64,000 bases of DNA from a virus: positions 1-64,000 of the IMG/VR virus record IMGVR_UViG_3300025030_000005. The stretch is one strand, 5' to 3'. Both the position numbers and the translations under genes were made by a program. The notes below the pieces were generated by a model. The model worked only from the letters and a program-made list of their open reading frames with translations, searched no databases and was not told the origin of the DNA. This document shows positions 1-64,000 of the stretch, one piece after another (positions within the stretch are counted from its first letter, which is position 1; the number at the start of each line of letters is the position of its first letter).

Positions 1-744
1 CCCAAGCCTTCTGTGTTCTTTGAGGCGCTGGAATCCATGCACCTTCTTGACGCGGTGTTCCCAGAACTACACGCCACCAAGAAAATTGAGCAGGGGGCTA
101 AATACCATCCGGAAGGTTCGGTTTACAGCCACACCCTGATGGCGCTCGACGTCCTTTTACCTGAGGAAAGAACTCTGGAAGTGATGGTGGCTCTGCTTCT
201 CCACGATTTCGGAAAGATATCTGTGGAGGCCGTGGACCGCGGTGATGGAAAAATATCCTTCCACGGCCATGCTGAGGCTACGTCCTTGGCCAAGACCGCT
301 CTGAAAAGGCTTACCGATGAGATTGAATTGTCAGAAAATGTAATGCGCCTAGTTGAATTTCACATGACTCCGTATAACTTCATCAAGGGCGGAGTTCCTA
401 GCGTGGCTAAAAAGCAAGTTAGGAAGCTGGCGGCTAAGATAGACCTTCCCAAGCTGATGCTAGTAAACAAGGCAGATCGCCTTGGGCGTGGTAAAGAGGC
501 GGCTGTGAAGTATGAGGCAGTTAATATGGGGGTTGCCTCAGAAATCCTCAGAGTGTACGAGGAAATCAAGGGAGAGATAGCGCCTTTGGTACAGGGGCGC
601 GACCTCATAACTGCTGGGTATGCTCCTGGAAAGCACTTCGGAGAGATGTTGAAACGTGTTTACGAGGCACAACTCGAAGAGGAATTCTGCACCGTTGAGG
701 ATGGAGTTAAATTCGCTAAGGAACTTCTTAAAGACAAGGAGTAG
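1..744 (+). CDS. cca: CCA-adding enzyme / tRNA nucleotidyltransferase, C-terminal HD-domain part (5' end outside window)
   Basis: Frame is open from nt 1 (no stop before ORF-track start 13). YHPEGSVYSHTLMALD and LLHDFGK motifs match the HD region of bacterial-type CCA enzymes. Confidence 0.7.
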   Translation, partial: PKPSVFFEALESMHLLDAVFPELHATKKIEQGAKYHPEGSVYSHTLMALDVLLPEERTLEVMVALLLHDFGKISVEAVDRGDGKISFHGHAEATSLAKTALKRLTDEIELSENVMRLVEFHMTPYNFIKGGVPSVAKKQVRKLAAKIDLPKLMLVNKADRLGRGKEAAVKYEAVNMGVASEILRVYEEIKGEIAPLVQGRDLITAGYAPGKHFGEMLKRVYEAQLEEEFCTVEDGVKFAKELLKDKE

Positions 745-747
745 AAT

Positions 748-1077
748 ATGAAGAAAGATGGATTTACTATAGGATTTACCCTTGGAGTTCTGCTTGGGAT
801 TGCGATAGGAAGAATGCTGTTCGCAGTGAATGATACAGAGCCTACCAAACCTTCTTCTATAGTAGCAGTAAAGGTAGTAGAGCAGCATCGTGAGGGCGAT
901 GGTTGTAAGATAGCAGTTGTATGTGGCTTTGCGGTAGGAAGCTACAACTGGGCTCTACTAGAGAACGAGCAGACACATGAACGAAAAACGGTGGCTGGAA
1001 TTTTCGGTAATACCGGAGACTCACTTTCTGTGAACTGGGGTGAGTTAAAAGTAAATAAAATTGCCCCGTCTTACTAG
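748..1077 (+). CDS. hypothetical membrane protein
   Basis: ATG 4 nt after the previous stop. N-terminal hydrophobic helix GFTLGVLLGIAIGRMLFAV. Confidence 0.55.
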   Translation: MKKDGFTIGFTLGVLLGIAIGRMLFAVNDTEPTKPSSIVAVKVVEQHREGDGCKIAVVCGFAVGSYNWALLENEQTHERKTVAGIFGNTGDSLSVNWGELKVNKIAPSY

Positions 1078-1087
1078 AGGATCTTTC

Positions 1088-1276
1088 ATGAAAAACATAG
1101 ACTTTACAGGCCTAGTGAACGGTTCCATTCCTAAAGGGTCAGTTTGTCCCTTCAAGGAAGAGTGCTACATCTACAAAAACAACAATTGCAACCATCTTGG
1201 AGTTGACCACGGATGCGACTTTAGCTGCGGTGCGGCTAGGGCTTTGAGCACTATCAAGAGGAACAAGGAGGCTTAA
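1088..1276 (+). CDS. small Cys-rich hypothetical protein
   Basis: ATG 1088 behind SD agagga (ORF-track TTG 1061 is less likely). Six Cys residues (CPFKEECY..CNH..CDFSC). Confidence 0.5.
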   Translation: MKNIDFTGLVNGSIPKGSVCPFKEECYIYKNNNCNHLGVDHGCDFSCGAARALSTIKRNKEA

Positions 1277-1453
1277 ATGAGCAGGTATGAGTTTATTTTT
1301 AGGCTGTGTTTGATGATCAGCGGAGCATACTTTCTTTTTGATGCTGTTGCTGCAGCAAAGCAAGTGTTCACTCCGCAGCAATGTAATGTGTTTGCAGGAC
1401 TTATGGTTGGGTTTTCCTGCATGGGTCTTGCCTCTAAGTTCAGTGAAAGATAA
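1277..1453 (+). CDS. small membrane protein (58 aa, below ORF-track cutoff)
   Basis: ATG directly after stop TAA 1274-1276. SD aaggagg lies 6 nt upstream. Two hydrophobic segments. Confidence 0.5.
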   Translation: MSRYEFIFRLCLMISGAYFLFDAVAAAKQVFTPQQCNVFAGLMVGFSCMGLASKFSER

Positions 1454-1460
1454 TCACAAC

Positions 1461-1476
1461 TTCCGACATGTCGGAA
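1461..1476. repeat. conserved stem-loop element (TTCCGA-CATG-TCGGAA)
   Basis: Perfect 16-nt palindrome in the intergenic gap upstream of SD aaaaggag and ATG 1489. Confidence 0.8.
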
Positions 1477-1488
1477 AAGGAGACTTCT

Positions 1489-1737
1489 ATGAAACATAAA
1501 ATTTTCTTTCTGCTGGCTTTCTTAATGGCTGCAGGATGCACCGACCAGCCCAAAGCCACGAAAGTTCTGCAAGACAACGGATACACCGACGTGCAGATCA
1601 CTGGGTATAGCCCGTTCGCCTGCTCCGACAGCGACACCTTCAGTACAGGCTTCAGGGCTAAATCCCCATCGGGCGTAGTAGTGTCGGGTACGGTATGCTC
1701 CGGGTTCCTTAAAGGAGCCACCATCAGATTCGACTAA
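1489..1737 (+). CDS. putative lipoprotein
   Basis: MKHKIFFLLAFLMAAGC signal peptide with lipobox LMAAG|C. Start moved from 1468 to ATG 1489 behind SD ggag. Confidence 0.65.
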   Translation: MKHKIFFLLAFLMAAGCTDQPKATKVLQDNGYTDVQITGYSPFACSDSDTFSTGFRAKSPSGVVVSGTVCSGFLKGATIRFD

Positions 1738-1752
1738 CAAAGGAGGAAACAG

Positions 1753-2292
1753 ATGGAAGAATTCGTAGCATTTCCCAAAATACCAAGGCTTTCTCGTGAA
1801 GTAGTAATCACAGAGAAGATCGACGGAACCAACGCTCAAATCTACTTTACCGACGACATGCAGATGTTCGTTGGAAGCAGGACGCGCTGGATAACCCCCG
1901 GAAAGCAGGACAATACCGGGTTTGCAGGGTGGTGTGAGGCCAACAGGAAAGAGTTGGAAAAGCTCGGGCCTGGCAGACACTTCGGAGAGTGGTGGGGCCA
2001 AGGCATACAGAGAACCTACGGCCTCAAGGAAAAGAGGTTCTCTTTGTTCAACTCGCTAAGGTGGACCGACGAGGTGCGCCCTTCCTGCTGTCACGTAGTT
2101 CCTGTGCTCTGGAGAGGTAGGTTCGACACCGACCAGATCGAAAGAGTGTTGGACAACTTACGGGAAGAGGGAAGTATGGCAGCTCCTGGGTTCATGAATC
2201 CCGAAGGGATCATCGTGTTTCACACTGCCGGAAACTTCGGAATGAAGAAGACGCTCGACAACGACGCACTTCCGAAGTCTCTCGTGAAGTAG
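1753..2292 (+). CDS. ATP-dependent RNA ligase-family nucleotidyltransferase (small)
   Basis: Lysine-adenylation motif EKIDGTN (KxDGxN). SD aaaggagg. 179 aa, consistent with minimal RNA-ligase-family proteins. Confidence 0.6.
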   Translation: MEEFVAFPKIPRLSREVVITEKIDGTNAQIYFTDDMQMFVGSRTRWITPGKQDNTGFAGWCEANRKELEKLGPGRHFGEWWGQGIQRTYGLKEKRFSLFNSLRWTDEVRPSCCHVVPVLWRGRFDTDQIERVLDNLREEGSMAAPGFMNPEGIIVFHTAGNFGMKKTLDNDALPKSLVK

Positions 2293-2402
2293 CACGAGGC
2301 TCCGCCTCGACAATTTATACACCGAAGTTATCAGTCAACCGGCGTAAGCTACTGTGAAGTTGGTCTGCGTGTCCAGAGCGAAGAGTAGTAGCCGAAGCCA
2401 TA

Positions 2403-2421
2403 ACTTCCGATCATCGGAACT
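2403..2421. repeat. conserved stem-loop element (ACTTCCGA-TCA-TCGGAACT)
   Basis: 6-bp core plus a closing A-T with one mismatch. Intergenic, 22 nt upstream of ATG 2443. Confidence 0.7.
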
Positions 2422-2442
2422 CATGAAAAGGAGAAATAACAC

Positions 2443-3165
2443 ATGAAAAAGACCCTGAAACTGAACGTAGCCGCCAACCCCGCCGACCACTTCCAGACCG
2501 TGAAGGTTTCCGTCATCGAGCAGTCGCATCGCGGTGGCAACTTCGGAGCAGCCTCGACAAGCTTCATCGCCTCCAATGGCGTGAGGATCACCTCCTTGGG
2601 GTACCCCAGCATCTCTATCGACGCGTTTCGCACCGAGCTGTACGTTCGCGGTGACGGTACCGCCGCCGACAACCGCGAGATCCTCGTCCCGGTGGCCAAA
2701 CTCCCCGCCATCGAAGCGGCTGTGGCCGAGTACAACAAGAAGTTCACCTTCACCCCGAAGACTCCGGCCGCCGTGCAGCATCTGAAGGTCAACGTCGAAG
2801 GCAACCCGGCTGACCACTTCCAGACCGTGAAGGTCACCGTCCTGAGCCAGACCCACATCCTCACCGACTTCGGCACCGAAACCGCCAAGGGCTGCGGCGA
2901 GTTCGTCCACGGCAAGATACGCCTCTGCTCCTCCTCGCAGGACAACGTAGGCTTCGGCACCTACGTTCCCAGCAGGCTGAAGGCACAGGGTGTCGTCGGT
3001 ACCTTCTACGTGGGTCGCAACGTCTGGCAGCCCGCCAGCACCTTCACCGGCACCATCCCCGCCAACCTGGCAAAAGACCTGGGCGACGCCATCAACGCCT
3101 ACAACAAGAAGTTCGCCGCTCCTGTCCCGGTGGCTCCGGCTGGCTGCTCCTTCATCCTCGGGTAA
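2443..3165 (+). CDS. HIKxR-EQxH-YNEW family protein, tandem two-domain member with CSFILG tail
   Basis: Two modules in one ORF. First: LKLNVAANPADHFQTVKVSVIEQSHRGGNFG...AAVAEYNKKF. Second: LKVNVEGNPADHFQTVKVTVLSQTHILTDFG...AINAYNKKF. Pro/Ala linker, then C-terminal CSFILG. GC-rich. Confidence 0.85.
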   Translation: MKKTLKLNVAANPADHFQTVKVSVIEQSHRGGNFGAASTSFIASNGVRITSLGYPSISIDAFRTELYVRGDGTAADNREILVPVAKLPAIEAAVAEYNKKFTFTPKTPAAVQHLKVNVEGNPADHFQTVKVTVLSQTHILTDFGTETAKGCGEFVHGKIRLCSSSQDNVGFGTYVPSRLKAQGVVGTFYVGRNVWQPASTFTGTIPANLAKDLGDAINAYNKKFAAPVPVAPAGCSFILG

Positions 3166-3183
3166 AATCGAGGCGTAGTGAAG

Positions 3184-3211
3184 CTGCGGGGCTTGCGCCC
3201 CGCAGTATTTT
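3184..3211 (+). terminator. rho-independent terminator
   Basis: CTGCGGGGC-TTGC-GCCCCGCAG stem-loop followed by TATTTT. Confidence 0.8.
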
Positions 3212-3233
3212 GCTACTCACAAGGAGGTACGAA

Positions 3234-3374
3234 ATGGCTAACTTGACCTTCAACATCGGCGGCGTGCGCGTAAGTGTAGGCGCTACCGGCGTTAGGCTGG
3301 GTGTGAAGAAGGGGGACTTTTATGTATCCAAGAGGGTAATAAAGGCTTCGCCCAAAGGAAAGGTGAAAAAATGA
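3234..3374 (+). CDS. small basic protein (46 aa), possibly DUF4236-like
   Basis: SD aaggagg 6 nt upstream of the ATG. Stop overlaps the next start (ATGA). G-[VR]-x-[VL] repeats: GGVRVSVGATGVRLGVKKG. Confidence 0.45.
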   Translation: MANLTFNIGGVRVSVGATGVRLGVKKGDFYVSKRVIKASPKGKVKK

Positions 3375-4873
3375 GCGTGATAACTGAATTGGTGTTGGAG
3401 TTTGAAAACGATACCGAGAGGAAAAACGCGCTCGCTCTACTGCTTGCGGCAGGAATTCCGATGTATGATGCGGGAAGTGATTTTGAAGAAGCTTGGAGCT
3501 ATTGGAGAAAGCTAACCTCCTACCACTCTTTGAAGGTGTACTCCAACAAGAGATATATGGTTCCTAGACACCCTATCCAAATTACTAACCTTCTAAGAGG
3601 ACAAAAGAAAGTCACCCTCAAGGAAGCCCTGATCGCACTCGGCTACACCGGCCACGCCGTAGGAACAGCCGTGACCTATCCCAATTACCCTGACTCCAGA
3701 GGAGTGGTGGAAAAGGAAATGGATGACTACGGAAAACATCAAGTTCACTGGAGCGGAGGCTCCATAAACAGAGTTCCGGCTGACAAGCTGGTTCCTATCA
3801 AAAAACCTGTGGAGGTGAAACCGCCAACAAAAGAGGAGGACGAATCCATGAAAAGTAACAGAGCACCAGACGCGGTAGTGGTGCGGCTTCGTAGCCAGTC
3901 GGAAAGGAGAGAGGCAGTAGAAGCACTCTTCCGTGCTGGGTTCAAGAGCCGCGCCAAAGACCGACCAACGGCAGCGATACAGATGAAGAAGTGGGACACT
4001 GAAAAGTACCCCAACCTCAACGTCTCGTTCGCAGCAAAGGAGTTCAGCGGCAGTAACACCACCGACCTGCAGTTCGTCTCGCTGGTTGTCCTTCTGGACA
4101 AGCTGGATGACCTGAGAGCTGCAGCTGCTAGGGCAGCTGTTATGCCTAAGGCACAAGCCGCAGCTGCACCTAAAAAGGCGACTGCAAATGCGGCTAGCAA
4201 GGTCGAGGACCTCGCGCCGAAGCAGATGTACATCTGTGACAATGCAGGCGTCTGCGGGAACGGCATCTGTCATCACAGAAAGGCGCACGAGCACAGAGCA
4301 GGCTGCGCGGTGTCCCATCACGGGTATTACCGCTGCTTGGCTGGTTCTGTGTGCATCACCGTCGAAGAAGCAGCTCGCCGCTCCGGCGCAGCAGCAACCC
4401 AGGCCCATAGCGCAGTATCGACCACAACCGCAGCTCCGGCTGCCAACAAAAAGGAGAAGACTGAAATGAAAAAGACCATCATAGAGAACGTCAAGAATGC
4501 AGCAACCGAAACCGTTTCCACCCAGAAGGGCCTCCTCGTCCAGGCCGCCACCCTCGAAGCCGGCTCCATCCTGCGTGAGCAGGTCGTCGGTACCATCGGC
4601 CCCAAACTCCCCATGATGCTGCGGGGCTACGCTGCCACCCCGCTGGGCCAGGTTGTCATGATGAACCTCGTCGGCGTAGCCATCCGCACCGCCAAGCCGA
4701 ACCTCGCTTCCGATCACCCGATCCTCGCCGTCACCGACGCGGCTGTAGTGGGTGCCTACCAGGACGCCATTAAGCAGCTGAACATCGACAAGATGCTCTC
4801 CGACCTGTTCGAGAAAGGTCCCCTGGCCAAAGCCATGGCCAAGCTCGAAGCCGAGCCGGCCAAGAAAAAGTAG
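3371..4873 (+). CDS. hypothetical protein (500 aa), Ala-rich linkers and a Cys/His cluster
   Basis: Long GC-rich ORF. CDNAGVCGNGICHHRKAHEHRAGCAVSHHGYYRC cluster. An internal SD+ATG at 4466 may give a nested 135-aa product. Confidence 0.7.
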   Translation: MSVITELVLEFENDTERKNALALLLAAGIPMYDAGSDFEEAWSYWRKLTSYHSLKVYSNKRYMVPRHPIQITNLLRGQKKVTLKEALIALGYTGHAVGTAVTYPNYPDSRGVVEKEMDDYGKHQVHWSGGSINRVPADKLVPIKKPVEVKPPTKEEDESMKSNRAPDAVVVRLRSQSERREAVEALFRAGFKSRAKDRPTAAIQMKKWDTEKYPNLNVSFAAKEFSGSNTTDLQFVSLVVLLDKLDDLRAAAARAAVMPKAQAAAAPKKATANAASKVEDLAPKQMYICDNAGVCGNGICHHRKAHEHRAGCAVSHHGYYRCLAGSVCITVEEAARRSGAAATQAHSAVSTTTAAPAANKKEKTEMKKTIIENVKNAATETVSTQKGLLVQAATLEAGSILREQVVGTIGPKLPMMLRGYAATPLGQVVMMNLVGVAIRTAKPNLASDHPILAVTDAAVVGAYQDAIKQLNIDKMLSDLFEKGPLAKAMAKLEAEPAKKK

Positions 4874-4960
4874 CTAGATCCAAGATGTAGTGTGTTCTTA
4901 GAAATGCTGGGAGAGAAATCTTCCAGCATTTTTATAGACCACATCACTGAGAGGTATGAA

Positions 4961-5323
4961 ATGAAACGATTAAAATTACGTGGAGAGTACCTGCCTAGCA
5001 GAAAGATGGTGAAGATATCTGTGGTTGAAATGACCCATATGGAAGATAGCTTTGGAGGCAGGAACGGAGATGGGAGTAAAAACTTTGGCGGTCTTGCGTT
5101 TGTATCCACTAACGGTGCTAGGCTAAGGTCTGATGAATCACATAGTCAGTTTGAAAATAAGTGCACTGATGCGTATTTCAGTACAGGGCCGGATTCTTTT
5201 ACGATGTACTTGCCTAGGACTCAAGGGTACCTTGACCGATATTATTCCATTTCTACCTTAGATGAGTGGAAAAGAATAAAAGAAGCTGTTTTGGAATATA
5301 ACCACGTATTCAAGGATCTATAA
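4961..5323 (+). CDS. HIKxR-EQxH-YNEW family protein
   Basis: MKRLKLRGEY..VKISVVEMTHMEDSFGG..WKRIKEAVLEYNHVF. Start moved from 4892 to ATG 4961 behind SD gagagg. Confidence 0.8.
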   Translation: MKRLKLRGEYLPSRKMVKISVVEMTHMEDSFGGRNGDGSKNFGGLAFVSTNGARLRSDESHSQFENKCTDAYFSTGPDSFTMYLPRTQGYLDRYYSISTLDEWKRIKEAVLEYNHVFKDL

Positions 5324-5325
5324 AT

Positions 5326-5703
5326 ATGAAAAAGCATATTAAGATAAAAGGGACTTTAATCCCTCCTGAAGAGGTATGCGAGAATGGCATATATTTTACT
5401 GCCAGAGTTAAGGTTGAGATAATTGAACAAACTCACGCGGGTAGGGACTTTGGGCCTAGCATAGAACCTCACGTAACAAAGAGATGGGGTCCTATTGCTT
5501 TTGGTGGCGGCGAGTACAAACTATTCAGTGAAGATAACAGCGGAGCCATTGGGATTTATGAGGCGCATAGTACCTGCAGAGAGAAGTATTGGTTTGTGTT
5601 AGGGGATAAGAAAGAATCCTTTGAACCTACTTTCTTGTTATCTCTTGTGCACTGGGAGGAGCTTAAAAGGTTGGTTAAGGAATACAACGAATATTATGCT
5701 TAG
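5326..5703 (+). CDS. HIKxR-EQxH-YNEW family protein
   Basis: MKKHIKIKGTL..VKVEIIEQTHAGRDFG..WEELKRLVKEYNEYY. Confidence 0.85.
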   Translation: MKKHIKIKGTLIPPEEVCENGIYFTARVKVEIIEQTHAGRDFGPSIEPHVTKRWGPIAFGGGEYKLFSEDNSGAIGIYEAHSTCREKYWFVLGDKKESFEPTFLLSLVHWEELKRLVKEYNEYYA

Positions 5704-5712
5704 GAGATAATT

Positions 5713-6060
5713 ATGCGAAAGCATATTAAGATAAGAGCTGAGCTTGTAAAGATGTTAGAAGGGGATATTAGAGTTAAGGTTACCTTTATGGAGCAGAGCC
5801 ATTTTGGCGGTGATTTTGGGAATAGACCATATAACGATAAACTAAATTTAGCGCTGGGAGTATTTCATCCCGGACGTGTAAGGTTGATAAGTAGGGATGC
5901 CTGTGATGTTTCCCATATTGGAAACTTTTATAAGGGAGACACAATTAGGGTGTGGGTTCCTGAAGATCCAGATCACTTAGGTGCATTCTTTTATATGAAC
6001 TTGGATGTTTACAAATTGTTTAAAGAGACTGTCGAAGAGTACAACTCTACAGAATTTTAG
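5713..6060 (+). CDS. HIKxR-EQxH-YNEW family protein
   Basis: MRKHIKIRAEL..IRVKVTFMEQSHFGGDFG..LFKETVEEYNSTEF. Confidence 0.85.
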   Translation: MRKHIKIRAELVKMLEGDIRVKVTFMEQSHFGGDFGNRPYNDKLNLALGVFHPGRVRLISRDACDVSHIGNFYKGDTIRVWVPEDPDHLGAFFYMNLDVYKLFKETVEEYNSTEF

Positions 6061-6116
6061 GTGATGTGAGTTCCGATAAATAGTAGTGAAATTTATTAAA
6101 GAAAAGGAGATAATAC

Positions 6117-7499
6117 ATGCACGAAATTACCACCCGCGTAGCTCCAAGTCCTACAGGGTTATGCCACCTCGGCACAGCCAGAACCGCACTATACTCTTAC
6201 CTCGTCGCTAAAAAGGCAGGAAGTAAATTTATAATTCGCATGGAAGATACCGATATCGCTCGGTCCAAAAAGGAATACGAGGATGACATTCTCGCGTCAC
6301 TTGAATGGCTCGGCATAAAGAGCGACGTTCCTATCATCCGCCAGAGCGAGAGGGCAAGCATCTACAAGAAATACGTGCAGATCCTGCTTGACAAAGGCCT
6401 CGCTTATAAGTGCTACTGCACCGCCGAGGAGCTTGAGAAGAAGCGTGAAGACCAGCTCGCAGCCAAGGAAAAGCCGCTGTACGACAGAACCTGCGACGGT
6501 ATGAAAGATCAGCCCGGAAAGCCCTTCGTGGTCAGGTTCAGGGTCGAAGATCATGGCGGAGTTCAGTGGCGCGACCTCGTGCTTGGGCGCATCAACGTGA
6601 GAAAAGCGGAGATCAGCGACTTCATAATCCAACGGCAGGACGGCTCTGTGGGATATCTGCTGGCCAACATGATCGACGATGCTCTGCAGGGCGTTACGCA
6701 CATCGTTCGCGGCATCGACGGAATGGCCAATGCTCCGGCTCAGATCATGCTGTTCGAGGCTCTCGGCTTCCCTGTGCCCAACTACGCCCATACTCCCTTC
6801 ATCCACAACGAGAAGGGCGAGAAGCTGTCCAAGCGTAACGGAGCGGCTTCTGTGATGGAGTACAGGAACATGGGCATCCTTCCGGAGGCTATGGTCAATG
6901 CTCTAGTGCGCATCGGCTGGTCGCACGGAAATGACGAGATATTCTCGATGGAAGACCTCATCGAGAAGTTTGACCTCAACAACGTAGGCAAGGCCCCCGG
7001 AAGCATGGACATGAACAAGTTCCATCACATCAACAAGCACTGGCTCAAGGTAGCCGACCCAAATCGTCTTGCAGACCTCATCTTCCCGTTCCTTAAAGAA
7101 GTAGGGGTTGAAGGCCGCGCGAAGAGCAAAGGACACCCGTTCCTCGTCAACGCAATAAAAACCCTCCAGACCCGCGCCAAGACCCTCAAAGAAATGGCGG
7201 AGATGGCCAAGTTCTACTACATCTCCGATTTCGAGATGGAGAGAGCACTTTCCGAGCAGGAGAAAAAGTGGGTCATCTGCGCCCTTGACTACATCAATAC
7301 ATCCGACTTCACTGCCACCGGCCTCAATACCGCTACAGTACTTGCCATGGACAACTGCGGTACCAACAAAGCGCAGCTTCTTCCTGCCTTGCGCATGGCG
7401 CTCAGCGGAAAGTCCTGTTCCCCCGGCGTGGTAGAGATCATGGAAGTCCTCGGTAAAGAGGAAACTTGCAGGAGGATATCTGCCGCATTAGTGAGGTAG
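6117..7499 (+). CDS. gltX: glutamyl-tRNA synthetase
   Basis: Class I aaRS motifs: RVAPSPTGLCHLGTARTALY (HIGH-type) and KLSKRNG (KMSKS-type). 460 aa with a C-terminal anticodon-binding-length extension. SD aaaaggag. Confidence 0.9.
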   Translation: MHEITTRVAPSPTGLCHLGTARTALYSYLVAKKAGSKFIIRMEDTDIARSKKEYEDDILASLEWLGIKSDVPIIRQSERASIYKKYVQILLDKGLAYKCYCTAEELEKKREDQLAAKEKPLYDRTCDGMKDQPGKPFVVRFRVEDHGGVQWRDLVLGRINVRKAEISDFIIQRQDGSVGYLLANMIDDALQGVTHIVRGIDGMANAPAQIMLFEALGFPVPNYAHTPFIHNEKGEKLSKRNGAASVMEYRNMGILPEAMVNALVRIGWSHGNDEIFSMEDLIEKFDLNNVGKAPGSMDMNKFHHINKHWLKVADPNRLADLIFPFLKEVGVEGRAKSKGHPFLVNAIKTLQTRAKTLKEMAEMAKFYYISDFEMERALSEQEKKWVICALDYINTSDFTATGLNTATVLAMDNCGTNKAQLLPALRMALSGKSCSPGVVEIMEVLGKEETCRRISAALVR

Positions 7500-7501
7500 T
7501 C

Positions 7502-7888
7502 ATGAAAAAGCACATAAAGCTTCAGGCTAGGTTGGTACATCAAGACGGGAAGTTTAAAGTTTTGCTAAAACTGCTCAGCTTATCCCACGCAGAAGTTGAG
7601 TTTGGTCTAAGGGATTTGGGAAATAGGGCACTAGAGATAACCTTCAACCTAGCCTCGGGAGCCATAGAAAGGCCTGACATATCCGATGTTCCGAAGTTAA
7701 GACTAGCTTCTTTTGGTAATTTAGGAATTGAATACAATGCCTTAGGCGTGTTATACTTCCCAGGAGATACTAGCAGAAAAGATCTAATGGATCATGAAAT
7801 AATTGTATCCACCGAAGCCTACAAAAAGATAAAAAGAGCAATAGAGCTGTACAATACATATGATTTCCCAGAGGAGGATGTACAATGA
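7502..7888 (+). CDS. HIKxR-EQxH-YNEW family protein (divergent)
   Basis: MKKHIKLQARL..KVLLKLLSLSHAEVEFG..YKKIKRAIELYNTY. ATG 3 nt after the gltX stop, SD gaggtag. Confidence 0.75.
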   Translation: MKKHIKLQARLVHQDGKFKVLLKLLSLSHAEVEFGLRDLGNRALEITFNLASGAIERPDISDVPKLRLASFGNLGIEYNALGVLYFPGDTSRKDLMDHEIIVSTEAYKKIKRAIELYNTYDFPEEDVQ

Positions 7889-8040
7889 GCAAGTGGGGCA
7901 GCAGCAACGACAACTTCGAGAAGATCGGAAAGAAACCCAAGTTCGCCGCTGAAGAAGACAGGAAGACTGTCAAAAAGGGGCGCACAACCGACCGCGCAAG
8001 CGCAAGAAAAGGCAAAGCGTGGACTCGTGCAGTAGCCTAA
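7885..8040 (+). CDS. small basic protein (51 aa)
   Basis: ATGA overlap with the previous stop. SD gaggagg upstream. Lys/Arg-rich. Confidence 0.45.
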   Translation: MSKWGSSNDNFEKIGKKPKFAAEEDRKTVKKGRTTDRASARKGKAWTRAVA

Positions 8041-8051
8041 AGGAGGGCGAG

Positions 8052-8261
8052 ATGTCTCTTACACAGGAAGAGAAGGACCGGGCAAAGTCCATCATAGTAA
8101 CGGACAGAGGGGATGAGAATATACCCAAGAAGGTGAAGAAGCATATCACCTCAATCAACGCTCCGGCATTCCTTCATGAAACCATTGGAGGAAAGTGCTT
8201 GGTGGAAGTTTGCTCTACTGAGAATCTTATGTGGGTACCTGAGAGCGACGTAACTAGCTAA
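8052..8261 (+). CDS. hypothetical protein
   Basis: ATG 8052 behind SD aggaggg (ORF-track start 8019 lies inside the previous ORF). Confidence 0.55.
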   Translation: MSLTQEEKDRAKSIIVTDRGDENIPKKVKKHITSINAPAFLHETIGGKCLVEVCSTENLMWVPESDVTS

Positions 8262-8280
8262 CTTCCGACACATCGGAAGT
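8261..8280. repeat. conserved stem-loop element (ACTTCCGA-CACA-TCGGAAGT)
   Basis: Perfect 8-bp stem. Follows stop TAA directly. SD aggagg lies 15 nt downstream. Confidence 0.85.
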
Positions 8281-8305
8281 ATAAACACCAAAGGAGGTAA
8301 CAAAG

Positions 8306-8647
8306 ATGAAAAGATTCTTCAGTCTGATGATGTTGGTGGTTCTGTGTTGCATGTTCATGGGGTGCGACAATCCCTCCGTCCCGCAGCAAGCTATGCTTGA
8401 CCAGAACGGTCAGGTCGTCACGCAGCCGATGCAACAACAGCCGGGCATGGACCCGCTGGCGGCTGGCGCTATCGGTGCCGCTGGAGGTTATCTGGCAGGT
8501 AAGATGATGAACAGGCCTTCAGCCAACATCGTACAGCAACGAACGGTGGTGGTCAAGAAATACTACCAACGGCCCAGCTACCGGCCTTCCAGTTACAGCA
8601 GCTTCAGATCTTCCGGCTACCGTTCCGGCGGCTTCAGGCGCAGGTAA
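8306..8647 (+). CDS. putative lipoprotein, Gln/Gly-rich with Arg/Ser-rich tail
   Basis: MKRFFSLMMLVVLCCMFMGC signal peptide plus lipobox FMG|C. Confidence 0.65.
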   Translation: MKRFFSLMMLVVLCCMFMGCDNPSVPQQAMLDQNGQVVTQPMQQQPGMDPLAAGAIGAAGGYLAGKMMNRPSANIVQQRTVVVKKYYQRPSYRPSSYSSFRSSGYRSGGFRRR

Positions 8648-8663
8648 AGTAGCAGCCTCTTAG

Positions 8664-8692
8664 AAGCGCCAAGTTAGTCTTGGCGCTTTTAT
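8664..8692 (+). terminator. rho-independent terminator
   Basis: AAGCGCCAAG-TTAGT-CTTGGCGCTT followed by TTAT. Confidence 0.75.
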
Positions 8693-8722
8693 AGATTCTA
8701 CCACTTTTTAAAGGAGATCACA

Positions 8723-9013
8723 ATGAGCAAGCTCTGGTTTCTTCCTATGCTTCTTGGGTTCCACTTTTTATTTTATGAGCACAAACATTTTTTGTGGTTT
8801 CGTAAACTCATGCACAAGACTAAAGTTACAAGCTTCCTTGCTTCTTGCGTCTTCTGCAGGTTTACCTGGACCGGCGCTGCTATAGCCGTAGTGTTCTACT
8901 CCACATATAACCCTTTGAAATTACTTGGAATAGGAGTTAGTTCTGGAATTATAGGGTTAATTTTCTACGTAGCTTTTTGTCCATGCCTTCGCGTATATGA
9001 GAGGAATCACTAG
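8723..9013 (+). CDS. hypothetical membrane protein
   Basis: SD aaaggag. Several hydrophobic helices (LWFLPMLLGFHFLF, GIGVSSGIIGLIFYVAF). Confidence 0.6.
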   Translation: MSKLWFLPMLLGFHFLFYEHKHFLWFRKLMHKTKVTSFLASCVFCRFTWTGAAIAVVFYSTYNPLKLLGIGVSSGIIGLIFYVAFCPCLRVYERNH

Positions 9014-9014
9014 T

Positions 9015-9383
9015 ATGAAAAGACATCTGAAGATTCGCGGGACACTGAGCAAAGATAAAAATACAGTGACAGTAGAGATATTATCTATGAGTCATTTTGG
9101 TAATGAGTTTGGAAATGATATTCCCTGGGTAGCTCCACAATACGAAAATAACTGGTTAACCAATTACTATAAGTGCTCTTTCAACCTCCCTGAAAGGTTA
9201 TCTTTAGTGTCACATCCATGGATGAACCCTATGGTAACCATAACTCCAAGTAAGACTCTAATGGTATGTTTACCTTTTACTCATACGAAATCAATTAACT
9301 GCATCTTTAAGGTTAAAATAGAGCATTGGGATAGCATAAAGAAGTTAGTCAAGGCATACAATGAGTGGGGAGATAATCAGTAG
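9015..9383 (+). CDS. HIKxR-EQxH-YNEW family protein
   Basis: MKRHLKIRGTL..VTVEILSMSHFGNEFG..WDSIKKLVKAYNEWG. Start moved from 8997 to ATG 9015. Confidence 0.85.
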   Translation: MKRHLKIRGTLSKDKNTVTVEILSMSHFGNEFGNDIPWVAPQYENNWLTNYYKCSFNLPERLSLVSHPWMNPMVTITPSKTLMVCLPFTHTKSINCIFKVKIEHWDSIKKLVKAYNEWGDNQ

Positions 9384-9384
9384 T

Positions 9385-9470
9385 ATATAGGTATATCGTT
9401 CCGACCAGCGGAACGATTCACATTATACCACACTTTTTGCATTTTGTCAAGTAAAATCTTTTATATAAAC
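9385..9470 (-). repeat. promoter + 5' hairpin cassette, inverted copy of 31706-31790
   Basis: The reverse complement matches 31706-31790 in a 28-nt block and a 45-nt block, separated by a divergent 12-nt promoter spacer. Contains hairpin ATCGTTCCG-N5-CGGAACGAT at 9395-9417. Confidence 0.85.
9422..9450 (-). promoter_or_regulatory. consensus sigma70-type promoter on the minus strand
   Basis: Reverse complement reads TTGACA-17 nt-TATAAT with TGg extended -10. It points antisense into the + strand gene 9015..9383. Confidence 0.6.
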
Positions 9471-9489
9471 ACTTTTTAGGAGCTACGCT

Positions 9490-9843
9490 ATGCCTAAGCA
9501 CATAAAGATAAGGGCTGAACTTTCTGCCGACCGTAAAGTGGTATCCTGTGTTGTGTTGGAGATGTCGCATAAAGGAACCGAGTTCAGCTCCAAAGCAATG
9601 AAAGGAGCAAGCGAACACCACACAGGATGTTTTCTACATGGCCCTATACTTCTATGCGCTGTAGCTGGGTCAGGCCAACCTTACTGCGAGCCTCGTAAAA
9701 AGCTGTCCTGCCCTTTACTTACTCATTATGTGGTCATGCCTAGAGGCTGTACCAATAACCCATTCAGTATTCCCGTAGAAGTTTGGCCTAGCGTAAAAGC
9801 TGCTTTCGTAGCCTATAACAAATGGGGAGAGTCACAACAATGA
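9490..9843 (+). CDS. HIKxR-EQxH-YNEW family protein (Cys/His-rich subtype)
   Basis: MPKHIKIRAEL..VSCVVLEMSHKGTEFS..HHTGCFLH..WPSVKAAFVAYNKWGESQQ. Confidence 0.85.
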   Translation: MPKHIKIRAELSADRKVVSCVVLEMSHKGTEFSSKAMKGASEHHTGCFLHGPILLCAVAGSGQPYCEPRKKLSCPLLTHYVVMPRGCTNNPFSIPVEVWPSVKAAFVAYNKWGESQQ

Positions 9844-10178
9844 AAAGACATTTAAAAATACGTGGTGTGCTATCCCCAGACAGACAAAGCGTTACTGCTT
9901 ACATTGTCAGTCAGTCTCATTTTGGGAAGGAATTTGGCATGGGATATGATAGATTCCCTTCAGAGGGTCCTATTTTCTTTAGAACTCCTGCAGGTTTTAT
10001 TTATAGTTATCCATACAGCTCAGGAGCCTCGGTATGGAATACAGAGTTTGCATTTGTACTGCCAGGAACCCCCACAGTAGACGGTAAAGAAGTGGGTATG
10101 AAGGGTTTGACACTAGTTCAATGGAAGGTATTTAAACAATTAGTAGAAGCATACAATGAGTGGGGTGCTTCACAATGA
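9840..10178 (+). CDS. HIKxR-EQxH-YNEW family protein
   Basis: MKRHLKIRGVL..VTAYIVSQSHFGKEFG..WKVFKQLVEAYNEWGASQ. ATGA start/stop overlap. Confidence 0.85.
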   Translation: MKRHLKIRGVLSPDRQSVTAYIVSQSHFGKEFGMGYDRFPSEGPIFFRTPAGFIYSYPYSSGASVWNTEFAFVLPGTPTVDGKEVGMKGLTLVQWKVFKQLVEAYNEWGASQ

Positions 10179-10528
10179 AAAGACATATTAAAATACGCGG
10201 TGTTCTATCAAAAGACAAACAGAGTGTTGATGTTTATGTAGTAGACCAAACGCATTTTGTAGAAGATTTTGGTATGCCTAATCAAAAACATCCAGATAAT
10301 GGGCACATTTTTTTCAGAACTGATGCAGCTTTGTTGTATAGTTCTATGCACGTCTCAAGTGCTGAAGCGTGGGGCTACAGTCCAATGGTAACTGCTTTTA
10401 GATTTCCCGGAACCAAATCTGAACATGCAATTAAATTTAATGGGCACATAAATCTAACGCAGTGGAAAGATTTAAAAGAAGCAGTTGCGGCATATAATCA
10501 ATGGGGAGAAGAACAAGGAGACGTTTAA
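10175..10528 (+). CDS. HIKxR-EQxH-YNEW family protein
   Basis: MKRHIKIRGVL..VDVYVVDQTHFVEDFG..WKDLKEAVAAYNQWGEEQ. ATGA overlap. Confidence 0.85.
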   Translation: MKRHIKIRGVLSKDKQSVDVYVVDQTHFVEDFGMPNQKHPDNGHIFFRTDAALLYSSMHVSSAEAWGYSPMVTAFRFPGTKSEHAIKFNGHINLTQWKDLKEAVAAYNQWGEEQGDV

Positions 10529-10529
10529 A

Positions 10530-10910
10530 ATGCCAAAACATATTAAAATAAGAGCCAGTCTTTCTCCTAAGATGAAGACAGTTAGACTTCATCTTATACA
10601 GCAGAGTCATGCTGGACCAGAATTTGGTCCTGAAAAGTATAACCGTGTGAACTGGTATGGACAACCTACTGTAGTGGGATCTAAATTCTCTCACAGAAGA
10701 GTACGCATAGCCAGCAATGAACTTGACCATGCTAGAAACTGTCTTTATTTGTATAATGATATATATGATGACCTCATTACTTTATGGGTGAGTCATAAGC
10801 CTGTAGCAGAAATGAAAAATAAGACTACAGCCGGCGTTCACATAAAACATTGGCCACAAGTGAAAGCAGCCATAGAAGCATACAACGCGTGGGGAGCCAC
10901 TCAGGAGTAA
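10530..10910 (+). CDS. HIKxR-EQxH-YNEW family protein
   Basis: MPKHIKIRASL..VRLHLIQQSHAGPEFG..WPQVKAAIEAYNAWGATQE. Confidence 0.85.
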   Translation: MPKHIKIRASLSPKMKTVRLHLIQQSHAGPEFGPEKYNRVNWYGQPTVVGSKFSHRRVRIASNELDHARNCLYLYNDIYDDLITLWVSHKPVAEMKNKTTAGVHIKHWPQVKAAIEAYNAWGATQE

Positions 10911-10913
10911 AAT

Positions 10914-11255
10914 ATGCCAAAACATATGAAAGTAAGGGCCGAGTTAATCGACGATAAGGCTAACGTTAAAGTAACCATCCTTGAAATGTCTCATATGGGA
11001 AATAAATTTAGTGCTATAGACAAGACTGGATTAGAAGGAAGACATACCGGCTGCTTTGCGCATAAGGATGCAGTACTATGTGCCCTGAAGTCATCATCTG
11101 GAATACGCATTGAGAATGCATTCTGGAATATGGGTGAGCTGATGTTAGTAATGGGCACGCTGTCAGTTGGGAGGTCAATAACCCTTTCGTTAGGGTCATG
11201 GGCTAAAATTAAAGCTGCCATACAAGCCTACAATGAGTGGGGTGCGACTCAATGA
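10914..11255 (+). CDS. HIKxR-EQxH-YNEW family protein (Cys/His-rich subtype)
   Basis: MPKHMKVRAEL..VKVTILEMSHMGNKFS..RHTGCFAH..WAKIKAAIQAYNEWGATQ. Confidence 0.85.
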   Translation: MPKHMKVRAELIDDKANVKVTILEMSHMGNKFSAIDKTGLEGRHTGCFAHKDAVLCALKSSSGIRIENAFWNMGELMLVMGTLSVGRSITLSLGSWAKIKAAIQAYNEWGATQ

Positions 11256-11581
11256 AAAGACATATTAAAGTTAGAGCTAGGCTAACTTCGGATAACTCGG
11301 AAGTTCTCCTAACCATATTAGAACAGAGTCATTTTAGGTATAATTTTAGCGAAAAAGGACAACAGTCTCCTGAATTTCATAATGGAGTCTTTGAGCGCGG
11401 GAGAGTTCTCCTTCTAGGAGCGAGTAACACCAACGCACTCAACGACACGTTCTGGGTGCATAATAAATTCTGCGTAGTAATAGACCAAATTAATTACCCA
11501 ATTGTAACTATCTCCACAGAAATGTGGGTAGAAGTTAAGAAGGCCATACAAGCCTACAATAAGTGGGGTGAATCACTATAA
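11252..11581 (+). CDS. HIKxR-EQxH-YNEW family protein
   Basis: MKRHIKVRARL..VLLTILEQSHFRYNFS..WVEVKKAIQAYNKWGESL. ATGA overlap. Contains a degenerate stem-loop copy at 11285-11304. Confidence 0.85.
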   Translation: MKRHIKVRARLTSDNSEVLLTILEQSHFRYNFSEKGQQSPEFHNGVFERGRVLLLGASNTNALNDTFWVHNKFCVVIDQINYPIVTISTEMWVEVKKAIQAYNKWGESL

Positions 11582-11610
11582 AATAACTTGCAAAACAGGA
11601 GGGAGTACCT

Positions 11611-12981
11611 ATGGCTCTTAGATTTGAAAAAATAATGGGAAAGCTAAAACCCGAAACCATTAAAAAAGTTGAGGAGCTAAAAGATACTCCCGCGCATAAC
11701 TTCGCCCGCCTTGCGGTAACCCTCGCAACCATCCGAAAGAAAACCACTGACAAACTCCATAACTCCATCAGAAAGGAAGGCGGAATTATGTCAGAAGACA
11801 CTCCCCTCGCACTTCCGATAATCGGAAATCCACAAGAGGTTGTAGTGTTCCCCAACATCAAAGCCAAAGGTTCTATGGAGTCAGTTGTTGATTACCTCAG
11901 AGCCATCCTGTCAGACCCCAAAACCAAATTACGAGTTGAGACTCGTGAGAGAGCCTTGAAGCTTGTGCTGAAAAGAGAACACACAACACTCGCTCGGCTC
12001 ATCACTGAGCACTCTGACTTGGTAGCTAAAGGTTATCGTGCAGACCAAATTGAAGCTATCAGCAAAAAGACAGCTTTACTGTTCGCAAAGCCTCGTTTTG
12101 TAATCTGCAAGACCCCCGCAGAATGCTACATCGCCTACAGCACAAATGTAATAGGAAGCTGCATGAAAAAGGGCAGCACCCATTACCAAGACTGGACCTC
12201 CAAAACGTGGGTAAAGATCGCAGACGACACCGGGCATTACCCTTCCTCGTGGTACCTCTATCTTCCGTATGCGAAGCAGTGTTACTTAGAAGTCGATGGA
12301 AGGCCGGTTGCTAGGTACATGCTATACCGTACTGATGTAACCAAGGACGAGTGGCCTTCCTACGGTTACGTCAAAGGAGAAAGCTACGTGTACTGTGACC
12401 AAGTGCATACTGAGATGAAAAGACTCGGTAAGAAGTTGGCATATGGTACGCCTACTGTGTGCAGGTTTGAGGTTCCTGCATTGTTTCATCCGCTGCTGAA
12501 AGATGGTAAGGTGGCTCACTGCCCACTTCCCTTCTCCGATGAGCATCAAAAAGACTTCTCTGTGGTTTACGACGAAGAGAAGCAGGTATTTGTGTTTGAT
12601 AAGTCTACTAAGCTTAAAGGCACAGCAGTTCCTAATATGTACCATTACCGTGGCTACATCGACAGCTCTGTTATAGTAAGAATAAACAAGAAAGAAGAGG
12701 AAAAGAAGGAGCCAGAAGCTGCTAAAGAAGTGCTAATGGGTTCAGCTAAGAGCAGAACGTGCAGGACATGCTCAAGGTTAAAGTCTGAGCACTGCAAGAC
12801 ATGTAGCACCATAAAAGATGCTGGCTACCACGATAAGTGGGAGAAGGCTCCTGAAGGTAAAGTTATGGCGGCAATAAAGAAAGTAATAATGGGCGGAGCT
12901 GCTGAAGTTAAGCTGCCGGATGCTCAGAAGGTGAATGTTGAGGCTGTTCCTGCTGATGAGTGGCTGCAAACTTTAGAATAG
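11611..12981 (+). CDS. hypothetical protein (456 aa)
   Basis: SD aggaggg. C-terminal CRTCSRLKSEHCKTCS zinc-ribbon-like motif. The central region IGSCMKKGS loosely resembles FRSCHSFDG in 16484..18076. Confidence 0.7.
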   Translation: MALRFEKIMGKLKPETIKKVEELKDTPAHNFARLAVTLATIRKKTTDKLHNSIRKEGGIMSEDTPLALPIIGNPQEVVVFPNIKAKGSMESVVDYLRAILSDPKTKLRVETRERALKLVLKREHTTLARLITEHSDLVAKGYRADQIEAISKKTALLFAKPRFVICKTPAECYIAYSTNVIGSCMKKGSTHYQDWTSKTWVKIADDTGHYPSSWYLYLPYAKQCYLEVDGRPVARYMLYRTDVTKDEWPSYGYVKGESYVYCDQVHTEMKRLGKKLAYGTPTVCRFEVPALFHPLLKDGKVAHCPLPFSDEHQKDFSVVYDEEKQVFVFDKSTKLKGTAVPNMYHYRGYIDSSVIVRINKKEEEKKEPEAAKEVLMGSAKSRTCRTCSRLKSEHCKTCSTIKDAGYHDKWEKAPEGKVMAAIKKVIMGGAAEVKLPDAQKVNVEAVPADEWLQTLE

Positions 12982-13009
12982 TTACCTTATTAAAAAGGAG
13001 ATTAAAAAT

Positions 13010-13579
13010 ATGCACGGAACATTTGAGTACGCACAACTCCTTATACCTATCTACAATGATCTTTACGAAAGAGCTGATGCTCTTATGCGCAGGTTCAATC
13101 CGTGCAATGTCTGCGACGGAGTTTGCGAAAGATTCAGGCGAGGAGAAGGCAAGAACTTCTGCTGTAGCGCGGATACCAAAGGGTGCGTTTACCTTGGTCC
13201 GGAAGGCTGCCGAGTGAAGGCGCTTCGTTGTAAAATTTGGGTCTGCAACGAAAATCTGATCCATCCCAGTAATCTTAGGGCATTCTCCACAGAAATGTGG
13301 AACATCCTGATAACTGCCGAGAAGTTCAAGCTGCTGGTGGTTAGAGGAAGTATGGAGGATAGTATAGCGCAGGCTTGTAGAGCTTACACCCAAAACCGAC
13401 TTGAAAGAGAAGCTATGACTTCCGAGGCTCGGAACTACAAGAGAGATCCTTTGTTCTTATCTAATGGGCTGGTACCAGCCCCTCCACTTAGGAGGGTAAC
13501 TGCTTCCTTCACAAACTTCAACAAGTACAGTGAGGTTAACACCGCTCCCATAGAGCTGACCGACGAAGTTAAGGAGTAG
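13010..13579 (+). CDS. Cys-rich hypothetical protein (possible CxxCxxCC-type metal-binding domain)
   Basis: CNVCDGVCERF..NFCCS..GCVYLGPEGCRVKALRCKIWVC. SD aaaaggag. Confidence 0.55.
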   Translation: MHGTFEYAQLLIPIYNDLYERADALMRRFNPCNVCDGVCERFRRGEGKNFCCSADTKGCVYLGPEGCRVKALRCKIWVCNENLIHPSNLRAFSTEMWNILITAEKFKLLVVRGSMEDSIAQACRAYTQNRLEREAMTSEARNYKRDPLFLSNGLVPAPPLRRVTASFTNFNKYSEVNTAPIELTDEVKE

Positions 13580-13582
13580 CTC

Positions 13583-14059
13583 ATGGCTAAGTTTATAAAG
13601 TACAAGGCTAGGCTCATGCCTGATTTGAATACTGTCAGAGTGGTGATAACTGAGCAGAGCGATAGTGTAGGGTCATTTAGTAACAGCAGTTGGTATGAGT
13701 TTGTTGCTAAAAATGGAGTTGCTCTAATATCATTTTCCAGACCATTTTTCTATAGTCCATCTAGGATATACGTGCAAGGAAACAGCAAAGAAAGAAATAA
13801 CGATCCTATTTTTCTTGAAGTTGAAGATTATAGAAGGTTCAAAGAAGCCGTATTAGAGTACAATGAATACTACTCTGACATGGCTATAGCAGAACGTAAA
13901 GCATCAGCTGAGAGGTGGGCCAGTGTAGTATCAAATCCTCTGTATAGTTTTATGCGGGAAACTCCCGTAAATAAAAATGTAAAAGTAAATCGTGATTCCA
14001 ACACAGAGCCTTGGAAACAAAAGAGAAACCAACGTGGGTTTGCCTACAAGATAAGATAG
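13583..14059 (+). CDS. HIKxR-EQxH-YNEW family protein with C-terminal extension
   Basis: MAKFIKYKARL..VRVVITEQSDSVGSFS..AKNGVALISFS..IYVQG..YRRFKEAVLEYNEYY, plus about 50 further aa. Confidence 0.8.
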   Translation: MAKFIKYKARLMPDLNTVRVVITEQSDSVGSFSNSSWYEFVAKNGVALISFSRPFFYSPSRIYVQGNSKERNNDPIFLEVEDYRRFKEAVLEYNEYYSDMAIAERKASAERWASVVSNPLYSFMRETPVNKNVKVNRDSNTEPWKQKRNQRGFAYKIR

Positions 14060-14068
14060 GAGGAAACT

Positions 14069-14317
14069 GTGGGAGCTATATTCGACCTTGATAAGTTTGA
14101 AGAGGAAAACCCTGTATTTGACCCTTTCGTTGAGCGGGTCAATGAGCGGGAGATTGCCGAACCGTTGCATTGTTGGGGCTGCTTGGGCGTGTACGACCGA
14201 GCCTCTGGCGAACGCATAGGAGAGGCTGATCCTAACGGAGAAGAGGTTACATCCATGCATGACCTCTGTTCCGAGTGCCTCACAGTGACCAAGGAAACTT
14301 TAGTAGGGTACGAGTAA
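14069..14317 (+). CDS. hypothetical acidic protein with CxxC..CxxC
   Basis: GTG start behind SD aggagg. HCWGC...LCSEC. Confidence 0.5.
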   Translation: MGAIFDLDKFEEENPVFDPFVERVNEREIAEPLHCWGCLGVYDRASGERIGEADPNGEEVTSMHDLCSECLTVTKETLVGYE

Positions 14318-14444
14318 TGTTGTACCTTTAGCCAATTTCTCGGGCAAAAGAGAAGCCGCTCAAGATTGAGGCATTAGCCCAAATCTTGGTAACTTCAACC
14401 ACTACTTAGGAAACTAAGTATACAACCAAAAGGGAGATAACAAA

Positions 14445-14921
14445 ATGAAAAAGATCAAGCTGCAGGTAGTCAACAACCAAAACTTCAACAAAGTGCTCGT
14501 GAAAGTAACCGAGCAGACCAGCCGGTACTACAACTTCGGTGGTAACGTCGCAGGCGACAGCCGCAAGTTCCAGGCCAAAAACGGCCTGATTCTTGCTTCC
14601 AACGAGCGTCCGGCACGTGACGCAGACGACTCCAGCATCGTCTGGGTTCGCGGCTACGACGCCTCCAAGGACGACTCCAGCATCGTCCTGACCCGTGCTC
14701 AGTTCGACAAACTGGGTGCTGCTGTGCGTGAATACAACGAGTTCTGGAGTGCCTCCGCAGTGTACGACAGGCAGCTCATCGCACAGCGTGCACAGGCAGC
14801 AGCTCGTCTGGCAGCTCAGCAGCTCGAAGCAGCTCGTCAGGCAGAAGCTCTGCGTCGTGCAGCTGCTGCAGCCCCGCGCTATGCTGCATCTGCAAATTCT
14901 TGCTCGTACATCATCGGCTAA
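14445..14921 (+). CDS. HIKxR-EQxH-YNEW family protein with Ala/Gln-rich tail ending CSYIIG
   Basis: MKKIKLQVV..VLVKVTEQTSRYYNFGG..AKNGLILASN..VWVRG..FDKLGAAVREYNEFW. GC-rich. Confidence 0.8.
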   Translation: MKKIKLQVVNNQNFNKVLVKVTEQTSRYYNFGGNVAGDSRKFQAKNGLILASNERPARDADDSSIVWVRGYDASKDDSSIVLTRAQFDKLGAAVREYNEFWSASAVYDRQLIAQRAQAAARLAAQQLEAARQAEALRRAAAAAPRYAASANSCSYIIG

Positions 14922-14939
14922 TTCCGACACGTCGGAAGT
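14920..14939. repeat. conserved stem-loop element (AATTCCGA-CACG-TCGGAAGT)
   Basis: 6-7 bp core directly after stop TAA of 14445..14921. Confidence 0.75.
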
Positions 14940-15046
14940 AGCAGCAATTAAATAGAATCAAGGTGGCGCGGTCCTATCACTTGGAAGGGTCGCCGCGCCA
15001 CCCTCACTACCGCTTCATAGCGTACAAGACAAAAGGAGAGAATCAC

Positions 15047-15442
15047 ATGAAAAAGATCAAAGTGGAAGTAATCAAAGTTGCCGGTTTCGACAAAGGCCTC
15101 ATTCGCGTTCTGGAGCAGACCGAGCGCGGTGCCGATTTCGGCATGTACGATAACACCTTCACCGCATCGAACGGGGTGAAACTGGTGTCCAACCGCAAGC
15201 CGGCCCGTGATGCTGACCGTGCATTCGACAAGAGCGCTGCCAACACCGTCTACCTGCGCGGTTCCGATCGCACCCAGGACAACAACGCCATTGCTATTCC
15301 GGTTGGCCGTCTGGACAAAGTACTCGCAGCAATCGAAGAGTACAATCGCGTGTTCAGGTTTTGGCAGAAGCCGGTATACCACGCTGTACCGGCTCCGCGC
15401 CCGGTAGCTGCTCCGGCTGCTTGCAGCTACGTCATAGGTTAA
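15047..15442 (+). CDS. HIKxR-EQxH-YNEW family protein with Pro/Ala tail ending CSYVIG
   Basis: MKKIKVEVI..GLIRVLEQTERGADFG..ASNGVKLVSN..VYLRG..LDKVLAAIEEYNRVF. Start moved from 14963 to ATG 15047 behind SD aaaggagag. Confidence 0.8.
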   Translation: MKKIKVEVIKVAGFDKGLIRVLEQTERGADFGMYDNTFTASNGVKLVSNRKPARDADRAFDKSAANTVYLRGSDRTQDNNAIAIPVGRLDKVLAAIEEYNRVFRFWQKPVYHAVPAPRPVAAPAACSYVIG

Positions 15443-15451
15443 TCTGAAAAG

Positions 15452-15471
15452 GGGCGGGCTACGGCCCGCCC
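15452..15471. terminator. GC-rich stem-loop, possible (bidirectional) terminator
   Basis: GGGCGGGC-TACG-GCCCGCCC. An A-tract lies 5' and only a weak T-tract 3', so + strand termination is uncertain. Confidence 0.45.
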
Positions 15472-15486
15472 TATCTGTGAGGTGAT

Positions 15487-15786
15487 ATGAGAAGGCATAT
15501 AAAGTACCGAGCTAAATTAAACCCATCACTCAAAGAGGTTACTGTGGTAATCACAGAGCAGACCCACCGAGGAGACAACTTTACTCCTAGAGGTAGTCTT
15601 TTCAGGAGTTCTAGCAGATTCCGACTAGAAAGCTGCGCTACTCCTGCTTGGGAAGGTGATTCTGATGAAATGTACCTCAGAGGGTACCGTGAAGCATCCG
15701 ATGATCGAGAGTTCACTATGCCTCTGCATGTCTACTCGCAATTCAGGGAAGCCGTGAAAGAGTATAACGAAAAGTACAAAGAGTAG
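15487..15786 (+). CDS. HIKxR-EQxH-YNEW family protein
   Basis: MRRHIKYRAKL..VTVVITEQTHRGDNFT..MYLRGYREASDD..YSQFREAVKEYNEKY. Confidence 0.85.
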   Translation: MRRHIKYRAKLNPSLKEVTVVITEQTHRGDNFTPRGSLFRSSSRFRLESCATPAWEGDSDEMYLRGYREASDDREFTMPLHVYSQFREAVKEYNEKYKE

Positions 15787-15837
15787 GAAATGACGACCTA
15801 ACGGTCTGATCCTCCTGTTAACATAAAGGAGGCGAGA

Positions 15838-16179
15838 TTGGCAAAGCACATAAAGTTGAAAGCAGAGTTGCTTCGCCCTGACTTCAAAAGGGTCAAGGTG
15901 ACAGTACTGGAGCAGACACACTTTGGGTATGCATTTGGCCCTAAGGAACAATGGGGCGGCTCATATTTTGAGTACGCCAAGTTTAAAATATGCTCGTCAG
16001 GTGGTGCAATAAATGCATATTATTCGACAAAGGTTAACTTGTTAAATAGTGCACAGTATCTACCCGGACAAGTGTACGACAGGCCTTACTATAATTCCTG
16101 CATTGTGTCACTAGAAAAGTACAAGCGGCTCAAAAAGACAGTAGAAGCATACAACAAAAGGTTTGCAGATGAACCGTAA
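15838..16179 (+). CDS. HIKxR-EQxH-YNEW family protein
   Basis: TTG start behind SD aaggagg. AKHIKLKAEL..VKVTVLEQTHFGYAFG..YKRLKKTVEAYNKRF. Confidence 0.8.
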   Translation: MAKHIKLKAELLRPDFKRVKVTVLEQTHFGYAFGPKEQWGGSYFEYAKFKICSSGGAINAYYSTKVNLLNSAQYLPGQVYDRPYYNSCIVSLEKYKRLKKTVEAYNKRFADEP

Positions 16180-16206
16180 CCCAACCTAGGCACAAGGAGG
16201 TAACAC

Positions 16207-16392
16207 ATGAAAAGAAAGAACTTCGAGGCACGCGTGGATGTTAAAAGGGCCGAGGCTAAAGAGCGCACGGAAGCTCGTTCCAAACGCACCCCCCAGCAGC
16301 AGCTCGACCTCCTCGACCAGCGCCTTGGCAAAGGCGTGGGAGCACAGAAGGAACGCGCCAAACTGACAAAGCTCATCGAGCAGGGAGCGTAA
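16207..16392 (+). CDS. small basic coiled-coil protein
   Basis: SD aaggagg. Lys/Arg/Glu-rich 61 aa. Confidence 0.5.
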   Translation: MKRKNFEARVDVKRAEAKERTEARSKRTPQQQLDLLDQRLGKGVGAQKERAKLTKLIEQGA

Positions 16393-16442
16393 ACTAACCA
16401 CCTAAAAGGTTAACCCTTCGCTTACGCGAAGACAACAGCAAA

Positions 16443-16462
16443 ACTTCCGACACATCGGAAGT
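16443..16462. repeat. conserved stem-loop element (ACTTCCGA-CACA-TCGGAAGT)
   Basis: Perfect copy, identical to 8261-8280. A second small hairpin, CTTCGC-TTAC-GCGAAG, lies at 16417-16432. Confidence 0.85.
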
Positions 16463-16483
16463 CTCAAAGAAAAGGAGGAATCA

Positions 16484-18076
16484 ATGTCATTAGAGCTTAT
16501 CAAAACCACTAAATCAGTCCTGAGCAACCACAGGTTGCCTTACGATTCAGTGGAGGCTATTGAGGCCACTATGAGAGAATCCAAGAAGAGGATAGACGGG
16601 CTTCTGCAGCTTTCTCCCGAAAACCTGTTCCGAGCCAAGATCGTCCTCGAAAAAACTGAGGAGCAGGTTCGTAAGGAGCGCCCGTATACCTGTGCCATCA
16701 TCAAGAAGATCCTCGTCGAAGCAGCAGCTGATGGCGCTCCGATCGACCCGAGCACCATATCCGTAACCAAAAACGCAGTTACGGTTAAGGGACAGGAGCA
16801 ACGGCTCTCCAAGGTGCTTTCCAAGCATCTTGTGGACAAGGAAGCATTGCTTGCACTCCCCATGAAGGAGCTTGGCATCACAAGGCCTGAGCAGTTCCTT
16901 CCCAAGCTGGGCGACATCGTGAAGTCGGGGAGGATCTTGTGGTTGTCTACCAACCTCCTCGACTTCCTCACTGCATCGGATAACGCGGCCTTCCGTTCCT
17001 GCCACTCCTTCGACGGGCAGCACTTCAACGGCAACATCGCGTATGCCCGTGACAAGATGACCATCATGACCTTCGTGTCTGACGCAAAGGCCACCACCGA
17101 AACCCACCAGATCCATAAGCTTGGTCGTAGCTGGCTGTTCCTTAGCAGCAGCAATGAGATCGTGCAGCCGAGGTCCTACGGGGCTTATGACAGTCATGAG
17201 CGAAAGACGGCCAAGGACTTCATCATCTCCAAGCTGGCTGAAAAGGAAGGAGTCAACCCAGGGGAGTACAAGGCTACTCGCAAGAGCTACACCAATCAGG
17301 ACTATAGCTTCGAGATGCCCGCAGATAAGACGAAAAATGGCATGTCCGGCTACTTCGACGCCGGAGATGTGGAAGTTGCCTACCTCTCCAAAAAAGTTTT
17401 CTCACTTCCCAAGCTGGAGTTCGCTGCGGCGGCCTGCCTAGTATGCGGAAAAACCACCGACTATCCCAACAAAGGGATCTGCAGCGAGCATGACGGCCGT
17501 GTGCGGTGGACGTGCACGACTTGCGGAGAGAAGCATCTGGCAGATAACTGCATCACCGTAAATGGTGAGCATTACTGCCAGAACTGCTACTCCAAGAAGT
17601 TCCAGCAATGCAACCACTGCCACGAGCATCACCTCAAAGAGGACCTTCAGGTTATCGACGGGCATCGTACCTGCAAGGCGTGCCTTAAAAAGCACTATAC
17701 CGAGTGCTCCCACTGCGGGAGCTTCCATCGCAAGGACAAGATGAATGTACTCGAAGGTATTAGCGGCCACATCTGCAATGCTTGTGTCGAACATTACCTG
17801 CTCTGCTCCATCTGCAACAAGTACCACGCAGCTGCAGAGGTAGTGTACCACACCTATGTCGGAAGGGTATGCCCCGGCTGCCTCCCGAATGTAGCGTTCA
17901 GGTGTAACGACTGCGGTGAGTACCACACTTTCGACAGCCGCATTAACATGGACGGTGCTGAAATATGCCCCGCATGTGACGCCAAGCGCAAGGGCAAGGT
18001 GCTGGAACTCAAAGCCAAGCCGAAGTACGCTGGTCTTCCTGAAGGGTGGGAAGATTTCGTGGAAGAAATCGGGTAA
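16484..18076 (+). CDS. hypothetical protein with C-terminal array of about 7 CxxC...CxxC zinc ribbons
   Basis: From CLVCGK (about aa 319) onward there are repeated CxxC pairs: CTTCG, CQNC, CNHC, CKAC, CSHCG, CNAC, CSIC, CPGC, CNDCG, CPAC. Confidence 0.75.
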   Translation: MSLELIKTTKSVLSNHRLPYDSVEAIEATMRESKKRIDGLLQLSPENLFRAKIVLEKTEEQVRKERPYTCAIIKKILVEAAADGAPIDPSTISVTKNAVTVKGQEQRLSKVLSKHLVDKEALLALPMKELGITRPEQFLPKLGDIVKSGRILWLSTNLLDFLTASDNAAFRSCHSFDGQHFNGNIAYARDKMTIMTFVSDAKATTETHQIHKLGRSWLFLSSSNEIVQPRSYGAYDSHERKTAKDFIISKLAEKEGVNPGEYKATRKSYTNQDYSFEMPADKTKNGMSGYFDAGDVEVAYLSKKVFSLPKLEFAAAACLVCGKTTDYPNKGICSEHDGRVRWTCTTCGEKHLADNCITVNGEHYCQNCYSKKFQQCNHCHEHHLKEDLQVIDGHRTCKACLKKHYTECSHCGSFHRKDKMNVLEGISGHICNACVEHYLLCSICNKYHAAAEVVYHTYVGRVCPGCLPNVAFRCNDCGEYHTFDSRINMDGAEICPACDAKRKGKVLELKAKPKYAGLPEGWEDFVEEIG

Positions 18077-18127
18077 TACCGACCTTCCCTTCTTATTCAA
18101 CCTAACCCATAACAAGGAGAACGACCT

Positions 18128-19414
18128 ATGAAAACAAGGATTGACGATCTACTGATCGCGTCTACGGACGAGGTTTTTGACCATTGCGTAAATGAGCTGC
18201 TGAGATACTACCCGCGCCCTGCTGGTGCGCCACCTACTGTGTTCGTTCACAAAGACGATTTCGTCTACGCCCCCGGCCATGGGTCCATCTGCTTGGTGTC
18301 TCACATCGACACCGTTAGGGATAGGCAGTCCAGCGGAGCGAGGTCTTCCGTGGATGCTGAGAAGCCTGTGGCATTGAGACAGAACCGAAACGTTCTCACC
18401 AACGCCAACGGCATACTCGGAGCAGACGACAGAGCAGGCGTATTTGCTTGCCTTGACCTCGTAAGGAGGGCATATCGCGACAAGCTGCCCATGCCGAGCG
18501 TGATGTTCTTCAACGGCGAGGAGAGTGGTGGACTCGGCGTAAAAGTGTTCCTGCGCACTGAAGCATTCAAGAGAGAAGATAAAGGGTGCACCAAGCTGTT
18601 CGTAGAGATGGACAGGCTCGGGGCTACGGAGTGGGTCACCTACGGAGCTACTCTTCCGCGCCCGGTCATCGACTACGTGGAAAGCTTCGGCTTCAAGTCA
18701 GGGCACGGCTCCTACTCCGACATAGCCGACTTGCAGGAGGAGTACCTCATTCCGTCTGTCAACCTCAGCATCGGCTACTACGGCCAGCACACTCAGAGCG
18801 AAAAGCTCCACCTCGACGAAATGCACATGACCATCAACAGGGTCTACAGCATGATGAAAGACCCCATCGCACAGCTCCACCCCGTAACAAAAAAGTGGTC
18901 GTATCAGGGAAAGTCCTACGATTACTCCAATTATGGAGGAAGCAAGTACAAGGACTCTGACTATGAAAGGACCAATGGTGGCCAAAAAAACGTAAGCGGA
19001 GGAAGGGGAAACGTAAGCGCTAGTGCCTCCATTCCTCCCGTCGGGGCCTCCAGCGAAGTCATAGACCTGGTTCTCAACCACATAACCTGGGGAGGTTACT
19101 GCAAGGCTTGCGGAGATGTCTTTGCAGACTGCACTTGCGGCAGTCTGTTGGCGCAACTGCTCAAGCACCTTGAGGATGATGAACTTACCTTCCTCATGGA
19201 CAACTACCTCACCAAGGAAGATCCGATGTACGAGATGCTGGAGGAATACATCAAAGCCGCAGACGCGGCAGGGAAAGTCTCCACCCTTCTGACTGCTCAG
19301 GAGGCAGCAGAGCAGGAGGCAGAAAAAAATAAAGAAGAAGATCCGACCAAAGATCCCTTCCATGTGGGCAAAGAGGGCGATCCCATCCCTGCTGACGTAG
19401 AGGACGACAAGTAA
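18128..19414 (+). CDS. M28/M20-like zinc peptidase domain fused to an unknown C-terminal region
   Basis: Metal-ligand motifs in order: SHIDTV, GADDRAGV, NGEESGGLG. C-terminal CKACGDVFADCTCG and an acidic tail. Confidence 0.55.
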   Translation: MKTRIDDLLIASTDEVFDHCVNELLRYYPRPAGAPPTVFVHKDDFVYAPGHGSICLVSHIDTVRDRQSSGARSSVDAEKPVALRQNRNVLTNANGILGADDRAGVFACLDLVRRAYRDKLPMPSVMFFNGEESGGLGVKVFLRTEAFKREDKGCTKLFVEMDRLGATEWVTYGATLPRPVIDYVESFGFKSGHGSYSDIADLQEEYLIPSVNLSIGYYGQHTQSEKLHLDEMHMTINRVYSMMKDPIAQLHPVTKKWSYQGKSYDYSNYGGSKYKDSDYERTNGGQKNVSGGRGNVSASASIPPVGASSEVIDLVLNHITWGGYCKACGDVFADCTCGSLLAQLLKHLEDDELTFLMDNYLTKEDPMYEMLEEYIKAADAAGKVSTLLTAQEAAEQEAEKNKEEDPTKDPFHVGKEGDPIPADVEDDK

Positions 19415-19432
19415 CTTCCGATGGTCGGAAGT
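19414..19432. repeat. conserved stem-loop element (ACTTCCGA-TGG-TCGGAAGT)
   Basis: Perfect 8-bp stem between stop TAA and SD aggagg. Confidence 0.85.
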
Positions 19433-19444
19433 AGGAGGTAAGGC

Positions 19445-20095
19445 ATGAGCCATAAAGATCTTCCAAAAGAGGTCAAAGAACATGCAGCCCGAGTGGCTAA
19501 ACTCTCTAGGCTTTCTGCTAGAGCCTTCGGAAAGGATGAGCGCAAAGCTTATTTAGCAGGGCTTTTTCACGATGAAGGTAAACAGTTCTTACCTCCTGAA
19601 CTTTTCGCTGGTGGAGAAATAACTGACGAGGAATACGAGCAGATAAAAACTCACGCAGTTAAAGGATATAAGGATCTAAAATCTCACATGGAGTTTAGTG
19701 GGCTTTGCGCCGGATTGCATCATAGAATGGGGTCGGGAGATGGTTATGGGGTAACCTTGGAGGATATCCCAGAAGACATCTCCTTCTCCAATCTAAAAAA
19801 GTTGTTGGATATAGCCACCATAGTGTCTATAGCTGACTTCATAGATGCATACAACACCAGAACTACATCTGTGCATTTACCTTCTCCCAAACGACCGTTA
19901 GTAGAATTACTGACAAACAAGTACCCAGCAGAGTCTGTTCTTATAAAGATAATGCTGGAGTTGGCCTCAGCGATGTATTCTAAAAGGAGACTAGACATGA
20001 AGATAGCTAAGATAACGGTGGTAGCCAAGGCAGGCTGTAAAGCTGGATGCAAGTGTACCAAGCCCTGCCACTGGAGTGTTACAACCAGAAAATAA
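19445..20095 (+). CDS. HD-domain phosphohydrolase, HD-GYP-like
   Basis: GLFHDEGK (HD motif) and GLHHRMGSGDGYGV, which resembles HHExxDGxGYP. Confidence 0.5.
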   Translation: MSHKDLPKEVKEHAARVAKLSRLSARAFGKDERKAYLAGLFHDEGKQFLPPELFAGGEITDEEYEQIKTHAVKGYKDLKSHMEFSGLCAGLHHRMGSGDGYGVTLEDIPEDISFSNLKKLLDIATIVSIADFIDAYNTRTTSVHLPSPKRPLVELLTNKYPAESVLIKIMLELASAMYSKRRLDMKIAKITVVAKAGCKAGCKCTKPCHWSVTTRK

Positions 20096-20120
20096 ACCTT
20101 TAACGAATAAGGAGAATCCC

Positions 20121-20978
20121 ATGACAACAAGGCTCGAAGAAACTAAGAAAGACAACGTGGTGCACGGTGTCTTCTCCAAAGAAGGAGAGTCCGACATACA
20201 GAAGTGCTACCGCGAAGGCAGGAGGGCAGAGCTTGCGCTTCTATTCAAGGAAGCTGCCAGTAATTACTTGGCTGCACATAACCTTTCTAAGAAGAAAGGT
20301 GAGTCTGCAGCCATTTTCTACAAGTGGTATTCTATGCGGTGCATGGAGTATGAAGAGATCTACAAGAGACTTCTTCGCAAGATACCTGCAGGCCACCGGT
20401 GCGGGATAAAGCTCAACGATGGCAGCATCATGGCTTCTTGGACTTGGGCTGACAGTGTATTACCTAAGGAAATAGTAAAGGCGTATACCGAGAAAGTTCC
20501 CAAAGCCTTTTACTACAATGTGGTGATATGGAATCACAACACCAAGATGATGCGTTTCGTTAAGACCGTGGATTATTACACCTCACTTGAACCCGCTATT
20601 CCGTGTGAATACCGCGTGGACGAGAAAGGTGTGGCTTACAAAGTGGCCTTCTCCGAAGATAAGGTTCTGTTGCATAAGTGGCTGCTGTCTCCTCCGCCCA
20701 CCAGCAGCATACAGGACTACTATACACAGGTAAGGAGGAGCATTCGGATAGAGTTCCTAAAGGTGCCTGACTTCATGTGCATGTCGGAATTTCCTACCAA
20801 GGAACATTGGGAAACCTACGTAGCTCCTGCTATCGGGAATAGAAACGTAGGGCCTTTAGCCAAGAAGTTTGCTGACTTCTTGGTAGGATCTATCAACAAG
20901 CCCAAGACCACTCTCGATACCCCTATCCCCAATGTTAAGGAGATTCCTGACTACTACCAAGACCACTGCTACGACTAA
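20121..20978 (+). CDS. hypothetical protein
   Basis: ATG 20121 behind SD aaggag (ORF-track start 20076 overlaps the previous gene). Confidence 0.6.
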   Translation: MTTRLEETKKDNVVHGVFSKEGESDIQKCYREGRRAELALLFKEAASNYLAAHNLSKKKGESAAIFYKWYSMRCMEYEEIYKRLLRKIPAGHRCGIKLNDGSIMASWTWADSVLPKEIVKAYTEKVPKAFYYNVVIWNHNTKMMRFVKTVDYYTSLEPAIPCEYRVDEKGVAYKVAFSEDKVLLHKWLLSPPPTSSIQDYYTQVRRSIRIEFLKVPDFMCMSEFPTKEHWETYVAPAIGNRNVGPLAKKFADFLVGSINKPKTTLDTPIPNVKEIPDYYQDHCYD

Positions 20979-20997
20979 CTTCCGATACATCGGAATT
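20978..20997. repeat. conserved stem-loop element (ACTTCCGA-TACA-TCGGAATT)
   Basis: 6-bp core, one mismatch, closing A-T. Lies between stop TAA and SD aaggggg. Confidence 0.75.
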
Positions 20998-21012
20998 ACT
21001 AAGGGGGATTAC

Positions 21013-21456
21013 ATGATTAGTTTTTACAGGACGGTAAACATATTGAAGCTGGTTAGGGATAAAATGAACAGTGAGGTTCTTTATTTTATCCTTAAGCACG
21101 TAGGCTTTACTGAGTTTACCTATGAAGTAGAAGTGACTCATTTTTCCCCCGAAGTTTCTTCCCTTATTCACAGCAAACCTGAAAATTGTCATGAAGGAGA
21201 AACCGAGGAACTGGAGTTTGAACCTTTTTACGATCAGCAGTACCTCGCTTTTACCTTGATGTCACAAATTAGTGGTGCAGTTTCTGTGTTACCTAGATCG
21301 CTCAGCAGATTTATATTAGGGTTTCTTATCAGTCACAGTGAAGATAATATCACTGATGCATTTATCGAAACTGAAGAAGAGTGGTTGAAAAGTGATGAAG
21401 CATATAAACAAGCCAAAGAAGCCGTGATGGATTATTTAAGTGACCCGGAGGTTTGA
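21013..21456 (+). CDS. hypothetical acidic protein
   Basis: ATG 21013 behind SD aaggggg. Confidence 0.55.
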   Translation: MISFYRTVNILKLVRDKMNSEVLYFILKHVGFTEFTYEVEVTHFSPEVSSLIHSKPENCHEGETEELEFEPFYDQQYLAFTLMSQISGAVSVLPRSLSRFILGFLISHSEDNITDAFIETEEEWLKSDEAYKQAKEAVMDYLSDPEV

Positions 21457-21458
21457 CA

Positions 21459-21776
21459 ATGAAACAACATTTAAAAGTAAGGGCTAAGCTGTCGTCTGAC
21501 CGTACTAAGGTACATGTTATTGCGGTTGAGCAAACTCACTTTGGTGGTAAGTTCGGCTCAGGCACTGTTCCAGGTACTTTTAGAGGGATAGGAGAATTCG
21601 TACATAATAATGTAGCTTTAAGGTCCGCCACAACTTGTGCGTTCTATCCTTCATATGGGCCTATGCGTTTATATTTCTCTAGCCTTAGCGGACCACCTAT
21701 AACAATACCAATAAAATATTGGGAAGAGATCAAGGAAGCTATCGAAGCCTACAATGAGTGGGGAGAAACCCAATGA
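21459..21776 (+). CDS. HIKxR-EQxH-YNEW family protein
   Basis: MKQHLKVRAKL..VHVIAVEQTHFGGKFG..WEEIKEAIEAYNEWGETQ. SD ggagg 7 nt upstream. Confidence 0.85.
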   Translation: MKQHLKVRAKLSSDRTKVHVIAVEQTHFGGKFGSGTVPGTFRGIGEFVHNNVALRSATTCAFYPSYGPMRLYFSSLSGPPITIPIKYWEEIKEAIEAYNEWGETQ

Positions 21777-22135
21777 AACATTTAAAAGTGAGAGCAGAGC
21801 TTTCTAAATGCAGAACTAAAGTAAAACTTACCATACTAGAACAGACGCATTTGTCAAGTGAATTTGGTAAATATGAACCTTGTGACACTATGTTCAAGGG
21901 CCATACTTACACTTTTAGGCACAAATCAGTAAGGATTATCAGTGAAGCCTCACCTTCGTACATAAATAGAGGACCGTATAGTACTGACAGAATGGTGTTA
22001 GGAGTAACCTCTTGGGTAAGGGTCAGAGGATGTGTTACAGCTAGAGATAGTGCAGTTGTAGATATTCCTATAAAAGAATGGCCGGGTATAAAAGAAGCTA
22101 TTGAAGCCTACAATGAATGGGGAGCTAACCAATGA
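21773..22135 (+). CDS. HIKxR-EQxH-YNEW family protein
   Basis: MKHLKVRAEL..VKLTILEQTHLSSEFG..WPGIKEAIEAYNEWGANQ. ATGA overlap. Confidence 0.85.
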   Translation: MKHLKVRAELSKCRTKVKLTILEQTHLSSEFGKYEPCDTMFKGHTYTFRHKSVRIISEASPSYINRGPYSTDRMVLGVTSWVRVRGCVTARDSAVVDIPIKEWPGIKEAIEAYNEWGANQ

Positions 22136-22422
22136 ACCATATAAAGATAAGAGGAAGGTTGATCAAACAGGGAGGACTTCAACGCGTTGAAGTCAATGTG
22201 GTAGAGTTCGTATATAACGTATGCTCAGAAGACTTCTATGTCTCTGTTATCTTGCCTAGCGGATACAACATAAAACAGGGAACCATATTTGGAGCCTGCA
22301 TTGGAGACGATACTTTATGGTTATGCCATGGAAAAGGAGACAAGTTCGTAGTTAAACTTGAAGAATGGGAACTTATAAAAATAATTGCTGAGGAGTTTAA
22401 CGCTCTTGATGGAGGGGTATAA
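22132..22422 (+). CDS. HIKxR-EQxH-YNEW family protein (most divergent member)
   Basis: MNHIKIRGRL..VEVNVVEFVYN..WELIKIIAEEFNAL. ATGA overlap. The EQxH core is lost. Confidence 0.65.
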   Translation: MNHIKIRGRLIKQGGLQRVEVNVVEFVYNVCSEDFYVSVILPSGYNIKQGTIFGACIGDDTLWLCHGKGDKFVVKLEEWELIKIIAEEFNALDGGV

Positions 22423-22423
22423 T

Positions 22424-22720
22424 ATGAAAAGAAGATTGCGACTGAAAGCAGTTCTAATACCTCCGGATAAGTGCTTAGTTAGTGTAGTAGAGCAAACTCA
22501 TTTTGATAAGGACTTTTCTGGTATTGGTAACATGTTTCAGAGCCGAAGAGGAAACTTAGCCGTAGCGTCACACGGCTCGTACATATCTGGATTTCCCAGA
22601 GATACCTTGTGGTTGTGTAGTACTCCTACCGACTTAGGTAGGTCCACCTTTATCATGGAAGCTAGTAAATTAGGGTATGTGAAATCTATAATAAAAGAAT
22701 ACAACGAATACTACAAATAA
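22424..22720 (+). CDS. HIKxR-EQxH-YNEW family protein
   Basis: MKRRLRLKAVL..CLVSVVEQTHFDKDFS..LGYVKSIIKEYNEYY. Start moved from 22385 to ATG 22424. Confidence 0.8.
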   Translation: MKRRLRLKAVLIPPDKCLVSVVEQTHFDKDFSGIGNMFQSRRGNLAVASHGSYISGFPRDTLWLCSTPTDLGRSTFIMEASKLGYVKSIIKEYNEYYK

Positions 22721-22728
22721 AAATATGC

Positions 22729-22798
22729 CTCCTGTGAATTTGTCCTTGACAAAAGTGAAATAGTGTGGTATAATACCTAACTTTCAAATTCACAGGAG
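22729..22798 (+). promoter_or_regulatory. consensus sigma70-type promoter bracketed by a 14-bp inverted repeat (candidate operator)
   Basis: TTGACA 22746-22751, 17-nt spacer, TGgTATAAT with TATAAT at 22769-22774. IR arms are CTCCTGTGAATTTG (22729-22742) and CAAATTCACAGGAG (22785-22798). Confidence 0.75.
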
Positions 22799-22804
22799 AG
22801 ACAA

Positions 22805-22987
22805 ATGAGCAAAAAACTAATCAGCCTAAACTTAAGCGATGGTGACCTTGAGCTGCTAGATGCCTTAGTAGAAATCTCTAAAACAAAATCGTTTACTCCG
22901 TCTAAAGTAAACCGTAGTACCGTAATCCGTGACCTCCTAGTTAATGCTATGAGAGAGATTAAAAAATCTGAACATCAAAGCAACTAG
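22805..22987 (+). CDS. ribbon-helix-helix (Arc/CopG-like) DNA-binding protein
   Basis: KLISLNLSDGDLELLDALVE...NRSTVIRDLLVNAMRE fits a beta-strand/helix/helix pattern. First gene after the promoter. Confidence 0.55.
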   Translation: MSKKLISLNLSDGDLELLDALVEISKTKSFTPSKVNRSTVIRDLLVNAMREIKKSEHQSN

Positions 22988-22997
22988 GAGGCAACCC

Positions 22998-23336
22998 ATG
23001 AACAAAACCGAAAACAACCCGAAAGAACTAGTACAAGTATCCTTCCCCGCGCCTCCCTCCTTTTCAGTAAAGACCTTTTGCGACTTGGTAGAACAAACCG
23101 GATACGTAAATCATAAGTACAACTATGATTTAGACCGCCTCAAGCAGTATATCCCAGAACTAAATAAGAGGTATTTGAATGACTGTGTGGCCAAGGCTAT
23201 TCTTGGGCATTGTTTCGGAGAGAAACTGGCCCGCGATTTCAGGGATTGGGTACGTTCGCAGATGGATGAGTCTCTTGAACTTCCTGATGGCGGTGCTTCA
23301 ATAGGTGCCGACGAGGAGGGGCTCCAGTGCGTGTAA
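22998..23336 (+). CDS. hypothetical protein
   Basis: SD aggagg, 112 aa. Confidence 0.55.
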   Translation: MNKTENNPKELVQVSFPAPPSFSVKTFCDLVEQTGYVNHKYNYDLDRLKQYIPELNKRYLNDCVAKAILGHCFGEKLARDFRDWVRSQMDESLELPDGGASIGADEEGLQCV

Positions 23337-23833
23337 CAGTAACCAAAATAACGGATGAAAAGCTGATGCAATTAGCTTGCAGCTTTACTATAAATAAAGA
23401 ATCAAAGATGCCTCTGGAAAGAATTTATCAGTGTAAGCACTCTCCCATTCGTGCATTAATATTTGTGGTGGAGATGTATGATATACCTACATTTGTTTCC
23501 GTGCACCTTACGCGCCATTCCCTTGGGGTTACTCACTATGTTAAATCCAACAGAGAAGACAGAATGGGATATTCTGGCGACCTTGGTAGAATGCAACCAG
23601 TAAACCACATGATGTTCATAAACGCCGAGGCTCTTATCAATATGGCTCATAAACGCCTGTGCAGTAAGACCCACAAGTTAACCACAGAAGTAATGCAGCT
23701 AATCAAAGAAGCAGTAGCTCAGGTAGACCCTGCGCTGGCTAAATATATGGTTCGCCAATGTGAGTACCTCAATGGTAGGTGCGATGAACTTAGGTGTTGC
23801 GGAAATATCTACGTACCCACTAAGGAGGTTTAA
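23327..23833 (+). CDS. ThyX-like (flavin-dependent thymidylate synthase fold), short and divergent
   Basis: HSPIRALIFVVEMYDIPTFVSVHLTRHSLGVTHYVKSNRED aligns by eye with the ThyX RHRxxSxxxxSxR region. The second Arg is missing and the protein is only 168 aa. GTG start behind SD gaggagggg. Confidence 0.45.
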   Translation: MRVTVTKITDEKLMQLACSFTINKESKMPLERIYQCKHSPIRALIFVVEMYDIPTFVSVHLTRHSLGVTHYVKSNREDRMGYSGDLGRMQPVNHMMFINAEALINMAHKRLCSKTHKLTTEVMQLIKEAVAQVDPALAKYMVRQCEYLNGRCDELRCCGNIYVPTKEV

Positions 23834-23834
23834 C

Positions 23835-24326
23835 ATGAAAAAGGCAAAAGCAGCAGCACCACGCCCGTTTTTTAAGAAAGGCTACTTTATTAAAATATAC
23901 AGCAACGAGTATGATGAGAAATACATAACCAAAGAGATTCAAGGCCTAGCCTTAGAGGACGTAGAGTTCTATAAAGAGTTGGCCCTTAAGTTTAGGTCAG
24001 AATACTACTTTCACGGACCTGCAAAAACACCAACTCTAGGAAACTCCGAGAGGGCTGACGTAGAGGTACTTGCGGCTGTAGTGGATGCTTTACTGGCACA
24101 CCCCAACATAACTGAGGAAACATTCAGAACATGGGATAATGCAGTTAAAAACGAATCCTCCGGCGATGGGGGCGGGTGGATACAAGAGAGGCTGTGTGCT
24201 TCTATTCTAGGGTACACTAATGATGAAGATGACGACGAGAGAGAAGCTGGAAAGTACTTCTACAGAGCTGTGCATAAAATTAACGTAGTTTATTTTGCTG
24301 AAGATTGCGGTGAAGTGATTATGTAA
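23835..24326 (+). CDS. hypothetical protein
   Basis: ATG 23835 behind SD taaggagg. Confidence 0.55.
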   Translation: MKKAKAAAPRPFFKKGYFIKIYSNEYDEKYITKEIQGLALEDVEFYKELALKFRSEYYFHGPAKTPTLGNSERADVEVLAAVVDALLAHPNITEETFRTWDNAVKNESSGDGGGWIQERLCASILGYTNDEDDDEREAGKYFYRAVHKINVVYFAEDCGEVIM

Positions 24327-24331
24327 ATAGT

Positions 24332-24351
24332 ACTTCCGATGTATCGGAAGT
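24332..24351. repeat. conserved stem-loop element (ACTTCCGA-TGTA-TCGGAAGT)
   Basis: Perfect 8-bp stem. SD agggagg lies 3 nt downstream. Confidence 0.85.
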
Positions 24352-24366
24352 TAAGGGAGGATGTCT

Positions 24367-24693
24367 ATGAAACAGCATATTAAGGTTAAGGCTGCTCTGG
24401 AAAAGAATAATAAATGGGTGGCAGTGCAGATTCTTGAGCAGAGCCATAGAGCTACGAAGTTTGGAAATAGCATATATGACAATATAGTTGGGGAATTTGT
24501 TTATAAGGATGCTATACTAAGATCTTGCGACTGTCCTGCATTTTACAGTTATGGTGCTGATAAAGGTGGGCAACTATACCTTAGAGGTAGGATGCCTGAT
24601 CAAGATGATCGTATAGTACGGCTGACGCTAAAGCAGTGGGCAGCAGTTAAAGAGGCCATTAAAGCGTACAACGAGTGGGGAGCCAGCTTATGA
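24367..24693 (+). CDS. HIKxR-EQxH-YNEW family protein
   Basis: MKQHIKVKAAL..VAVQILEQSHRATKFG..LYLRGRMPDQDD..WAAVKEAIKAYNEWGASL. Confidence 0.85.
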   Translation: MKQHIKVKAALEKNNKWVAVQILEQSHRATKFGNSIYDNIVGEFVYKDAILRSCDCPAFYSYGADKGGQLYLRGRMPDQDDRIVRLTLKQWAAVKEAIKAYNEWGASL

Positions 24694-24998
24694 AACAACA
24701 CATCAAGGTGAGAGCAATCTTATCTAGTAATAAAGAGTCAGTAGAGCTGGTAATACTTGAGCAGACTCATAGAGGTGATCTCTTTGGGAATGTACGTAAC
24801 CCTAGAGAAGGAACCTTCAAACATGAAGGGTACCGCCTTAAGTCATGCGAGTTTCCTGATAAATATGATTTTGGAGAGATCTATTTAAGAGGCCGTGAGA
24901 CTGCCAGTGATAATATACCTATAACTATCAGCATACAAGAATGGCCTATGCTAAAAGCCGCGCTTAAAGCATACAATGAGTGGGGAGAAAGCCAATGA
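24690..24998 (+). CDS. HIKxR-EQxH-YNEW family protein
   Basis: MKQHIKVRAIL..VELVILEQTHRGDLFG..IYLRGRETASDN..WPMLKAALKAYNEWGESQ. ATGA overlap. Confidence 0.85.
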   Translation: MKQHIKVRAILSSNKESVELVILEQTHRGDLFGNVRNPREGTFKHEGYRLKSCEFPDKYDFGEIYLRGRETASDNIPITISIQEWPMLKAALKAYNEWGESQ

Positions 24999-25306
24999 AA
25001 CAACATATCAAGGTAAGGGCAAAGCTAATTAAGGATATAGTTGAGGTTAGCGTACTTGAGCAATCCCATTTCGCAAACTACTTTGGTAGCACTAGGACTG
25101 AATATGCTGGCGGACTGTTCTTCGCATCTAACGGGTTTTGCCTAGCCTCCAACTACAGGCCTGAGTGGGTAAAACATAAAGACCGTCTGTACTTAAGAGG
25201 TACTTCCACTGCGAATAACCAGGACACAGCGAGAGTTTCCATTAAAGACTGGGCTAAAATTAAGCAGGCCATATTTGAGTATAATGAATGGGGAGAAAAA
25301 CAATGA
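24995..25306 (+). CDS. HIKxR-EQxH-YNEW family protein
   Basis: MKQHIKVRAKL..VEVSVLEQSHFANYFG..ASNGFCLASN..LYLRG..WAKIKQAIFEYNEWGEKQ. ATGA overlap. Confidence 0.85.
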   Translation: MKQHIKVRAKLIKDIVEVSVLEQSHFANYFGSTRTEYAGGLFFASNGFCLASNYRPEWVKHKDRLYLRGTSTANNQDTARVSIKDWAKIKQAIFEYNEWGEKQ

Positions 25307-26655
25307 AAGAGTTTGAAGTACTTGAACACGTAGGCAAAACGGCTTCTTCACGAATGAAGGTATCAACGCTCAAACAGTATGACAGCCCTAGGTTGCGAGC
25401 TATACTGAAGGCGACATACGACCCATTCAAGTCCTATAGAGTAAAGAAACTAGATATACCTACAAAGTTTAACTCCGTATCTGTTGACATTTTAGATGAA
25501 CTACTCCAAGTGTTAGATATTCTTGCTGCGCATTCAGTGACTCCTGCGCAAGGGAGAACCCTGATAAAAAATGTAATGTCTAAGACTACTGAAGAAGACA
25601 GCAAATGGATAGCCAAGATCACCAGCCGTGACCTTAAGATAGGAATTAGTGAAGGAAGCATAAATCGAGCCTTCAAGGGTCTTATACCTACCTTCAAGGT
25701 TATGTTAGCTCACCCTGTAGTGGAGCCTAAAAGCGGAAACAGTCGGTGGGATGACTTCAAATTTCCATGTGCTATCGAGCACAAGCTCGACGGAATGCGC
25801 TGCATAGCTATATGTGATGGAACTAAGGTTCAGTTCAAAACCAGAGAAGGCCATGACCTTGAGGCACTTGACTACCTAGCCTCACAAGTTTTAGCGCTCA
25901 AACCCGGCTGTGCCTTTGTAATTGATGGAGAGATACTCGGCAGTGTATTCTACCCTGAATGCAAGACTGCTAAGAAAAACAAAGATGCAGGTAAAAACTG
26001 GGTATTCGCTCAAGGCATTAGCATGGCTAGGTCTGGCAAGGGTACTTATAGTGAATCTGCCATGCTTAATCACCTTGTATTTAAAGTGTGGGACATAGTA
26101 GATTACGACTACTTTATGTCGCATGGAGAGAAGGGAGAATGTAAGGCTCTTAAGTTCCGAAAGTCGGAACTCGCAGGGTTGTTTGAAAGACAATCTAACC
26201 TACGAGGCCTAGCGATGATGGAAAGCATCCTTGTTAAAAACAAGGAAGAGGCTGTAGATTTCTTTACTAAAATCGTAGCCGAAGGTGGAGAAGGTGCTAT
26301 GATTAAAGAACTTGATTCCTTATATGAGTTCGATAGGTCTTACAAAATGCTGAAAATTAAAGCGTTCTACCCAGCTGACTTGCGTATTATAGGCGCTTTT
26401 GAGGGTAAGCTTGGAACACGCCATGAGGGAAGTCTTGGTGGGCTTATCCTTGGCGATGATGCTAAGTTGAAGTCTGAGTGCGGCACTGGAATTGATGATG
26501 ACCTGCGCCTTGAAATGTGGTTTAGACATAAAGCCGGAAAGTTGGTTGGGGGAATTGTGGAAGTCCTGTATCAAGAGATAACTGCAGATAACAGCTTGAG
26601 GCTTCCCATCTTTGTGAGGGAGAGGCCAGATAAAACTACTGTATCTTTTCAATAA
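25303..26655 (+). CDS. ATP-dependent DNA ligase
   Basis: Adenylation motif EHKLDGMRC (KxDG), then GEGAMIK and LKIK motifs. The start is coupled to the preceding family gene by the same ATGA junction. Confidence 0.85.
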   Translation: MKEFEVLEHVGKTASSRMKVSTLKQYDSPRLRAILKATYDPFKSYRVKKLDIPTKFNSVSVDILDELLQVLDILAAHSVTPAQGRTLIKNVMSKTTEEDSKWIAKITSRDLKIGISEGSINRAFKGLIPTFKVMLAHPVVEPKSGNSRWDDFKFPCAIEHKLDGMRCIAICDGTKVQFKTREGHDLEALDYLASQVLALKPGCAFVIDGEILGSVFYPECKTAKKNKDAGKNWVFAQGISMARSGKGTYSESAMLNHLVFKVWDIVDYDYFMSHGEKGECKALKFRKSELAGLFERQSNLRGLAMMESILVKNKEEAVDFFTKIVAEGGEGAMIKELDSLYEFDRSYKMLKIKAFYPADLRIIGAFEGKLGTRHEGSLGGLILGDDAKLKSECGTGIDDDLRLEMWFRHKAGKLVGGIVEVLYQEITADNSLRLPIFVRERPDKTTVSFQ

Positions 26656-26678
26656 TACGCAACTAAAGGAGTAATACT

Positions 26679-26891
26679 ATGTGGCCATTTTCTAAGAAAA
26701 CACCCGTCTATTTTGAGGACCTTACTTCTTGTCATGTGTGCGGGTGCCTGCTAGTAAAGAACATGCATACTGAAGGGAGGCCTGAGCTAGTAGAAAGAAG
26801 CATAATCGGTAGGTTCAGCTACGAAGATAAAGTTACGTATGAGTTGAAGGAAAGATTCTACTGCGCGGCTCACCATCCAAAGAACCAATAG
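26679..26891 (+). CDS. hypothetical small protein
   Basis: SD aaaggag. CHVCGC...CAAHH. Confidence 0.5.
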   Translation: MWPFSKKTPVYFEDLTSCHVCGCLLVKNMHTEGRPELVERSIIGRFSYEDKVTYELKERFYCAAHHPKNQ

Positions 26892-26903
26892 GAGGATTAA
26901 ATT

Positions 26904-27227
26904 ATGTTTACTATAGACCCGGAACGCGAGAAGTATATCCTTGAAAACATGGGAATAAAGTATCATCACGGCGTTAGAGGAACCATTTACTGTAGCAAAG
27001 GAACTGTCACGGAGTGGGAATATTTCGGACTGATGTACGAGTGGGCGTCCGGCCAACCTTTTTGGCCTAGATTCCTAAAGCTAAGGGTAGGAGAGGAAAT
27101 AGACTACCTCGGACCTTTATACTTCCCAATTCAACAGGAATTTATCAACGCGGAGCTTTTCGCCAACGCGCTGTTTGAGTTCCTAGCTCTAGGCGAAGGA
27201 GAAATAGATTGGAAAAACTTGAGGTAA
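26904..27227 (+). CDS. hypothetical protein
   Basis: SD aggagg, 107 aa. Confidence 0.5.
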   Translation: MFTIDPEREKYILENMGIKYHHGVRGTIYCSKGTVTEWEYFGLMYEWASGQPFWPRFLKLRVGEEIDYLGPLYFPIQQEFINAELFANALFEFLALGEGEIDWKNLR

Positions 27228-27253
27228 CCAATGCACTAATGTCTCATAAATAG

Positions 27254-28083
27254 CTAATGCCTAGGTCTACCATTAGGCCGCACGCTATAACCGTACTGCA
27301 AGGCAATATCAAGAACAGATCTTATAGATATATTAAACATGCTAGCTAATTGGGTGGAAGAATGTCCATCAGAATACATGCCTGCTATACTCTGTTTAAT
27401 TTCTTCAGGTATTCTATTGGATTTGATTTTAATACCATTAAAGGTTATAATTTTTAGGACGGTCCTCCTAGGAATGCCGTACCGCAATCCTAAACTTGTG
27501 GTTGACGCACCAGCAAGATAATGTTCGCATAATTCAGTGACTTGCGACTTAGCTAGTGTATTACATAACCGACTTCTAATAGGAGTATTAGTGTTTCTAA
27601 GGCTACTACTGATGGTGGTGCTAGACACATTAAATTCACGAGCGATAGAGCATGTGGTACCTCCAGCCTCATACATAAGTTTTACTTGTATGTCATCTTC
27701 TTTGGTTAACTTCGCAGTTCTACCAAGGAGCGCTCCAGAACCTCCGCGAACTAAATTTAATAGAGGGCCTTTATTAATAATTGCTCTACCTACAACTTGT
27801 ATTATAGCGTACTCCAATGAGTACGCTTCATCTTCAGTAAGATCTGACTTTATTTTTATTATATAGTCTTTAATCTCGTAGCCTAATTCTATTAATTTAA
27901 GTATCCTTTTATGCTTCAAGGTTCTATTTTTAACTTTGCCTCTGCGATATGACATAGCATCCTGTTTAGTTTTCCTTTGCCTACGTAGTAAGGTTCATAA
28001 CTTAATCGTAAGTTAATGTTTGGGTACTCATAGTTACCAGGCTTAGTGGGGTCCACGTATACGTATACATAGTTATTATTCAT
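27254..28083 (-). pseudogene. GIY-YIG homing endonuclease with three C-terminal HTH repeats, interrupted by a frameshift
   Basis: N-terminal piece 28083..27916 reads MNNNYVYVYVDPTKPG..YEPYYVGKGKLNRMLCHI (GIY-YIG) and stops. The rest continues in another frame from 27955 (KNRTLKHKRILKLIELGYEI...). The switch lies near the A-rich run gcaaagttaaaaat. Only minus-strand gene in the early region. Confidence 0.7.
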
Positions 28084-28184
28084 AGGGTTAGTCCTTGCTA
28101 TTTATGAGGTGGGTGACTCTCTATTACATTATATACTTAAATTTACCCTAATTTATTAATGAATTAAACAGGAGGAGTTACCGA

Positions 28185-29513
28185 GTGACAATTCAACTGC
28201 GCCATCTGGCTAAAGTAAGTTTGCCTAATGACCCTTCAGTAAAAGCTCTCATCCTTAATATGTACTCGTATACTACTAAGAATGGAGACGTGTATTCTAA
28301 CTACATCTACAAAGATAACGTTGCATATCTTCCACCAAATCTAGAAAAACTTAAAAAAGTGGCTAGTCTTCTCGACAGAGAGATAGCAGACCAACGTAGC
28401 AAAGGCTCTCCATTAGGAGAGCCTTTTGTGTTGTCTGAAGAATTTAAATTCCGAAGCTACCAGGAAGAACCCGCAAATGAGCTTATACGTAAAGTGAAGG
28501 ATGAAGGCTCCTGCACCTTATCAGCGGCTACAGGAGCTGGAAAAACAATAGTAATGACGTATGCTTACGGTAATATTGGAAGAAAAACCTTAGTTTTGCT
28601 CGATCAGAGCAACCTGATACAAAATTGGCAAGATGCAGCTAAGTTAATTTGGAATAGAGATATCCAAATTATAAAAGCCGGAACCTCTTCTTTCGGAGAC
28701 GTCTGCCTAGCTACCTTCCAACTCCTCGCTAGAAGCCCTGACCTACTGAAAAGAATGCGCACTGAATTTGGAACTTTAGTAGCTGATGAAGCCCACACAG
28801 CAGGGGCGGACTCTTTTAGATACGTTCTGTCCCAACTGGACAACAAGCACAGGATAGCGTGCTCGGCTAGTTACTTCCGCAAGCATCTTAACACCGACAT
28901 TCTAAACGACTTCCTCGCTCCAGTTGGCGTTACAATGGTAAATAAAAACGCCGTAGTACCAGAAGTTAGGTGGGTGGACACTAAAGTAAAGTGGGTGTCC
29001 AACATCCCGATGGATTTTGGGTGTTATACTTTACCCGCCCTAGCTATAAATGATGAAAGAAACGCACTCATTTTTAAAATCATACAAGAGTGCGCGGCAG
29101 ACAAACGAGTAATAGCAGTGGTGTGTATCACCATAGCCCAAGCTAAAATGCTTAATGATTTAGCTAACGCGGCAGGGATAAGTAGTATTTCTTACACTGG
29201 AACTGCCTCTGTTAAGAAAGATAGAGAGGTAAAAGAATCAATAGAAAGCGGGAAAATACAAGTAATTCATATAGTTAAGAAGTTGGATAAGGGTGCAGAC
29301 ATTCCCAGCTTAGATGCCATGGTGTTGGCTCGCCCGAATAATAGCCTTAGAGACTCTATACAGGTAGTAGGTAGACTTACCAGGGTTAAAGAAGGTAAAA
29401 GAACCCCAATCCTATATGATCTTAGGGATGATGTTGAAAACAGCTTGGCATGGACCTTTGCTAAGAATAGAAAGAGATATTACAAACAGCTTGGGTATAA
29501 GGAGGCAAAATAA
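28185..29513 (+). CDS. SF2 DEAH-box helicase
   Basis: Walker A SAATGAGKT, DEAH box LVADEAH, C-terminal helicase-domain motifs (VGRLTR). GTG start behind SD aggagg. Confidence 0.8.
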   Translation: MTIQLRHLAKVSLPNDPSVKALILNMYSYTTKNGDVYSNYIYKDNVAYLPPNLEKLKKVASLLDREIADQRSKGSPLGEPFVLSEEFKFRSYQEEPANELIRKVKDEGSCTLSAATGAGKTIVMTYAYGNIGRKTLVLLDQSNLIQNWQDAAKLIWNRDIQIIKAGTSSFGDVCLATFQLLARSPDLLKRMRTEFGTLVADEAHTAGADSFRYVLSQLDNKHRIACSASYFRKHLNTDILNDFLAPVGVTMVNKNAVVPEVRWVDTKVKWVSNIPMDFGCYTLPALAINDERNALIFKIIQECAADKRVIAVVCITIAQAKMLNDLANAAGISSISYTGTASVKKDREVKESIESGKIQVIHIVKKLDKGADIPSLDAMVLARPNNSLRDSIQVVGRLTRVKEGKRTPILYDLRDDVENSLAWTFAKNRKRYYKQLGYKEAK

Positions 29514-29514
29514 T

Positions 29515-30264
29515 ATGGCACTAATACTAGGAGATGTACACGGGTATTATGAGAAGCTTAAAGCTTTTCTAGAATATAAACCTGAAGAAGAACACCTACT
29601 TACAGGCGATCTTATGGACGCCTACAATGCTTCTGATGAAACTATTTGTAAGACCTTCGAGCTATTTATACAGTCCAGCGCCTTAGCTACGTGGTCAAAT
29701 CATGACATAACCTACGTGCATAAATGCCCATCAGAGTTAGCTTGCTCTGGGCACAGAAATAATCCGGCGTTTGGGCATCTTATAAATGGCAATAAAGATA
29801 AATATGTTGGATCATTTATCAGAGACAACTATTTAATTACTCATGGAGGAATCTCTAAAGGATTTGGAGAGCGCTTTGATACTATCGAAGCGCTCTCTGA
29901 GTATATAAACGCAGAGATAGACAAGGTAGTTAATCTATCCACAGGTGAAGTAGTTCAAAGGCCCTTGTCTGATGTTTTCAGCATAGATTTCACCAGAGGT
30001 GGGTATGGTAAGTACGGAGGCCCACTTTGGGCAGATTACCGGACTGAACACTTTGATAATAGATTTAACCAAGTTTTTGGTCATACTCATAGGGACAAGC
30101 CAAAGATACTTGACTTTTCTAAATTAGGATATGACACAAAGTTTGCTGCTATTGACTGCTCTGAATGGTATTGCTTCAATACTAAGACAGGTGAGCTAGA
30201 AGATTACATGCCAGAGAAATGGAATAATAGTTTTGATAGGTATAAATTAGAAGTAAACTACTGA
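29515..30264 (+). CDS. calcineurin-like metallophosphoesterase / Ser-Thr protein phosphatase
   Basis: LGDVHG, GDLMD, NHD and GHTH motifs in canonical order. Start moved from 29416 to ATG 29515 behind SD aaggagg. Confidence 0.75.
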   Translation: MALILGDVHGYYEKLKAFLEYKPEEEHLLTGDLMDAYNASDETICKTFELFIQSSALATWSNHDITYVHKCPSELACSGHRNNPAFGHLINGNKDKYVGSFIRDNYLITHGGISKGFGERFDTIEALSEYINAEIDKVVNLSTGEVVQRPLSDVFSIDFTRGGYGKYGGPLWADYRTEHFDNRFNQVFGHTHRDKPKILDFSKLGYDTKFAAIDCSEWYCFNTKTGELEDYMPEKWNNSFDRYKLEVNY

Positions 30265-30286
30265 TAAACATAAAGGAGGCAACAAA

Positions 30287-30565
30287 ATGATATTCCAAAA
30301 AGAACTTCTTAAAGATAAAGTAGACGAGGGCGTGTTCCAAGAGATCATAGAAAGATCTCGTTGGAGTATTCTCTATAGAGAAATTTTTCAACACGATGGT
30401 AAATTCTACGAAACCTACTACTCCACAGCAGCCACTGAGTGCCAAGATGAATTGCCTTACGAATTTGACGATGACGACATCTGGTGTGATGAAGTTGAGT
30501 TAATAGAAAAGGTTACTAAAGTGTGGCAGAAAGTAGAGACTTCCGACAAGTCGGAAGTTAATTAG
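30287..30565 (+). CDS. hypothetical acidic protein
   Basis: SD aaaggagg. The 3' end contains stem-loop copy 30539-30558. Confidence 0.55.
   Translation: MIFQKELLKDKVDEGVFQEIIERSRWSILYREIFQHDGKFYETYYSTAATECQDELPYEFDDDDIWCDEVELIEKVTKVWQKVETSDKSEVN
30539..30558. repeat. conserved stem-loop element (ACTTCCGA-CAAG-TCGGAAGT)
   Basis: Perfect 8-bp stem overlapping the last codons (TSDKSEV) of 30287..30565. SD aggagg follows. Confidence 0.85.
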
Positions 30566-30574
30566 GAGGTTACT

Positions 30575-30745
30575 ATGACAACAGCAGGGTGGTTAATTAT
30601 AACAATAGCTATGGTGTATGTTACTTCTTACGTAGAGCATAAACTGCCATTACGTTGGTGGAATTTTCCTACAATGTTAGTTTTGATGGGCCTTACTTTC
30701 ACGGCTGCCTGCGCTACGTTCATAACTCTTATCACATCCAATTAG
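30575..30745 (+). CDS. small membrane protein (56 aa)
   Basis: SD aggagg 5 nt upstream. Two hydrophobic helices. Confidence 0.5.
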   Translation: MTTAGWLIITIAMVYVTSYVEHKLPLRWWNFPTMLVLMGLTFTAACATFITLITSN

Positions 30746-30755
30746 GAGATTACCA

Positions 30756-30974
30756 ATGACCGATATAAAAGAAGAACTGTGGGTAACTAAAGAAGGAACT
30801 GCCATACCTATTTCCGATATGTCGGAAGAGCACCTCAGAAATACCCTCAAAATGATCGTAAAGCAGCTTAGAAGGGGAGATCTTACACGACTAGGGTATC
30901 ACCATGGCCGACTTAACTTAGCTAGGGCTATAGCTGACATAGAGGAGGTTGAGCTATGTCAAAGAAGCATATAA
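30756..30974 (+). CDS. hypothetical protein
   Basis: SD aggag. Contains a stem-loop copy at 30811-30828 (ISDMSEE). Confidence 0.5.
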   Translation: MTDIKEELWVTKEGTAIPISDMSEEHLRNTLKMIVKQLRRGDLTRLGYHHGRLNLARAIADIEEVELCQRSI

Positions 30975-31324
30975 AACTGAGAGCACAACTCACGCATGAT
31001 AAAGAACATGTTATCATAAATACTATTCAAATGACTCACACTCTTGCAGGCTTCGGCACTAAAGAGGATGGACATGACTGGAGCAGTCTAGGCTATCCTA
31101 CGTATTCTTTTGTTCATGGCGATGTGCGTATTTATAATTTGGTAACTGGGTTCCACGCTACCTCAGTGTATGCGGCAGACAGCAGATCAGAGCGCCATCT
31201 AGGAATAAACCACTGGGTATTTATAGGGACAAAAGACAGCGATCCTTCCCGGCCTATACCTCTGGATATGTGGAAAAAGATAAAATCAGCAGTAGCAACC
31301 TACAACGAATATTTTAAGGAGTAG
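30956..31324 (+). CDS. HIKxR-EQxH-YNEW family protein
   Basis: MSKKHIKLRAQL..VIINTIQMTHTLAGFG..WKKIKSAVATYNEYF. Confidence 0.8.
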   Translation: MSKKHIKLRAQLTHDKEHVIINTIQMTHTLAGFGTKEDGHDWSSLGYPTYSFVHGDVRIYNLVTGFHATSVYAADSRSERHLGINHWVFIGTKDSDPSRPIPLDMWKKIKSAVATYNEYFKE

Positions 31325-31327
31325 ACT

Positions 31328-31696
31328 ATGCCAAAGCATATAAAGATAAGGGGTAAGCTGACTCCCGATAGAAAGCGGGTTATTGTTGAATTGCTAGAAA
31401 GGACGCATTACAGTAGCAAATTTGGAGACTCTAAAACTAGTAAAGGTTGGGCTCACGGGCCTATGGGATTTCACATAAGAGGCCCTATTAGGATCTACAG
31501 CCTCAGTTCTTCAGTGAAGGGAGCTATAGTGTACGAAAAATCTGGATCTGAAAATTACGGAACAGGCGTGCGCAAATGGGTACATCTGGGCGCGGCTGGG
31601 ATTAACTCCGACCCTAAAGGCACCTTAACACTAGAAGAATGGGCAGGGCTTAAACAAACCGTAAATGATTACAATGAATATTTTAAGGATAAGTAA
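31328..31696 (+). CDS. HIKxR-EQxH-YNEW family protein
   Basis: MPKHIKIRGKL..VIVELLERTHYSSKFG..WAGLKQTVNDYNEYF. Confidence 0.8.
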   Translation: MPKHIKIRGKLTPDRKRVIVELLERTHYSSKFGDSKTSKGWAHGPMGFHIRGPIRIYSLSSSVKGAIVYEKSGSENYGTGVRKWVHLGAAGINSDPKGTLTLEEWAGLKQTVNDYNEYFKDK

Positions 31697-31705
31697 AATT
31701 ATTTT

Positions 31706-31790
31706 GTTTATATAAAAGATTTTACTTGACAAATTTCAATTTCTGTGGTATAATGTGAATCGTTCCGCTGGTCGGAACGATATACCTATA
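31706..31790 (+). repeat. promoter + 5' hairpin cassette (direct-orientation partner of 9385-9470)
   Basis: Matches the inverted 9.4-kb copy in a 28-nt block and a 45-nt block. Contains hairpin ATCGTTCCG-CTGGT-CGGAACGAT at 31759-31781, at the predicted transcript 5' end. Confidence 0.85.
31726..31754 (+). promoter_or_regulatory. consensus sigma70-type promoter
   Basis: TTGACA-17 nt-TATAAT with TGg extended -10. Confidence 0.75.
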
Positions 31791-31819
31791 TTATAGAATA
31801 CCAGAGAGGACAGATACCA

Positions 31820-32062
31820 ATGCCATTACCAACCCCACAGACTAAAGATGTACTACAAGGATTGATACTGATTACCTCTGGTATATCCGTTTATCTAATG
31901 GCAGGTAAGAATCATAAGAGAGCATTTATAGTTAGCTTAGCTTGTCAGCCTCTATGGTTCTACATAACATACAACTCAGGTCAATGGGGTATGTTTATTC
32001 TATCCATATGGCATACCATCAATCAAGTAAGAGGCTACATAAACCACAGAGATGAATATTAA
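31820..32062 (+). CDS. small membrane protein
   Basis: Three hydrophobic helices. First ORF after the promoter. Confidence 0.55.
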   Translation: MPLPTPQTKDVLQGLILITSGISVYLMAGKNHKRAFIVSLACQPLWFYITYNSGQWGMFILSIWHTINQVRGYINHRDEY

Positions 32063-32077
32063 AGGAGGACATTAACA

Positions 32078-32341
32078 ATGGCAAGAAAACCTACAAGATA
32101 CCTTACTAAAGAATTGATTCAGAAGGATGAGTTTGTACTGGAGGATAGCGTGTTTAGGAAGGTGCCTCAGTTTCCTTCTTACTTTGTGTCTGACCGTGGA
32201 GAAGTGATCTCTACCTGCGGAAAGCTTAAGATACTTCATGGGTGTATGATAGGCAGCACCAGAAAGTACGCTCTGCATAATCGTATAGACAAGCCTAAGC
32301 CGATGTCAGATGATCTTATCTGCGCTATGGCGTTTGATTAG
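32078..32341 (+). CDS. NUMOD4-like fragment (homing-endonuclease remnant?)
   Basis: FRKVPQFPSYFVSDRGEVIS resembles the NUMOD4 motif. At 87 aa it has no nuclease domain. Confidence 0.4.
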   Translation: MARKPTRYLTKELIQKDEFVLEDSVFRKVPQFPSYFVSDRGEVISTCGKLKILHGCMIGSTRKYALHNRIDKPKPMSDDLICAMAFD

Positions 32342-32349
32342 GAGGGTGT

Positions 32350-32703
32350 ATGCGACATATAAAACTGAGAGCTAGGCTTGTATCTAAAGATAGGTGCATG
32401 TTAAGTGTTGTTGAGCAGTCACATAGAAATGATAGGTTTGGTGGTCATTTTGGTAATGTTCCTTTTATATTTTACCATGACAAGATTGCATTTGCTTCTG
32501 ATGGTAGTCCTGCTTGTTACAACAGCGGCCTTTCTCATCTCGTGACTAGCTGGAAAGTCCCTCCCGAGATTGATCTGTGGGTGTTCCTGAGGGGACGTAG
32601 CTTTATGTATGACGATAAAGAAGTACCCGTATCAGCATCTAGATGGCCAGAAATAAAAGTCGCCGTAGAAGCCTACAATAAATTTTACAAAGACAGAGAA
32701 TAA
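32350..32703 (+). CDS. HIKxR-EQxH-YNEW family protein
   Basis: MRHIKLRARL..CMLSVVEQSHRNDRFGG..WPEIKVAVEAYNKFY. Confidence 0.85.
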   Translation: MRHIKLRARLVSKDRCMLSVVEQSHRNDRFGGHFGNVPFIFYHDKIAFASDGSPACYNSGLSHLVTSWKVPPEIDLWVFLRGRSFMYDDKEVPVSASRWPEIKVAVEAYNKFYKDRE

Positions 32704-32706
32704 TGC

Positions 32707-32735
32707 TTGACAAATGAAGTGATTTGTGGTATAAT
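32707..32735 (+). promoter_or_regulatory. consensus sigma70-type promoter
   Basis: TTGACA-17 nt-TATAAT with TGg extended -10. The upstream context taatgcTTGACAAAT is identical to 44631-44645. Confidence 0.75.
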
Positions 32736-32776
32736 GCGACCTTCTTTCAAATTATACCAGAGTACAAGGAGAACTA

Positions 32777-34129
32777 ATGGCACAGGCCAACGCTCAGTAC
32801 GAGCTTAGCATAATTAACATTCTATTAACAAAGAAATCACCTGACTTGCTTGTAAGGCTTACCCCAGACTACTTTGGAGTTAAAGACATAGGCAACTTGT
32901 TCAGGCTCATTAAGGGATTCTACGTAGACCACGGCAGGTTCCTTGGGTTTGACGCAGTTAAAGCTGAATTGGAAGCTCGTATTACAGACAGAGACAAGCT
33001 TAAATTCATGTGTGGCCTCATAGATGACATCCGTGATAAGGATGTATCAGGTCTTACTGAAAGCTATTTGATGGACGAACTCAAGAAGCAGCTTCAATTC
33101 AGAGTAGCTCTTGCCGGAGTAGGTAAGATAGTAGACGCAGTAGAGAAGAAAGAAGCCGGTCGTGTTGTAGGTGAGATGCAGAGTCTGTACGAACGTATGT
33201 TCTCTGAGTCAGCGTCAGAAAGCATTGCTTCTGCTGATATGGCTGCAATGACAGGGAAGAAAATTGAGTTCACCTATGAGAAGACTGGTCTGAGCGGTAT
33301 AGACAAGTACGGCGGGTTGATCGAGGCTGGGCTGTCTATGGTTCTTGGTGAGTCTGGGAGGGGCAAGACCCATATGGCTACACAGTGGGCTGTTAACCAT
33401 CACAGGAATTATGAAGGAAGCTCCGCCATCATGAGTTGGGAGCAGGGCGCTGGTGAGTTACGTGCTAGGATTCTTTCGCATCTTAGTGAGGTTGACCTTG
33501 GCAAAGTCACTGTAGGTAACTTTACGGAGGCTGAACTTCTCAAGATTAGGTTAGCTGAGGTAGAGCATCTATGTGGTAAAAATGAAGAGGCTTTAGAGTT
33601 CTGTCGTAGAACGTATAAGCTTAACGACCAAGACTTTTGGGAAAATATGTGGACTACCTTCGATCCACAGAAGAAGAAGTTCATGCTGATTGATTCTGCC
33701 CCAGATTGGGATAATCTTTTCATTCTCATGGAGATGTTGGTACAGACAAGAGACGTAAGATTCTTTGTCATCGACTACCCTGAAATTATTGGCAGGGGTC
33801 GAGTGTCCAGTGAAGTGTCTTCTTGGGAATACAAGCTGGCTCAGATAGGGAAGCTTAAAGAGTTCTGCCGTAGACATAAAGTTCGTATTGTATTTCCTGC
33901 TCAGTTTTCTGAGAAAGCTGACCATATTAGGTACAACTCTGGCGCAATTAACTACTGCGACTTGTCTATTGCTATCACAGAAACTGAAGAAGACAAAGAG
34001 TTGGATACCTTTACCCTCAAGTTTAAGAAGTTCAGGAACTTTCTCACTGGGCCTACTGGAGAGATCCCTAAAGACTTCCGTGTAATGAAGCAGCTTAATA
34101 TAGCCAAGTTCAGTAGCTTTGAATTTTAA
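32777..34129 (+). CDS. DnaB-like replicative helicase
   Basis: Walker A LGESGRGKTH, RecA-like C-terminal half (FVIDYPE as Walker B), DnaB-like N-terminal helical domain. 450 aa. Confidence 0.75.
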   Translation: MAQANAQYELSIINILLTKKSPDLLVRLTPDYFGVKDIGNLFRLIKGFYVDHGRFLGFDAVKAELEARITDRDKLKFMCGLIDDIRDKDVSGLTESYLMDELKKQLQFRVALAGVGKIVDAVEKKEAGRVVGEMQSLYERMFSESASESIASADMAAMTGKKIEFTYEKTGLSGIDKYGGLIEAGLSMVLGESGRGKTHMATQWAVNHHRNYEGSSAIMSWEQGAGELRARILSHLSEVDLGKVTVGNFTEAELLKIRLAEVEHLCGKNEEALEFCRRTYKLNDQDFWENMWTTFDPQKKKFMLIDSAPDWDNLFILMEMLVQTRDVRFFVIDYPEIIGRGRVSSEVSSWEYKLAQIGKLKEFCRRHKVRIVFPAQFSEKADHIRYNSGAINYCDLSIAITETEEDKELDTFTLKFKKFRNFLTGPTGEIPKDFRVMKQLNIAKFSSFEF

Positions 34130-34138
34130 GGAGAGCTT

Positions 34139-34327
34139 ATGAACAAACTTAGTTTATGTAGTATATGCGAGTACCAGTTTGACTTAAAAGATGATTTTTG
34201 TTGGTACTCGTGCTGGGGTCTTAAAAGTATGGAAGGTATTGAGCACGATGATGAATGGTTGGCTTGGGATTGGGTATACATAATGATGCCGGGGTGGTTT
34301 GATTATGCTGATCAAGAGATTTTATAA
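34139..34327 (+). CDS. hypothetical small protein
   Basis: SD aaggag. Trp/Cys-rich. Confidence 0.45.
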   Translation: MNKLSLCSICEYQFDLKDDFCWYSCWGLKSMEGIEHDDEWLAWDWVYIMMPGWFDYADQEIL

Positions 34328-34336
34328 GGAGCTGTT

Positions 34337-34525
34337 ATGACATTAGCACTAACAGATAAAGAACTGCAGTTTCTTAGAGGTAAGTCCATAAATGGAGAAC
34401 TAACCTCAAAAGAAATAGACAGCTTGTTTTTTCACATTAATGAGTTGGAAGCTGCTCTAGACGATGCCGATGATTTTGACGCTCTCGGAACAGAAGGCTG
34501 GAGACATTACATAGGAATAGAATAG
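34337..34525 (+). CDS. hypothetical small acidic protein
   Basis: SD aaggag. Confidence 0.45.
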   Translation: MTLALTDKELQFLRGKSINGELTSKEIDSLFFHINELEAALDDADDFDALGTEGWRHYIGIE

Positions 34526-34537
34526 GAGATACCTAAC

Positions 34538-34726
34538 ATGAAAGACGAACTGAAGTATAAAAATAAAGCAAGGTGCAAGCTGTGCGGCAGTGAGGTTGAA
34601 AGCCGATTTACTCATGAATTTGTAAGCTGCTCTTGCGGAGAAATCTTCGTGGACGGCGGAAATGACTATTGGAGAGCTGGAGCTAAAAGCTTCAGTAACT
34701 TTGAACGTATTTTAGAAGAGCGATAA
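34538..34726 (+). CDS. small zinc-ribbon protein
   Basis: CKLCGS...CSCGE. SD aggag. Confidence 0.5.
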   Translation: MKDELKYKNKARCKLCGSEVESRFTHEFVSCSCGEIFVDGGNDYWRAGAKSFSNFERILEER

Positions 34727-34728
34727 TC

Positions 34729-34896
34729 ATGACTTTAGAAGAGTTAGCCTTACTACTGCGCACAAAGACCGCTGAGTACAACTCAAACAAATGCCCACAT
34801 TGCTTTAGTGAGGTGCATAAGCCTGCTAAAAAAGTTGGAAACCATTATGAGTTTATTTGGTGCCCTGTATGCATGGGCCAGATATGGCTCGAATAG
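34729..34896 (+). CDS. small zinc-ribbon protein (55 aa)
   Basis: CPHC...CPVC. ATG 3 nt after the previous stop. Confidence 0.45.
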   Translation: MTLEELALLLRTKTAEYNSNKCPHCFSEVHKPAKKVGNHYEFIWCPVCMGQIWLE

Positions 34897-34905
34897 GAGG
34901 TTACC

Positions 34906-35364
34906 TTGATACTTAGATGCCCGGACAGAGAATTTGCTCAGGTAAAATTTCTCGTTTGCTTATACTTGTGCCCTAATGCCATAAGAACCAGATGTTCCTC
35001 TTACGAAAAAAATTATGAAGCTCTTCAAAACCAGAATATTGACGACAAGTACCTTGAAAAGTACGGCGTACCAAACTACCCACTTCCTAGGTCTGTAGTA
35101 TTGGCCAAGAAAAGAGCAGAGAAAGCCGCCAAAGACGCTGAAAAAGCAGAGAAGAATAAGTCAAAACGCAAGCGGAGAACAAAGGCAGAGGTAGAAGCAG
35201 AAGCAGAAAAGAAAAAGGCAGCAAAGCCGAAAGCCGTTCCTGCGGATGAAGTTAAGAAGCGTAAGTCTAAGAAGGTAAAAGAAGAACTTCCAAAAGAACT
35301 TAAGCATAAACGGAAACGTAGGACAAAAGCTGAAATCGAGGAAGATAGGAAGAAAAGGAAGTAA
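34906..35364 (+). CDS. Lys-rich basic protein with duplicated KRKRRTKAE[VI]E motif
   Basis: TTG start behind SD aggagg. The C-terminal 90 aa are mostly K/E/A. Confidence 0.55.
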   Translation: MILRCPDREFAQVKFLVCLYLCPNAIRTRCSSYEKNYEALQNQNIDDKYLEKYGVPNYPLPRSVVLAKKRAEKAAKDAEKAEKNKSKRKRRTKAEVEAEAEKKKAAKPKAVPADEVKKRKSKKVKEELPKELKHKRKRRTKAEIEEDRKKRK

Positions 35365-35365
35365 A

Positions 35366-36181
35366 ATGCCATCTAAAATATTATTTAACGAAGAAGATAA
35401 ATCTACTATAATATATGAGTACTCAGTAAATAAGTCTTCACTGCATAAAGTTGCTGGTATGTTTGGCACCTATGCTTCAGTGATACTTTCAAACTTACGT
35501 GCCTGGAAAATTCCTACAAGAAATTTGTCAGAATCCAAACAAGTATATGAGTTAACCCACAATATCTTTGAAGAGATAGACTCTAGCGAAAAAGCCTATT
35601 GGGTTGGATTTTTAGCAGCAGACGGGTGCGTTACTGAATCAAATAGGGTGTCTATTGGGTTGGCTCAAAAAGATGCAGAAAGAGTAGAATCTTTTAAAAA
35701 GTTTGTTGGATCTACACATCCATTGATAATTACAGCTAAGAACAAAAAGCATTTTGGAGTTAGGTGGTCTGCTAGGTCTGATAAAATGGTGTCAGACCTA
35801 TCCAAATACGGGATAGTAAGTAACAAAACATTCACTATAACTTTTGGCGAAGGGATACCCGAAAAATATTTGTCAAGCTACTTATTAGGATTTTTTGATG
35901 GGGATGGGTGTATTTTTATTAATAAAAATAGATATCCTAGAATAGTTTTTGTAGGTAGTTATGCAGCTATGGATCAACTAAATAATCATGTGGCTAATGC
36001 CTTGAATGTATCCCCCAAAAAAATTGTTAAAATCAATAGAGGTTCCAGCGTTGGACAACTTACCTACTCTAGAACCAATGAAGTTAAAGCATTAATAAAA
36101 TATATGTATGCAGACTGCAGAACATTTATGCTGCGTAAAAAAGAACTGTCTGATTTAGCGTTGACGCTGGAGGTTAGATGA
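35366..36181 (+). CDS. LAGLIDADG homing endonuclease (free-standing)
   Basis: Two motifs, YWVGFLAADGCV and YLLGFFDGDGCI. Has its own start and stop. Confidence 0.8.
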   Translation: MPSKILFNEEDKSTIIYEYSVNKSSLHKVAGMFGTYASVILSNLRAWKIPTRNLSESKQVYELTHNIFEEIDSSEKAYWVGFLAADGCVTESNRVSIGLAQKDAERVESFKKFVGSTHPLIITAKNKKHFGVRWSARSDKMVSDLSKYGIVSNKTFTITFGEGIPEKYLSSYLLGFFDGDGCIFINKNRYPRIVFVGSYAAMDQLNNHVANALNVSPKKIVKINRGSSVGQLTYSRTNEVKALIKYMYADCRTFMLRKKELSDLALTLEVR

Positions 36182-37005
36182 TTTCTAGCAGACGCAAACA
36201 TAGCAATAATAATTTTATAAGTAGGTTTGGCTATAGTACCTTAGATTACGGTATATTAAAAAAATATCTGCTAATGCCAAAGCCTTATATGAAAGGTATG
36301 TTTCAGCTCTATCCTGCCTCTCTTCAGAAAGTTCCATTAGAGTTATCTAGCTTATTGGAGAAGTGTGATTCGTATTACTGGAATAAAATAAAGGAAACAT
36401 TTAAAATGACTGAAGAAGAAACAGTTTTATTTGTAAAATATAAAATAGCAGGAGTTCCTCCGCTGTACATGCAGAAGAATACACTACCCTCATGCTCAGG
36501 GGCAGTATTAAACATAGTATCAAAAATTATGGAAAATCCGGAAGGATTTACTAAACTCGGAAGGGTAGCTTACTTTCACAGTTTATTTGAGGATAATTCT
36601 CTTCAAGCTGCGAGCAACATAGTTAAAGAATGCGTTAAAGTAAAATTAAAACCAAAGATGATACCCTTTACTAAATATATGGAAGCAGTCAAAACTTTTG
36701 ATGATTCCCCTATCGTTAGAGCAGTTAAAGACTCAGATCTGGCGGTAGTATATATGGTAGGTAATGAGTATTTGGCTGAAAGTGGTTTTACTGAAACTCA
36801 TTTAGAGGAACTTATAAAATTAAGAAGGACCTCTGGTAAATCCACTATAATATCTAGTCATATGCCTCCAGCAGATTTTGCTGAAAGGTATAAGATCAGC
36901 CTTGATAAGCTTGGTGCTACTGCGTTCAAATTTGAGGATTCTACCTTAGGATTAACTCTTCTACAGCTTGGGAAGGAACTTGACGCTTTGAAAGGAGGTA
37001 ACTGA
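36178..37005 (+). CDS. hypothetical protein (between helicase and primase)
   Basis: ATGA overlap with the previous gene. 275 aa. Confidence 0.6.
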   Translation: MISSRRKHSNNNFISRFGYSTLDYGILKKYLLMPKPYMKGMFQLYPASLQKVPLELSSLLEKCDSYYWNKIKETFKMTEEETVLFVKYKIAGVPPLYMQKNTLPSCSGAVLNIVSKIMENPEGFTKLGRVAYFHSLFEDNSLQAASNIVKECVKVKLKPKMIPFTKYMEAVKTFDDSPIVRAVKDSDLAVVYMVGNEYLAESGFTETHLEELIKLRRTSGKSTIISSHMPPADFAERYKISLDKLGATAFKFEDSTLGLTLLQLGKELDALKGGN

Positions 37006-37007
37006 CA

Positions 37008-37916
37008 ATTGAAATCCTAGAACTTTTAGAGGCCAAAGGGTGCGCCTACGTTCATAAAGGGGGAGATGAGTTTGCCATATCTTGTCCCAATGCCATAAAC
37101 CACCAAGGAGCGTCTGACGCGGCCCCATCTTTCAGTATAAATATAGAAAAAATGCAGGCGCACTGCTTTTCCTGTGGATTTTCTATGGGAGAAGAAAAAT
37201 TAATCAGATGGCTGCTTGGCGGAGAGCTTGATGATTTCTCGCTAGAAACTATGGCTATGAGAGCTAGGATAAAACGGCTTAGCCTTGAAGAAGCAGAAGA
37301 TATAAGCGAGGCTAGAAAGATACTCATTCCTCCAGGAGAACCGTGGGATGTAGATGGGTTTAGGGGAATATCTATAGATACTTATAGAAAGCTAGGCGCT
37401 ATAAAATGCGATAGGGGATTTTACGCTAATAGGATAGTATTTCCAATCTACCTCAAAGGAGAATTAATAGGAGTAGACGCCAGAGCACTTGGGGATCAAA
37501 AGCCTAAGTACATCAGGAACAAAGGTAGTAGCTGCTCAGAAAATTGGCTATTTCCTTTTGATGTCGTTGCTGAAATGAACCCTTCATACGTGATATTAGC
37601 GGAAGGGGCCTTCGACGCCATTAACAGCTACGATAAAGGGTTTCCGGCACTCTCAATTTTTGGGTGTCATAACTGGTCAATGAGTAAATTAAGGATGGTG
37701 CTAAATTTAGGAGTTAAGGAGGTGATCCTAGGAACTGACAATGATTTAGCAGGAAAGAAAGCAGAACAGGAAATAGGTGCTATGTTACAAGAATGGATAC
37801 CGACATATTCCCTAGACACTTCCAAGTTCGGAGAAGGCAGAGATTTAGGTGATCTTACCAGAGATGAAATTCAGTACGCAGTAGACCATAAGGTAAGATT
37901 CAAAAAATCAATGTAA
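37008..37916 (+). CDS. DnaG-like primase (CHC2 zinc finger + TOPRIM), apparent non-canonical start
   Basis: Zinc finger ISCPNAINHQGASDAAPSFSINIEKMQAHCFSCGF is encoded upstream of the first ATG (37152). TOPRIM motifs ILAEGAFDAIN and LGTDNDLAGKKA. The frame is open only from 37002, with ATT at 37008 lying 8 nt after SD aaaggaggt. Confidence 0.8.
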   Translation: MEILELLEAKGCAYVHKGGDEFAISCPNAINHQGASDAAPSFSINIEKMQAHCFSCGFSMGEEKLIRWLLGGELDDFSLETMAMRARIKRLSLEEAEDISEARKILIPPGEPWDVDGFRGISIDTYRKLGAIKCDRGFYANRIVFPIYLKGELIGVDARALGDQKPKYIRNKGSSCSENWLFPFDVVAEMNPSYVILAEGAFDAINSYDKGFPALSIFGCHNWSMSKLRMVLNLGVKEVILGTDNDLAGKKAEQEIGAMLQEWIPTYSLDTSKFGEGRDLGDLTRDEIQYAVDHKVRFKKSM

Positions 37917-37935
37917 CTTCCGATGCATCGGAAGT
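37916..37935. repeat. conserved stem-loop element (ACTTCCGA-TGCA-TCGGAAGT)
   Basis: Perfect 20-nt palindrome directly after stop TAA. SD ggggga follows. Confidence 0.85.
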
Positions 37936-37945
37936 AGGGGGAACC

Positions 37946-38323
37946 GTGCCGCAGAACAACGCGGAACAGAAGATCCAAGAAATTAAAAAGTTCTTGGAAT
38001 GGCTAAAACAAGATAACCCCGTACCCGTAGCAAAAATAGAGATGATATACACCAATTCAAAGCATCTAAGAAGGATTGGTATCAACGCAACTCTACGTCC
38101 TGTCGGGCCTTACGAAGCAAGTATTGAGGTAGCAATAGGCAGACCTACCAACGACGTCCTCAGATCAGTTGCTCACGAATGGATGCATGTGATTCAACTG
38201 TACCAGCAGCATATCCCTTTTGAAAAAATAAAATTGCATAAGGAGTTAGAGGCAGAAGGATTCGCGGTAAACGCTATTATGAAGTACCTAGGAATCTCTT
38301 TTGCCCAATTTAGGCATGTTTAA
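37946..38323 (+). CDS. small HExxH protein (putative zinc metallopeptidase-like)
   Basis: SVAHEWMHVIQ. GTG start. Confidence 0.4.
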   Translation: MPQNNAEQKIQEIKKFLEWLKQDNPVPVAKIEMIYTNSKHLRRIGINATLRPVGPYEASIEVAIGRPTNDVLRSVAHEWMHVIQLYQQHIPFEKIKLHKELEAEGFAVNAIMKYLGISFAQFRHV

Positions 38324-38468
38324 TGAAAACACTGTTTTAGAAACTTGGACTGATGATGCCCACGAGGTAGTAACTGTCATTATGTGGGATAAGTCTAATC
38401 CTGAAGTCAAGCTGGTAAATGAGTTGACTAGGCAGGACTTGGAAGTAATGCTAGATAGCATGATTTAA
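38316..38468 (+). CDS. small hypothetical protein (50 aa)
   Basis: ATG overlaps the end of the previous ORF. No other support. Confidence 0.3.
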   Translation: MFNENTVLETWTDDAHEVVTVIMWDKSNPEVKLVNELTRQDLEVMLDSMI

Positions 38469-38485
38469 AAATAAAGGAGGTTCTT

Positions 38486-39034
38486 ATGACATGTATTGTA
38501 GGATTGCTTGATGGAAGTAGGGTAATTTTAGGAGGGGACACCTGCGGGTCAGACGGTTTCATGTATGAATCATGTGACCATTCAAAGGTGTTTAAGGTTG
38601 ACAAATTTGTTTTAGGAGGTACTACAAGTTTTAGGATGCTTGATCTCTTGGAACATTCTCTTAAAATTCCCTACGTCAAGCCGGAAGATGAATCCAATAT
38701 GGATAAGTTCATGAGAACCTCCTTTGTAACTGCAGTGCGTAGCTGTTTGAAAGATGGCGGATTCGCTGAAACTAAAAATGGGGCAGAGGCGGGTGGTACA
38801 TTTCTGATAGGGTATAAAAATAAGCTTTGGAGAATGCAGGATGATTTCAGCATCATAAATAGAAATGTCTATGATTCTGTAGGCTCTGGAATGTACACGG
38901 CTATAGGAAGTTTATACACTACAAACGGCATTAAAATGAAACCAGAGGACAGAGTGGTAAAGGCACTTGAGGCGGCTGCTAGTTTGATAGCATCTGTCAA
39001 AGGTCCTTATAATTTGATAAGTACGGAGGAGTAA
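38486..39034 (+). CDS. HslV/proteasome beta-like Ntn peptidase
   Basis: MTCIVGLLDGSRVILGGDTCGSDG aligns with the HslV N-terminus (Thr2 nucleophile, GD). SD aaaggagg. Confidence 0.6.
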   Translation: MTCIVGLLDGSRVILGGDTCGSDGFMYESCDHSKVFKVDKFVLGGTTSFRMLDLLEHSLKIPYVKPEDESNMDKFMRTSFVTAVRSCLKDGGFAETKNGAEAGGTFLIGYKNKLWRMQDDFSIINRNVYDSVGSGMYTAIGSLYTTNGIKMKPEDRVVKALEAAASLIASVKGPYNLISTEE

Positions 39035-39036
39035 GT

Positions 39037-39873
39037 ATAAGAAGGGTAAAGAAATATACTTTTGAGGAGGCCTGTAAGGTTTTTGTGGCAGCTGGGATGC
39101 TGCCTATATTTACTTCTTACCACAATGCGCATGAGAGACTTCCATACATTTGCTTGGTACATAGCGACAGAATAAGATATATAAGGCTAAATGATGTACA
39201 ACAAGGGAAAGGATGTCAGGCTTGTGGCAGCGAACGTGCAGGTAAAACTAAGCGAAAGAGCATAGAAGAAGTACTGCAATGCTTTATTGATAGGAACTAT
39301 ACTCCGTTATTCAATAACTACACCAACAATAAACAAAAGTTGAAGTACATATGCAATGTTCACCAGGAAGCTGGGCCGCAGGAAATAGTACTGAACTCGT
39401 TACTCAGCGGCAGAGGTTGCTTCCACTGCGGTAACGAAAAGAAAAGTGGGCCAAATGCCTATAATTGGAAAAATGGTGTTTCTTGCGTAAATGCAGTACT
39501 GCGCAGCGAAATAAGAACATGGCAAGCTGAAAGTTATGCAGTTCATAGGTACTGCTGCGACATCTCTAAGAGTAAACGGGATTTAGTTATTCATCACTTA
39601 AGAAGGTCCTTCCACGATATACGTGATGAAGCTTTAATAGACTTAGGGTTTGAATTGAAACGCAGTAATTTCAAAACTCATTTTACTGCACAAGACTATG
39701 ATAAACTAAGATGTAAGTTTATCAAATTGCATTACGAGTATGGATTAGGCATTCCCTTGTCAAGGGAGCTACATGCGTTATTTCATAGAATGTACGGAAA
39801 CAGGAACAATACACCGGAGCAGTACTTTGAGTTTAAATCTGATTTTCAAAAAGGATGGGTAGTTTTTAAATGA
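39037..39873 (+). CDS. HNH-type homing endonuclease with duplicated N-terminal module; start uncertain
   Basis: Repeat unit KKYTFEEACKVF..YICLVHSD..GKGCQACG matches KRKSIEEVLQCF..YICNVHQE..GRGCFHCG. The first unit begins upstream of ORF-track GTG 39085. C-terminal LVIHHL...LHALFH. Candidate ATA start at 39037 lies 5 nt after SD ggaggag. Confidence 0.55.
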   Translation: MRRVKKYTFEEACKVFVAAGMLPIFTSYHNAHERLPYICLVHSDRIRYIRLNDVQQGKGCQACGSERAGKTKRKSIEEVLQCFIDRNYTPLFNNYTNNKQKLKYICNVHQEAGPQEIVLNSLLSGRGCFHCGNEKKSGPNAYNWKNGVSCVNAVLRSEIRTWQAESYAVHRYCCDISKSKRDLVIHHLRRSFHDIRDEALIDLGFELKRSNFKTHFTAQDYDKLRCKFIKLHYEYGLGIPLSRELHALFHRMYGNRNNTPEQYFEFKSDFQKGWVVFK

Positions 39874-42383
39874 TAAATGCTAAAGTAGCACACAACACCA
39901 AACTTCTTATTATGTATGACACCCCTCAGCATTCAGATTGGACTACTTATCAAAAAGTAACTCCTGCAGGGGTATCAAAACTATATCTACAGGCAACAGA
40001 ACTTGGAATAAACTTTGAAGATGTTTCTGTATGCTGCATGTCAGATTACGCAGATGGAAAAGCAGCAGGATTTAAAGAAAAAGCTGACTACATAGAAGAT
40101 CTAGTTTCAGTACTAGCCCCTAACTTAATACTACTTCCTACTGCTAAGTCTTTCGAGGCCTATATGGGACTTAAAGGAGCTAGTAAGTTTTACGGTAAAA
40201 TACTTAAGCATCCTAAAAGTGGAGTGAAAGTACTAGCTATGCCTCCGTACAGTATGCTTACGTATAAGCCTGACATGCAAGCTGTCATTACAACTTCACT
40301 CAAGCAAGCAAGTATAGAGATGCAGTTCCCAGAAATCACAGAACAGAGCCTACCAGAAAAGCAATACCGGATGATAGATGATATTTCTACCTTCAGATCA
40401 ATGCTTCAGTTCTACAGAGAAAACGTATTTAGCTTTTCTATAGACACTGAAACAACTTCATTGCAATTTAACAAAGGCAAAATTCTGTTAATCCAATTAT
40501 CTCATAAGGAGAATTTTGGTGCATGTATCCCTACCCCTGATTACGTAGATACTTGGTCCCCAGAGGAATGGGTAGAAGTAGTAGCAGGTATAAAAGAATT
40601 GGTAGAAGATGAGCGAAGAGAGAAGCTTGTAGCTAACGGGTATTTTGATTTTAAGTTCCTTGAGCAAGTCTACGGCATAAAACTACCTAAGAAAAATGTA
40701 TTTGATGTACTGATTGCTAGTTTTCTATGTAACGAAGACAGAGAAAGTCATTCGTTGAAGTTTTGTGCCGCAACTCTACTACAAGACCCTACCGCTTCAG
40801 ATTACGAACGTCCGTTAAATGATTTCCGTGATGCATATTGTAAGGAACACAAAATAAAGAAGTCCGAGTTCACGTATGATTTGATTCCTCCGGAAGTTCT
40901 ATTTACGTATAGTTGTATGGATGTTGACTTTACTTTTCAACTTGCTACTTACTTCAAGCATGAGCTTAAGCTTGAAGAACAAGAGGAAGTTTTTAAAGAT
41001 GTTAGCTCTTACGCTTGGGCTTTAGCTAGAATTGAGCAAAACGGTTGGAAGATAGATCTAGACGAAGCTGCTGCGTATAAAAAGGAACTTAACGGAAGAA
41101 TTGATATTCTAGAAGATTCCATACAAGGGCTTAACGAAATTAAGTCTGCAGCTAGGTTATTGTCTACCATAAAACTAGAAAATGAAAACGCGAAAAGAAA
41201 GACAAAGCTAAAATGCTTGAAAGAGCCCCTTAAATTTCTAGTGAGCAGTCCGCATCATAAACGTACACTGTTTAAAGATATTTTAAAATTTCCAGAAGTT
41301 AAGAAAACTAAGAGTGGACTCTACGCTACAGATAAAGAATGTTTTCAAGTTTGGGCTGAAAAGTATCCGCACGTTCCTTCGATTAAAGTTATCAAAGAAT
41401 TAGAAGAACTAACTAAAATGCGTAATACTTACATTAACGCGTTGCTGGAAAAGTCTGTAAATAGTAGAATACACTGTTCGTATAGGGTCACGGGTGCAGC
41501 CACGGGACGCATTTCGTCAACATCTCCGAATCTCCAGAATGTGACAATGCACACGGAAGAGAGTAAAAAACTCAGAAAGTGTTTTACTACAGATACTGGA
41601 AATGTGCTGGTTGTCAGCGATCTTTCTAACGCGGAGCTTCGCGTCGTTGCTGCTATTAGTAACGATACAGTTATGTGCCAAGGTTTTATAAATAACTTAG
41701 ACCCACACTCTAACACAGCTAAGTCTATGTTCGACTTACCTTGTGAAGTAGAGGAGGTTAAGGAAAAGTTTAACGACTACAGACAGCTTGGTAAAACTTT
41801 AGGGTTCGCCGCACTGTATGGGTCCGGCCCTTCCTTGATTGCTAAACGCTCAAATATGGAAGTCGAAGAGGCCGACAGGCACCTGAGAGAGTACTTTAGA
41901 AAACATGCTGGTATTAAACAGTTGTTCGATGAGAATATAGCATTTGCCAAAGAGAACGGGTATGTTGTAGCTATCTCGGGGCGCAGGCGCAGAGTTCCTC
42001 ACATAAATTCTACTGATAAATACTTGGTTATGAGAGCAGAGAGGCAGGCTAACAACTTCCTAATCCAAAGCGTAGCCTCTGATTTCATGCTTAAGTCGTT
42101 AGTAAACATGCTAACTGAGATAGATGAAAAAGACTTACCTATTAAAATTATTAACGTAATTCATGACTCAGTGGAGACAGAAGTGCCTGAGTGGTATGTT
42201 GCAGACGCTGCGGCGTTTATTAAAAAGCACCTTGAGTGCTGGCACTTTGGGTTGTCTCCTGCATTTGCTATGAAATGTGATGTAGAAGTAGGCAAGACGT
42301 GGGCAGACCTTGGCGCGTATAAAGAAGAAAGTTTTCCAGAAATGATGCTAGTAGAATACGAAGACGAGGAGGACGTTGAATAA
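39870..42383 (+). CDS. family A DNA polymerase with 3'-5' exonuclease domain
   Basis: Exo I SIDTETTSL. TGRISSTSPNLQNV. Motif A VSDLSNAELRV. Motif B RQLGKTLGFAALYG. Motif C VIHDSVETEV. Confidence 0.95.
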   Translation: MINAKVAHNTKLLIMYDTPQHSDWTTYQKVTPAGVSKLYLQATELGINFEDVSVCCMSDYADGKAAGFKEKADYIEDLVSVLAPNLILLPTAKSFEAYMGLKGASKFYGKILKHPKSGVKVLAMPPYSMLTYKPDMQAVITTSLKQASIEMQFPEITEQSLPEKQYRMIDDISTFRSMLQFYRENVFSFSIDTETTSLQFNKGKILLIQLSHKENFGACIPTPDYVDTWSPEEWVEVVAGIKELVEDERREKLVANGYFDFKFLEQVYGIKLPKKNVFDVLIASFLCNEDRESHSLKFCAATLLQDPTASDYERPLNDFRDAYCKEHKIKKSEFTYDLIPPEVLFTYSCMDVDFTFQLATYFKHELKLEEQEEVFKDVSSYAWALARIEQNGWKIDLDEAAAYKKELNGRIDILEDSIQGLNEIKSAARLLSTIKLENENAKRKTKLKCLKEPLKFLVSSPHHKRTLFKDILKFPEVKKTKSGLYATDKECFQVWAEKYPHVPSIKVIKELEELTKMRNTYINALLEKSVNSRIHCSYRVTGAATGRISSTSPNLQNVTMHTEESKKLRKCFTTDTGNVLVVSDLSNAELRVVAAISNDTVMCQGFINNLDPHSNTAKSMFDLPCEVEEVKEKFNDYRQLGKTLGFAALYGSGPSLIAKRSNMEVEEADRHLREYFRKHAGIKQLFDENIAFAKENGYVVAISGRRRRVPHINSTDKYLVMRAERQANNFLIQSVASDFMLKSLVNMLTEIDEKDLPIKIINVIHDSVETEVPEWYVADAAAFIKKHLECWHFGLSPAFAMKCDVEVGKTWADLGAYKEESFPEMMLVEYEDEEDVE

Positions 42384-42622
42384 TGGAAATCACATACAAG
42401 ACTAATCTTTACACTAAAGAGAAGGTGGACAATGCTATCGACATTGCTAAAGAAAATGGAAAAGTAATAAAAAGCATAACATTATCCAACGTCGAATTCT
42501 ATGACTTTGTAGATAACCACCCTGAGGCTGTATGCCACAACTCCGGCTACAGGCCCATCATGACAGGGTGCAGTGGACATTTCCTGTATCGCAGAGTAAG
42601 TATATACGGGAGGCCCGACTAA
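42383..42622 (+). CDS. hypothetical protein
   Basis: TAATG overlap with the polymerase stop. Confidence 0.5.
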   Translation: MEITYKTNLYTKEKVDNAIDIAKENGKVIKSITLSNVEFYDFVDNHPEAVCHNSGYRPIMTGCSGHFLYRRVSIYGRPD

Positions 42623-42624
42623 TC

Positions 42625-42759
42625 ATGAGTGTGGAGGTTCTATGTAATAGAGAATCCTGCAGGCACATTGACGAAGTAGGTGAATGCGTTAGATACAGGA
42701 TTCAAATTGACGAGGACGGCGACTGCCTAGATTACGAGGATGCTAGCAATGAAGACTAA
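42625..42759 (+). CDS. small acidic Cys-containing protein (44 aa)
   Basis: ATG 42625 behind gggagg. The ORF-track start 42532 lies inside the previous gene. Confidence 0.35.
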   Translation: MSVEVLCNRESCRHIDEVGECVRYRIQIDEDGDCLDYEDASNED

Positions 42760-43057
42760 TGGGTCGTTTTTGAGAGATGACGCTAAGAACTGGGCTAGCT
42801 CATCTTTGTTCTTTATGTCCTTGGTTAAATTGGGCGTAAATGTAGATAAGTATTACATACCTATCGGAGTGTCGTGCTCAAACGCCCAATTGATTTACTA
42901 TGCTGATATACTGCTCGACGAAGTAGCTCGGTTAGAATTCAAAGAAGAGCCTTCAATGGGCCGAGAGGAATTTAAAGCACACCGTGACTATATACGAAAG
43001 ATCGCCTTCATTTTAAGAGGCTGGGGCAAAGAAGGTCACGGAGTTAAGGTAATATAA
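42740..43057 (+). CDS. hypothetical protein
   Basis: 105-aa ORF in the operon. Confidence 0.5.
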   Translation: MLAMKTNGSFLRDDAKNWASSSLFFMSLVKLGVNVDKYYIPIGVSCSNAQLIYYADILLDEVARLEFKEEPSMGREEFKAHRDYIRKIAFILRGWGKEGHGVKVI

Positions 43058-43060
43058 GAA

Positions 43061-43291
43061 ATGGCATATACAATACATAGAACATGCGTGGCATGTAGGC
43101 GTATGATCCCATCCGACTGTGAAGATGAACTTATAGCCTTTGTGAAGACTACCACAACTTACTCAGAAAAGACTGGTAAGATCACTGGTAAGCTAAAGCA
43201 AGGCACTATAGAAGGGCTATGCCCAGACTGTAGTAAAAAGTTCACGGATATTATTCAGCAGCAACAAGAAAAAGGAATGAAAGTATTATGA
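43061..43291 (+). CDS. small zinc-ribbon protein
   Basis: CVAC...CPDC. Confidence 0.5.
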   Translation: MAYTIHRTCVACRRMIPSDCEDELIAFVKTTTTYSEKTGKITGKLKQGTIEGLCPDCSKKFTDIIQQQQEKGMKVL

Positions 43292-44250
43292 AAGATGTAA
43301 TGTTAATCGACAGCCTCAATTCGCTCTTTCAGCTACGCCATACGAAAGAGAAAGACGTTCTTTGGAAGTTTATAAGCGATCTTAGAGATCTTATGGAACA
43401 GACTCATAGTCACAAGACTGTGCTATGTTGTGATACCGGAAGCTCGGCATACCGCTTGGCAAAGTACCCAGCATACAAGTCTGATAGGAAGCTTCGCAGA
43501 GAAAATGCTACTCCACAAGAGAAAGCCGAGATGTCAGTTTTCTTTGACACTGTTTCAGAGTTTCAGAAGTTGGCACCTATGTTCGGCATAGAAGTTTCTG
43601 CCATCCCTAAAGTTGAAGCTGACGATATTCTTGCTTTTTTCACCCGTGAAATAGACATAGCAACTCATCGAATGTCTATATTAAGTAGTGATACCGACCT
43701 TTTTCAGCTCCTTCGCCCGGGGGTCCGGCAGCGCTCTTATGGACCTAAGATGAAACTTAACAAAGTTGATATTCCGCCCGAGGTGTGGGTAACTTACGAC
43801 AGGTTCTGCGAAGTGTTTGAGATGTCGCCTTTCCAGTACATGCAAGCTAAATCTATCGCAGGTGATCCTGGAGATTCTATCTATTCCCCCGAAGGAATAG
43901 GAAAAGAAACAGGGTTCAAGCTTATCCGAAAGTACGGGTCCATTGAAGAGGTTGAAAAGCACCTTGATGAATTGGACATTCCTAGATTTTCAGAAGCAGC
44001 TAAAGATAACCTTAGAAATGAATTCTGGATGGTAGATAGGAACGTAGAGCTTGTATCGCTTCTGCATACTCCTGAAAAGTATGAAGAAATATTTGGTGAG
44101 GGGCTTGCCTTATTGGAAGACATAAAAGATAGGCTGGCTGATCCTCCTAAGTTAGATGAAGAATCAATAAAAGAATGGCTTTTCTCAACTGGCAGAGTCA
44201 ATGTTTATAATGACTATGACAATTGGATCAGGCCTTTTCGTGGGAGGTAA
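43288..44250 (+). CDS. 5'-3' exonuclease / flap endonuclease (FEN, RNase H-like)
   Basis: PIN-like acidic motifs (LIDSLN, VEADDILA, ILSSDTDLFQL) and H3TH SIAGDPGDSIYSPEGIGKETGFKLIRKYGS. Confidence 0.85.
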   Translation: MKDVMLIDSLNSLFQLRHTKEKDVLWKFISDLRDLMEQTHSHKTVLCCDTGSSAYRLAKYPAYKSDRKLRRENATPQEKAEMSVFFDTVSEFQKLAPMFGIEVSAIPKVEADDILAFFTREIDIATHRMSILSSDTDLFQLLRPGVRQRSYGPKMKLNKVDIPPEVWVTYDRFCEVFEMSPFQYMQAKSIAGDPGDSIYSPEGIGKETGFKLIRKYGSIEEVEKHLDELDIPRFSEAAKDNLRNEFWMVDRNVELVSLLHTPEKYEEIFGEGLALLEDIKDRLADPPKLDEESIKEWLFSTGRVNVYNDYDNWIRPFRGR

Positions 44251-44252
44251 AA

Positions 44253-44633
44253 ATGCCTAACATTAATTTTTATAATGGTGGTTACGTGGGAGGTATAAGC
44301 GGCGGGTATGTGCGAAGTGATTGGTTTATTAGCACAGAAAAACAAGTTCCATATTTATTTATAGGCGGATATTATGATGGGGTACACTTAGTCGTTAACA
44401 CCCCTAGTTATGTTGTGTTTTATCCAGTCCCTGCTCCTATGGTTGCAGGAGCAGGTGCTATGTTTACCAGTCTTTGGATGGAACAACAAAAATATACTAG
44501 GCGCAAGTTTACCAACCCAAGCGGAAAGTCATTTACAATAATGGCTTTAGAGTCAATGCGTGGAGAAGAAGTGCTTATGGAACTTGCTAAAGGTATAGGT
44601 AAGTACAAAAATAACCCGTTGTTTGAAAAATAA
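44253..44633 (+). CDS. hypothetical protein
   Basis: ATG 44253 behind gggagg. Confidence 0.5.
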   Translation: MPNINFYNGGYVGGISGGYVRSDWFISTEKQVPYLFIGGYYDGVHLVVNTPSYVVFYPVPAPMVAGAGAMFTSLWMEQQKYTRRKFTNPSGKSFTIMALESMRGEEVLMELAKGIGKYKNNPLFEK

Positions 44634-44636
44634 TGC

Positions 44637-44665
44637 TTGACAAATCACCAAAAGTGTGATATAAT
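44637..44665 (+). promoter_or_regulatory. consensus sigma70-type promoter with about 175-nt leader
   Basis: TTGACA-17 nt-TATAAT with TGa extended -10. The next ORF starts at 44841. Confidence 0.75.
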
Positions 44666-44840
44666 GCATGTCCATTTGAATTGAAAGGGGGTGGTTATCA
44701 AACGAAATACAGCTAAGATAAATAACGTAATTAGTTTTTGGATTGGTTTGCTCACTCTAACGGCGCTGCCCTCAGTACTGATGTACTTAGGTACTCGCTA
44801 AACACACTCAAAAATTACTCAATCAAAGGAAACAAAAGAA

Positions 44841-45698
44841 ATGGCTAAAAATGTAACGAACGATCCGTATGCTGAATTGATGGCTGGCCTCTCCGACGAA
44901 GAACGCGCTATCCTTGGCAGGCTTACTGGTCAGGATAACACTGGCGGCGGCGGTTCCAAAACTCCCATCGTTAAGATCAACTACCGCGAAAAGACTGCCG
45001 CTGATGGTACTAAAGTACCTAAAGGAAACTTCTGCGTTGGCCAGAAGAACGAAGTAAAGGACGGTAAAACTGTGCTGGCAACTGCTGGTACCGATCTCGG
45101 GGAAACTCTCGAAGCAGTTATTCTTAAAGTTGGTACTCAGTATTCTGCTTGGAGTACTGACCCTAAGAAACGTTGCAGTTCGCAAGTAATTTGTGAACGC
45201 GGCGAGGTACCTGTCGGGTATAATCTTAAAAATGTATGCAACGACAAATCTTGCCCCCGTAGGAAAGAAGGTGTCGAAAAAGAAGATAAATGCGTTAACC
45301 AGCACGTAGTATACCTTAGGCTTCCTGCCGGAGTTAAGCTGCCTGATGGTACTGACTGCCCCGTAGCTATGTTCTACGTTAAAGGTACGTCGTATAAACC
45401 TTTCCAGGAATACATGGAAAGTCTTAAGGGCATTCCATCCATCGCCCTCACTACCAAATTCAAAACTACTGAGGAAGAGTCTGGCAGCACCCTCTTCTAC
45501 GTCCTTGGTTTTGAAAAAGGTCAGGCAGTTCCGGCAGCAATTTTCAAAGAGAACTTTGCTATGGTAACTGGTATCAACAACCAGCTTGTCGAGTATAAGC
45601 AGAGTCAGGCTACTAAGATGCTGGAGGATAAATCTTCAGGTTCCGGATCTTCGGAGGGTGGCGTAAAAGTCATCAACGATGATCAGATTACTTGGTAG
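44841..45698 (+). CDS. putative ssDNA-binding protein
   Basis: Positional only: own strong promoter in the replication module. Cys cluster (CSSQVIC..CNDKSC..C), Gly/Ser linker and an acidic-aromatic C-terminus NDDQITW as in SSB tails. Confidence 0.35.
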   Translation: MAKNVTNDPYAELMAGLSDEERAILGRLTGQDNTGGGGSKTPIVKINYREKTAADGTKVPKGNFCVGQKNEVKDGKTVLATAGTDLGETLEAVILKVGTQYSAWSTDPKKRCSSQVICERGEVPVGYNLKNVCNDKSCPRRKEGVEKEDKCVNQHVVYLRLPAGVKLPDGTDCPVAMFYVKGTSYKPFQEYMESLKGIPSIALTTKFKTTEEESGSTLFYVLGFEKGQAVPAAIFKENFAMVTGINNQLVEYKQSQATKMLEDKSSGSGSSEGGVKVINDDQITW

Positions 45699-45706
45699 TC
45701 TACTAA

Positions 45707-45730
45707 AGGAGGGAGCGCAAGCTCCCTCCT
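45707..45730 (+). terminator. GC-rich stem-loop with GCAA tetraloop (terminator or stabiliser)
   Basis: AGGAGGGAGC-GCAA-GCTCCCTCCT. No T-tract follows. Confidence 0.4.
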
Positions 45731-45748
45731 AAATAAAGGAGATCAAAA

Positions 45749-46075
45749 ATGTTCTTTTTCAGTAAAAAAGCAGATAAACATTTTAGCGAGGCTACCGCAG
45801 GAATTGAAAAATACATATCTATGTATAAACAGGCAGTAGAGGCAGCTAAAGTAGAACTTCAGAACATCGAAGTTAAAGTGGCAGAAAAGATTAACCTCTA
45901 TGACTCTAAGATCGAAGCAGCCTACTCCAAGTACATGGCTAAGGAAGCTAAGTACGGCGAGAAGTCCGCCAGACTGATGAGCACTTCCGAGGCTCGGAAG
46001 TCTGAGCTTGAGTCTATTGCAGAATTGGCACAGAGGGCTGTGGATAATCACAACCGAATTTATCTTGGGAAATAA
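45749..46075 (+). CDS. hypothetical coiled-coil protein
   Basis: SD aaaggag. Contains a perfect stem-loop copy at 45983-46001. Confidence 0.55.
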   Translation: MFFFSKKADKHFSEATAGIEKYISMYKQAVEAAKVELQNIEVKVAEKINLYDSKIEAAYSKYMAKEAKYGEKSARLMSTSEARKSELESIAELAQRAVDNHNRIYLGK

Positions 46076-46080
46076 TCAGT

Positions 46081-47049
46081 ATGGTGAAAGTGATAGCTAC
46101 AGCAGACTGTCACATCAAGATGGTTCCTGGAGTATCTAAAAGATGGCAGATAGCTAGATACGAAAGATTCATTTCTGATCTAGTTGATAAGTGTGTTAAA
46201 AGTAACTCCATCTTAGTTATAGCGGGGGATTTGCTGGATTCCGTGTCGGCTAAAAAGGAGGAACTTCAGTTAGTACTGAAACTTCTGCACAGCTTGTATG
46301 CTCACAATGTTACTACGCTAATGGTATCTGGAAACCATTCTACAATAAAAACTGGAGAGAGTTTTTTAGACTACCTAGAGCTTAACAGGTTCCCTAACAT
46401 AGTTTATAGAAATAACTTTGAAATCGAAAATGTTAAGTTCCACTTGGTAAACCACGACTCCATACACGGCTATGTTCCTGATCTAGGAAATGGGCTCAAT
46501 ATATTAATCTCTCATTTCAGATGCAATTTCAACAAATTTGTTACTGAAGAAATTGATGTAGAAAAGTTTACAGGCCCCTTTGATTTTTGTATTGCAGGAG
46601 ATATCCATGCGCCCTTCGAGATAGGTAATGTAGTTTATACTGATAAACCTATCAACAAGGAATTTGATTCCAACCCTAGCTGCGGGTATCTTGAAATTAC
46701 TATAGACAAAGACGTAACCTATAAGCGGGTACCAACCTATTATCCAAGTTTGGTCGGTAAGAAGGTAAAGGCGCATGAATTTAATAACCTAGTATTTCAA
46801 CCCGAACATTATTACAGAGTAGAAGTAGAAGGTTCACCCGCAGAACTCAAATCAATTCAGCCACCTAGCAATAATGTTATCCTTTCTAAAGTCCCAGTAG
46901 TACAGTCTGCCATAGCTTCTGTTGAAGAAGTAGAGAAGATAACCGAGGATGCTTACTCTGATGACGGGCTTATAGGATACATGAAATCTTTGAATTATGA
47001 AGATGATCTTATAGCTAATATGATGAGTGAACTTAGGAGGGATGTATGA
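46081..47049 (+). CDS. Mre11/SbcD-like nuclease
   Basis: Phosphoesterase motifs ATADCH, AGDLLD, SGNHS, SHF, GDIHAP. Confidence 0.8.
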   Translation: MVKVIATADCHIKMVPGVSKRWQIARYERFISDLVDKCVKSNSILVIAGDLLDSVSAKKEELQLVLKLLHSLYAHNVTTLMVSGNHSTIKTGESFLDYLELNRFPNIVYRNNFEIENVKFHLVNHDSIHGYVPDLGNGLNILISHFRCNFNKFVTEEIDVEKFTGPFDFCIAGDIHAPFEIGNVVYTDKPINKEFDSNPSCGYLEITIDKDVTYKRVPTYYPSLVGKKVKAHEFNNLVFQPEHYYRVEVEGSPAELKSIQPPSNNVILSKVPVVQSAIASVEEVEKITEDAYSDDGLIGYMKSLNYEDDLIANMMSELRRDV

Positions 47050-47243
47050 AAGATGTATGCGGAAGAGAATTGAAAGAAGGAGACAAAGTAGTAAGTAACC
47101 TCGGGGGCGGATATACCTACGCTCTGGCAGTTTGCACTGTGGTTGGTTTTACTCCAAAGAAGATCAGACTAAAACTCCTTAATAAATGCTCTGAGGAAGA
47201 TTCATTTTTAAGGGAGCCCTCTCAAGTGGCCGTGGTAAATTAA
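47046..47243 (+). CDS. hypothetical small protein
   Basis: ATGA overlap. Confidence 0.45.
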   Translation: MKDVCGRELKEGDKVVSNLGGGYTYALAVCTVVGFTPKKIRLKLLNKCSEEDSFLREPSQVAVVN

Positions 47244-47247
47244 TATT

Positions 47248-49122
47248 ATGAAAGTTAAATTCCAAAGCATAGCCGTAGATGACTGCTTTGCCTATCAGCA
47301 TCTTCACTTCGACTTCACCACAGGTGTCCACAGCATCAACGGTATAAACGGTGCAAGCAAGACAAGTATTTATCTAGCTCTAGCGCAAGGGCTATTTAAC
47401 AAAAATCCGAAGGGTGTAAAAATTGAGGATGTTTCAAACATCATTACAAAACAACCCTACAGGATTACTATACGGTTTACCAAGGGAAACGATAGCTACG
47501 TAGTGGTCAACTCCAGAAAAACTGGAACTATCACCGTAGAACGAAATGGGATGTCTCTTACCAAGAAGACAATACCAATGAACTTGGAGCTTATACGAGA
47601 GGTGCTTGAAGATACCTATGAATCGTTTATCGCAATGACCTATCAGTCTACTGAGTCCACCCTTGACTTAGTAGAAGAAGCTTCTGATACAGCCAGAAAA
47701 GGATTCATTAACCGTATACTTAAGTTTGACGAGTTAGATGAGCTTCTCACAGAAAGTAAGGACAAGCTAAAGCAACTCAAACTTCTAGCCAAGACCAAGA
47801 CCGCTCAGTTAGATTCACTTAGTAATAATTTGCTTCCTATTAGAGAGGTGGGTGAGCTGATTGATTTAACTGAGCTAGAGCTAGAAATAACTAGGCTAGA
47901 AGAAGAAAAGAAACAACACGAGCTTAAACTAGTTGAACTGGAAAAAGAACATAGGATTGCTACTAATAAAGCCTACGCCTACGTAGAATATACTGTTAAA
48001 CTAGAGAAGTATGAAAAGCTTAAGAAGTTGATAGAGGGAATAAAGCTTCCTAGTGAATCAGCAGAAAGCCTTAAAGACAAGCTTTCTGTGTTAGACGCAA
48101 GTTCAGCCGAGCACAAGGTTGTGGTTAAAAATGCTAAATCTAAGCTAAACTCCCTCAAAGAGCCTGAAACAGTATGCTCTAGGTGTGGACATTCTGTGGG
48201 AGCAGACGATGCTTTAGCTATCTATAAGGCAGACTTAAAGGAAGCTACTGGCTCAATAGAAGAAAGCACTAAACGAATTAAAGAACTCGATGGAGAAATT
48301 TGGTACATATCTGAGTTACTAGATGACTGGCATAAGTATAACAAGTTCACACAAGAGCTATTTCAAATAGATTTGTCAAACCCTCCGGAGAAATTTACTC
48401 CAATGGAAGCAGATGCTATAAAGGATAAATTAGACTTAGAGAAACTTAGGTCTAGGGACCTAGCGGCTGCTGACGTGGCAAAAACTAAAGCCCTTGCTGA
48501 AGCTAAAGGCAAGAACGATCTAGTCGGTATGGTGGTAAAGTTTAATAAAGAAGCCTCGGGTAATAACCGTAGAGTAACTTTACAAATGGATCAGCTCCGT
48601 AAAGAGCTGGAAGATATCGACAGGCGCATGTCTCTGGTGGACAACTGGATTCGGATTCTCGGAAGTAATGGCTACCGAGTACATAAAATGAACAAGTTCC
48701 TCCAAGTCCTCAACATGCTGATGTTGAAGTATTCCAACATCATATCTGGTGGCAAGATTAGGTGCTCCTTCTATGTTACTGACGAAGGTAAGATAGAGCT
48801 GAATGTAGTGGACGCGGATAAGTCGGTGCCATTCTCTAGTTGGAGCGCCGGGGAGAAGTCTAGAGTAAAACTAGCATGTCTTTTTGCAGTGCTAGAGGTG
48901 TTGGAGCTTATGGGTAGCGCAAGTTACAATGTGCTGTTTTTGGATGAGGTATTTGCTACGTTGGATGAAGGGGGGCGTGAAGGTTTATTTGAAGTGTTAG
49001 CTCATCTTAAGTCTACTGGAAAGTGCATTTACACCGTAAGCCATACCCCGATAGTAAATAACGTGGTGTTTGATTCAGCCATTCAGCTAGTGAAAGAGAA
49101 TGGGCTATCTAAGATAGTATAG
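47248..49122 (+). CDS. Rad50/SbcC-like ATPase
   Basis: Walker A GINGASKTS, long coiled coil with CSRCGH zinc hook, signature SAGEKSRV, Walker B LFLDEVF. Confidence 0.85.
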   Translation: MKVKFQSIAVDDCFAYQHLHFDFTTGVHSINGINGASKTSIYLALAQGLFNKNPKGVKIEDVSNIITKQPYRITIRFTKGNDSYVVVNSRKTGTITVERNGMSLTKKTIPMNLELIREVLEDTYESFIAMTYQSTESTLDLVEEASDTARKGFINRILKFDELDELLTESKDKLKQLKLLAKTKTAQLDSLSNNLLPIREVGELIDLTELELEITRLEEEKKQHELKLVELEKEHRIATNKAYAYVEYTVKLEKYEKLKKLIEGIKLPSESAESLKDKLSVLDASSAEHKVVVKNAKSKLNSLKEPETVCSRCGHSVGADDALAIYKADLKEATGSIEESTKRIKELDGEIWYISELLDDWHKYNKFTQELFQIDLSNPPEKFTPMEADAIKDKLDLEKLRSRDLAAADVAKTKALAEAKGKNDLVGMVVKFNKEASGNNRRVTLQMDQLRKELEDIDRRMSLVDNWIRILGSNGYRVHKMNKFLQVLNMLMLKYSNIISGGKIRCSFYVTDEGKIELNVVDADKSVPFSSWSAGEKSRVKLACLFAVLEVLELMGSASYNVLFLDEVFATLDEGGREGLFEVLAHLKSTGKCIYTVSHTPIVNNVVFDSAIQLVKENGLSKIV

Positions 49123-49130
49123 GAGGTACT

Positions 49131-49292
49131 ATGGGTAAAAAACTAGTAGGCTGGACCTTTATAATTATATTTTTAACAGTTGTAGCTGCGTTAATCACGC
49201 TAGTAGATGGTTGGGGCATAGTTGCCGTCTTAGCGTTTATGATTGGCATGGCTGCTATGTTGATAGCAGGGGTATCGCTAGTAACGTCATAG
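49131..49292 (+). CDS. small membrane protein (53 aa)
   Basis: SD aggagg 5 nt upstream. Two TM helices. Confidence 0.5.
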   Translation: MGKKLVGWTFIIIFLTVVAALITLVDGWGIVAVLAFMIGMAAMLIAGVSLVTS

Positions 49293-49299
49293 GAGATTT

Positions 49300-50814
49300 A
49301 TGCGAAAGGTAACCGAAAAAGCTGTGCTAGAAACGATAGAGTTTACTGATCGCGTTAAATCTATCAAATATGTACCAGCCCGCAAGAAAGAGTTTGTAGA
49401 ATTACTAGCAACATTAAGTGAAGAATCGAAGTGGCTGTTAACTTTTAGTTGCTGGCATTGTTTGTTCAACACTAAGTTCAGGGCCGTTGAGGAAGATAGA
49501 TTCGTACCAGTTAAACCTACAGAAGAGAATCAAGTAACATTCAGCGACTTCTTGGTGTACCTAAAAAGGCATGAGGATTTAAATATAACTCAATCTAGAG
49601 AATTGCCCACTATGCGATTGTTAGCTAAATGCGACAGTGCCCATAGAAGTTTTTATAAATCTTTAATAACCAAAAGCTTTATAAATCTGCTGCCTATAAT
49701 AGAAGTACAGGAGTACCTTGATCTTGACAGTGTAACAAAGGAACAGGTGTACGGAGAACTAGAATATCTTAAGACAGGCATAGGAGATTTATCTTATCCT
49801 ATTTCTGTCAGGCTCACTCCAGAGGATGATGTTAGACCCTGCATAGTTATTAAAGAAGCTTCGTATTCGTCGCTGTTGACTGTAGGCCTAGATGCCAAAT
49901 CTATAACTAAACCTGACTGGCTAGTGAGAGACATTAAACTAGCTAACACTCCGATGTTTGCTATAGGCGGGTTCATATCAGCTACTACATTTTATCCAAC
50001 TGACTACTTCAGGAACAGTGAAGAGTTAGGAGAGTATTTTGAAAACAGCGATATGACCCATAGGTATGAAGATAGGGCAGATCTCCTAAACTTATTCATA
50101 CGTCAAAATTTAGGCATAAGTACGTGGGCTGCTAAGTGCAAGGCGATAGTTTCAGAAGAATATTTAATGCCAACTATCGAAGCTGCTTTGATAGAAGGAG
50201 AACCTTCGGATTATCTTTTAGTCACGGACTCTAATACCACAAGAACTGGAAATGCTTATAGGATTCCTTGCAAGTTGACTAAAGGTATCATTGAAGACCT
50301 ATGGGTTGAAGATGAGCAAGCTAAGGGATTCTTAGTATCATTCAATGGATCACTCATTAAATGTAGTTACAAGTTTGTAGGTAAAGAACAGAGCATACTG
50401 TCTACTAAAGAAGTCGCGGTAGGTGCTGTCATCTCTTTCTACGTAGTAGAGTTCAATGGTACACATTTCATAGGAAACTCAATTCTTTGGAAGCACCCTA
50501 GATGGAAACCTAAAAGGCTGCAAGGCAAAGAACAGTGGGTAGAAAAGTGTGTATTGTGTGGAAGTACCAGAGTAAGACATTCATGCGCTGGAATGTGTGC
50601 TAGCTGCGAGACTAATCTGCCATATTATCTAAAGAGATATGGTGTAGGAGTTTGGATTAAACCTAGCGCACAGATGATTACAAAGAGAAAAGAAAATTGC
50701 TGGAGTAGTGATCTGCTAAATTCAGTAGAATTCAAATTTAAAGGCATGTCCGTGGTAGCGGACGAAGAAGGTAGGTGGAAGTTTGAGAGGGCAAGTGAAA
50801 GTGGAACAGGTTAA
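49300..50814 (+). CDS. hypothetical protein (504 aa) with C-terminal zinc ribbon
   Basis: CVLCGS...CAGMCASC. No recognisable catalytic motif. Confidence 0.65.
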   Translation: MRKVTEKAVLETIEFTDRVKSIKYVPARKKEFVELLATLSEESKWLLTFSCWHCLFNTKFRAVEEDRFVPVKPTEENQVTFSDFLVYLKRHEDLNITQSRELPTMRLLAKCDSAHRSFYKSLITKSFINLLPIIEVQEYLDLDSVTKEQVYGELEYLKTGIGDLSYPISVRLTPEDDVRPCIVIKEASYSSLLTVGLDAKSITKPDWLVRDIKLANTPMFAIGGFISATTFYPTDYFRNSEELGEYFENSDMTHRYEDRADLLNLFIRQNLGISTWAAKCKAIVSEEYLMPTIEAALIEGEPSDYLLVTDSNTTRTGNAYRIPCKLTKGIIEDLWVEDEQAKGFLVSFNGSLIKCSYKFVGKEQSILSTKEVAVGAVISFYVVEFNGTHFIGNSILWKHPRWKPKRLQGKEQWVEKCVLCGSTRVRHSCAGMCASCETNLPYYLKRYGVGVWIKPSAQMITKRKENCWSSDLLNSVEFKFKGMSVVADEEGRWKFERASESGTG

Positions 50815-51025
50815 CCACCCTGCTCATTATGGGTCAGGTCCTGACGACCCGTACGAAGCAATAAAGGTCATAGAACATTGGAACCTTGGGTTTTGCCTTG
50901 GTAACACAGTTAAGTACATCTCTAGAGCAGGAAAGAAGAATGCAGATAGGTTGCTAGAAGATCTGGAAAAAGCATTGTGGTATCTCTCTAGGGAAATAGA
51001 GAACATCAAGAAAAAGGGGTACTAA
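50783..51025 (+). CDS. DUF3310-like protein
   Basis: NHPAHYG...EAIKVIEHW...GNTVKYISRAGKK...LEKALWYL. The start may instead be GTG 50795. Confidence 0.65.
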   Translation: MRGQVKVEQVNHPAHYGSGPDDPYEAIKVIEHWNLGFCLGNTVKYISRAGKKNADRLLEDLEKALWYLSREIENIKKKGY

Positions 51026-51313
51026 ATGACTCATGAACTAAAGACAGATCCTGAGGTATTCCAGGCTGTGTGGGACGACCTTAAGACTTACGAACTACGA
51101 AAGAATGACCGTAACTTTGAGGTGGGGCAGCTACTTAAGCTTAAAGAAACTAAATCGACGGGGGCAGAAATGAAAGAAGGCGCTCCTCTCGTGTACACTG
51201 GGCGCACAGTCACTGCAGAAGTAACTCATGTGCTCAATGGTCCAATCTACGGGCTTGCTGAGGGGTGGTGTATTCTGTCTATGTACACTAAGTATTTTAG
51301 AGAGAACGATTAA
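51026..51313 (+). CDS. ASCH/DUF3850-like (PUA-fold) protein
   Basis: HELKTDPEVFQAVWDDLKTYELRKNDRNFEVGQLLKLKE. Confidence 0.65.
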   Translation: MTHELKTDPEVFQAVWDDLKTYELRKNDRNFEVGQLLKLKETKSTGAEMKEGAPLVYTGRTVTAEVTHVLNGPIYGLAEGWCILSMYTKYFREND

Positions 51314-51846
51314 TGTTCATCGGTATAGATCAAAGCAAGAGAAGTACCGCATTAGTTTGTATAAACGATGAAGGTGCGCTGAAGAACTTCCTAGTGATAG
51401 CCGCTCCTATGTCAGTAGATAACGAAGAAATGCTAGAGTGGCAGTGGAACGAAATAAGGTTTTTCGTAAGATATTGTGAAACTACATTCGGCGATATAAA
51501 GGGCATAGCCATCGAAGGGCTTAGTTTCAATTCTTCAAGTTCAGGTAAAGACTTACTCGCAGGATTATTCTGGTACATAAGGACTATGCTGTACCTGCAA
51601 GGATACCGAGTAGGCGTAATACCAGTACTGGCATGGCGCTCTAAGGTAATAGCTAAAGACGAGCGCAAAGCAATATCCGCGCTGAAGCATAAAGATGGAA
51701 TAAAGAAAGCCACAGTAGCTAAGCTGCCGTTTGAAGTTAAGGCACAGTTTGAGACTTACATACGAGATCACAAACTTAAGCAGCAGGCTATCTACGATTT
51801 ATGCGACGCGTACTTCATCGCGCAGTATAGAAGGTCAATTGAGTAA
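51313..51846 (+). CDS. RuvC-like Holliday junction resolvase
   Basis: FIGIDQS (catalytic Asp), IAIEGLSF (Glu), C-terminal DLCDAYFIA. Confidence 0.6.
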   Translation: MFIGIDQSKRSTALVCINDEGALKNFLVIAAPMSVDNEEMLEWQWNEIRFFVRYCETTFGDIKGIAIEGLSFNSSSSGKDLLAGLFWYIRTMLYLQGYRVGVIPVLAWRSKVIAKDERKAISALKHKDGIKKATVAKLPFEVKAQFETYIRDHKLKQQAIYDLCDAYFIAQYRRSIE

Positions 51847-51864
51847 CTTCCGATTGTCGGAAGT
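51846..51864. repeat. conserved stem-loop element (ACTTCCGA-TTG-TCGGAAGT)
   Basis: Perfect 8-bp stem between stop TAA and SD aaggagg. Confidence 0.85.
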
Positions 51865-51878
51865 AAGGAGGTTTTTAA

Positions 51879-52442
51879 CTGAAAGTATTAATAGCATGCG
51901 AGTATTCTGGGCGCGTGCGTGACCAGTTCATTGCTAAAGGGCATGAAGCAATGAGCTGTGACATACTTCCTTCAGAAACACCTGGGCCACATTACCAAGG
52001 AGACGTAAGAGATATTCTACATCAAGATTGGGATATGATTATAGCATTTCCTCCTTGCACACATCTTGCAGTTAGCGGAGCAAAGCACTTCGCCCAGAAA
52101 CGAGCCGATGGTAGGCAGCAGGAAGGTATAGATTTCTTTATGATGTTTGCTAATCATCCTTGCCCAAAGATAGCTATTGAGAATCCTATAGGAATAATGA
52201 GTTCTGGATGGAGAAAGCCTGACCAAATCATTCAACCTTGGATGTTTGGAGATTCATATAGCAAGAGCACTTGCCTGTGGCTGAAAGGATTACCTAAGCT
52301 AGAGCCTACTAACATAGTAGACAAGGGTGAATTTGTAATACACGGCGGCAAGCGTATTGCTAAATGGTATAGCAACAGAGAGATAGATAGAAGTAAAACG
52401 TTCCCCGGGGTTTCAGAGGCAATGGCCTCTCAATGGGGTTAA
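51879..52442 (+). CDS. short C5-cytosine-methyltransferase-like protein, apparent CTG start
   Basis: (L)KVLIACEYSGRVRDQF...IIAFPPCTHLAVSG (PC motif)...IENP...TCLWLKGLP. The conserved N-terminus precedes ORF-track GTG 51915. CTG 51879 is the first codon after an in-frame stop and lies 7 nt after SD aggagg. Confidence 0.55.
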   Translation: MKVLIACEYSGRVRDQFIAKGHEAMSCDILPSETPGPHYQGDVRDILHQDWDMIIAFPPCTHLAVSGAKHFAQKRADGRQQEGIDFFMMFANHPCPKIAIENPIGIMSSGWRKPDQIIQPWMFGDSYSKSTCLWLKGLPKLEPTNIVDKGEFVIHGGKRIAKWYSNREIDRSKTFPGVSEAMASQWG

Positions 52443-52453
52443 TAGGAGTTTAA

Positions 52454-52630
52454 ATGCTGTTATACAAACCTTTAGATATTGGTATAATTAAAAAGATGAA
52501 GGAAGAAGAGTTGTTTGACCTACTCAATGAGGTAGAAACCGCCATACAGGATTTTAAGTCTAAACAACAGCAGCTTAATGAATACCTTGCCCAGTTAAAC
52601 TATGAATTGATTCGCAGGGGAGTTCTGTAG
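52454..52630 (+). CDS. small coiled-coil protein (58 aa)
   Basis: SD taggag. Its stop overlaps the next GTG start. Confidence 0.4.
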   Translation: MLLYKPLDIGIIKKMKEEELFDLLNEVETAIQDFKSKQQQLNEYLAQLNYELIRRGVL

Positions 52631-53505
52631 TGCCTAGCGGCGCAGTAGCAAAGGATCTAGCTGGTAAAGTTTTTGGGTCTTTGACAGTACTGCATAAGGT
52701 GGAAGATTCTAGAAAGAATGCAAGGTGGCTGGTTAGGTGTGCCTGTGGTAAAGAGTTGGTGATAGCAGGATATACCCTTAAGAGTAGAAAGAATTTAAGT
52801 TGTGGGTGTGTAAAATCAACAGACCTTACCGGAAAGGTGTTTGGAGATCTGACCGTGGCTATAAAGTTAGCTCCGGATAAGTTCGGAAGAACTACCTACC
52901 AAGTCAGATGTGCTTGTGGCAGAGAGCAAATAATGGCGTCTTCCCACTTAAAGAGCAGAAAAAATAATCATTGTGGGTGCAAGTTAGATATAGACTTGAC
53001 TGACAAAACGTTTGGCAAACTTAAGGTATTAAGCCTACACGTAGAGCGCACATTGTCAGGTTTACCTAAAAATAGAAAATGGAAATGTATTTGCGAATGT
53101 GGCACCGAAAAACTTATAGCTACTAATAGGCTTACTAGCGGAGACGTTACCTCATGCGGCTGCTCTATGTACAAAAAGGGGCCGGATAATGGAAGGTATA
53201 ATCCTAATAAAACAGACGAAGAAAGGTCTGCTGATAGAACTTATGAGGAATATATAGAGTGGCGTAAGCTAATATTTGAAAGAGATGCATACACCTGCGT
53301 TTGCTGTGGCTATGATAAAGGTGGCACATTAAATGCCCACCATATTATGTCATACACTGCGTTTGAGGACTATAGAACTATAGATATTAATGGAATAACT
53401 TTGTGCAAACCGTGCCACATAGAGTTTCACGGCTTGTACGGCTACGGAGGTAATACACTATCTCAACTACTAGAATGGCAACAAATAAAAGGATTTAAAC
53501 TATGA
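52630..53505 (+). CDS. HNH homing endonuclease with four Cys-repeat modules
   Basis: Four repeats of the pattern L.GK.FG.L.V......W.V.C.CG.E......L.S....SCGC, then NAHHIMS...CKPCHIEFH. Confidence 0.7.
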   Translation: MPSGAVAKDLAGKVFGSLTVLHKVEDSRKNARWLVRCACGKELVIAGYTLKSRKNLSCGCVKSTDLTGKVFGDLTVAIKLAPDKFGRTTYQVRCACGREQIMASSHLKSRKNNHCGCKLDIDLTDKTFGKLKVLSLHVERTLSGLPKNRKWKCICECGTEKLIATNRLTSGDVTSCGCSMYKKGPDNGRYNPNKTDEERSADRTYEEYIEWRKLIFERDAYTCVCCGYDKGGTLNAHHIMSYTAFEDYRTIDINGITLCKPCHIEFHGLYGYGGNTLSQLLEWQQIKGFKL

Positions 53506-54077
53506 GTGTAGCAAAAGAGTTCTTTGAAACAGAACTTGAACTGATCGAGCACGGGGACATTAGGCATTTTACTGAGTATCTTCTTAACAAAGCTCCAGCG
53601 TACTTTTGGCTGGTCCCTTCTTCAAGCACAGGCAAATGGCACCCGCCCCAGGAAAATGGTACAGGAGGCCTAGTAAGGCACTCAAAGGCAGTGGCATACT
53701 TTGCTGAGAGGCTATGCAGAGCTTACGCTGTAGAAGGTAGAGATAAAGATCTTATACTGTCCGCGTGCGTAAGTCACGATATTTGCAAATATGGACTGGT
53801 CATGCAAAAGCACACTACTAAGACCCACGGTACTGATGGGGCTAATTACATCCTGAATATGTGGAAACAGTTTGTAAATGACAAAGGAGAGTTACCCGAA
53901 CAGGATGTTCTTGTTATTTGTAGAGGAGTTGCTCACCACATGGGTCGTTGGACCATTAATGGTAAAAAGTTTCCCGAGGAATATACAACGTCTGAACTTA
54001 TTGTACACTTAGCAGATATGATGGCTGCCAGTTCCGAGGTATCGTTAGGATTTCTGCAAGAAAGTCTTATAGGTTAA
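53502..54077 (+). CDS. HD-domain phosphohydrolase
   Basis: LVRHSKAV...CVSHDICKYG...AHHMG. ATGA overlap. Confidence 0.65.
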   Translation: MSVAKEFFETELELIEHGDIRHFTEYLLNKAPAYFWLVPSSSTGKWHPPQENGTGGLVRHSKAVAYFAERLCRAYAVEGRDKDLILSACVSHDICKYGLVMQKHTTKTHGTDGANYILNMWKQFVNDKGELPEQDVLVICRGVAHHMGRWTINGKKFPEEYTTSELIVHLADMMAASSEVSLGFLQESLIG

Positions 54078-54088
54078 TAGGAGAATTA

Positions 54089-54529
54089 ATGCTTAATGTA
54101 AAAGTAAAACAAATGAGGGATGGCAGGCATCCCTTGCCTGCATACGCTACAAAAGGAGATGCAGGAGTAGATCTACACGCTTATTTGGAAGGATCTATTA
54201 CACTAGATCCGGGCGAACGTGCGCTAATCCCTCTAGGAGTTGCCATGAGCATACCCCACGGGTATGAGCTGCAGTTGCGCCCTAGGTCTGGAAATGCTCT
54301 TAAGAGGGGGATCACTCTTCTTAATGCTCCGGGTACTATCGACGAAACTTACCGCGGAGAGATCGGAGCAATAGTAATCAACCACAGCCCTGAGATGATT
54401 TGCATCAAAGATGGAGAAAAAATCGCACAGGGGGTGTTTAATGAGTACAAAACAGCAGAGTTTGAAGAAGTCAACGAGCTGGATGAAACTGAAAGGGGCA
54501 CAGGCGGGTTCGGGCATTCAGGACTCTAA
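54089..54529 (+). CDS. dut: dUTP diphosphatase
   Basis: All five dUTPase motifs: GDAGVDL, RPRSG, GTIDETYRGEI, RIAQ-like KIAQG, ERGTGGFGHSG. Confidence 0.95.
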   Translation: MLNVKVKQMRDGRHPLPAYATKGDAGVDLHAYLEGSITLDPGERALIPLGVAMSIPHGYELQLRPRSGNALKRGITLLNAPGTIDETYRGEIGAIVINHSPEMICIKDGEKIAQGVFNEYKTAEFEEVNELDETERGTGGFGHSGL

Positions 54530-54575
54530 GTCCTGCGAGGAATGTGAAGATCAGGCTCAAACTGGAAACTTCCCT

Positions 54576-55202
54576 ATGGATGTTTATAAAGAGCATCTTA
54601 GGGTTCGCCAGATAATCATAAATGGAGTTATTGACGACTCTATGGTTGAGAAGGTTACTCTGCAAATCTCTAAGTTCAATGAAATGGATGATGAAAGGGA
54701 AGCGGTGGATAGGACATATGATCGGATGAATAATCCTATAACCATAAAGTTGTCCAGCCCCGGAGGCTTCGTAGATCAAGGGCTGGGAATTATTTCCCAG
54801 ATTGTTCAGAGTGATACACCTGTGATCTCTTATGCCGTCGGAGATTGTTCTAGTATGGCTGCCCTTATCTTTGCAGTCTCTCACGTCAGAATTTGCGCTA
54901 TCTATAGCAGAATCATGTTCCACAGCCTTAGCTCTGGATATATTGGAACTCTCATGGGTATAGTAGAGAAAGCAGAAGAACTCAAAAAGGTTCAGAAAGT
55001 GCTGGATAGTATTGTGACTAGTCGTACTCTCATCACACAAAAGCAGCTAGATGCTATGCATAGTAAGAAAGAGGATTGGTATTTAAATTCGGCTGAAGCT
55101 CTGGCCTTAGGCGTGGCGGATGAAGTTATGCAACCCGGACTCAAGATGGTCCCCGTTAAAAAGCGTAAGACTCCTACTGCAAATAAAGATAAAAAGAAGT
55201 AA
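54576..55202 (+). CDS. ClpP-family serine peptidase
   Basis: DVYKEHLRVRQIIINGVIDD, LSSPGG, GDCSSMAA (Ser), MFHSL (His), AEALALGVADEV. The start is uncertain: no SD at 54576 and the frame is open back to 54411. Confidence 0.65.
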   Translation: MDVYKEHLRVRQIIINGVIDDSMVEKVTLQISKFNEMDDEREAVDRTYDRMNNPITIKLSSPGGFVDQGLGIISQIVQSDTPVISYAVGDCSSMAALIFAVSHVRICAIYSRIMFHSLSSGYIGTLMGIVEKAEELKKVQKVLDSIVTSRTLITQKQLDAMHSKKEDWYLNSAEALALGVADEVMQPGLKMVPVKKRKTPTANKDKKK

Positions 55203-55285
55203 TAAGATTTCATGTTTTTATGTATATAATATATCGCCCCCCATTAGTTTTGGGGGCACTATATTAAATTTTCAAGGAGTAACTT

Positions 55286-57184
55286 ATGTACCTTCACACT
55301 AGCTATGACAGAGAATTTGTTGATTTTATGATGCACCTTAGGGGCAAGTACGGCCAAAAGCTGTTCGATCTTGAAGGCATTGGCAAACAACTCGACATGT
55401 GCAAATTCTCTAAAGAATTCTTTTCAGCAACCACTACCGCAGACGCTAGCGTTGACGCCAATGCTAACGTAACTGATACTTCTAATATTGCTTACGGAAT
55501 TGAATTGCCTAAGCCGTTCTTTAAACTTAATAGTTACTTCATGCTGTGGAAACACATGCGAAGGCTGTACGGCCTTGAAGTGGCAAACACCACCGTAGAA
55601 AAGCAGCTTACCGGAGACATTTATATTAATGATTTCCATGGCATAGCAGCAGGTAGCCCTTACTGCTTCAACTATAGTACATATGATATCATGCTGTTGG
55701 GTCTTCCAATGGTTGACAAGATTAAGTCAATCGCTCCGAAGTACCTTTACAGCTTCAAAAGCCAGCTTGAGCAGTTCGTAGTTATAGCCTCCAACTCTAC
55801 CCTCGGCGCAGCCGGTCTTGCGGATCTTCTGATCGTAATGAGCTACTATGTTAAAAATATTTTAAATAATGGAACGGATGCTGGGTTTAAATTTAGTGGC
55901 ATAGAGGACTGTTGGAAATATGTTAGAGAAACTCTTGTTAGTTTTGTGTATACTATCAACCAGCCCATGCGCGGAAATCAGTCTCCTTTTACTAACGTAT
56001 CTATTTATGATGATGCGTTCTTGGAAAGTCTTTGCCCTCAGTATATATTTCCTGACGGTAGCACTCCTGACCTTAATTTGGTAAAAGAACTTCAAGAACT
56101 TTTCCTTGACGTAATGAATGAAGAGATGAGGCGCACTCCCGTAACCTTCCCAGTTACTACTGCATGCTTCTCGGTAGATGACGGAAGGAACATTAATGAT
56201 GAAGAATTCGTAAAGTTCATCGCAGAAAAGAATTCTGAGTTTGGTTTCATTAACTTCTATATGGGTAAAAGTAGCACGTTGTCCTCTTGCTGCAGGCTGC
56301 GCAGTGAAACTGATAATGAGTACTTTAACAGTTTCGGGTCTGGTAGCTCTAAGATTGGTAGCCTCGGGGTTACTACAGTTAACCTCCCTAGGCTAGCATT
56401 TAGGAGTGGGGGTAGTGAAGCTAAGTTCTTCGAAGATCTCAAAGATTTGGTGGGTACTGCTGCCAGAGTAAACCATACTAAACGAAGCATCATCAAGAGC
56501 CGTATTGAAAGCGGTAACCTTCCGCTGTACTCGCTTGGGTTTATGGAACTTTCCAAACAGTACTCTACCCTTGGGGTTAACGGGCTTAATGAGTGCGTAG
56601 AGATTATGGGCTACGACATTCTTAATGAGTACGGGCAGGACTTTGTTATTAGGATGCTTAATTTCATCAATGAGGAGAACGACAAATATCAAAAAACTTA
56701 TAAAACTCCACACAACTGTGAACAGATTCCTGGAGAAAATGTATCTATCAAGCTGGCGGATAAAGATAGGTTCCTTGGATATAATGATAAATACGATATT
56801 TACAGCAACCAGTTTATTCCTCTAGTAACTAAAGCTGATCTGCTAGACCGTATCCGTCTGCAGGGGTTGTTCGATGGCCACTTCTCTGGCGGGGCAATCT
56901 GTCACCTTAATCTTGAAGAGAAGGTTGAAGATACTTCTAAGGTCGTTGACCTTATCAAGCACTGTGCTAAAAGCGGAGTAATCTATTTTGCCTTGAATAT
57001 GAATCTGCAGCGTTGTGTTGAAGGTCATATGTCGGTAGGTAAGAAAGAATACTGTGCTGTATGTGGTAAAGAAGTGATAGATAACTACACGCGCGTGGTT
57101 GGCTTTTTGACAAATGTTAAAAATTGGCACAAAGTTCGTAGAGAGCAGGATTACCCTGAAAGACAATTTTATAAGGAGATTTAA
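55286..57184 (+). CDS. nrdD: anaerobic ribonucleoside-triphosphate reductase
   Basis: 632 aa. C-terminal Cys cluster CVEGH..CAVCG followed by a glycyl-radical-type motif, TRVVGFLT. Confidence 0.85.
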   Translation: MYLHTSYDREFVDFMMHLRGKYGQKLFDLEGIGKQLDMCKFSKEFFSATTTADASVDANANVTDTSNIAYGIELPKPFFKLNSYFMLWKHMRRLYGLEVANTTVEKQLTGDIYINDFHGIAAGSPYCFNYSTYDIMLLGLPMVDKIKSIAPKYLYSFKSQLEQFVVIASNSTLGAAGLADLLIVMSYYVKNILNNGTDAGFKFSGIEDCWKYVRETLVSFVYTINQPMRGNQSPFTNVSIYDDAFLESLCPQYIFPDGSTPDLNLVKELQELFLDVMNEEMRRTPVTFPVTTACFSVDDGRNINDEEFVKFIAEKNSEFGFINFYMGKSSTLSSCCRLRSETDNEYFNSFGSGSSKIGSLGVTTVNLPRLAFRSGGSEAKFFEDLKDLVGTAARVNHTKRSIIKSRIESGNLPLYSLGFMELSKQYSTLGVNGLNECVEIMGYDILNEYGQDFVIRMLNFINEENDKYQKTYKTPHNCEQIPGENVSIKLADKDRFLGYNDKYDIYSNQFIPLVTKADLLDRIRLQGLFDGHFSGGAICHLNLEEKVEDTSKVVDLIKHCAKSGVIYFALNMNLQRCVEGHMSVGKKEYCAVCGKEVIDNYTRVVGFLTNVKNWHKVRREQDYPERQFYKEI

Positions 57185-57187
57185 GAG

Positions 57188-57559
57188 TTGGTGACTTCGT
57201 TTTGTATATTTTGTGGAGCCGCTGAAGGCTTAGAAATACACCACGTGGTTCCTAGAGTTATGGGAGGGGATAACTCTCCCGCTAATCTGATAGCGGCATG
57301 TAGTTTGTGCCATGACAAGTTACATGCTATTGGAAAATGCAGCAACCATAAAGAACTCCAACGTATAGGCATAGAAAAAGCTAAACTAGCCGGGAAATAT
57401 AAGGGGAAGCATATTTCTAAATTAACAGACGTACAAAGGATAGAACTTATTATGAGGGTAAATTCTGGGGAGGTTAAGGCTGAAGTGGCAAGATCTTTTA
57501 ATATAAGTAGGGAGACATTATACCAATACTTAAAGGAGGCCAAAGATTGCGCTTCCTAA
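57188..57559 (+). CDS. HNH homing endonuclease with C-terminal HTH, inserted between nrdD and nrdG
   Basis: CIFCG..LEIHHVVPRVMGGDNSPANLIAACSLCHDKLH. HTH EVARSFNISRETLYQYL. Confidence 0.8.
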   Translation: MVTSFCIFCGAAEGLEIHHVVPRVMGGDNSPANLIAACSLCHDKLHAIGKCSNHKELQRIGIEKAKLAGKYKGKHISKLTDVQRIELIMRVNSGEVKAEVARSFNISRETLYQYLKEAKDCAS

Positions 57560-58008
57560 CCACTCAATACTCCCTCTCAACTCAATCTTTAGACCTATAC
57601 TTTGCGGGCTGTAACGGCCCGCACTGTAGCGGGTGTCACAACTCTGAAACATGGGACTTTGAAATAGGAAAAGAGGTATCGGCTAAAGATTTATTCAATG
57701 ATCTTTACCCTAAGTTTGTGCTATCGTCTGCTGTAATAAAACAGATAATGCTATTCGGGGGCGAACCTCTAGACCAACCTCTAGATGAGCTTACTGTTTT
57801 TATTTCAAAGGTAACTTCGTTAAACATTCCTATATGGTTATTTACTAGATATGAACTTGAAGATATACCTTTCAGCTTACGTATAAAGTTTAACTATATA
57901 AAGACTGGTAGGTACCTTGAAGAGCATAAAGTGAATAACTATAAAATGTATGGGATTAACCTTGCTACAAGTAACCAAAAAATAAGCAAGAGAGGGGTGG
58001 ATTATTAA
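57547..58008 (+). CDS. nrdG: anaerobic RNR activating protein (radical SAM)
   Basis: FAGCNGPHCSGCHNSETW cluster (Cx4Cx2C rather than the usual Cx3Cx2C). TTG start 7 nt after SD aaggagg. Adjacent to nrdD. Confidence 0.75.
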   Translation: MRFLTTQYSLSTQSLDLYFAGCNGPHCSGCHNSETWDFEIGKEVSAKDLFNDLYPKFVLSSAVIKQIMLFGGEPLDQPLDELTVFISKVTSLNIPIWLFTRYELEDIPFSLRIKFNYIKTGRYLEEHKVNNYKMYGINLATSNQKISKRGVDY

Positions 58009-58862
58009 TGTGGGAGTTAATAAAAAAATTAAAATCCACGGACGGTACTATCAAGTACGTCGTTAGATCTAATAAGAGAATAATGGAACTGTCCTATATT
58101 AATAAAGACGACGGTAAAGATATTATATGTGTACCGTCACAGACCATGTGCAATGTAGGATGCAAATTCTGTCATACTACTGACTACATAGGAAAAATAG
58201 ATTGCTATAACTTGACAGACTCAGATATATATGAGGGGGTAAGATATGTATACGAACAAGAAACGCTTGGTAATAAAGTTTTGCTTATTTCGTATATGGG
58301 GTGCGGAGAGCCTACTTACAATACTAAAAATGTTATCTCTAGTATGCAAATGATTAAAGAACGATTGTCCTCCCCATATACAAGATTTGCGGTAGCCACT
58401 TGTTTACCTAATAGCGGTGGGTTCTTTACTTTAGTAGATCTTATTAAACATTATAATTTACCAGTAAAACTGCATTTATCTCTTCACTACACTATAGACT
58501 CCATCAGAAAAGAATGGATGCCTGCTAGTATTGATATAATGCCGGCATTGGCGGCGGTGGACTTTTATAAAAAATACACCAGTAATTCAGTTGAAATTCA
58601 TTATGCCCTATTAGACGGAGTAAATGACACAGAACAAGACGCAATACTTTTGAGTACTTTCCTAAAAGATAAAGACATAAATGTTAAATTCTTATTCTAT
58701 AATGAGAAACCTACTTTAAAAGCTATAGCAAGTAATAAGTCTAAGTTAAATATATTTAGGAGATATCTTGACAAGTATAATATTCAACATGAGTACTATA
58801 TCCCTCCTGGGTTAGACATTGGAGCATCCTGCGGTCAATTTCTAATGGATTATTATGAATAA
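58008..58862 (+). CDS. RlmN/Cfr-like radical SAM methyltransferase (N-terminally short)
   Basis: SQTMCNVGCKFCHT (Cx3Cx2C), ISYMGCGEP, KLHLSLH, EIHYALLDGVNDTEQDA, INVKFLFYNE. These follow the RlmN/Cfr motif order. Confidence 0.55.
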   Translation: MWELIKKLKSTDGTIKYVVRSNKRIMELSYINKDDGKDIICVPSQTMCNVGCKFCHTTDYIGKIDCYNLTDSDIYEGVRYVYEQETLGNKVLLISYMGCGEPTYNTKNVISSMQMIKERLSSPYTRFAVATCLPNSGGFFTLVDLIKHYNLPVKLHLSLHYTIDSIRKEWMPASIDIMPALAAVDFYKKYTSNSVEIHYALLDGVNDTEQDAILLSTFLKDKDINVKFLFYNEKPTLKAIASNKSKLNIFRRYLDKYNIQHEYYIPPGLDIGASCGQFLMDYYE

Positions 58863-58868
58863 TAACAA

Positions 58869-58905
58869 GACCACTTCCAACATATCGGAAGTGGTCTTTA
58901 GTTTT
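58869..58905. terminator. bidirectional rho-independent terminator at the strand switch (extended member of the stem-loop family)
   Basis: GACCACTTCC-AACATATC-GGAAGTGGTC followed by TTTAGTTTT and preceded by an A-rich run. Lies between convergent genes. Confidence 0.75.
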
Positions 58906-59473
58906 ACTGCCAAAGCTTATAAAGATTTTTTAGGTAGTAATCCATAAAATGGTCTGACACCTCTATCAATTCTTTATCCGCGTCTTTAATCTTATTTCCC
59001 TCCGTCTTATGACAATAAAGCACAGCCGGAATTTTAGGAATAGGATCATCGTCCATATAAACCCTAAAATGATTTACAGTAGACTTATACCATCCTCTCA
59101 AATAAACCCTAGGAGATCCAAAAGTAATTGCGCCCACTCCTATTCGCTCAGCAAACAAAGTAGCCACAGCTCCGCCTAAAGAATGACCTGTGAATATTAC
59201 AGGTTTGTTCTTTGGTAACCTCTGCAACACTGGTCCCTCAAGCTTCTTGTAAGCCCTCACAAATCCCCAAGTAGAAAACATACCTCCCTTAAAGTGGTAT
59301 GGGATAACATTAATATCCCTCTCCACGTTCCTACGATTAGCAGTTCCTCTAATAGCTATGATAACTACGCTAGAAGTTTCAGACACAGTGAACCCTAAAT
59401 CACCAACTTCAATACATTTATCATATACCTCATCAGATAATCTGGCGCATTCCTCTATAAGCAGTCTTTCCAT
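58904..59473 (-). CDS. class-3 lipase / alpha-beta hydrolase
   Basis: Nucleophile elbow FTGHSLGGAVA (GxSxG). Confidence 0.7.
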   Translation of the reverse strand: MERLLIEECARLSDEVYDKCIEVGDLGFTVSETSSVVIIAIRGTANRRNVERDINVIPYHFKGGMFSTWGFVRAYKKLEGPVLQRLPKNKPVIFTGHSLGGAVATLFAERIGVGAITFGSPRVYLRGWYKSTVNHFRVYMDDDPIPKIPAVLYCHKTEGNKIKDADKELIEVSDHFMDYYLKNLYKLWQ

Positions 59474-59482
59474 ACTAACCCC

Positions 59483-59836
59483 TTATTGCAGCTGTAGCTC
59501 CGCAGAAGTACACCCAGAAAGGTTTACAAATGGCGTAGCATTATTCACTACCCTAAAGTACTCATTATTAGCAGGTACGGTAGTCTGCTTATTGGAACCT
59601 TTGTCTGAGGTAGGCATACTTCTAACCTTGCAACCTGCACTTTCAGTGTAAACACTGTAGGATAGCTTATTACTAAGGTCAAAGGTGGTAGAATTAATAG
59701 TAAGTATTTGACTAAATCTGCCATCAGGTGAAAATCCTTGAACGGCCCTACCTTTCGAGTCAGAGGTCAAGTCTCCACCAGCAAATGACACAGAACTAAA
59801 ACAAAACATAGATACTGCAAAAATAAATCGCTTCAT
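59483..59836 (-). CDS. secreted hypothetical protein
   Basis: Signal peptide MKRFIFAVSMFCFSSVSFAGG. SD gagga. Confidence 0.6.
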   Translation of the reverse strand: MKRFIFAVSMFCFSSVSFAGGDLTSDSKGRAVQGFSPDGRFSQILTINSTTFDLSNKLSYSVYTESAGCKVRSMPTSDKGSNKQTTVPANNEYFRVVNNATPFVNLSGCTSAELQLQ

Positions 59837-59884
59837 GGTTATCCTCGCTTGGTAAAATTATTTTTAATGTGATGCATTTTTTAC

Positions 59885-59913
59885 TTGACAAAATGCAAAA
59901 AATGTGGTATAAT
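59885..59913 (+). promoter_or_regulatory. orphan consensus sigma70-type promoter facing the late operon
   Basis: TTGACA-17 nt-TATAAT with TGg extended -10. The spacer differs by 1 nt from the 9.4-kb promoter. No + strand ORF lies downstream. Confidence 0.7.
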
Positions 59914-59919
59914 AGAACC

Positions 59920-60056
59920 ATTCATAACTTGGAGGTTATGAAGAAAGTTACTATCAAGTAACTTGAAAGTTAATAATTTATAAGTTTGATTAAACAAAGA
60001 AACAACAAAAAACATTAATCAAATTATGATGACAGGGAACGAAGTTACCTGTCATC
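59920..60056 (+). ncRNA. candidate small structured RNA (about 135 nt)
   Basis: Lies downstream of the orphan promoter. Three hairpins: CATAAC-TTGGAG-GTTATG, AGTTACT-ATCA-AGTAACT and GATGACAGG...CCTGTCATC (60028-60056). No ORF. Confidence 0.3.
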
Positions 60057-60157
60057 CATTATAAATAAGATTACTTAACAAGTTAATCAAAAGTTCTATT
60101 TGTGGCCGTTTTTAACACTATAGTTGCCCCGCTACTTTATAGGCTAACTAGTTGATA

Positions 60158-60595
60158 TTACTCCACCTTCAGTTTTCCTGCTTTCCAAAGCTCCCTCTGC
60201 TTTCTCCAGTCCGGAGACTCAACATGCGGCATGTCTAGAAAGGACTTAAAGTAAAACCCAGCAATCAACCCTAGTTTCACTGCAATGTCTGCCATGATCT
60301 TAAATACACTCTTAGAAGCACCCCAATCAAAGTCTTTTCCATCTTTAGTCAAGGGCCATAGGTCGGCCGCCAAGCTAAAATTGTGGGCTGAGCTACCCGG
60401 AGGCGCATTACTAACAACCTTCCCAGGCGTAGTTCTGCCTTGTGCGTAAATCTCTGCCTGCCTCCTCATGGTCCTGCGTCCGTCGCTGATCCCCCACTTC
60501 CTTCCAGTAGCAGCCTCAGTTTGTTTTAAAAGCTCCACTATCTTGGCTCTAAAGTCTGGTTCTAACGTATCTAGTTTATTCATTCGCAGCCTCAT
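60158..60595 (-). CDS. M15-family peptidoglycan peptidase (endolysin)
   Basis: GRRTMRRQ, SAHNFSLAADL (SxHxxGxAxD-type) and a C-terminal PHVE His. Confidence 0.8.
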   Translation of the reverse strand: MRLRMNKLDTLEPDFRAKIVELLKQTEAATGRKWGISDGRRTMRRQAEIYAQGRTTPGKVVSNAPPGSSAHNFSLAADLWPLTKDGKDFDWGASKSVFKIMADIAVKLGLIAGFYFKSFLDMPHVESPDWRKQRELWKAGKLKVE

Positions 60596-60848
60596 CTCTA
60601 GCTGTCCTCAGCAAAGTATACAACTCATTAAGTTTTGTGTATAGTTCTACATGCAGCTGGTTATTAACATCAAAGGGAGCTGAAAGGTTAGCTACTAGTT
60701 CGGTGTACTGTTTATCTCCTAGGTTAACTACTTCTTCCTCTACAAAAAGGATAGAAGGATTTTTGCCAATCGGATTGTCAATCTGAACTCTACAAGCCCT
60801 CTGCCATTTTTCTCCAGCTACGTCTGTTTGTTTGTAATTAGTTTCCAT
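60576..60848 (-). CDS. hypothetical protein (between tail fibre and lysin)
   Basis: 90 aa, no TM segment. Confidence 0.5.
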   Translation of the reverse strand: METNYKQTDVAGEKWQRACRVQIDNPIGKNPSILFVEEEVVNLGDKQYTELVANLSAPFDVNNQLHVELYTKLNELYTLLRTARDEAANE

Positions 60849-60862
60849 TTATTGTCTCCTTA

Positions 60863-62104
60863 TTATGAAAGCGTGAGATTTACTGATCTGGTTACTCCGT
60901 CATTTCCTACCATGCTCAAACGTACTGAAGTATTTGACACAGCTGTAACCCAAAAATCCCAAGCGGTAGTTGATGTCCATCCGTTTATTACGTTTTTCTT
61001 TACATTGTCGGTAAAAGTGGCTTTACCAGACACCTGCAATTTAGCACCAGAACCGTTATCAGTAGTAACTCCTACAAGCACACTTCCATCGGCTGTTACC
61101 TGCATCCTAGGAGCGCCGTTGCTATAAATTTGTAATGGGTGATTGGTAAGTGTGCCAAGTATACCGATGCCGGTGGTAGAAGCGGCAGCGACGCTAACTC
61201 CATTATAACTTGCTGTGAGGTTCTGACAAGATATTCCACCATTGACCTGCAACTTATTTATTGTATCATCGGTTGCTGTACCGACCAGCGTATTCCCGGC
61301 GTTGGACACTCTAAAGCTCTCAACTCCGCCTGCCTTTATTGCAATCCCACCTCCAGAAGTCTGATCATTCTTTATCTGCACATAGTTTCCGCCAGTCCCA
61401 TCATACAGTCGGATTTCTCCGTTCTTATGCATATAAGCAGAACCATTTGTAGTGTTAAGCACCCCAAAGGAAGCAGCCCCAGCCACCTGCAACTTTGCAC
61501 CAGACCCATTATCTGCGCTGGTGCCAACCAGCGTAACCCCACCCAACGGGTTCACCGCCAAGGTCTTATACCCATTTCCCCCCTGACGCGACTGAATGTA
61601 CCCAAAGTCACTGGTTGTATCGTACCCAGCAACAAGCTCTCGGGTGTCACTCGGAGCCTTGAGTGCCAGATGTACTGCGGAGGAGTCGGAGGTGGGGTGA
61701 GATGTTGCCGTAGAACTCAAAGTCCCCACACTAAAAGCTTGCCCGCTTCCAGGACCCGCTGTAGGACACTTCCCAGCCACTATTGTATCCAACTTCCTAA
61801 TAACTTCATGGGTTAGGTGGAAAGCAAACTCAGAGTCGCCGGTGCTGATCTCAGCTAACCCAAGTGATGGGGTGAAGTCAGTACTTATTTGGTAAGAACC
61901 TCCACTCACAGTAGCCCCAGCGTAGTTAGGGCTAATTTGTAGTTGAGTGTTAGAGTCTACTGCTATAATAGAATAAAGAGCAGGCACTCCGGCTACTTTA
62001 AATGAGGCCCCTATTGCTACATTGGATAACCAAGAAGTACCGACTCCAGCAATTATGTTGGTATTCTGTGTTACAGATACTGTTCCTGTTTGATATTGTG
62101 CCAT
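60863..62104 (-). CDS. tail fibre protein
   Basis: Gly/Ser/Thr/Asn-rich. Repeated GSGAKLQV[AS]G / INKLQVNGG motifs. Confidence 0.7.
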   Translation of the reverse strand: MAQYQTGTVSVTQNTNIIAGVGTSWLSNVAIGASFKVAGVPALYSIIAVDSNTQLQISPNYAGATVSGGSYQISTDFTPSLGLAEISTGDSEFAFHLTHEVIRKLDTIVAGKCPTAGPGSGQAFSVGTLSSTATSHPTSDSSAVHLALKAPSDTRELVAGYDTTSDFGYIQSRQGGNGYKTLAVNPLGGVTLVGTSADNGSGAKLQVAGAASFGVLNTTNGSAYMHKNGEIRLYDGTGGNYVQIKNDQTSGGGIAIKAGGVESFRVSNAGNTLVGTATDDTINKLQVNGGISCQNLTASYNGVSVAAASTTGIGILGTLTNHPLQIYSNGAPRMQVTADGSVLVGVTTDNGSGAKLQVSGKATFTDNVKKNVINGWTSTTAWDFWVTAVSNTSVRLSMVGNDGVTRSVNLTLS

Positions 62105-62116
62105 GTTAAAGCTCCT

Positions 62117-63796
62117 CTACTGAGATCCTACTTTGACCCACCCCGTAGGTGTATAAATATATAAGACTCCGTTAGAGTCGCAATGAAGTGCCCCCACTGA
62201 GGAAGCTGTGCTTGGGGTGCCAGCGCTTATTAGTGGATCTAACTTTACTGCACCCTTAATTCCAGATCCATATAGTCCATACCCGGACCCAGACAACCCT
62301 TCTATAGCTGATATATCAGGTCCATTGGTGGTAGCTCTTATGGCGGGGGCAGAGGAGTAAGGAGCCCCTGTTTTAGATCCAGAGTATATATCTAGCACTG
62401 GTATGGTGCAAGTCCTGTTTGAGTTTCTAATATATACTGCTCCCTTAGAAGAGCTTGATATATCTACAGATAAGGCCATAGAATTTTCATCTTGCGTTGT
62501 ATTTATGTATATCTCTGACCCAGATATTAGATCATCTGCGGTAATCGTTCCTCTAATACTAAGAGTTGACCCGTCCCACACAAACCCGCTAGTTAAAACT
62601 CCCCCACTTACAGTACCAACTCTCATTCTAGCATTACTAGTATCTTTACTAATCCAAAATCCAGTTCCATCTGCATTATAGCTAGCTAGTCCAGAAGTAA
62701 TACCCGCAGCACTACCTGAAACAGTAAGCAGAGAGTTTATAGTCAATGCCTGATTTAAGGTCAACGTGCCAGTATTTCCTAGAATGGTGCTTGTTTTATC
62801 TGCGTCAGTTGGAGGCTTAGTTCCTCCAATCAAATCATAAGTTGGAACTGTATACCCAAGCCCGGATAAAGTTACTGACCCGCCTCCGGCTCCTGATAGT
62901 GCTCCGCTTGAGCTGATTGAAATATTTGAGTTTACGATGCCTGAAGGTGCATTTGTGAGGTCAGTCTTAACAGCGCCTATAGAAGTAGCTGTGACATTGC
63001 TATTCAAAATAGTTGAAGGTGCATTTGTGAGGTCAGTAGCTACTGCCCCTATCCCAGAAGGCGTTGGGGCTGAAAATGTTAAGGTAGCTCCACCAATGCT
63101 TACTGACCCGCCTACAGATACGTTTTGGGATACTACTAAGGACCCGTCTATTATCAATGCCCCGTTAATACCCACCACTCCGGTAACACCATTTACCGTG
63201 CCCACCGTAAACACTTGTTTTTTGTCATCAGGTAATGAGGGGTTAACTACTTTGAACTTATCTGCGAGTATCATAAACTCACTGCTAGGAACGCCGTTAT
63301 ACGCAGTGTTAGCTAAACCGAACCCAGCAATGTGACCATTATTATTAAGCTTTAGTGTATATTGCCCTTCGGTCATAGATACCCTAGGGAACAATGTAAG
63401 GAGGCCTGTAGTTGGGTCGTCAATTAGGTCTATACGGCTATTAAGAGCAGAGTACAGATGATCTTCTGTTATCTGTCCATTTAGAGAGTCTAGAACTTCT
63501 GTTACTAGTCCTATAACTGTTACTGTATATACAGTAGAAAAATTAAGATCAGATAGGATTAGATTTTTAGGATCGCTGAAACTATCATAAGCTGCTACCT
63601 TTACTGCAAAATCACCAACCACGTTAGTGTAATAAGTAAAGGATGCCTCAGGACCTATGTTTATTACATTACTCCCAGACACTGCAAAATCAGACGTGCC
63701 CGGCTCCGCGCAAATTACATAGCCGGCCACGTCTGGTTCATACACTGGAGTCCAAGTTATAGAAAAACTTCCTATGCTTCCTGTAACGCTTATCAT
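62117..63796 (-). CDS. tail fibre / tail spike protein
   Basis: Gly/Ser/Thr-rich. Internal 24-aa repeat [GS]IGAV.TDLTNAPS.I.NSN. C-terminal SGSGYGLYGSG. Confidence 0.7.
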   Translation of the reverse strand: MISVTGSIGSFSITWTPVYEPDVAGYVICAEPGTSDFAVSGSNVINIGPEASFTYYTNVVGDFAVKVAAYDSFSDPKNLILSDLNFSTVYTVTVIGLVTEVLDSLNGQITEDHLYSALNSRIDLIDDPTTGLLTLFPRVSMTEGQYTLKLNNNGHIAGFGLANTAYNGVPSSEFMILADKFKVVNPSLPDDKKQVFTVGTVNGVTGVVGINGALIIDGSLVVSQNVSVGGSVSIGGATLTFSAPTPSGIGAVATDLTNAPSTILNSNVTATSIGAVKTDLTNAPSGIVNSNISISSSGALSGAGGGSVTLSGLGYTVPTYDLIGGTKPPTDADKTSTILGNTGTLTLNQALTINSLLTVSGSAAGITSGLASYNADGTGFWISKDTSNARMRVGTVSGGVLTSGFVWDGSTLSIRGTITADDLISGSEIYINTTQDENSMALSVDISSSSKGAVYIRNSNRTCTIPVLDIYSGSKTGAPYSSAPAIRATTNGPDISAIEGLSGSGYGLYGSGIKGAVKLDPLISAGTPSTASSVGALHCDSNGVLYIYTPTGWVKVGSQ

Positions 63797-63805
63797 ATAT
63801 TATCC

Positions 63806-64000
63806 TTAGATCACCGCGCTTGGCGCAGGATTTTTTACTGTTAGGCTCACAGGATTACTTGCCCTTCCTAGTCGATCTATGGCGTAAACTACTGCAGTAA
63901 ATTCTCTAGTTGGCAGAGAACTAGTATCAGAGTAATTCTGTTCGTAAGTGTATGTGTAAGCTTCGTCATATACTATTGAAGTCCTCAGTACTGTTCCCGC
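63806..64000 (-). CDS. tail-associated protein, C-terminal 64 aa (5' part outside window)
   Basis: The minus-strand frame is open from the window edge to TAA (63806-63808). The end reads ...AIDRLGRASNPVSLTVKNPAPSAVI. Confidence 0.5.
   Translation of the reverse strand, partial: AGTVLRTSIVYDEAYTYTYEQNYSDTSSLPTREFTAVVYAIDRLGRASNPVSLTVKNPAPSAVI

Follow-up and report, generated by a model that had tools for sequence, protein, structure and literature searches.

What role could be played by a short palindrome that recurs some 20 times along the early operons of a phage, most often wedged between a stop codon and the next ribosome-binding site? The question arose from a first-pass annotation of the window (the whole 64,000-nucleotide stretch analysed here), which proposed RNA processing or stability sites, operators of a dimeric protein, N4-type hairpin promoters, or recombination cassettes. 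The window belongs to a 113-kb metagenome contig, of which about 83 kb were covered, and the source is a large uncultured groundwater phage, virulent and T5-like in gene content and layout; signs of lysogeny were absent, neither integrase nor repressor families being found in the 83 kb read. By the gene calls made for this analysis, 94% of the window is coding and 6% non-coding.

The palindromic sites are strongly non-random. The full form, ACTTCCGA-N3-4-TCGGAAGT, has eight exact copies in the window, and its core, TTCCGA-N3-4-TCGGAA, has 16, against no match in 100 dinucleotide shuffles, so that the proposed scan against a shuffled expectation confirmed the enrichment. Allowing up to three mismatches (0.1-0.15 copies expected) added two one-mismatch copies, at 11285 and 58873, for a total of 18. 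All the reported coordinates proved correct, 1461 and 11813 being starts of the 6-bp core and the others starts of the 8-bp arm. At least nine further copies lie in the 9.25 kb upstream, bringing the 20-base palindrome to about 27 copies, and none occurs in the 15 kb of late tail genes downstream of the window, so that the sites keep to the early/middle region. The stem had been described as conserved and the loop as variable, and indeed about 5% of arm positions vary, while some 33% of centre positions differ from CACA, 19 of 20 of these differences being transitions. Only one copy is compensated (doubly changed). Near-invariant arms, a free centre and a single compensated copy suggest that the sequence itself is read, since a constraint on structure alone would allow compensatory drift of the stem. 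Lone half-sites are not enriched, so both arms are needed, and nothing is conserved beyond the palindrome except an ordinary AGGAGG ribosome-binding site at a variable distance. Centres of 3 nt and of 4 nt occur side by side in this one genome, and selection seems to act on both.

All copies lie within operons transcribed from the + strand, and 11 of the 18 are intergenic (binomial p = 6.5e-10, given 6% non-coding sequence). In five, the stem begins with the final A of a TAA, and in most a ribosome-binding site follows 1-26 nt past the stem, which agrees with the wedged position initially described. The copy at 1459..1478 (ACTTCCGA-CATG-TCGGAAaa, with a perfect 6-bp core) has a stop codon 6 nt before it and an ATG 11 nt after it, and the one at 2403..2421 (3-nt centre, TCA) is followed 22 nt on by the ATG at 2443. 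A TAA overlaps the first stem base of the perfect copy at 8261..8280 (CACA), as well as the copies at 19414..19432 (perfect, 3-nt centre TGG, with a ribosome-binding site 1 nt past the stem), 20978..20997 (TACA) and 51846..51864 (perfect, 3-nt centre TTG). The copy at 14920..14939 (AATTCCGA-CACG-TCGGAAGT) overlaps the stop codon of gene 14445-14921, and the perfect one at 37916..37935 (TGCA) that of the primase gene; the perfect copy at 16443..16462 (CACA) precedes the start of a conserved 530-aa gene by 22 nt, and another perfect copy (TGTA) is intergenic at 24332..24351.

Other copies lie inside genes: at 11285..11304 (one mismatch, ACTTCgGA-TAAC-TCGGAAGT), 11811..11829 (3-nt centre, in the 456-aa gene 11611-12981), 13418..13436 (3-nt centre GGC, in gene 13010-13579), 26153..26171 (DNA ligase gene, AGTTCCGA-AAG-TCGGAACT), 30810..30829 (ATTTCCGA-TATG-TCGGAAGA) and 45983..46001, the last being, as annotated, intragenic with a perfect stem, around a 3-nt centre. 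Some of the initial assignments needed revision. The copy starting at 30811 in the annotation, placed there between genes or at a gene end, is intragenic, with orthologues aligning across it; the perfect copy at 30539..30558 (CAAG) is at a gene end, in the final codons of gene 30287-30565, but is not intergenic; and 26153, correctly placed within a gene, is a doubly changed variant (AG...CT) and not a consensus copy. In comparison with four orthologues, the ligase-gene copy was made by Y-to-F and T-to-S changes together with two rare codons, CGA and TCG; the copy at 30810..30829 uses a rare TCG codon absent in the orthologues, and that at 45983 combines CGG, the rarest arginine codon, with two residue changes relative to the orthologues in two related genomes (L034 and L035). 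The frequencies of these codons are 6% (CGA), 4% (CGG) and 7% (TCG). Orthologues of the motif-bearing genes (the ligase and two others) lack the motif in gap-free alignments, by which the intragenic copies arose in place through substitution, without insertion. Since they are built from amino-acid changes and the rarest codons, selection acts at the nucleotide level, and for a function that does not depend on intercistronic position.

Seven related lineages have, in the same niche, a different palindrome of their own, of 14-20 bp: AATTCA-N4-TGAATT, AAGTAGAA-N2-TTCTACTT, TCGGTAATTACCGA, GTAGTA-N3-TACTAC, ATCAGA-CATG-TCTGAT, GGTAGAA-CATG-TTCTACC and the low-copy TAGGTAATTACCTA. Two relatives (L292 and L295) carry their palindrome at the junction matching 16443, before the 530-aa gene. 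A different palindrome per lineage in a constant niche is the pattern expected if reader and site co-evolve. All lineages keep an effective loop of 3-4 nt, and in a pair sharing the arm GTAGAA (L291 and L296) the spacing differs by 2 bp with unchanged hairpin geometry. The sister-lineage hairpins are weak (-1.4 to -5.5 kcal/mol), several of them reaching only -1.4 to -3.2 kcal/mol as RNA and -1.9 to -2.9 kcal/mol as DNA. The 6-8-bp stems of the window are strong (-9.3 to -9.7 kcal/mol).

The motif is also found outside the clade. Among the collection matches listed, an unrelated integrase/resolvase element carries the identical 20-bp palindrome at least three times in non-coding DNA, with 3- and 4-nt centres, one location being a divergent intergenic region; Clostridia elements hold the motif in tandem iteron-like arrays, and Myxococcota genomes hold REP-like arrays of a similar palindrome. 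The identical motif in an unrelated integrative element hints at a host or shared factor. It also raises the question of whether the copies are selfish or host-derived repeats of the REP or MITE kind, spread by insertion, perhaps after being picked up from the host chromosome, and with no dedicated phage function. Bacterial REPs are species-specific short palindromes that follow stop codons within operons, but are extragenic and imperfect, with a conserved 5' tetranucleotide and a cognate Y1 transposase (RAYT). The lineage-specific sequences, the location directly after stop codons, the transitions separating the centres, as if from one master copy, the identical motif in a bacterial-type contig and the Myxococcota arrays all fit such repeats. 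However, the copies here are also intragenic by substitution, the arms are constrained far above the centres, the niche is kept across seven lineages while the sequence is swapped, and target-site duplications were not seen. In addition, no Y1 transposase (IS200/IS605-type or RAYT-type) appears among the Pfam and NCBIfam matches listed for the window, the latter being the best 25 of 35 families. We therefore regard an origin as REP- or MITE-like repeats as very unlikely.

Transcription signals were another natural candidate, given the hairpin shape and a lineage specificity that recalls phage-polymerase promoters. Inspection of the + strand agreed that no copy is followed by a T-run except the extended one at 58867-58898, so that the copies lack the G+C-rich hairpin plus immediate U-run of an intrinsic terminator; the genuine terminators of this phage are unique G+C-rich hairpins with T-runs. 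The exception (58867..58898) is, as annotated from 58869, a terminator built on a one-mismatch motif copy by GACC/GGTC arm extensions and a T-rich tail. It is bidirectional and separates convergent early (+) and late (-) genes, and the A.C mismatch of its motif on the + strand becomes a G.U pair on the - strand. The two hairpins annotated as variants, at 9395 and 31759, do exist, but belong to a separate repeat and are not plain motif copies. They are the two arms of an inverted repeat of about 95 bp, a third copy of which lies upstream of the window, and each of the two arms has a perfect TTGACA-17-TGnTATAAT promoter firing into a related hairpin with a 9-bp stem (ATCGTTCCG-N5-CGGAACGAT): on the - strand at 9395..9417, a few bases past the -10 of promoter 9450-9422, and on the + strand, inverted, at 31759..31781, after promoter 31726-31754.

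PeSL cassettes of T4-type phages consist of an early promoter joined to a stem-loop and flank novel or shuffled ORFs. The promoter-plus-hairpin module resembles them, unlike the motif copies, which have no promoter with them. Gene adjacency is kept at 2/7 motif junctions and 14/68 others (p = 0.64), so synteny breakpoints are no commoner at the motif than at other junctions, and the idea of shuffling cassettes found no support. N4-type hairpin promoters are few, with a 5-7-bp stem and a 3-nt loop, and stand upstream of early operons, where they serve a phage-encoded RNA polymerase. The suggestion that the copies are such promoters found no support either: there are about 27 of them, their stems are 8 bp long and their loops 3-4 nt, and they occur within operons and genes, as close as 1 nt to a ribosome-binding site; the phage has six perfect host-type (sigma70-type) promoters, and the scanned window proteins include no recognisable RNA polymerase. 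Factor-dependent terminators fall in the same class of readings, in favour of which one copy is part of a true terminator; against it, no T-run follows the other copies on the + strand and no promoter adjoins them. Solitary CRISPR-repeat units (Racr) resemble the direct repeat of the host's CRISPR (PMC10651486). Rfam, CRISPR direct repeats included, gave no matches even at E <= 5, and the closely spaced copies in the collection matches listed are iteron- or REP-like and not CRISPR arrays. Taken as a class, specialised transcription signals are highly improbable.

Of the four original proposals, operators for a dimeric protein are the best supported, and our favoured, though tentative, reading is that the copies are candidate operator-type DNA sites dispersed over the long early operons and bound by a sequence-specific dimeric protein. 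The motif looks like a fast-evolving address label for a putative protein, not an ordinary terminator or promoter. The copies would act in cis and be recognised by one trans-acting protein, most likely as double-stranded DNA by a dimer with one subunit on each conserved arm, and would form an operator set spread over the phage's early and middle operons. The bound protein could block or modulate the travelling host RNA polymerase, or shut the region down at a fixed time, much as mycobacteriophage stoperators do and presumably also the Cluster O repeats. We infer a protein reader, binding to DNA and not to RNA, and an effect of that binding on transcription; the reader may be encoded by the phage or by its host. 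Several of the sister-lineage hairpins are weak, which counts for DNA operators, as does the absence of copies from 15 kb of late genes. In the related lineage L033, two copies precede a TTGACA -35 by exactly 7 nt and one lies between -35 and -10, and this geometry, together with the near-copy just past the -10 of the repeated promoter in the window, also argues for operators. The non-coding copies of the unrelated element and the iteron-like Clostridia arrays are contexts typical of DNA-binding sites, and we take the total site length and arm spacing (9-12 bp centre to centre) to be compatible with helix-turn-helix dimers. Against operators, centres of 3 or 4 nt do not suit a rigid DNA-binding dimer and would be tolerated by a hairpin reader; the constant 3-4-nt loop and the L291/L296 geometry point the same way, as do the strand bias of the centres (AC-centred against GT-centred 9:2, p = 0.065; mostly GAWG in L033), the strong window stems and the terminator built on a copy. 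Moreover, Pfam, PHROGs and NCBIfam gave no match in the window to a repressor or other recognisable DNA-binding regulator, and most window copies lie away from promoters, with no promoter-like site adjoining them.

These objections lead to the main rival, in which the copies would work as hairpins in polycistronic early mRNA, either as passive stabilisers or insulators or read by a lineage-specific RNA-binding protein or endoribonuclease (RegB- or Cas6-like) that would control translation of the downstream cistron, or cut and inactivate the message. The + strand operons and the typical position, from the stop codon to 1-26 nt before the ribosome-binding site, suit this explanation, as do the window stem stabilities, the use of both loop lengths, the effective loop kept in each lineage, the weak strand bias of the loops and the reuse of the motif in the terminator. 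The promoter-proximal relative would give a 5'-terminal hairpin, and RNA-handling genes are plentiful: an RNA ligase, a CCA-adding/poly(A) polymerase-type enzyme with an HD domain and an ASCH-like 'RNA-binding protein'. Conversely, the sequence of the stem is kept and not just its pairing, while the loops, the usual surface for recognition of RNA by proteins, are free; among mismatched copies, G.U is not favoured over A.C in the sense strand (6 vs 5); sister-lineage hairpins are weak; and the rare-codon intragenic copies have no obvious intercistronic role. The L033 copies with promoter geometry all follow terminators, and little RNA is expected between terminators and promoters; the identical motif also occurs in the non-coding DNA of an unrelated element, its divergent intergenic region included. 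RNase III sites occur between the cistrons of early polycistronic mRNAs in T7 and SP82, a setting shared by the copies described here. The enzyme requires about two helical turns of double-stranded stem (some 20 bp), in many cases containing an internal loop, and an 8-bp stem is too short for it; the stems here have 6-8 bp and no extension into the flanks on the + strand. Thus, RNA processing or stability stands as the main rival, possible but doubtful, while its RNase III form, also faced with weak sister hairpins, does not.

A third option, which we consider improbable, is that a DNA nuclease or recombinase, specific for structure or sequence, acts at the copies, whether in programmed nicking of the kind seen in T5 virion DNA or through a resolvase-type helix-turn-helix such as that of the HNH-HTH protein encoded at 57188-57559. 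Dimers of serine recombinases tolerate variable spacing, and when the window is compared with L102, an unrelated contig that also bears the motif, a resolvase-type HTH (46% identity) is the sole protein domain in common. Site-specific nicks occur in T5-like phages (PMC10644984), and the window is T5-like in gene content and layout. Nevertheless, a contig with a 61%-identical resolvase (L308) has no motif copies, nor does one (L309) with a 55%-identical HNH-HTH in the same nrdD/nrdG slot; the HNH-HTH gene looks like a homing endonuclease insertion missing from relatives, and a palindrome would have both strands cut.

The closest architectural precedent for the proposed operators is found in Cluster O mycobacteriophages, for which a 17-bp dyad repeat, 5'-TGTTCGG-NNN-CCGAACA, is described (PMC4351075). 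Its 7-bp inverted arms are invariant and its 3-bp centre is variable; each genome has more than 30 copies, denser in the non-structural region, of which many occupy tiny intergenic gaps and about one third are intragenic. Strong host-type promoters are present alongside, though few, and the phage has no integrase. Short inverted arms, a variable centre, tens of copies, a higher density among non-structural genes, mixed positions, host-type promoters and, in the 83 kb read, no integrase are likewise found here. The likeness is one of architecture, with no kinship of sequence or phage: here the centre has 3 or 4 nt, a stop codon often overlaps, and sequence, phage and host differ. Lineage replacement and codon-level selection, shown here, were not found mentioned in the available text of PMC4351075. 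The ESAS of Cluster K are inverted repeats just upstream of ribosome-binding sites in a subset of non-structural genes, with a variable spacer and a consensus that differs among subclusters, but they have imperfect 17-bp arms and a 4-13-bp spacer (PMC3203893, PMC12699233) and lie directly upstream of a 13-bp asymmetric start-associated sequence (SAS), the ribosome-binding site being part of it; the copies here have nothing SAS-like beside them. The stoperators of Cluster A (L5 gp71) number more than 20, lie dispersed in short gaps between genes and frequently at stop codons, co-vary in sequence with their reader among lineages and act on elongating RNA polymerase (PMC9283540, PMC6550527). The placement of our copies, 11/18 intergenic and five overlapping TAA, is alike, although stoperators are asymmetric 13-mers, bound by a monomer and oriented with transcription, in temperate phages with an identified repressor (PMC9283540, PMC6550527), whereas the sites here are palindromic and neither repressor nor integrase occurs in the 83 kb read. 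In the intercistronic C(UUCG)G hairpins of T4, as cited in PMC8948821, it is the loop that is conserved while stems differ, the reverse of what is seen here.

Short dispersed palindromes were already on record for some phage groups (Cluster O and the Cluster K ESAS). What is new is a series of related genomes with different sequences occupying one and the same niche, direct evidence of nucleotide-level selection of the motif inside genes, and a case in a large virulent T5-like phage without signs of lysogeny. More speculatively, this clade of virulent T5-like groundwater phages might use a re-addressable cis/trans code, in which the early and middle genes of every lineage are marked by a hairpin-forming palindrome of 14-20 bp peculiar to it, placed even within coding sequence at the expense of rare codons and read by a fast re-specifying protein of unrecognised fold. 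Within such a code, the reader might cut RNA or DNA as a hairpin-specific endonuclease, or be a host factor common to other mobile elements, the latter because an unrelated integrative element bears the identical address. A reader protein is to be expected whose specificity co-varies with the motif, and finding it would reveal a new kind of global early-gene switch or a programmable hairpin-specific nucleic-acid-binding protein.

Eight copies of the full palindrome ACTTCCGA-N3-4-TCGGAAGT and 16 of its core TTCCGA-N3-4-TCGGAA occur in the window, and with the one-mismatch copies at 11285 and 58873 the family totals 18, in keeping with the approximately 20 stem-loops counted in the first-pass annotation; enrichment over shuffled sequence is clear, 100 shuffles having given 0 matches. 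Sequence beyond the window yields at least nine further copies over 9.25 kb on the upstream side and none over 15 kb of late genes on the downstream side. Despite a coding density of 94%, 11/18 copies are intergenic (p = 6.5e-10). In five copies the first stem base is part of a TAA stop codon, and the gap from stem to ribosome-binding site is 1-26 nt. The arms are near-invariant and the centres variable, as had been noticed, and the copy within the convergent terminator at 58867-58898 is alone in having a plus-strand T-run, also as reported; intrinsic terminators were rejected because the copies lack a U-tract. The 4-nt centres are pyrimidine-purine-pyrimidine-purine in 14 of the 15 exact-core copies and, in the same pattern, depart from CACA by 19 transitions and one transversion; deformable DNA at the dyad, or a single ancestral master copy, might explain this. 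Copies with 3-nt centres are intragenic in 5/8 cases vs 2/19 for 4-nt centres (p = 0.011), and lone half-sites occur at chance level.

We tentatively regard the motif as an operator-type double-stranded DNA site, a reading favored by the invariant arms with free centres and by the confinement of the motif to the early region; site lengths such as those seen here are typical of dimer operators. Action at the RNA level is the main rival and only somewhat less likely; a hairpin, in RNA or in single-stranded DNA, would accommodate the use of both 3-nt and 4-nt centres, an effective loop that is always 3-4 nt, the mild strand bias of the centres, the reuse of the motif within a terminator, and the strong stems of the window, predicted to fold in RNA at -9.3 to -9.7 kcal/mol when perfect and at about -6 kcal/mol when reduced to the 6-bp core. 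Imperfect copies, with six G.U vs five A.C, are uninformative on bias, and Rfam gave no match at the copies at gathering score and E <= 5. The stems are too short for the RNase III-type sites suggested earlier.

The copies inside genes also favor the double-stranded DNA site. In the ligase gene the palindrome encodes KFRKSEL (AAG TTC CGA AAG TCG GAA CTC), where four orthologues read K/R-Y/H-R-K/R-T/M-E-L and use AGA-type codons, and the copies at 45983 and 30810 similarly combine residue changes with rare codons, the CGG, CGA, and TCG of intragenic copies being those that the phage uses least for Arg and Ser. Judged from codon usage and orthologue comparison, the intragenic copies evolved where they now stand, under selection on the nucleotide sequence itself, which speaks against a mobile unit having inserted and against a role that is solely intercistronic. 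REP-like insertions were likewise rejected, since substitutions created the intragenic copies and the matches listed include no Y1 transposase family.

The window is part of a 113,132-bp metagenome contig (ENA ERZ27254732), and fragments of the phage are present in Rifle-type groundwater data sets. Layout and gene content, flanks included, are T5-like; a literature search for a T5 nick-site consensus found none. The early and replication genes form one long plus-strand block ending at 58,862 (RNA ligase, class Ic aminoacyl-tRNA synthetase, DNA ligase, helicases, primase, family A polymerase, flap exonuclease, SbcCD, anaerobic ribonucleotide reductase NrdD, and its activating enzyme NrdG), followed by minus-strand tail genes. 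The left end (37-7499, and 3815-3895 of the DNA just upstream, L045) carries an RNA-repair and translation set comprising a CCA-adding/poly(A) polymerase-type enzyme with an HD domain, the RNA ligase, and the synthetase; at least one tRNA gene lies directly upstream of the window and none was found within it, and relatives encode RtcB. No near-identical phage was found in INPHARED, the nearest deposited phages all being below 30% identity in the polymerase (28% for the best match).

Related loci were recovered through the polymerase, the ligase, NrdD, and the 530-aa protein encoded just after the copy at 16443; related-locus scans queried with ligase and aminoacyl-tRNA synthetase returned no loci. 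In every recovered lineage this niche is filled by a distinct palindrome family: AATTCA-N4-TGAATT in L033 (nine copies seen), AAGTAGAA-N2-TTCTACTT in L291 (at least six), TCGGTAATTACCGA in L292 (4-5), GTAGTA-N3-TACTAC in L293/L294 (six), ATCAGA-CATG-TCTGAT in L295 (two in 3.6 kb, flanking the 530-aa gene on both sides), GGTAGAA-CATG-TTCTACC in L296/L297 (seven), and TAGGTAATTACCTA in L034/L035/L298/L305 (low copy, near terminators). Copy positions are only partly conserved, for example around the 530-aa/428-aa gene pair in the window lineage, L292, L293, and L295. In more distant AT-rich phages found via NrdD, TAAAA-N6-TTTTA occurs 9-10 times per locus (10 in L303, 1697-12565; nine in L299, which with L300 spans 387-20130), with copies that start at stop codons and precede ribosome-binding sites as in the window, and this sequence cannot form a stable hairpin; in most relatives the hairpins reach only -1.4 to -5.5 kcal/mol. 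This replacement of the palindrome lineage by lineage and the weak stems in several lineages both favor a double-stranded DNA site. On the side of a hairpin, the arms common to L291 and L296 are spaced differently and yet fold into an identical hairpin shape. A cross-lineage pairing count (97% paired) was discarded as circular, the sites having been found as palindromes. Comparison of synteny breakpoints with the relatives was negative, and the recombination cassettes of the PeSL type once proposed are contradicted by this lack of excess breaks and by copies that carry no promoter.

The hairpins at 9395 and 31759, listed in the first-pass annotation as variants of the motif, do exist, but belong to a separate module of ~95 bp, in which a perfect TTGACA-17-TGnTATAAT promoter is followed by a 9-bp stem, ATCGTTCCG-N5-CGGAACGAT. 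Its copies lie at 9385-9480 (minus strand), 31700-31790 (plus strand), and L045 2581-2660 (minus strand); two of them aim antisense into the 3' ends of plus-strand operons, and L034 (1219) and L035 (1683) have the same arrangement with a different stem. Promoter geometry at this repeated module and in L033, where three copies follow terminators in a fixed position relative to promoters, also favors the DNA site. Six sigma70-type promoters with 12/12 consensus and extended -10 (22746, 31726, 32707, 44637, and 59885 on the plus strand; 9450 on the minus strand) share flanking sequence, which suggests that promoters of the host are canonical and its ribosome-binding sites strong. N4-type hairpin promoters are disfavored by these host-type promoters, by the placement of the copies, and by the failure to recognise such a polymerase gene in the scanned proteins.

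When viral, metagenome, and genome collections were scanned for the motif, the hits listed were almost exclusively single chance ones, the multi-copy loci among them being an unrelated integrative element, iteron-like arrays, and REP-like arrays. The first, L102 (JGI contig Ga0209123_1005290; 8.4 kb), encodes an integrase and a resolvase and bears in non-coding DNA three exact copies of the 19-20-bp palindrome (4688, 5023, and 7200) that follow the centre rules of the window (CATG, CACG, and one 3-nt centre). An identical motif in non-coding DNA of other elements favors a double-stranded DNA site, and the coincidence may point to a factor that is shared or encoded by the host. In Clostridia/Oscillospiraceae elements, GACTTCCGAnnnTCGGAAGTCAA forms tandem iteron-like arrays beside a gene ending ...KIFVKRF (L190 5946-6050; L067 3650-3790; L080 12194-12330), so the palindrome serves elsewhere as a repeated DNA site. 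Myxococcota/delta-proteobacterial genomes have clustered CACTTCCGACyrGTCGGAAGT with G-rich spacers and a REP-like look (L241 337-369; L246 213-389; L203 7587-7651). CRISPR-repeat mimics are unlikely, there being no Rfam match and no such arrays among the collection matches listed.

Whether DNA or RNA is read, the pattern calls for a reader that is sequence-specific and differs from lineage to lineage. No repressor-type protein or regulator was found among the Pfam, PHROGs, and NCBIfam matches listed for 78 small and ~20 large proteins. The gene at 57188-57559, between nrdD and nrdG and absent from relatives, encodes 123 aa in which a minimal HNH nuclease is fused to a serine-recombinase C-terminal arm and helix-turn-helix; the helix-turn-helix of the L102 resolvase is 46% identical to this C-terminus, the sole such match in 1.9 Mb of motif-selected loci. 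It was rejected as the reader because contigs with closer helix-turn-helix homologues carry no motif, and it is probably a homing endonuclease, since another phage (L309) has a gene of 55% identity in this nrdD/nrdG slot. The GIY-YIG gene with helix-turn-helix domains at 27254-28083, the sole minus-strand gene of the early block, was rejected as a regulator, being of homing-endonuclease type; of this type too is the HNH gene at 52630-53505, and one LAGLIDADG match was found among the small proteins. The copy-flanked 530-aa protein was set aside, its homologues being clade-restricted and its zinc-ribbon matches weak. A paralogous family (MKxHIKVRAKL...EQTH.G..FG...W..IK.A..AYNEW; 100-125 aa) accounts for 26 of ~110 window genes over 4961-32703 (e.g., 5326-5703, 15487-15786, 21459-22135, 24361-25306, 30956-31696, and 32350-32703); it has no Pfam match, its confident AlphaFold model (pLDDT 91) has no significant structural match in the PDB, and it is also multi-copy in L291, L292, and L293, but its presence does not track the palindrome, and it was rejected as the reader.

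Among known systems, the closest architecture is that of the 17-bp dyad repeats of Cluster O mycobacteriophages, with invariant 7-bp arms, a free 3-bp centre, and 34 copies, one third of them intragenic, whose function is given there as unknown (PMC4351075). Cluster K ESAS, like the palindromes described here, precede the ribosome-binding sites of non-structural genes and vary in consensus from one subcluster to another (PMC3203893); as of 2025 their function had yet to be tested (PMC12699233). Stoperators are similarly dispersed and located at stop codons but, unlike the window palindromes, are asymmetric, oriented, and repressor-bound (PMC9283540). By analogy, the motif would belong with these kinds of repeats, in an unrelated clade of uncultured, virulent-looking phages, and what it adds to the comparison is evidence for motif turnover and for selection at the nucleotide level.

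What the first reader, a model, noticed from the sequence alone, without database searches (positions are those of the whole stretch)
2443..32703. Unrecognised small-protein family expanded to 27 genes (28 domains, about 10 kb) in tandem arrays across the early region
Seen: every member (about 100-125 aa) has three shared elements. These are a basic N-terminal strand [KR]HIK[IV]R[AG]xL, a second strand about 10-15 aa later ending V.V.[IV][LI]EQ[ST]Hx2-3F[GS], and a C-terminal helix W..[IV]K.A[IV].[AE]YN[EK][WY]. The 40-70 aa in between are highly variable, with recognisable subtypes. One subtype has NG..L.S...P...LYLRG....D[ND] (2443, 13583, 14445, 15047, 15487, 24367-25306). Another has HTGCF.H and extra Cys (9490, 10914). 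The genes lie at 2443 (two domains in one ORF), 4961-6060 (3), 7502 (1), 9015-11581 (7), 13583-16179 (5), 21459-22720 (4), 24367-25306 (3), 30956-31696 (2) and 32350 (1). Summing my coordinates gives about 10 kb, roughly 16% of the window. I cannot place the motif combination in any named domain family. Inference: a conserved scaffold with a hypervariable middle, strong copy-number expansion and early-region placement resembles viral host-interaction or counter-defence multigene families (accordion-type expansion). A set of binders or decoys with different specificities is plausible, but function is unknown.
Basis: partly seen in the sequence, partly recalled or inferred. Interest (0 to 1): 0.9.

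Follow-up and report, generated by a model that had tools for sequence, protein, structure and literature searches.

The report
Unnamed 27-gene phage protein family
An uncultured groundwater phage spends about a sixth of this 64-kb stretch on 27 diverged copies of one small, well-folded protein that matches no named family or solved structure, and that probably acts as a set of early-expressed binding modules aimed at different targets in the host cell.

Summary
Exactly 27 plus-strand genes (28 domains, 9,969 nt, 15.6% of the window) belong to one family. A profile built from 8 members finds the other 19. The full profile scores every member at 50 bits or more, and the best unrelated ORF at 4.5 bits.

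The family has no match in Pfam, PHROGs, NCBIfam, PADLOC or PDB sequences. Two confident AlphaFold models (pLDDT 85 and 97; six strands plus a C-terminal helix) have no Foldseek match in PDB or BFVD.

It is not private to this phage. 872 50%-identity clusters exist in metagenomes, all seen in phage-like early or replication contexts. Some proteins carry 2-5 fused repeats.

Related 50-113 kb phages carry arrays in the same slots between collinear core genes, with different copy numbers.

The paralogs are old (at most 47% identical). Orthologues are under purifying selection (omega 0.09-0.35) but evolve several times faster than their neighbours. The change is concentrated in the 40-72 aa middle segment.

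This is therefore a long-lived birth-and-death multigene family, not a recent accordion amplification.

Function is not shown. My best inference (about 0.4) is a repertoire of cytoplasmic binder or inhibitor modules for host takeover or counter-defence. The main rival is a nucleic-acid-binding role.

The parts
2443..3165 (+). Two-domain family member (domains about 2443-2748 and 2749-3162) with an Ala/Pro linker and the C-terminal tip CSFILG. It is a GC-rich outlier.
   Evidence: HMM 172 bits, two domains of 86.8 and 83.8 bits. GC3 0.85. The tip motif is shared with 24 homologues. Orthologous two-domain genes occur in relatives (P0002, P0151).
4961..5323 (+). Family member, 120 aa
   Evidence: 98.2 bits. 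Found by the 8-seed HMM at E 1.5e-18.
5326..5703 (+). Family member, 125 aa
   Evidence: 100.2 bits. Seed sequence.
5713..6060 (+). Family member, 115 aa
   Evidence: 95.5 bits. Seed sequence.
7502..7888 (+). Family member, 128 aa, divergent
   Evidence: 70.7 bits. E 2.3e-13 with the seed HMM.
9015..9383 (+). Family member, 122 aa. First gene of the seven-gene array.
   Evidence: 105.5 bits. E 6.6e-23.
9490..9843 (+). Family member, 117 aa. Cys-rich HTGCF.H subtype (H-x2-C-x2-H-x5-C).
   Evidence: 106 bits. Motif shown.
9840..10178 (+). Family member, 112 aa. ATGA overlap with the preceding gene.
   Evidence: 95.8 bits. Overlap shown.
10175..10528 (+). Family member, 117 aa. Its closest paralog is the 9840 gene (46.6% identity).
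   Evidence: 112.7 bits. Identity.
10530..10910 (+). Family member, 126 aa
   Evidence: 111.5 bits.
10914..11255 (+). Family member, 113 aa. HTGCF.H subtype.
   Evidence: 111.2 bits. Motif shown.
11252..11581 (+). Family member, 109 aa. ATGA overlap with the preceding gene.
   Evidence: 109.3 bits. Overlap shown.
13583..14059 (+). Family member, 158 aa. Ancestral-type middle segment plus a basic C-terminal extension.
   Evidence: 103.4 bits. Alignment.
14445..14921 (+). Family member, 158 aa. Ancestral type, Ala-rich linker and C-terminal tip CSYIIG. GC-rich.
   Evidence: 106.7 bits. GC3 0.64. Tip shown.
15047..15442 (+). Family member, 131 aa. Ancestral type, Ala/Pro linker and C-terminal tip CSYVIG. 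GC-rich.
   Evidence: 105.9 bits. GC3 0.64. Tip shown.
15487..15786 (+). Family member, 99 aa. The shortest member, of ancestral type, and the one modelled.
   Evidence: 103.9 bits. AlphaFold model with pLDDT 96.9 and pTM 0.88.
15838..16179 (+). Family member, 113 aa, with a TTG start
   Evidence: 98.2 bits. Start and SD motif shown.
21459..21776 (+). Family member, 105 aa. First gene of the four-gene array.
   Evidence: 114.3 bits.
21773..22135 (+). Family member, 120 aa. ATGA overlap with the preceding gene.
   Evidence: 119.9 bits. Overlap shown.
22132..22422 (+). Most divergent family member, 96 aa. It lacks the EQ[ST]H motif.
   Evidence: 50.2 bits. E 7.8e-7 with the seed HMM.
22424..22720 (+). 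Family member, 98 aa
   Evidence: 80.6 bits.
24367..24693 (+). Family member, 108 aa. First of three translationally coupled genes that abut the DNA ligase gene.
   Evidence: 117.4 bits.
24690..24998 (+). Family member, 102 aa. ATGA overlap with the preceding gene.
   Evidence: 114.0 bits. Overlap shown.
24995..25306 (+). Family member, 103 aa. ATGA overlap with the preceding gene.
   Evidence: 118.8 bits. Overlap shown.
30956..31324 (+). Family member, 122 aa
   Evidence: 98.9 bits. Seed sequence.
31328..31696 (+). Family member, 122 aa. Modelled.
   Evidence: 104.4 bits. AlphaFold model with pLDDT 85.4 and pTM 0.83.
32350..32703 (+). Family member, 117 aa. Just upstream of a perfect sigma-70 promoter and the DnaB-like helicase gene.
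   Evidence: 96.8 bits. Promoter at 32707-32735.

Best explanation
These 27 genes encode a phage-specific, previously unnamed small domain of about 100 aa. It has a long N-terminal beta-hairpin, four short strands and a C-terminal helix that ends in an invariant Tyr-Asn.

Shown here: it is a real, translated-looking, purifying-selected protein family. It has been duplicated in tandem many times, over a long period, inside the early/replication arm of a roughly 113-kb siphovirus-type phage from anoxic groundwater. Related phages gain and lose copies at fixed slots.

Inferred: the hairpin and helix form a constant scaffold. The 40-72 aa between them differs from copy to copy and forms a binding surface. 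The phage therefore makes, early in infection, a repertoire of soluble cytoplasmic binders, each aimed at a different host macromolecule. The most likely role is to inhibit or decoy host defence or takeover targets. Tandem fusion of 2-5 domains in other phages, and translational coupling of neighbouring copies here, suggest that the modules act multivalently or as hetero-oligomers.
For: - The family is real and selected. Orthologue omega is 0.09-0.35. The AlphaFold models are confident, with pLDDT 85.4 and 96.9.
- It is expressed like ordinary genes. Every copy has an SD motif, and seven junctions are ATGA overlaps in which the YNEWGE codons supply the GGGGAG ribosome-binding site of the next copy. 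Consensus sigma-70 promoters lie in the region.
- It sits in an early, cytoplasmic context. The genes are on the same strand as the replication, repair and tRNA-repair genes and interleaved with them. None lies in the tail module. The sequences show no N-terminal signal-like or membrane segment.
- It has a scaffold plus a variable surface. Core identity is 35-39% against 16% for the middle, and the middle varies in length. Between orthologues, dN in the middle is four times that of the core.
- It shows arms-race-like dynamics. Family orthologues are 59-94% identical, where flanking genes are mostly 91-98% identical (79-98% overall). Median omega is about 0.26 against about 0.07. Copy number differs at the same slots in L005, L008, L010 and L012. 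Distant phages have a single copy (L016) or one five-repeat gene (L019).
- No conserved catalytic-looking set survives across the paralogs. Only one Phe and one Asn are invariant, and the RG and DN motifs are lost in about 60% of the copies.
- The family was found only in phage contexts. 872 clusters exist, and every one seen with a source is metagenomic and unnamed. A motif scan of 185,579 species genomes found no member.
Against: - No target, interaction or phenotype is known.
- No site or gene shows omega above 1.
- Several polar residues are strongly conserved across the wide family: Gln 92%, Thr/Ser 94%, His 88%, Ser 90% and Tyr-Asn 97-99%. They could mark a shared ligand or nucleic-acid site rather than a purely structural core.
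- Most copies are basic (22 of 28 have pI above 8.6). This fits nucleic-acid binding at least as well.
- The paralogs are ancient and retained, which could equally reflect subfunctionalised housekeeping roles.
- The host is unknown, so no defence repertoire can be matched to the paralogs.
Confidence: 0.4

Rival explanations
1. The domain binds nucleic acid, in the manner of SSB or PC4-like proteins. An exposed basic beta-sheet face binds ssDNA or RNA. The members with an Ala/Pro linker and a conserved C-terminal tip recruit partner proteins, as the SSB tail does. The paralogs would coat or regulate different phage nucleic-acid intermediates during replication, recombination or translation.
For: - 22 of 28 copies have pI above 8.6, against 45% of other small ORFs.
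- The first hairpin carries a conserved basic pattern, K-H-I-K-I-R.
- The genes are interleaved with ligase, helicase, primase and polymerase genes.
- No canonical SSB was recognised among the ORFs that were scanned.
- The domain-linker-tip layout occurs in 3 window genes and 24 homologues.
- There is a weak local likeness between the last strand plus helix and PC4 'KGISLnpEQWsqLK', and a recurring weak hit to PDB 2jro.
Against: - The hhalign probability against PC4 is only 4.9% over 23 columns.
- No PC4, OB or SSB Pfam hit appears in 154 scanned members even at E of 1 or less.
- PC4, SSB and OB structures are not credible Foldseek matches (TM at most 0.34).
- 22% of the wider family is acidic.
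- Twenty-seven diverged copies with a variable middle are hard to explain for a generic nucleic-acid coat.
Confidence: 0.2
2. The domain binds a small molecule or is a small enzyme. The conserved polar residues (Gln-Thr-His at the end of strand 2, Phe-Gly, Ser, Arg-Gly, Asp-Asn, Tyr-Asn) form one pocket. It might work as a sponge for host immune signalling nucleotides or as a modifier of a metabolite. The window's derived copies would be neofunctionalised or inactive versions.
For: These polar positions are highly conserved over 205 domains from many phages. The ancestral type is compact, with short conserved loops, and is modelled at pLDDT 96.9. Known phage sponges are small early proteins (my own knowledge). 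One below-threshold Pfam hit to a cyclic-dinucleotide receptor domain was seen in the homologue P0008 (E 0.009).
Against: - The Arg-Gly and Asp-Asn motifs are lost in about 60% of the window copies, and Gln or His in several.
- Only Phe and Asn are invariant. That pattern fits a folding core.
- The Cap15 hit occurred in one protein only and is below the curated cut-off.
- There is no structural match to any known sponge or enzyme.
Confidence: 0.12
3. The proteins are structural or packaged components. They assemble, possibly as hetero-oligomers, into a phage-built intracellular or virion-internal structure. The C-terminal tip would act as a targeting peptide.
For: Adjacent copies are translationally coupled, which favours stoichiometric production. 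Covalent 2-5 domain repeats occur in homologues. A conserved C-terminal hydrophobic tip follows a flexible linker.
Against: All copies lie in the early/replication arm and none lies in the tail region examined. Copy number varies freely between relatives, which is unusual for structural parts. Only 3 of 28 domains carry the tip.
Confidence: 0.1
4. The family is a selfish or neutral duplicating cassette. It spreads within phage genomes without a host-directed function.
For: The family is scattered in many intergenic slots, and homing endonuclease genes lie nearby in this phage and its relatives. Copy-number turnover is seen.
Against: - Purifying selection acts on all tested orthologues.
- There is no nuclease or recombinase motif or Pfam hit.
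- There are no flanking repeats and no recent identical copies.
- The fold is confident and conserved across 872 clusters.
Confidence: 0.05

Closest known systems
Multigene families of large eukaryotic DNA viruses (African swine fever virus MGF110/360/505; poxvirus ankyrin and kelch host-range families). Comparison from my own knowledge.
   Same: Dozens of diverged paralogs of one small or medium domain lie in tandem arrays. Copy number differs between related viruses. The genes sit among early or accessory genes. They evolve faster than core genes. These points are shown here.
   Different: There is no sequence or structural relationship. The host is prokaryotic. The domain is about 100 aa. 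The arrays are interleaved with replication genes rather than placed at genome termini. The function here is untested.
Poxvirus K3L-type genomic accordions (recent adaptive gene amplification). Comparison from my own knowledge.
   Same: Tandem copies of a candidate host-interaction gene, with copy number differing between relatives.
   Different: Accordions are near-identical, transient copies. Here the closest pair is 46.6% identical at protein level, no long DNA repeats exist, and many duplications predate the split of the related phages.
Tandem arrays of immunity proteins of polymorphic toxin systems (SUKH and Imm families; Zhang et al., Biol Direct 2012, PMC3482391, which surfaced)
   Same: Arrays of small, diverged, soluble paralogs. 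Each is thought to neutralise a different partner protein.
   Different: No Imm or SUKH Pfam model is matched. There is no adjacent toxin gene. The family was found only in phage-like contigs.
PC4/Sub1-type ssDNA-binding fold, including phage PC4-like proteins (Pfam PF02229; PDB 1pcf)
   Same: A curved antiparallel sheet is followed by a C-terminal helix. The last strand and helix start share a similar sequence pattern ('i.vp.eeW..iK' against 'GISLnpEQWsqLK'). Both are linked with replication genes.
   Different: The hhalign probability is 4.9%. There is no PF02229 hit. There is no PC4 structure among the Foldseek matches. This domain has six strands and about 35 extra residues.
Small early phage anti-defence proteins (anti-CRISPRs, Ocr, the Tad and Acb sponges). 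Comparison from my own knowledge.
   Same: They are small, soluble and phage-restricted, sit in early regions and turn over quickly.
   Different: Those are usually single-copy, mutually unrelated genes. Here one fold is reused 28 times. There is no hit to the anti-defence-related models in Pfam (one AcrF31 singleton at E 0.015). PADLOC, which holds models of host defence-system proteins rather than anti-defence proteins, also gave no hit.

Membership tests
Any Pfam-A, PHROGs, NCBIfam or PADLOC family | A significant profile-HMM match to the family model | tested here: not met
   There were no hits for the window members. Across 116 homologues there were only unrelated singletons at E above 0.003. 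No family was matched by more than one member.
Any fold with a solved structure, or a BFVD viral model | A Foldseek match with a significant E-value and TM of 0.5 or more | tested here: not met
   The best E-values were 0.55 and 0.44 against PDB and 0.2 against BFVD. TM was at most 0.34, for models with pLDDT 85.4 and 96.9. AFDB and ESM Atlas were not available.
PC4/Sub1-like ssDNA-binding domain | A PF02229 match or profile-profile homology | tested here: not met
   There was no PF02229 hit at E of 1 or less in 154 proteins. hhalign of the family profile against human PC4 gave probability 4.9% over 23 columns.
PC4/Sub1-like ssDNA-binding domain | A four-stranded curved sheet plus helix that superposes on 1pcf | tested here: not met
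   PC4 entries (1pcf, 2c62, 4usg, 4bhm, 5a4n) are absent from the 50 best Foldseek PDB matches shown for either model.
PC4/Sub1-like ssDNA-binding domain | Binding of single-stranded DNA | not testable with these tools
   This needs EMSA or anisotropy assays with purified protein.
Genomic accordion (recent adaptive amplification) | Near-identical tandem copies at DNA level | tested here: not met
   The maximum paralog identity is 46.6% at protein level. DNA repeats are limited to motif-coding stretches of 31-105 nt at 60-88% identity.
Birth-and-death viral multigene family | Diverged paralogs in tandem, and copy number varying between related genomes at syntenic positions | tested here: met
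   The slots between collinear core genes hold 5/4/5, 4/2/2, 3/0/1 and 0/3/1 copies in the window, L005 and L008 respectively. Adjacent copies are often each other's best match.
Birth-and-death viral multigene family | Members are under selection as proteins | tested here: met
   Omega is 0.09-0.35 in 8 orthologue pairs between L005 and L006.
Host-interaction / counter-defence family | Positive (diversifying) selection at the interaction surface | tested here: inconclusive
   In the middle segment dN is 0.243 against 0.059 in the core, but omega is 0.28 against 0.17, both below 1. Only one genome pair was available and dS is partly saturated.
Host-interaction / counter-defence family | A demonstrated host target, or a phenotype on defence-carrying hosts | not testable with these tools
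   The host is unknown, the phage is uncultured and there are no expression data.
RiPP precursor families with a conserved leader and hypervariable core (prochlorosin-like) | The variable segment is C-terminal and unstructured, and a modifying enzyme lies nearby | tested here: not met
No lanthionine synthetase or cyclodehydratase was found among the ORFs that were scanned.

The most novel reading that the evidence does not exclude
The domain is a new protein fold that phages use as a modular, evolvable adaptor. The invariant hairpin/helix patch docks onto one common host or phage machine. The variable middle captures different host proteins. Translationally coupled or fused copies work as multivalent hetero-oligomers. 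The Ala/Pro-linker plus C-x-x-[IV]-[IV]-G tip is a new docking or targeting signal. This would be a previously unknown class of phage host-takeover system, widespread in uncultured phages.
Probability: 0.2. Interest if true: 0.85.

Novelty: new variant of a known kind. Interest (0 to 1): 0.66.

Why it matters
Phage genomes are tightly packed, and large paralog families are rare in them. Here one phage commits at least 29 genes, about 10 kb, to a single unnamed domain.

The domain folds confidently but has no counterpart in Pfam, PHROGs, PDB or BFVD. It recurs in at least 872 sequence clusters from uncultured phages.

If the copies are target-specific inhibitors, the family would be a rich source of new anti-defence or host-takeover proteins. 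It would also offer a natural scaffold for engineered binders.

If instead the domain binds nucleic acid or a ligand, it would define a new fold for that role.

Either way it deserves a family definition and a solved structure. The conserved C-terminal tip motif is a separate, testable lead.

Tried and rejected
- Megablast of 7 kb and 16 kb of the window against GenBank phages found no match. tblastn of one member against the phage collection found none. PolA is at most 28% identical to that of any cultured phage, so no cultured relative exists.
- A single-sequence search of the 5.8-billion-protein collection found only the query itself. Profile searches through the word index found only unnamed metagenomic proteins.
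- A back-translated search of 185,579 species genomes with the close-paralog alignment found nothing. A degenerate EQTHRGxxFG DNA pattern gave 33 chance-level hits, and none encodes a member. That pattern covers only a minority of the family, so absence from cellular genomes is suggestive, not proven.
- Two alignments were too diverse for the locus finder. The GluRS-based search of IMG/VR found no relative.
- Rejected as chance or non-coding, given the HMM separation, SD motifs, omega below 1 and the AlphaFold confidence.
- The DGR, RiPP and recent-duplication readings were rejected.
- PC4 homology was considered because of a motif likeness and the weak 2jro hit. It is not significant.
- Within-population variation was uninformative. 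The other contigs of this phage are 99.95-100% identical to the window.
- No tRNA genes or Rfam families occur in the window.
- Two literature searches for phage paralog arrays returned nothing relevant beyond the polymorphic-toxin immunity analogy.
About 21 kb of the genome therefore remains unscanned for further members.

Full report
**Observation**

The window is part of a 113,132-bp contig from a groundwater metagenome (ENA ERZ27254732). Identical or near-identical pieces occur in runs SRR1658462 and SRR1658465 of project PRJNA268031.

A profile built from eight obvious members found 19 further ORFs, with E-values from 1e-28 to 1e-5. A profile built from all 28 domains scored the 27 ORFs at 50-172 bits. 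The best unrelated six-frame ORF scored 4.5 bits.

The genes sum to 9,969 nt, or 15.6% of the window. All-against-all BLASTP found no second paralog family.

The three motifs are profile-level features. Strict regular expressions match only 10-18 members. One Phe (in 'FG') and one Asn (in 'YN') are invariant.

Mean pairwise identity is 39% in the N-terminal hairpin region, 35% in the last strand plus helix, and 16% in the 40-72 aa between them. Two more members lie about 2 kb upstream of the window on the same contig. None lies in the 21.7-kb stretch (L056) that overlaps the 3' end of the window and extends about 10 kb beyond it into the tail-gene region.

**Are they genes?**

- Every copy has a Shine-Dalgarno-like motif 8-14 nt upstream of its start.
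- Seven junctions are ATGA overlaps. In these, the codons for the conserved ...YNEWGE tail of one copy (AAT GAG TGG GGA G) provide the GGGGAG ribosome-binding site of the next copy. Part of the C-terminal conservation may therefore be constrained at DNA level.
- In two closely related IMG/VR phages (L005 and L006), eight orthologous pairs have dN/dS of 0.09-0.35.
- AlphaFold2 gives pLDDT 85.4 (pTM 0.83) for gene 31328, using only the 28 paralogs as the alignment. It gives pLDDT 96.9 (pTM 0.88) for gene 15487 with 116 homologues.
- The fold is a long beta-hairpin, four short strands and a 17-19 residue C-terminal helix.

**What it is not**

- No member or homologue matches Pfam-A, PHROGs, NCBIfam or PADLOC.
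- Profile searches of PDB sequences give nothing better than E 0.5.
- Foldseek with both models finds nothing significant in PDB (best E 0.55 and 0.44, TM at most 0.34) or in BFVD (best E 0.2).
- A likeness between the last strand plus helix and the PC4 'KGISLnpEQWsqLK' element led me to test PC4 directly. hhalign probability is 4.9% over 23 columns, and PC4 structures are absent from the Foldseek lists. It remains a lead, not a relationship.

**Distribution**

An exhaustive HMMER scan of 1.84 billion cluster representatives found 872 proteins at E of 1e-3 or less, and 249 at 1e-10 or less. Most are 95-130 aa single domains. Some carry two to five repeats.

Every hit whose source was listed is metagenomic and unnamed, apart from one 'hypothetical protein' from a Bacteroidetes MAG fragment.

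All the contexts I examined are phage-like early or replication regions. A distant phage has a single copy (L016), and another has one five-repeat gene (L019). Scans of 185,579 species genomes found no member, but the patterns used cover only part of the family.

Over 205 domains the consensus is MKKHIK..A.L.PD...V.V.I.EQTHRG..FG....F.ASNG..L.S...P......LYVRG.....DN...I.vP...W..IK.AVE.YNE. Conservation is Gln 92%, Thr/Ser 94%, His 88%, Phe 98%, Ser 90%, Tyr 97% and Asn 99%. The window's other copies are derived: about 60% of them have lost the Arg-Gly and Asp-Asn elements.

**Evolution**

The closest paralogs are 46.6% identical (9840 and 10175). Neighbours are often each other's best match, which points to tandem duplication. 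About half of the copies have their best match in another phage, even though the relatives were only partly sampled.

DNA repeats are limited to motif-coding stretches at 60-88% identity.

Relatives of 50-113 kb share collinear core genes at 35-66% identity and carry family arrays in the same slots, but with different copy numbers. In the window, L005 and L008 respectively, the counts are:
- 5, 4 and 5 in the slot before the zinc-ribbon protein;
- 4, 2 and 2 in the slot after the 20076 homologue;
- 3, 0 and 1 in the slot before the ligase;
- 0, 3 and 1 in the slot after the ligase.

Another relative has five genes in 20 kb, where the window has about 17.

Between L005 and L006, family orthologues are 59-94% identical, while flanking genes are mostly 91-98% identical (79-98% overall). 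Median omega is about 0.26 against about 0.07. dN in the middle segment is 0.243 against 0.059 in the core. dS is also higher there (0.86 against 0.35), so omega is 0.28 against 0.17.

This is a long-lived birth-and-death family with relaxed or locally adaptive evolution of the middle segment. It is not a recent accordion, and positive selection is not demonstrated.

**Context**

The plus-strand arm carries:
- a CCA-adding enzyme (13-744, 5' end cut by the start of the window);
- an RNA ligase (1753-2292);
- a GluRS-like synthetase (6117-7499);
- an M28-like peptidase;
- an ATP-dependent DNA ligase, a DEAD/ResIII helicase, a DnaB-like helicase and a primase;
- an HslV-like peptidase;
- PolA, an exonuclease, SbcCD and NrdD.

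The minus-strand arm, from about 58.9 kb onward, carries lambda/T5-style siphovirus tail genes. This layout supports 'early/middle region', but no expression data exist.

**Mechanism**

Shown: a selected, folded, phage-restricted domain with a constant hairpin/helix core and a variable middle. It has been duplicated and turned over at fixed slots in the early arm. It is produced with translational coupling, and in other phages it is fused into multi-domain chains.

Inferred (confidence about 0.4): a repertoire of cytoplasmic binding or inhibitor modules with different targets, used for host takeover or counter-defence.

The strongest rival (about 0.2) is nucleic-acid binding. In its favour:
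- 22 of 28 copies are basic;
- the first hairpin carries a conserved K-H-I-K-I-R pattern;
- a subset has an SSB-like domain-linker-tip layout.

Weaker rivals are a ligand or enzyme pocket formed by the conserved polar residues (about 0.12), structural or packaged components (about 0.1) and a selfish cassette (about 0.05).

**Unexplained extra**

Three window genes (2443, 14445, 15047) and 24 of 164 homologues end in an Ala/Pro/Lys-rich linker followed by C-x-x-[IV]-[IV]-G at the exact C-terminus. These three genes are also compositional outliers, with GC3 of 0.64-0.85 against 0.25-0.47 for the other members. I know of no described motif that fits.

**Verdict**

The family is new as a protein family and, by the searches available here, as a fold. 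As a kind of system it is a phage variant of the viral multigene-family theme.

Noticed in passing
window 1461, 8263, 14922, 16445, 20980, 24334, 30541, 30812, 37918 (exact); 11287, 58875 (one mismatch): The palindrome AAC-TTCCGA-N4-TCGGAA-GT occurs 9 times exactly, against 0.08 expected by chance. At 8 of the 10 sites read it lies just after a stop codon, or at most 8 nt downstream of one. At 6 of them it lies 10-25 nt before the ATG of the next gene. Several copies precede family genes (15047, 24367). It may be an RNA-processing or stability hairpin, or an operator.
   Followed up: partly
window 9385-9471 (minus orientation) and 31705-31791 (plus); also 22746-22774 and 32707-32735: An 87-nt inverted repeat (93% complementary) carries a perfect extended -10 sigma-70 promoter (TTGACA-N14-TGTGGTATAAT) and a downstream hairpin. 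The copy at 9385-9471 sits between family genes 9015 and 9490 and points antisense to gene 9015. Two further perfect promoters lie directly after family arrays.
   Followed up: partly
window 2443-3165, 14445-14921, 15047-15442; homologues P0004-P0152: There is a conserved C-terminal tip, C-x-x-[IV]-[IV]-G-COOH, after an Ala/Pro/Lys-rich linker. It occurs in 3 window genes and 24 of 164 homologues. No known signal was recognised.
   Followed up: partly
window 2443-4873, 6117-7499, 14445-15442, 16484-19414: GC-rich islands (GC3 0.64-0.85) sit in a genome with GC3 of about 0.25-0.48. They cover the three tip-bearing family genes, the DUF7566 protein, GluRS, the zinc-ribbon protein and the M28-like peptidase. 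Relatives lack such islands. This suggests horizontal acquisition or a special codon usage.
   Followed up: partly
window 13-744, 1753-2292, 6117-7499; relative L012 14805-18578: The phage has a tRNA and translation toolkit: a CCA-adding enzyme, an RNA ligase and a full-length class I Glu/Gln-tRNA synthetase. A related phage adds RtcB, a PRPP-synthetase-like protein and NAPRTase (NAD salvage). No tRNA genes occur in the window.
   Followed up: partly
window 9490-9843 and 10914-11255: Two paralogs share H-x2-C-x2-H-x5-C (HTGCF.H....C), and gene 9490 has extra Cys residues. This may be a zinc site grafted into the variable middle. It was not seen in other homologues.
   Followed up: partly
L021 6931-7299 and 7316-7672 (contig upstream of window position 1): Two further family members lie about 2 kb upstream of the window, so the genome has at least 29 genes and 30 domains. 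About 21 kb of the contig further upstream could not be fetched.
   Followed up: partly
window 2335-2910 (minus) versus 2443-3165 (plus): The ENA gene call for this contig places a 191-aa gene on the minus strand here. HMM hits, GC3 of 0.85 in the plus frame and orthologues show that the plus-strand 240-aa two-domain gene is the real one.
   Followed up: yes
window 35366-36181, 39085-39873, 57188-57559; L012 10751-12007: Homing-endonuclease-like genes (an endonuclease with a faint LAGLIDADG signal, and HNH types) flank PolA and NrdD. A GIY-YIG gene interrupts the equivalent region of a relative. This indicates active mobile-element traffic in the early arm.
   Followed up: no
window 38486-39034 and 18128-19414; 54411-55202: The phage encodes an HslV-like peptidase, an M28/M20-like peptidase and a ClpP-like protease. 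That is an unusual set of proteases for a phage early region.
   Followed up: no
window 2455-2514 versus 2782-2841: The two domains of the 2443 gene share 82% DNA identity over 60 nt at their N-terminal hairpins. This is far more than the rest of the two domains, and suggests internal gene conversion.
   Followed up: no
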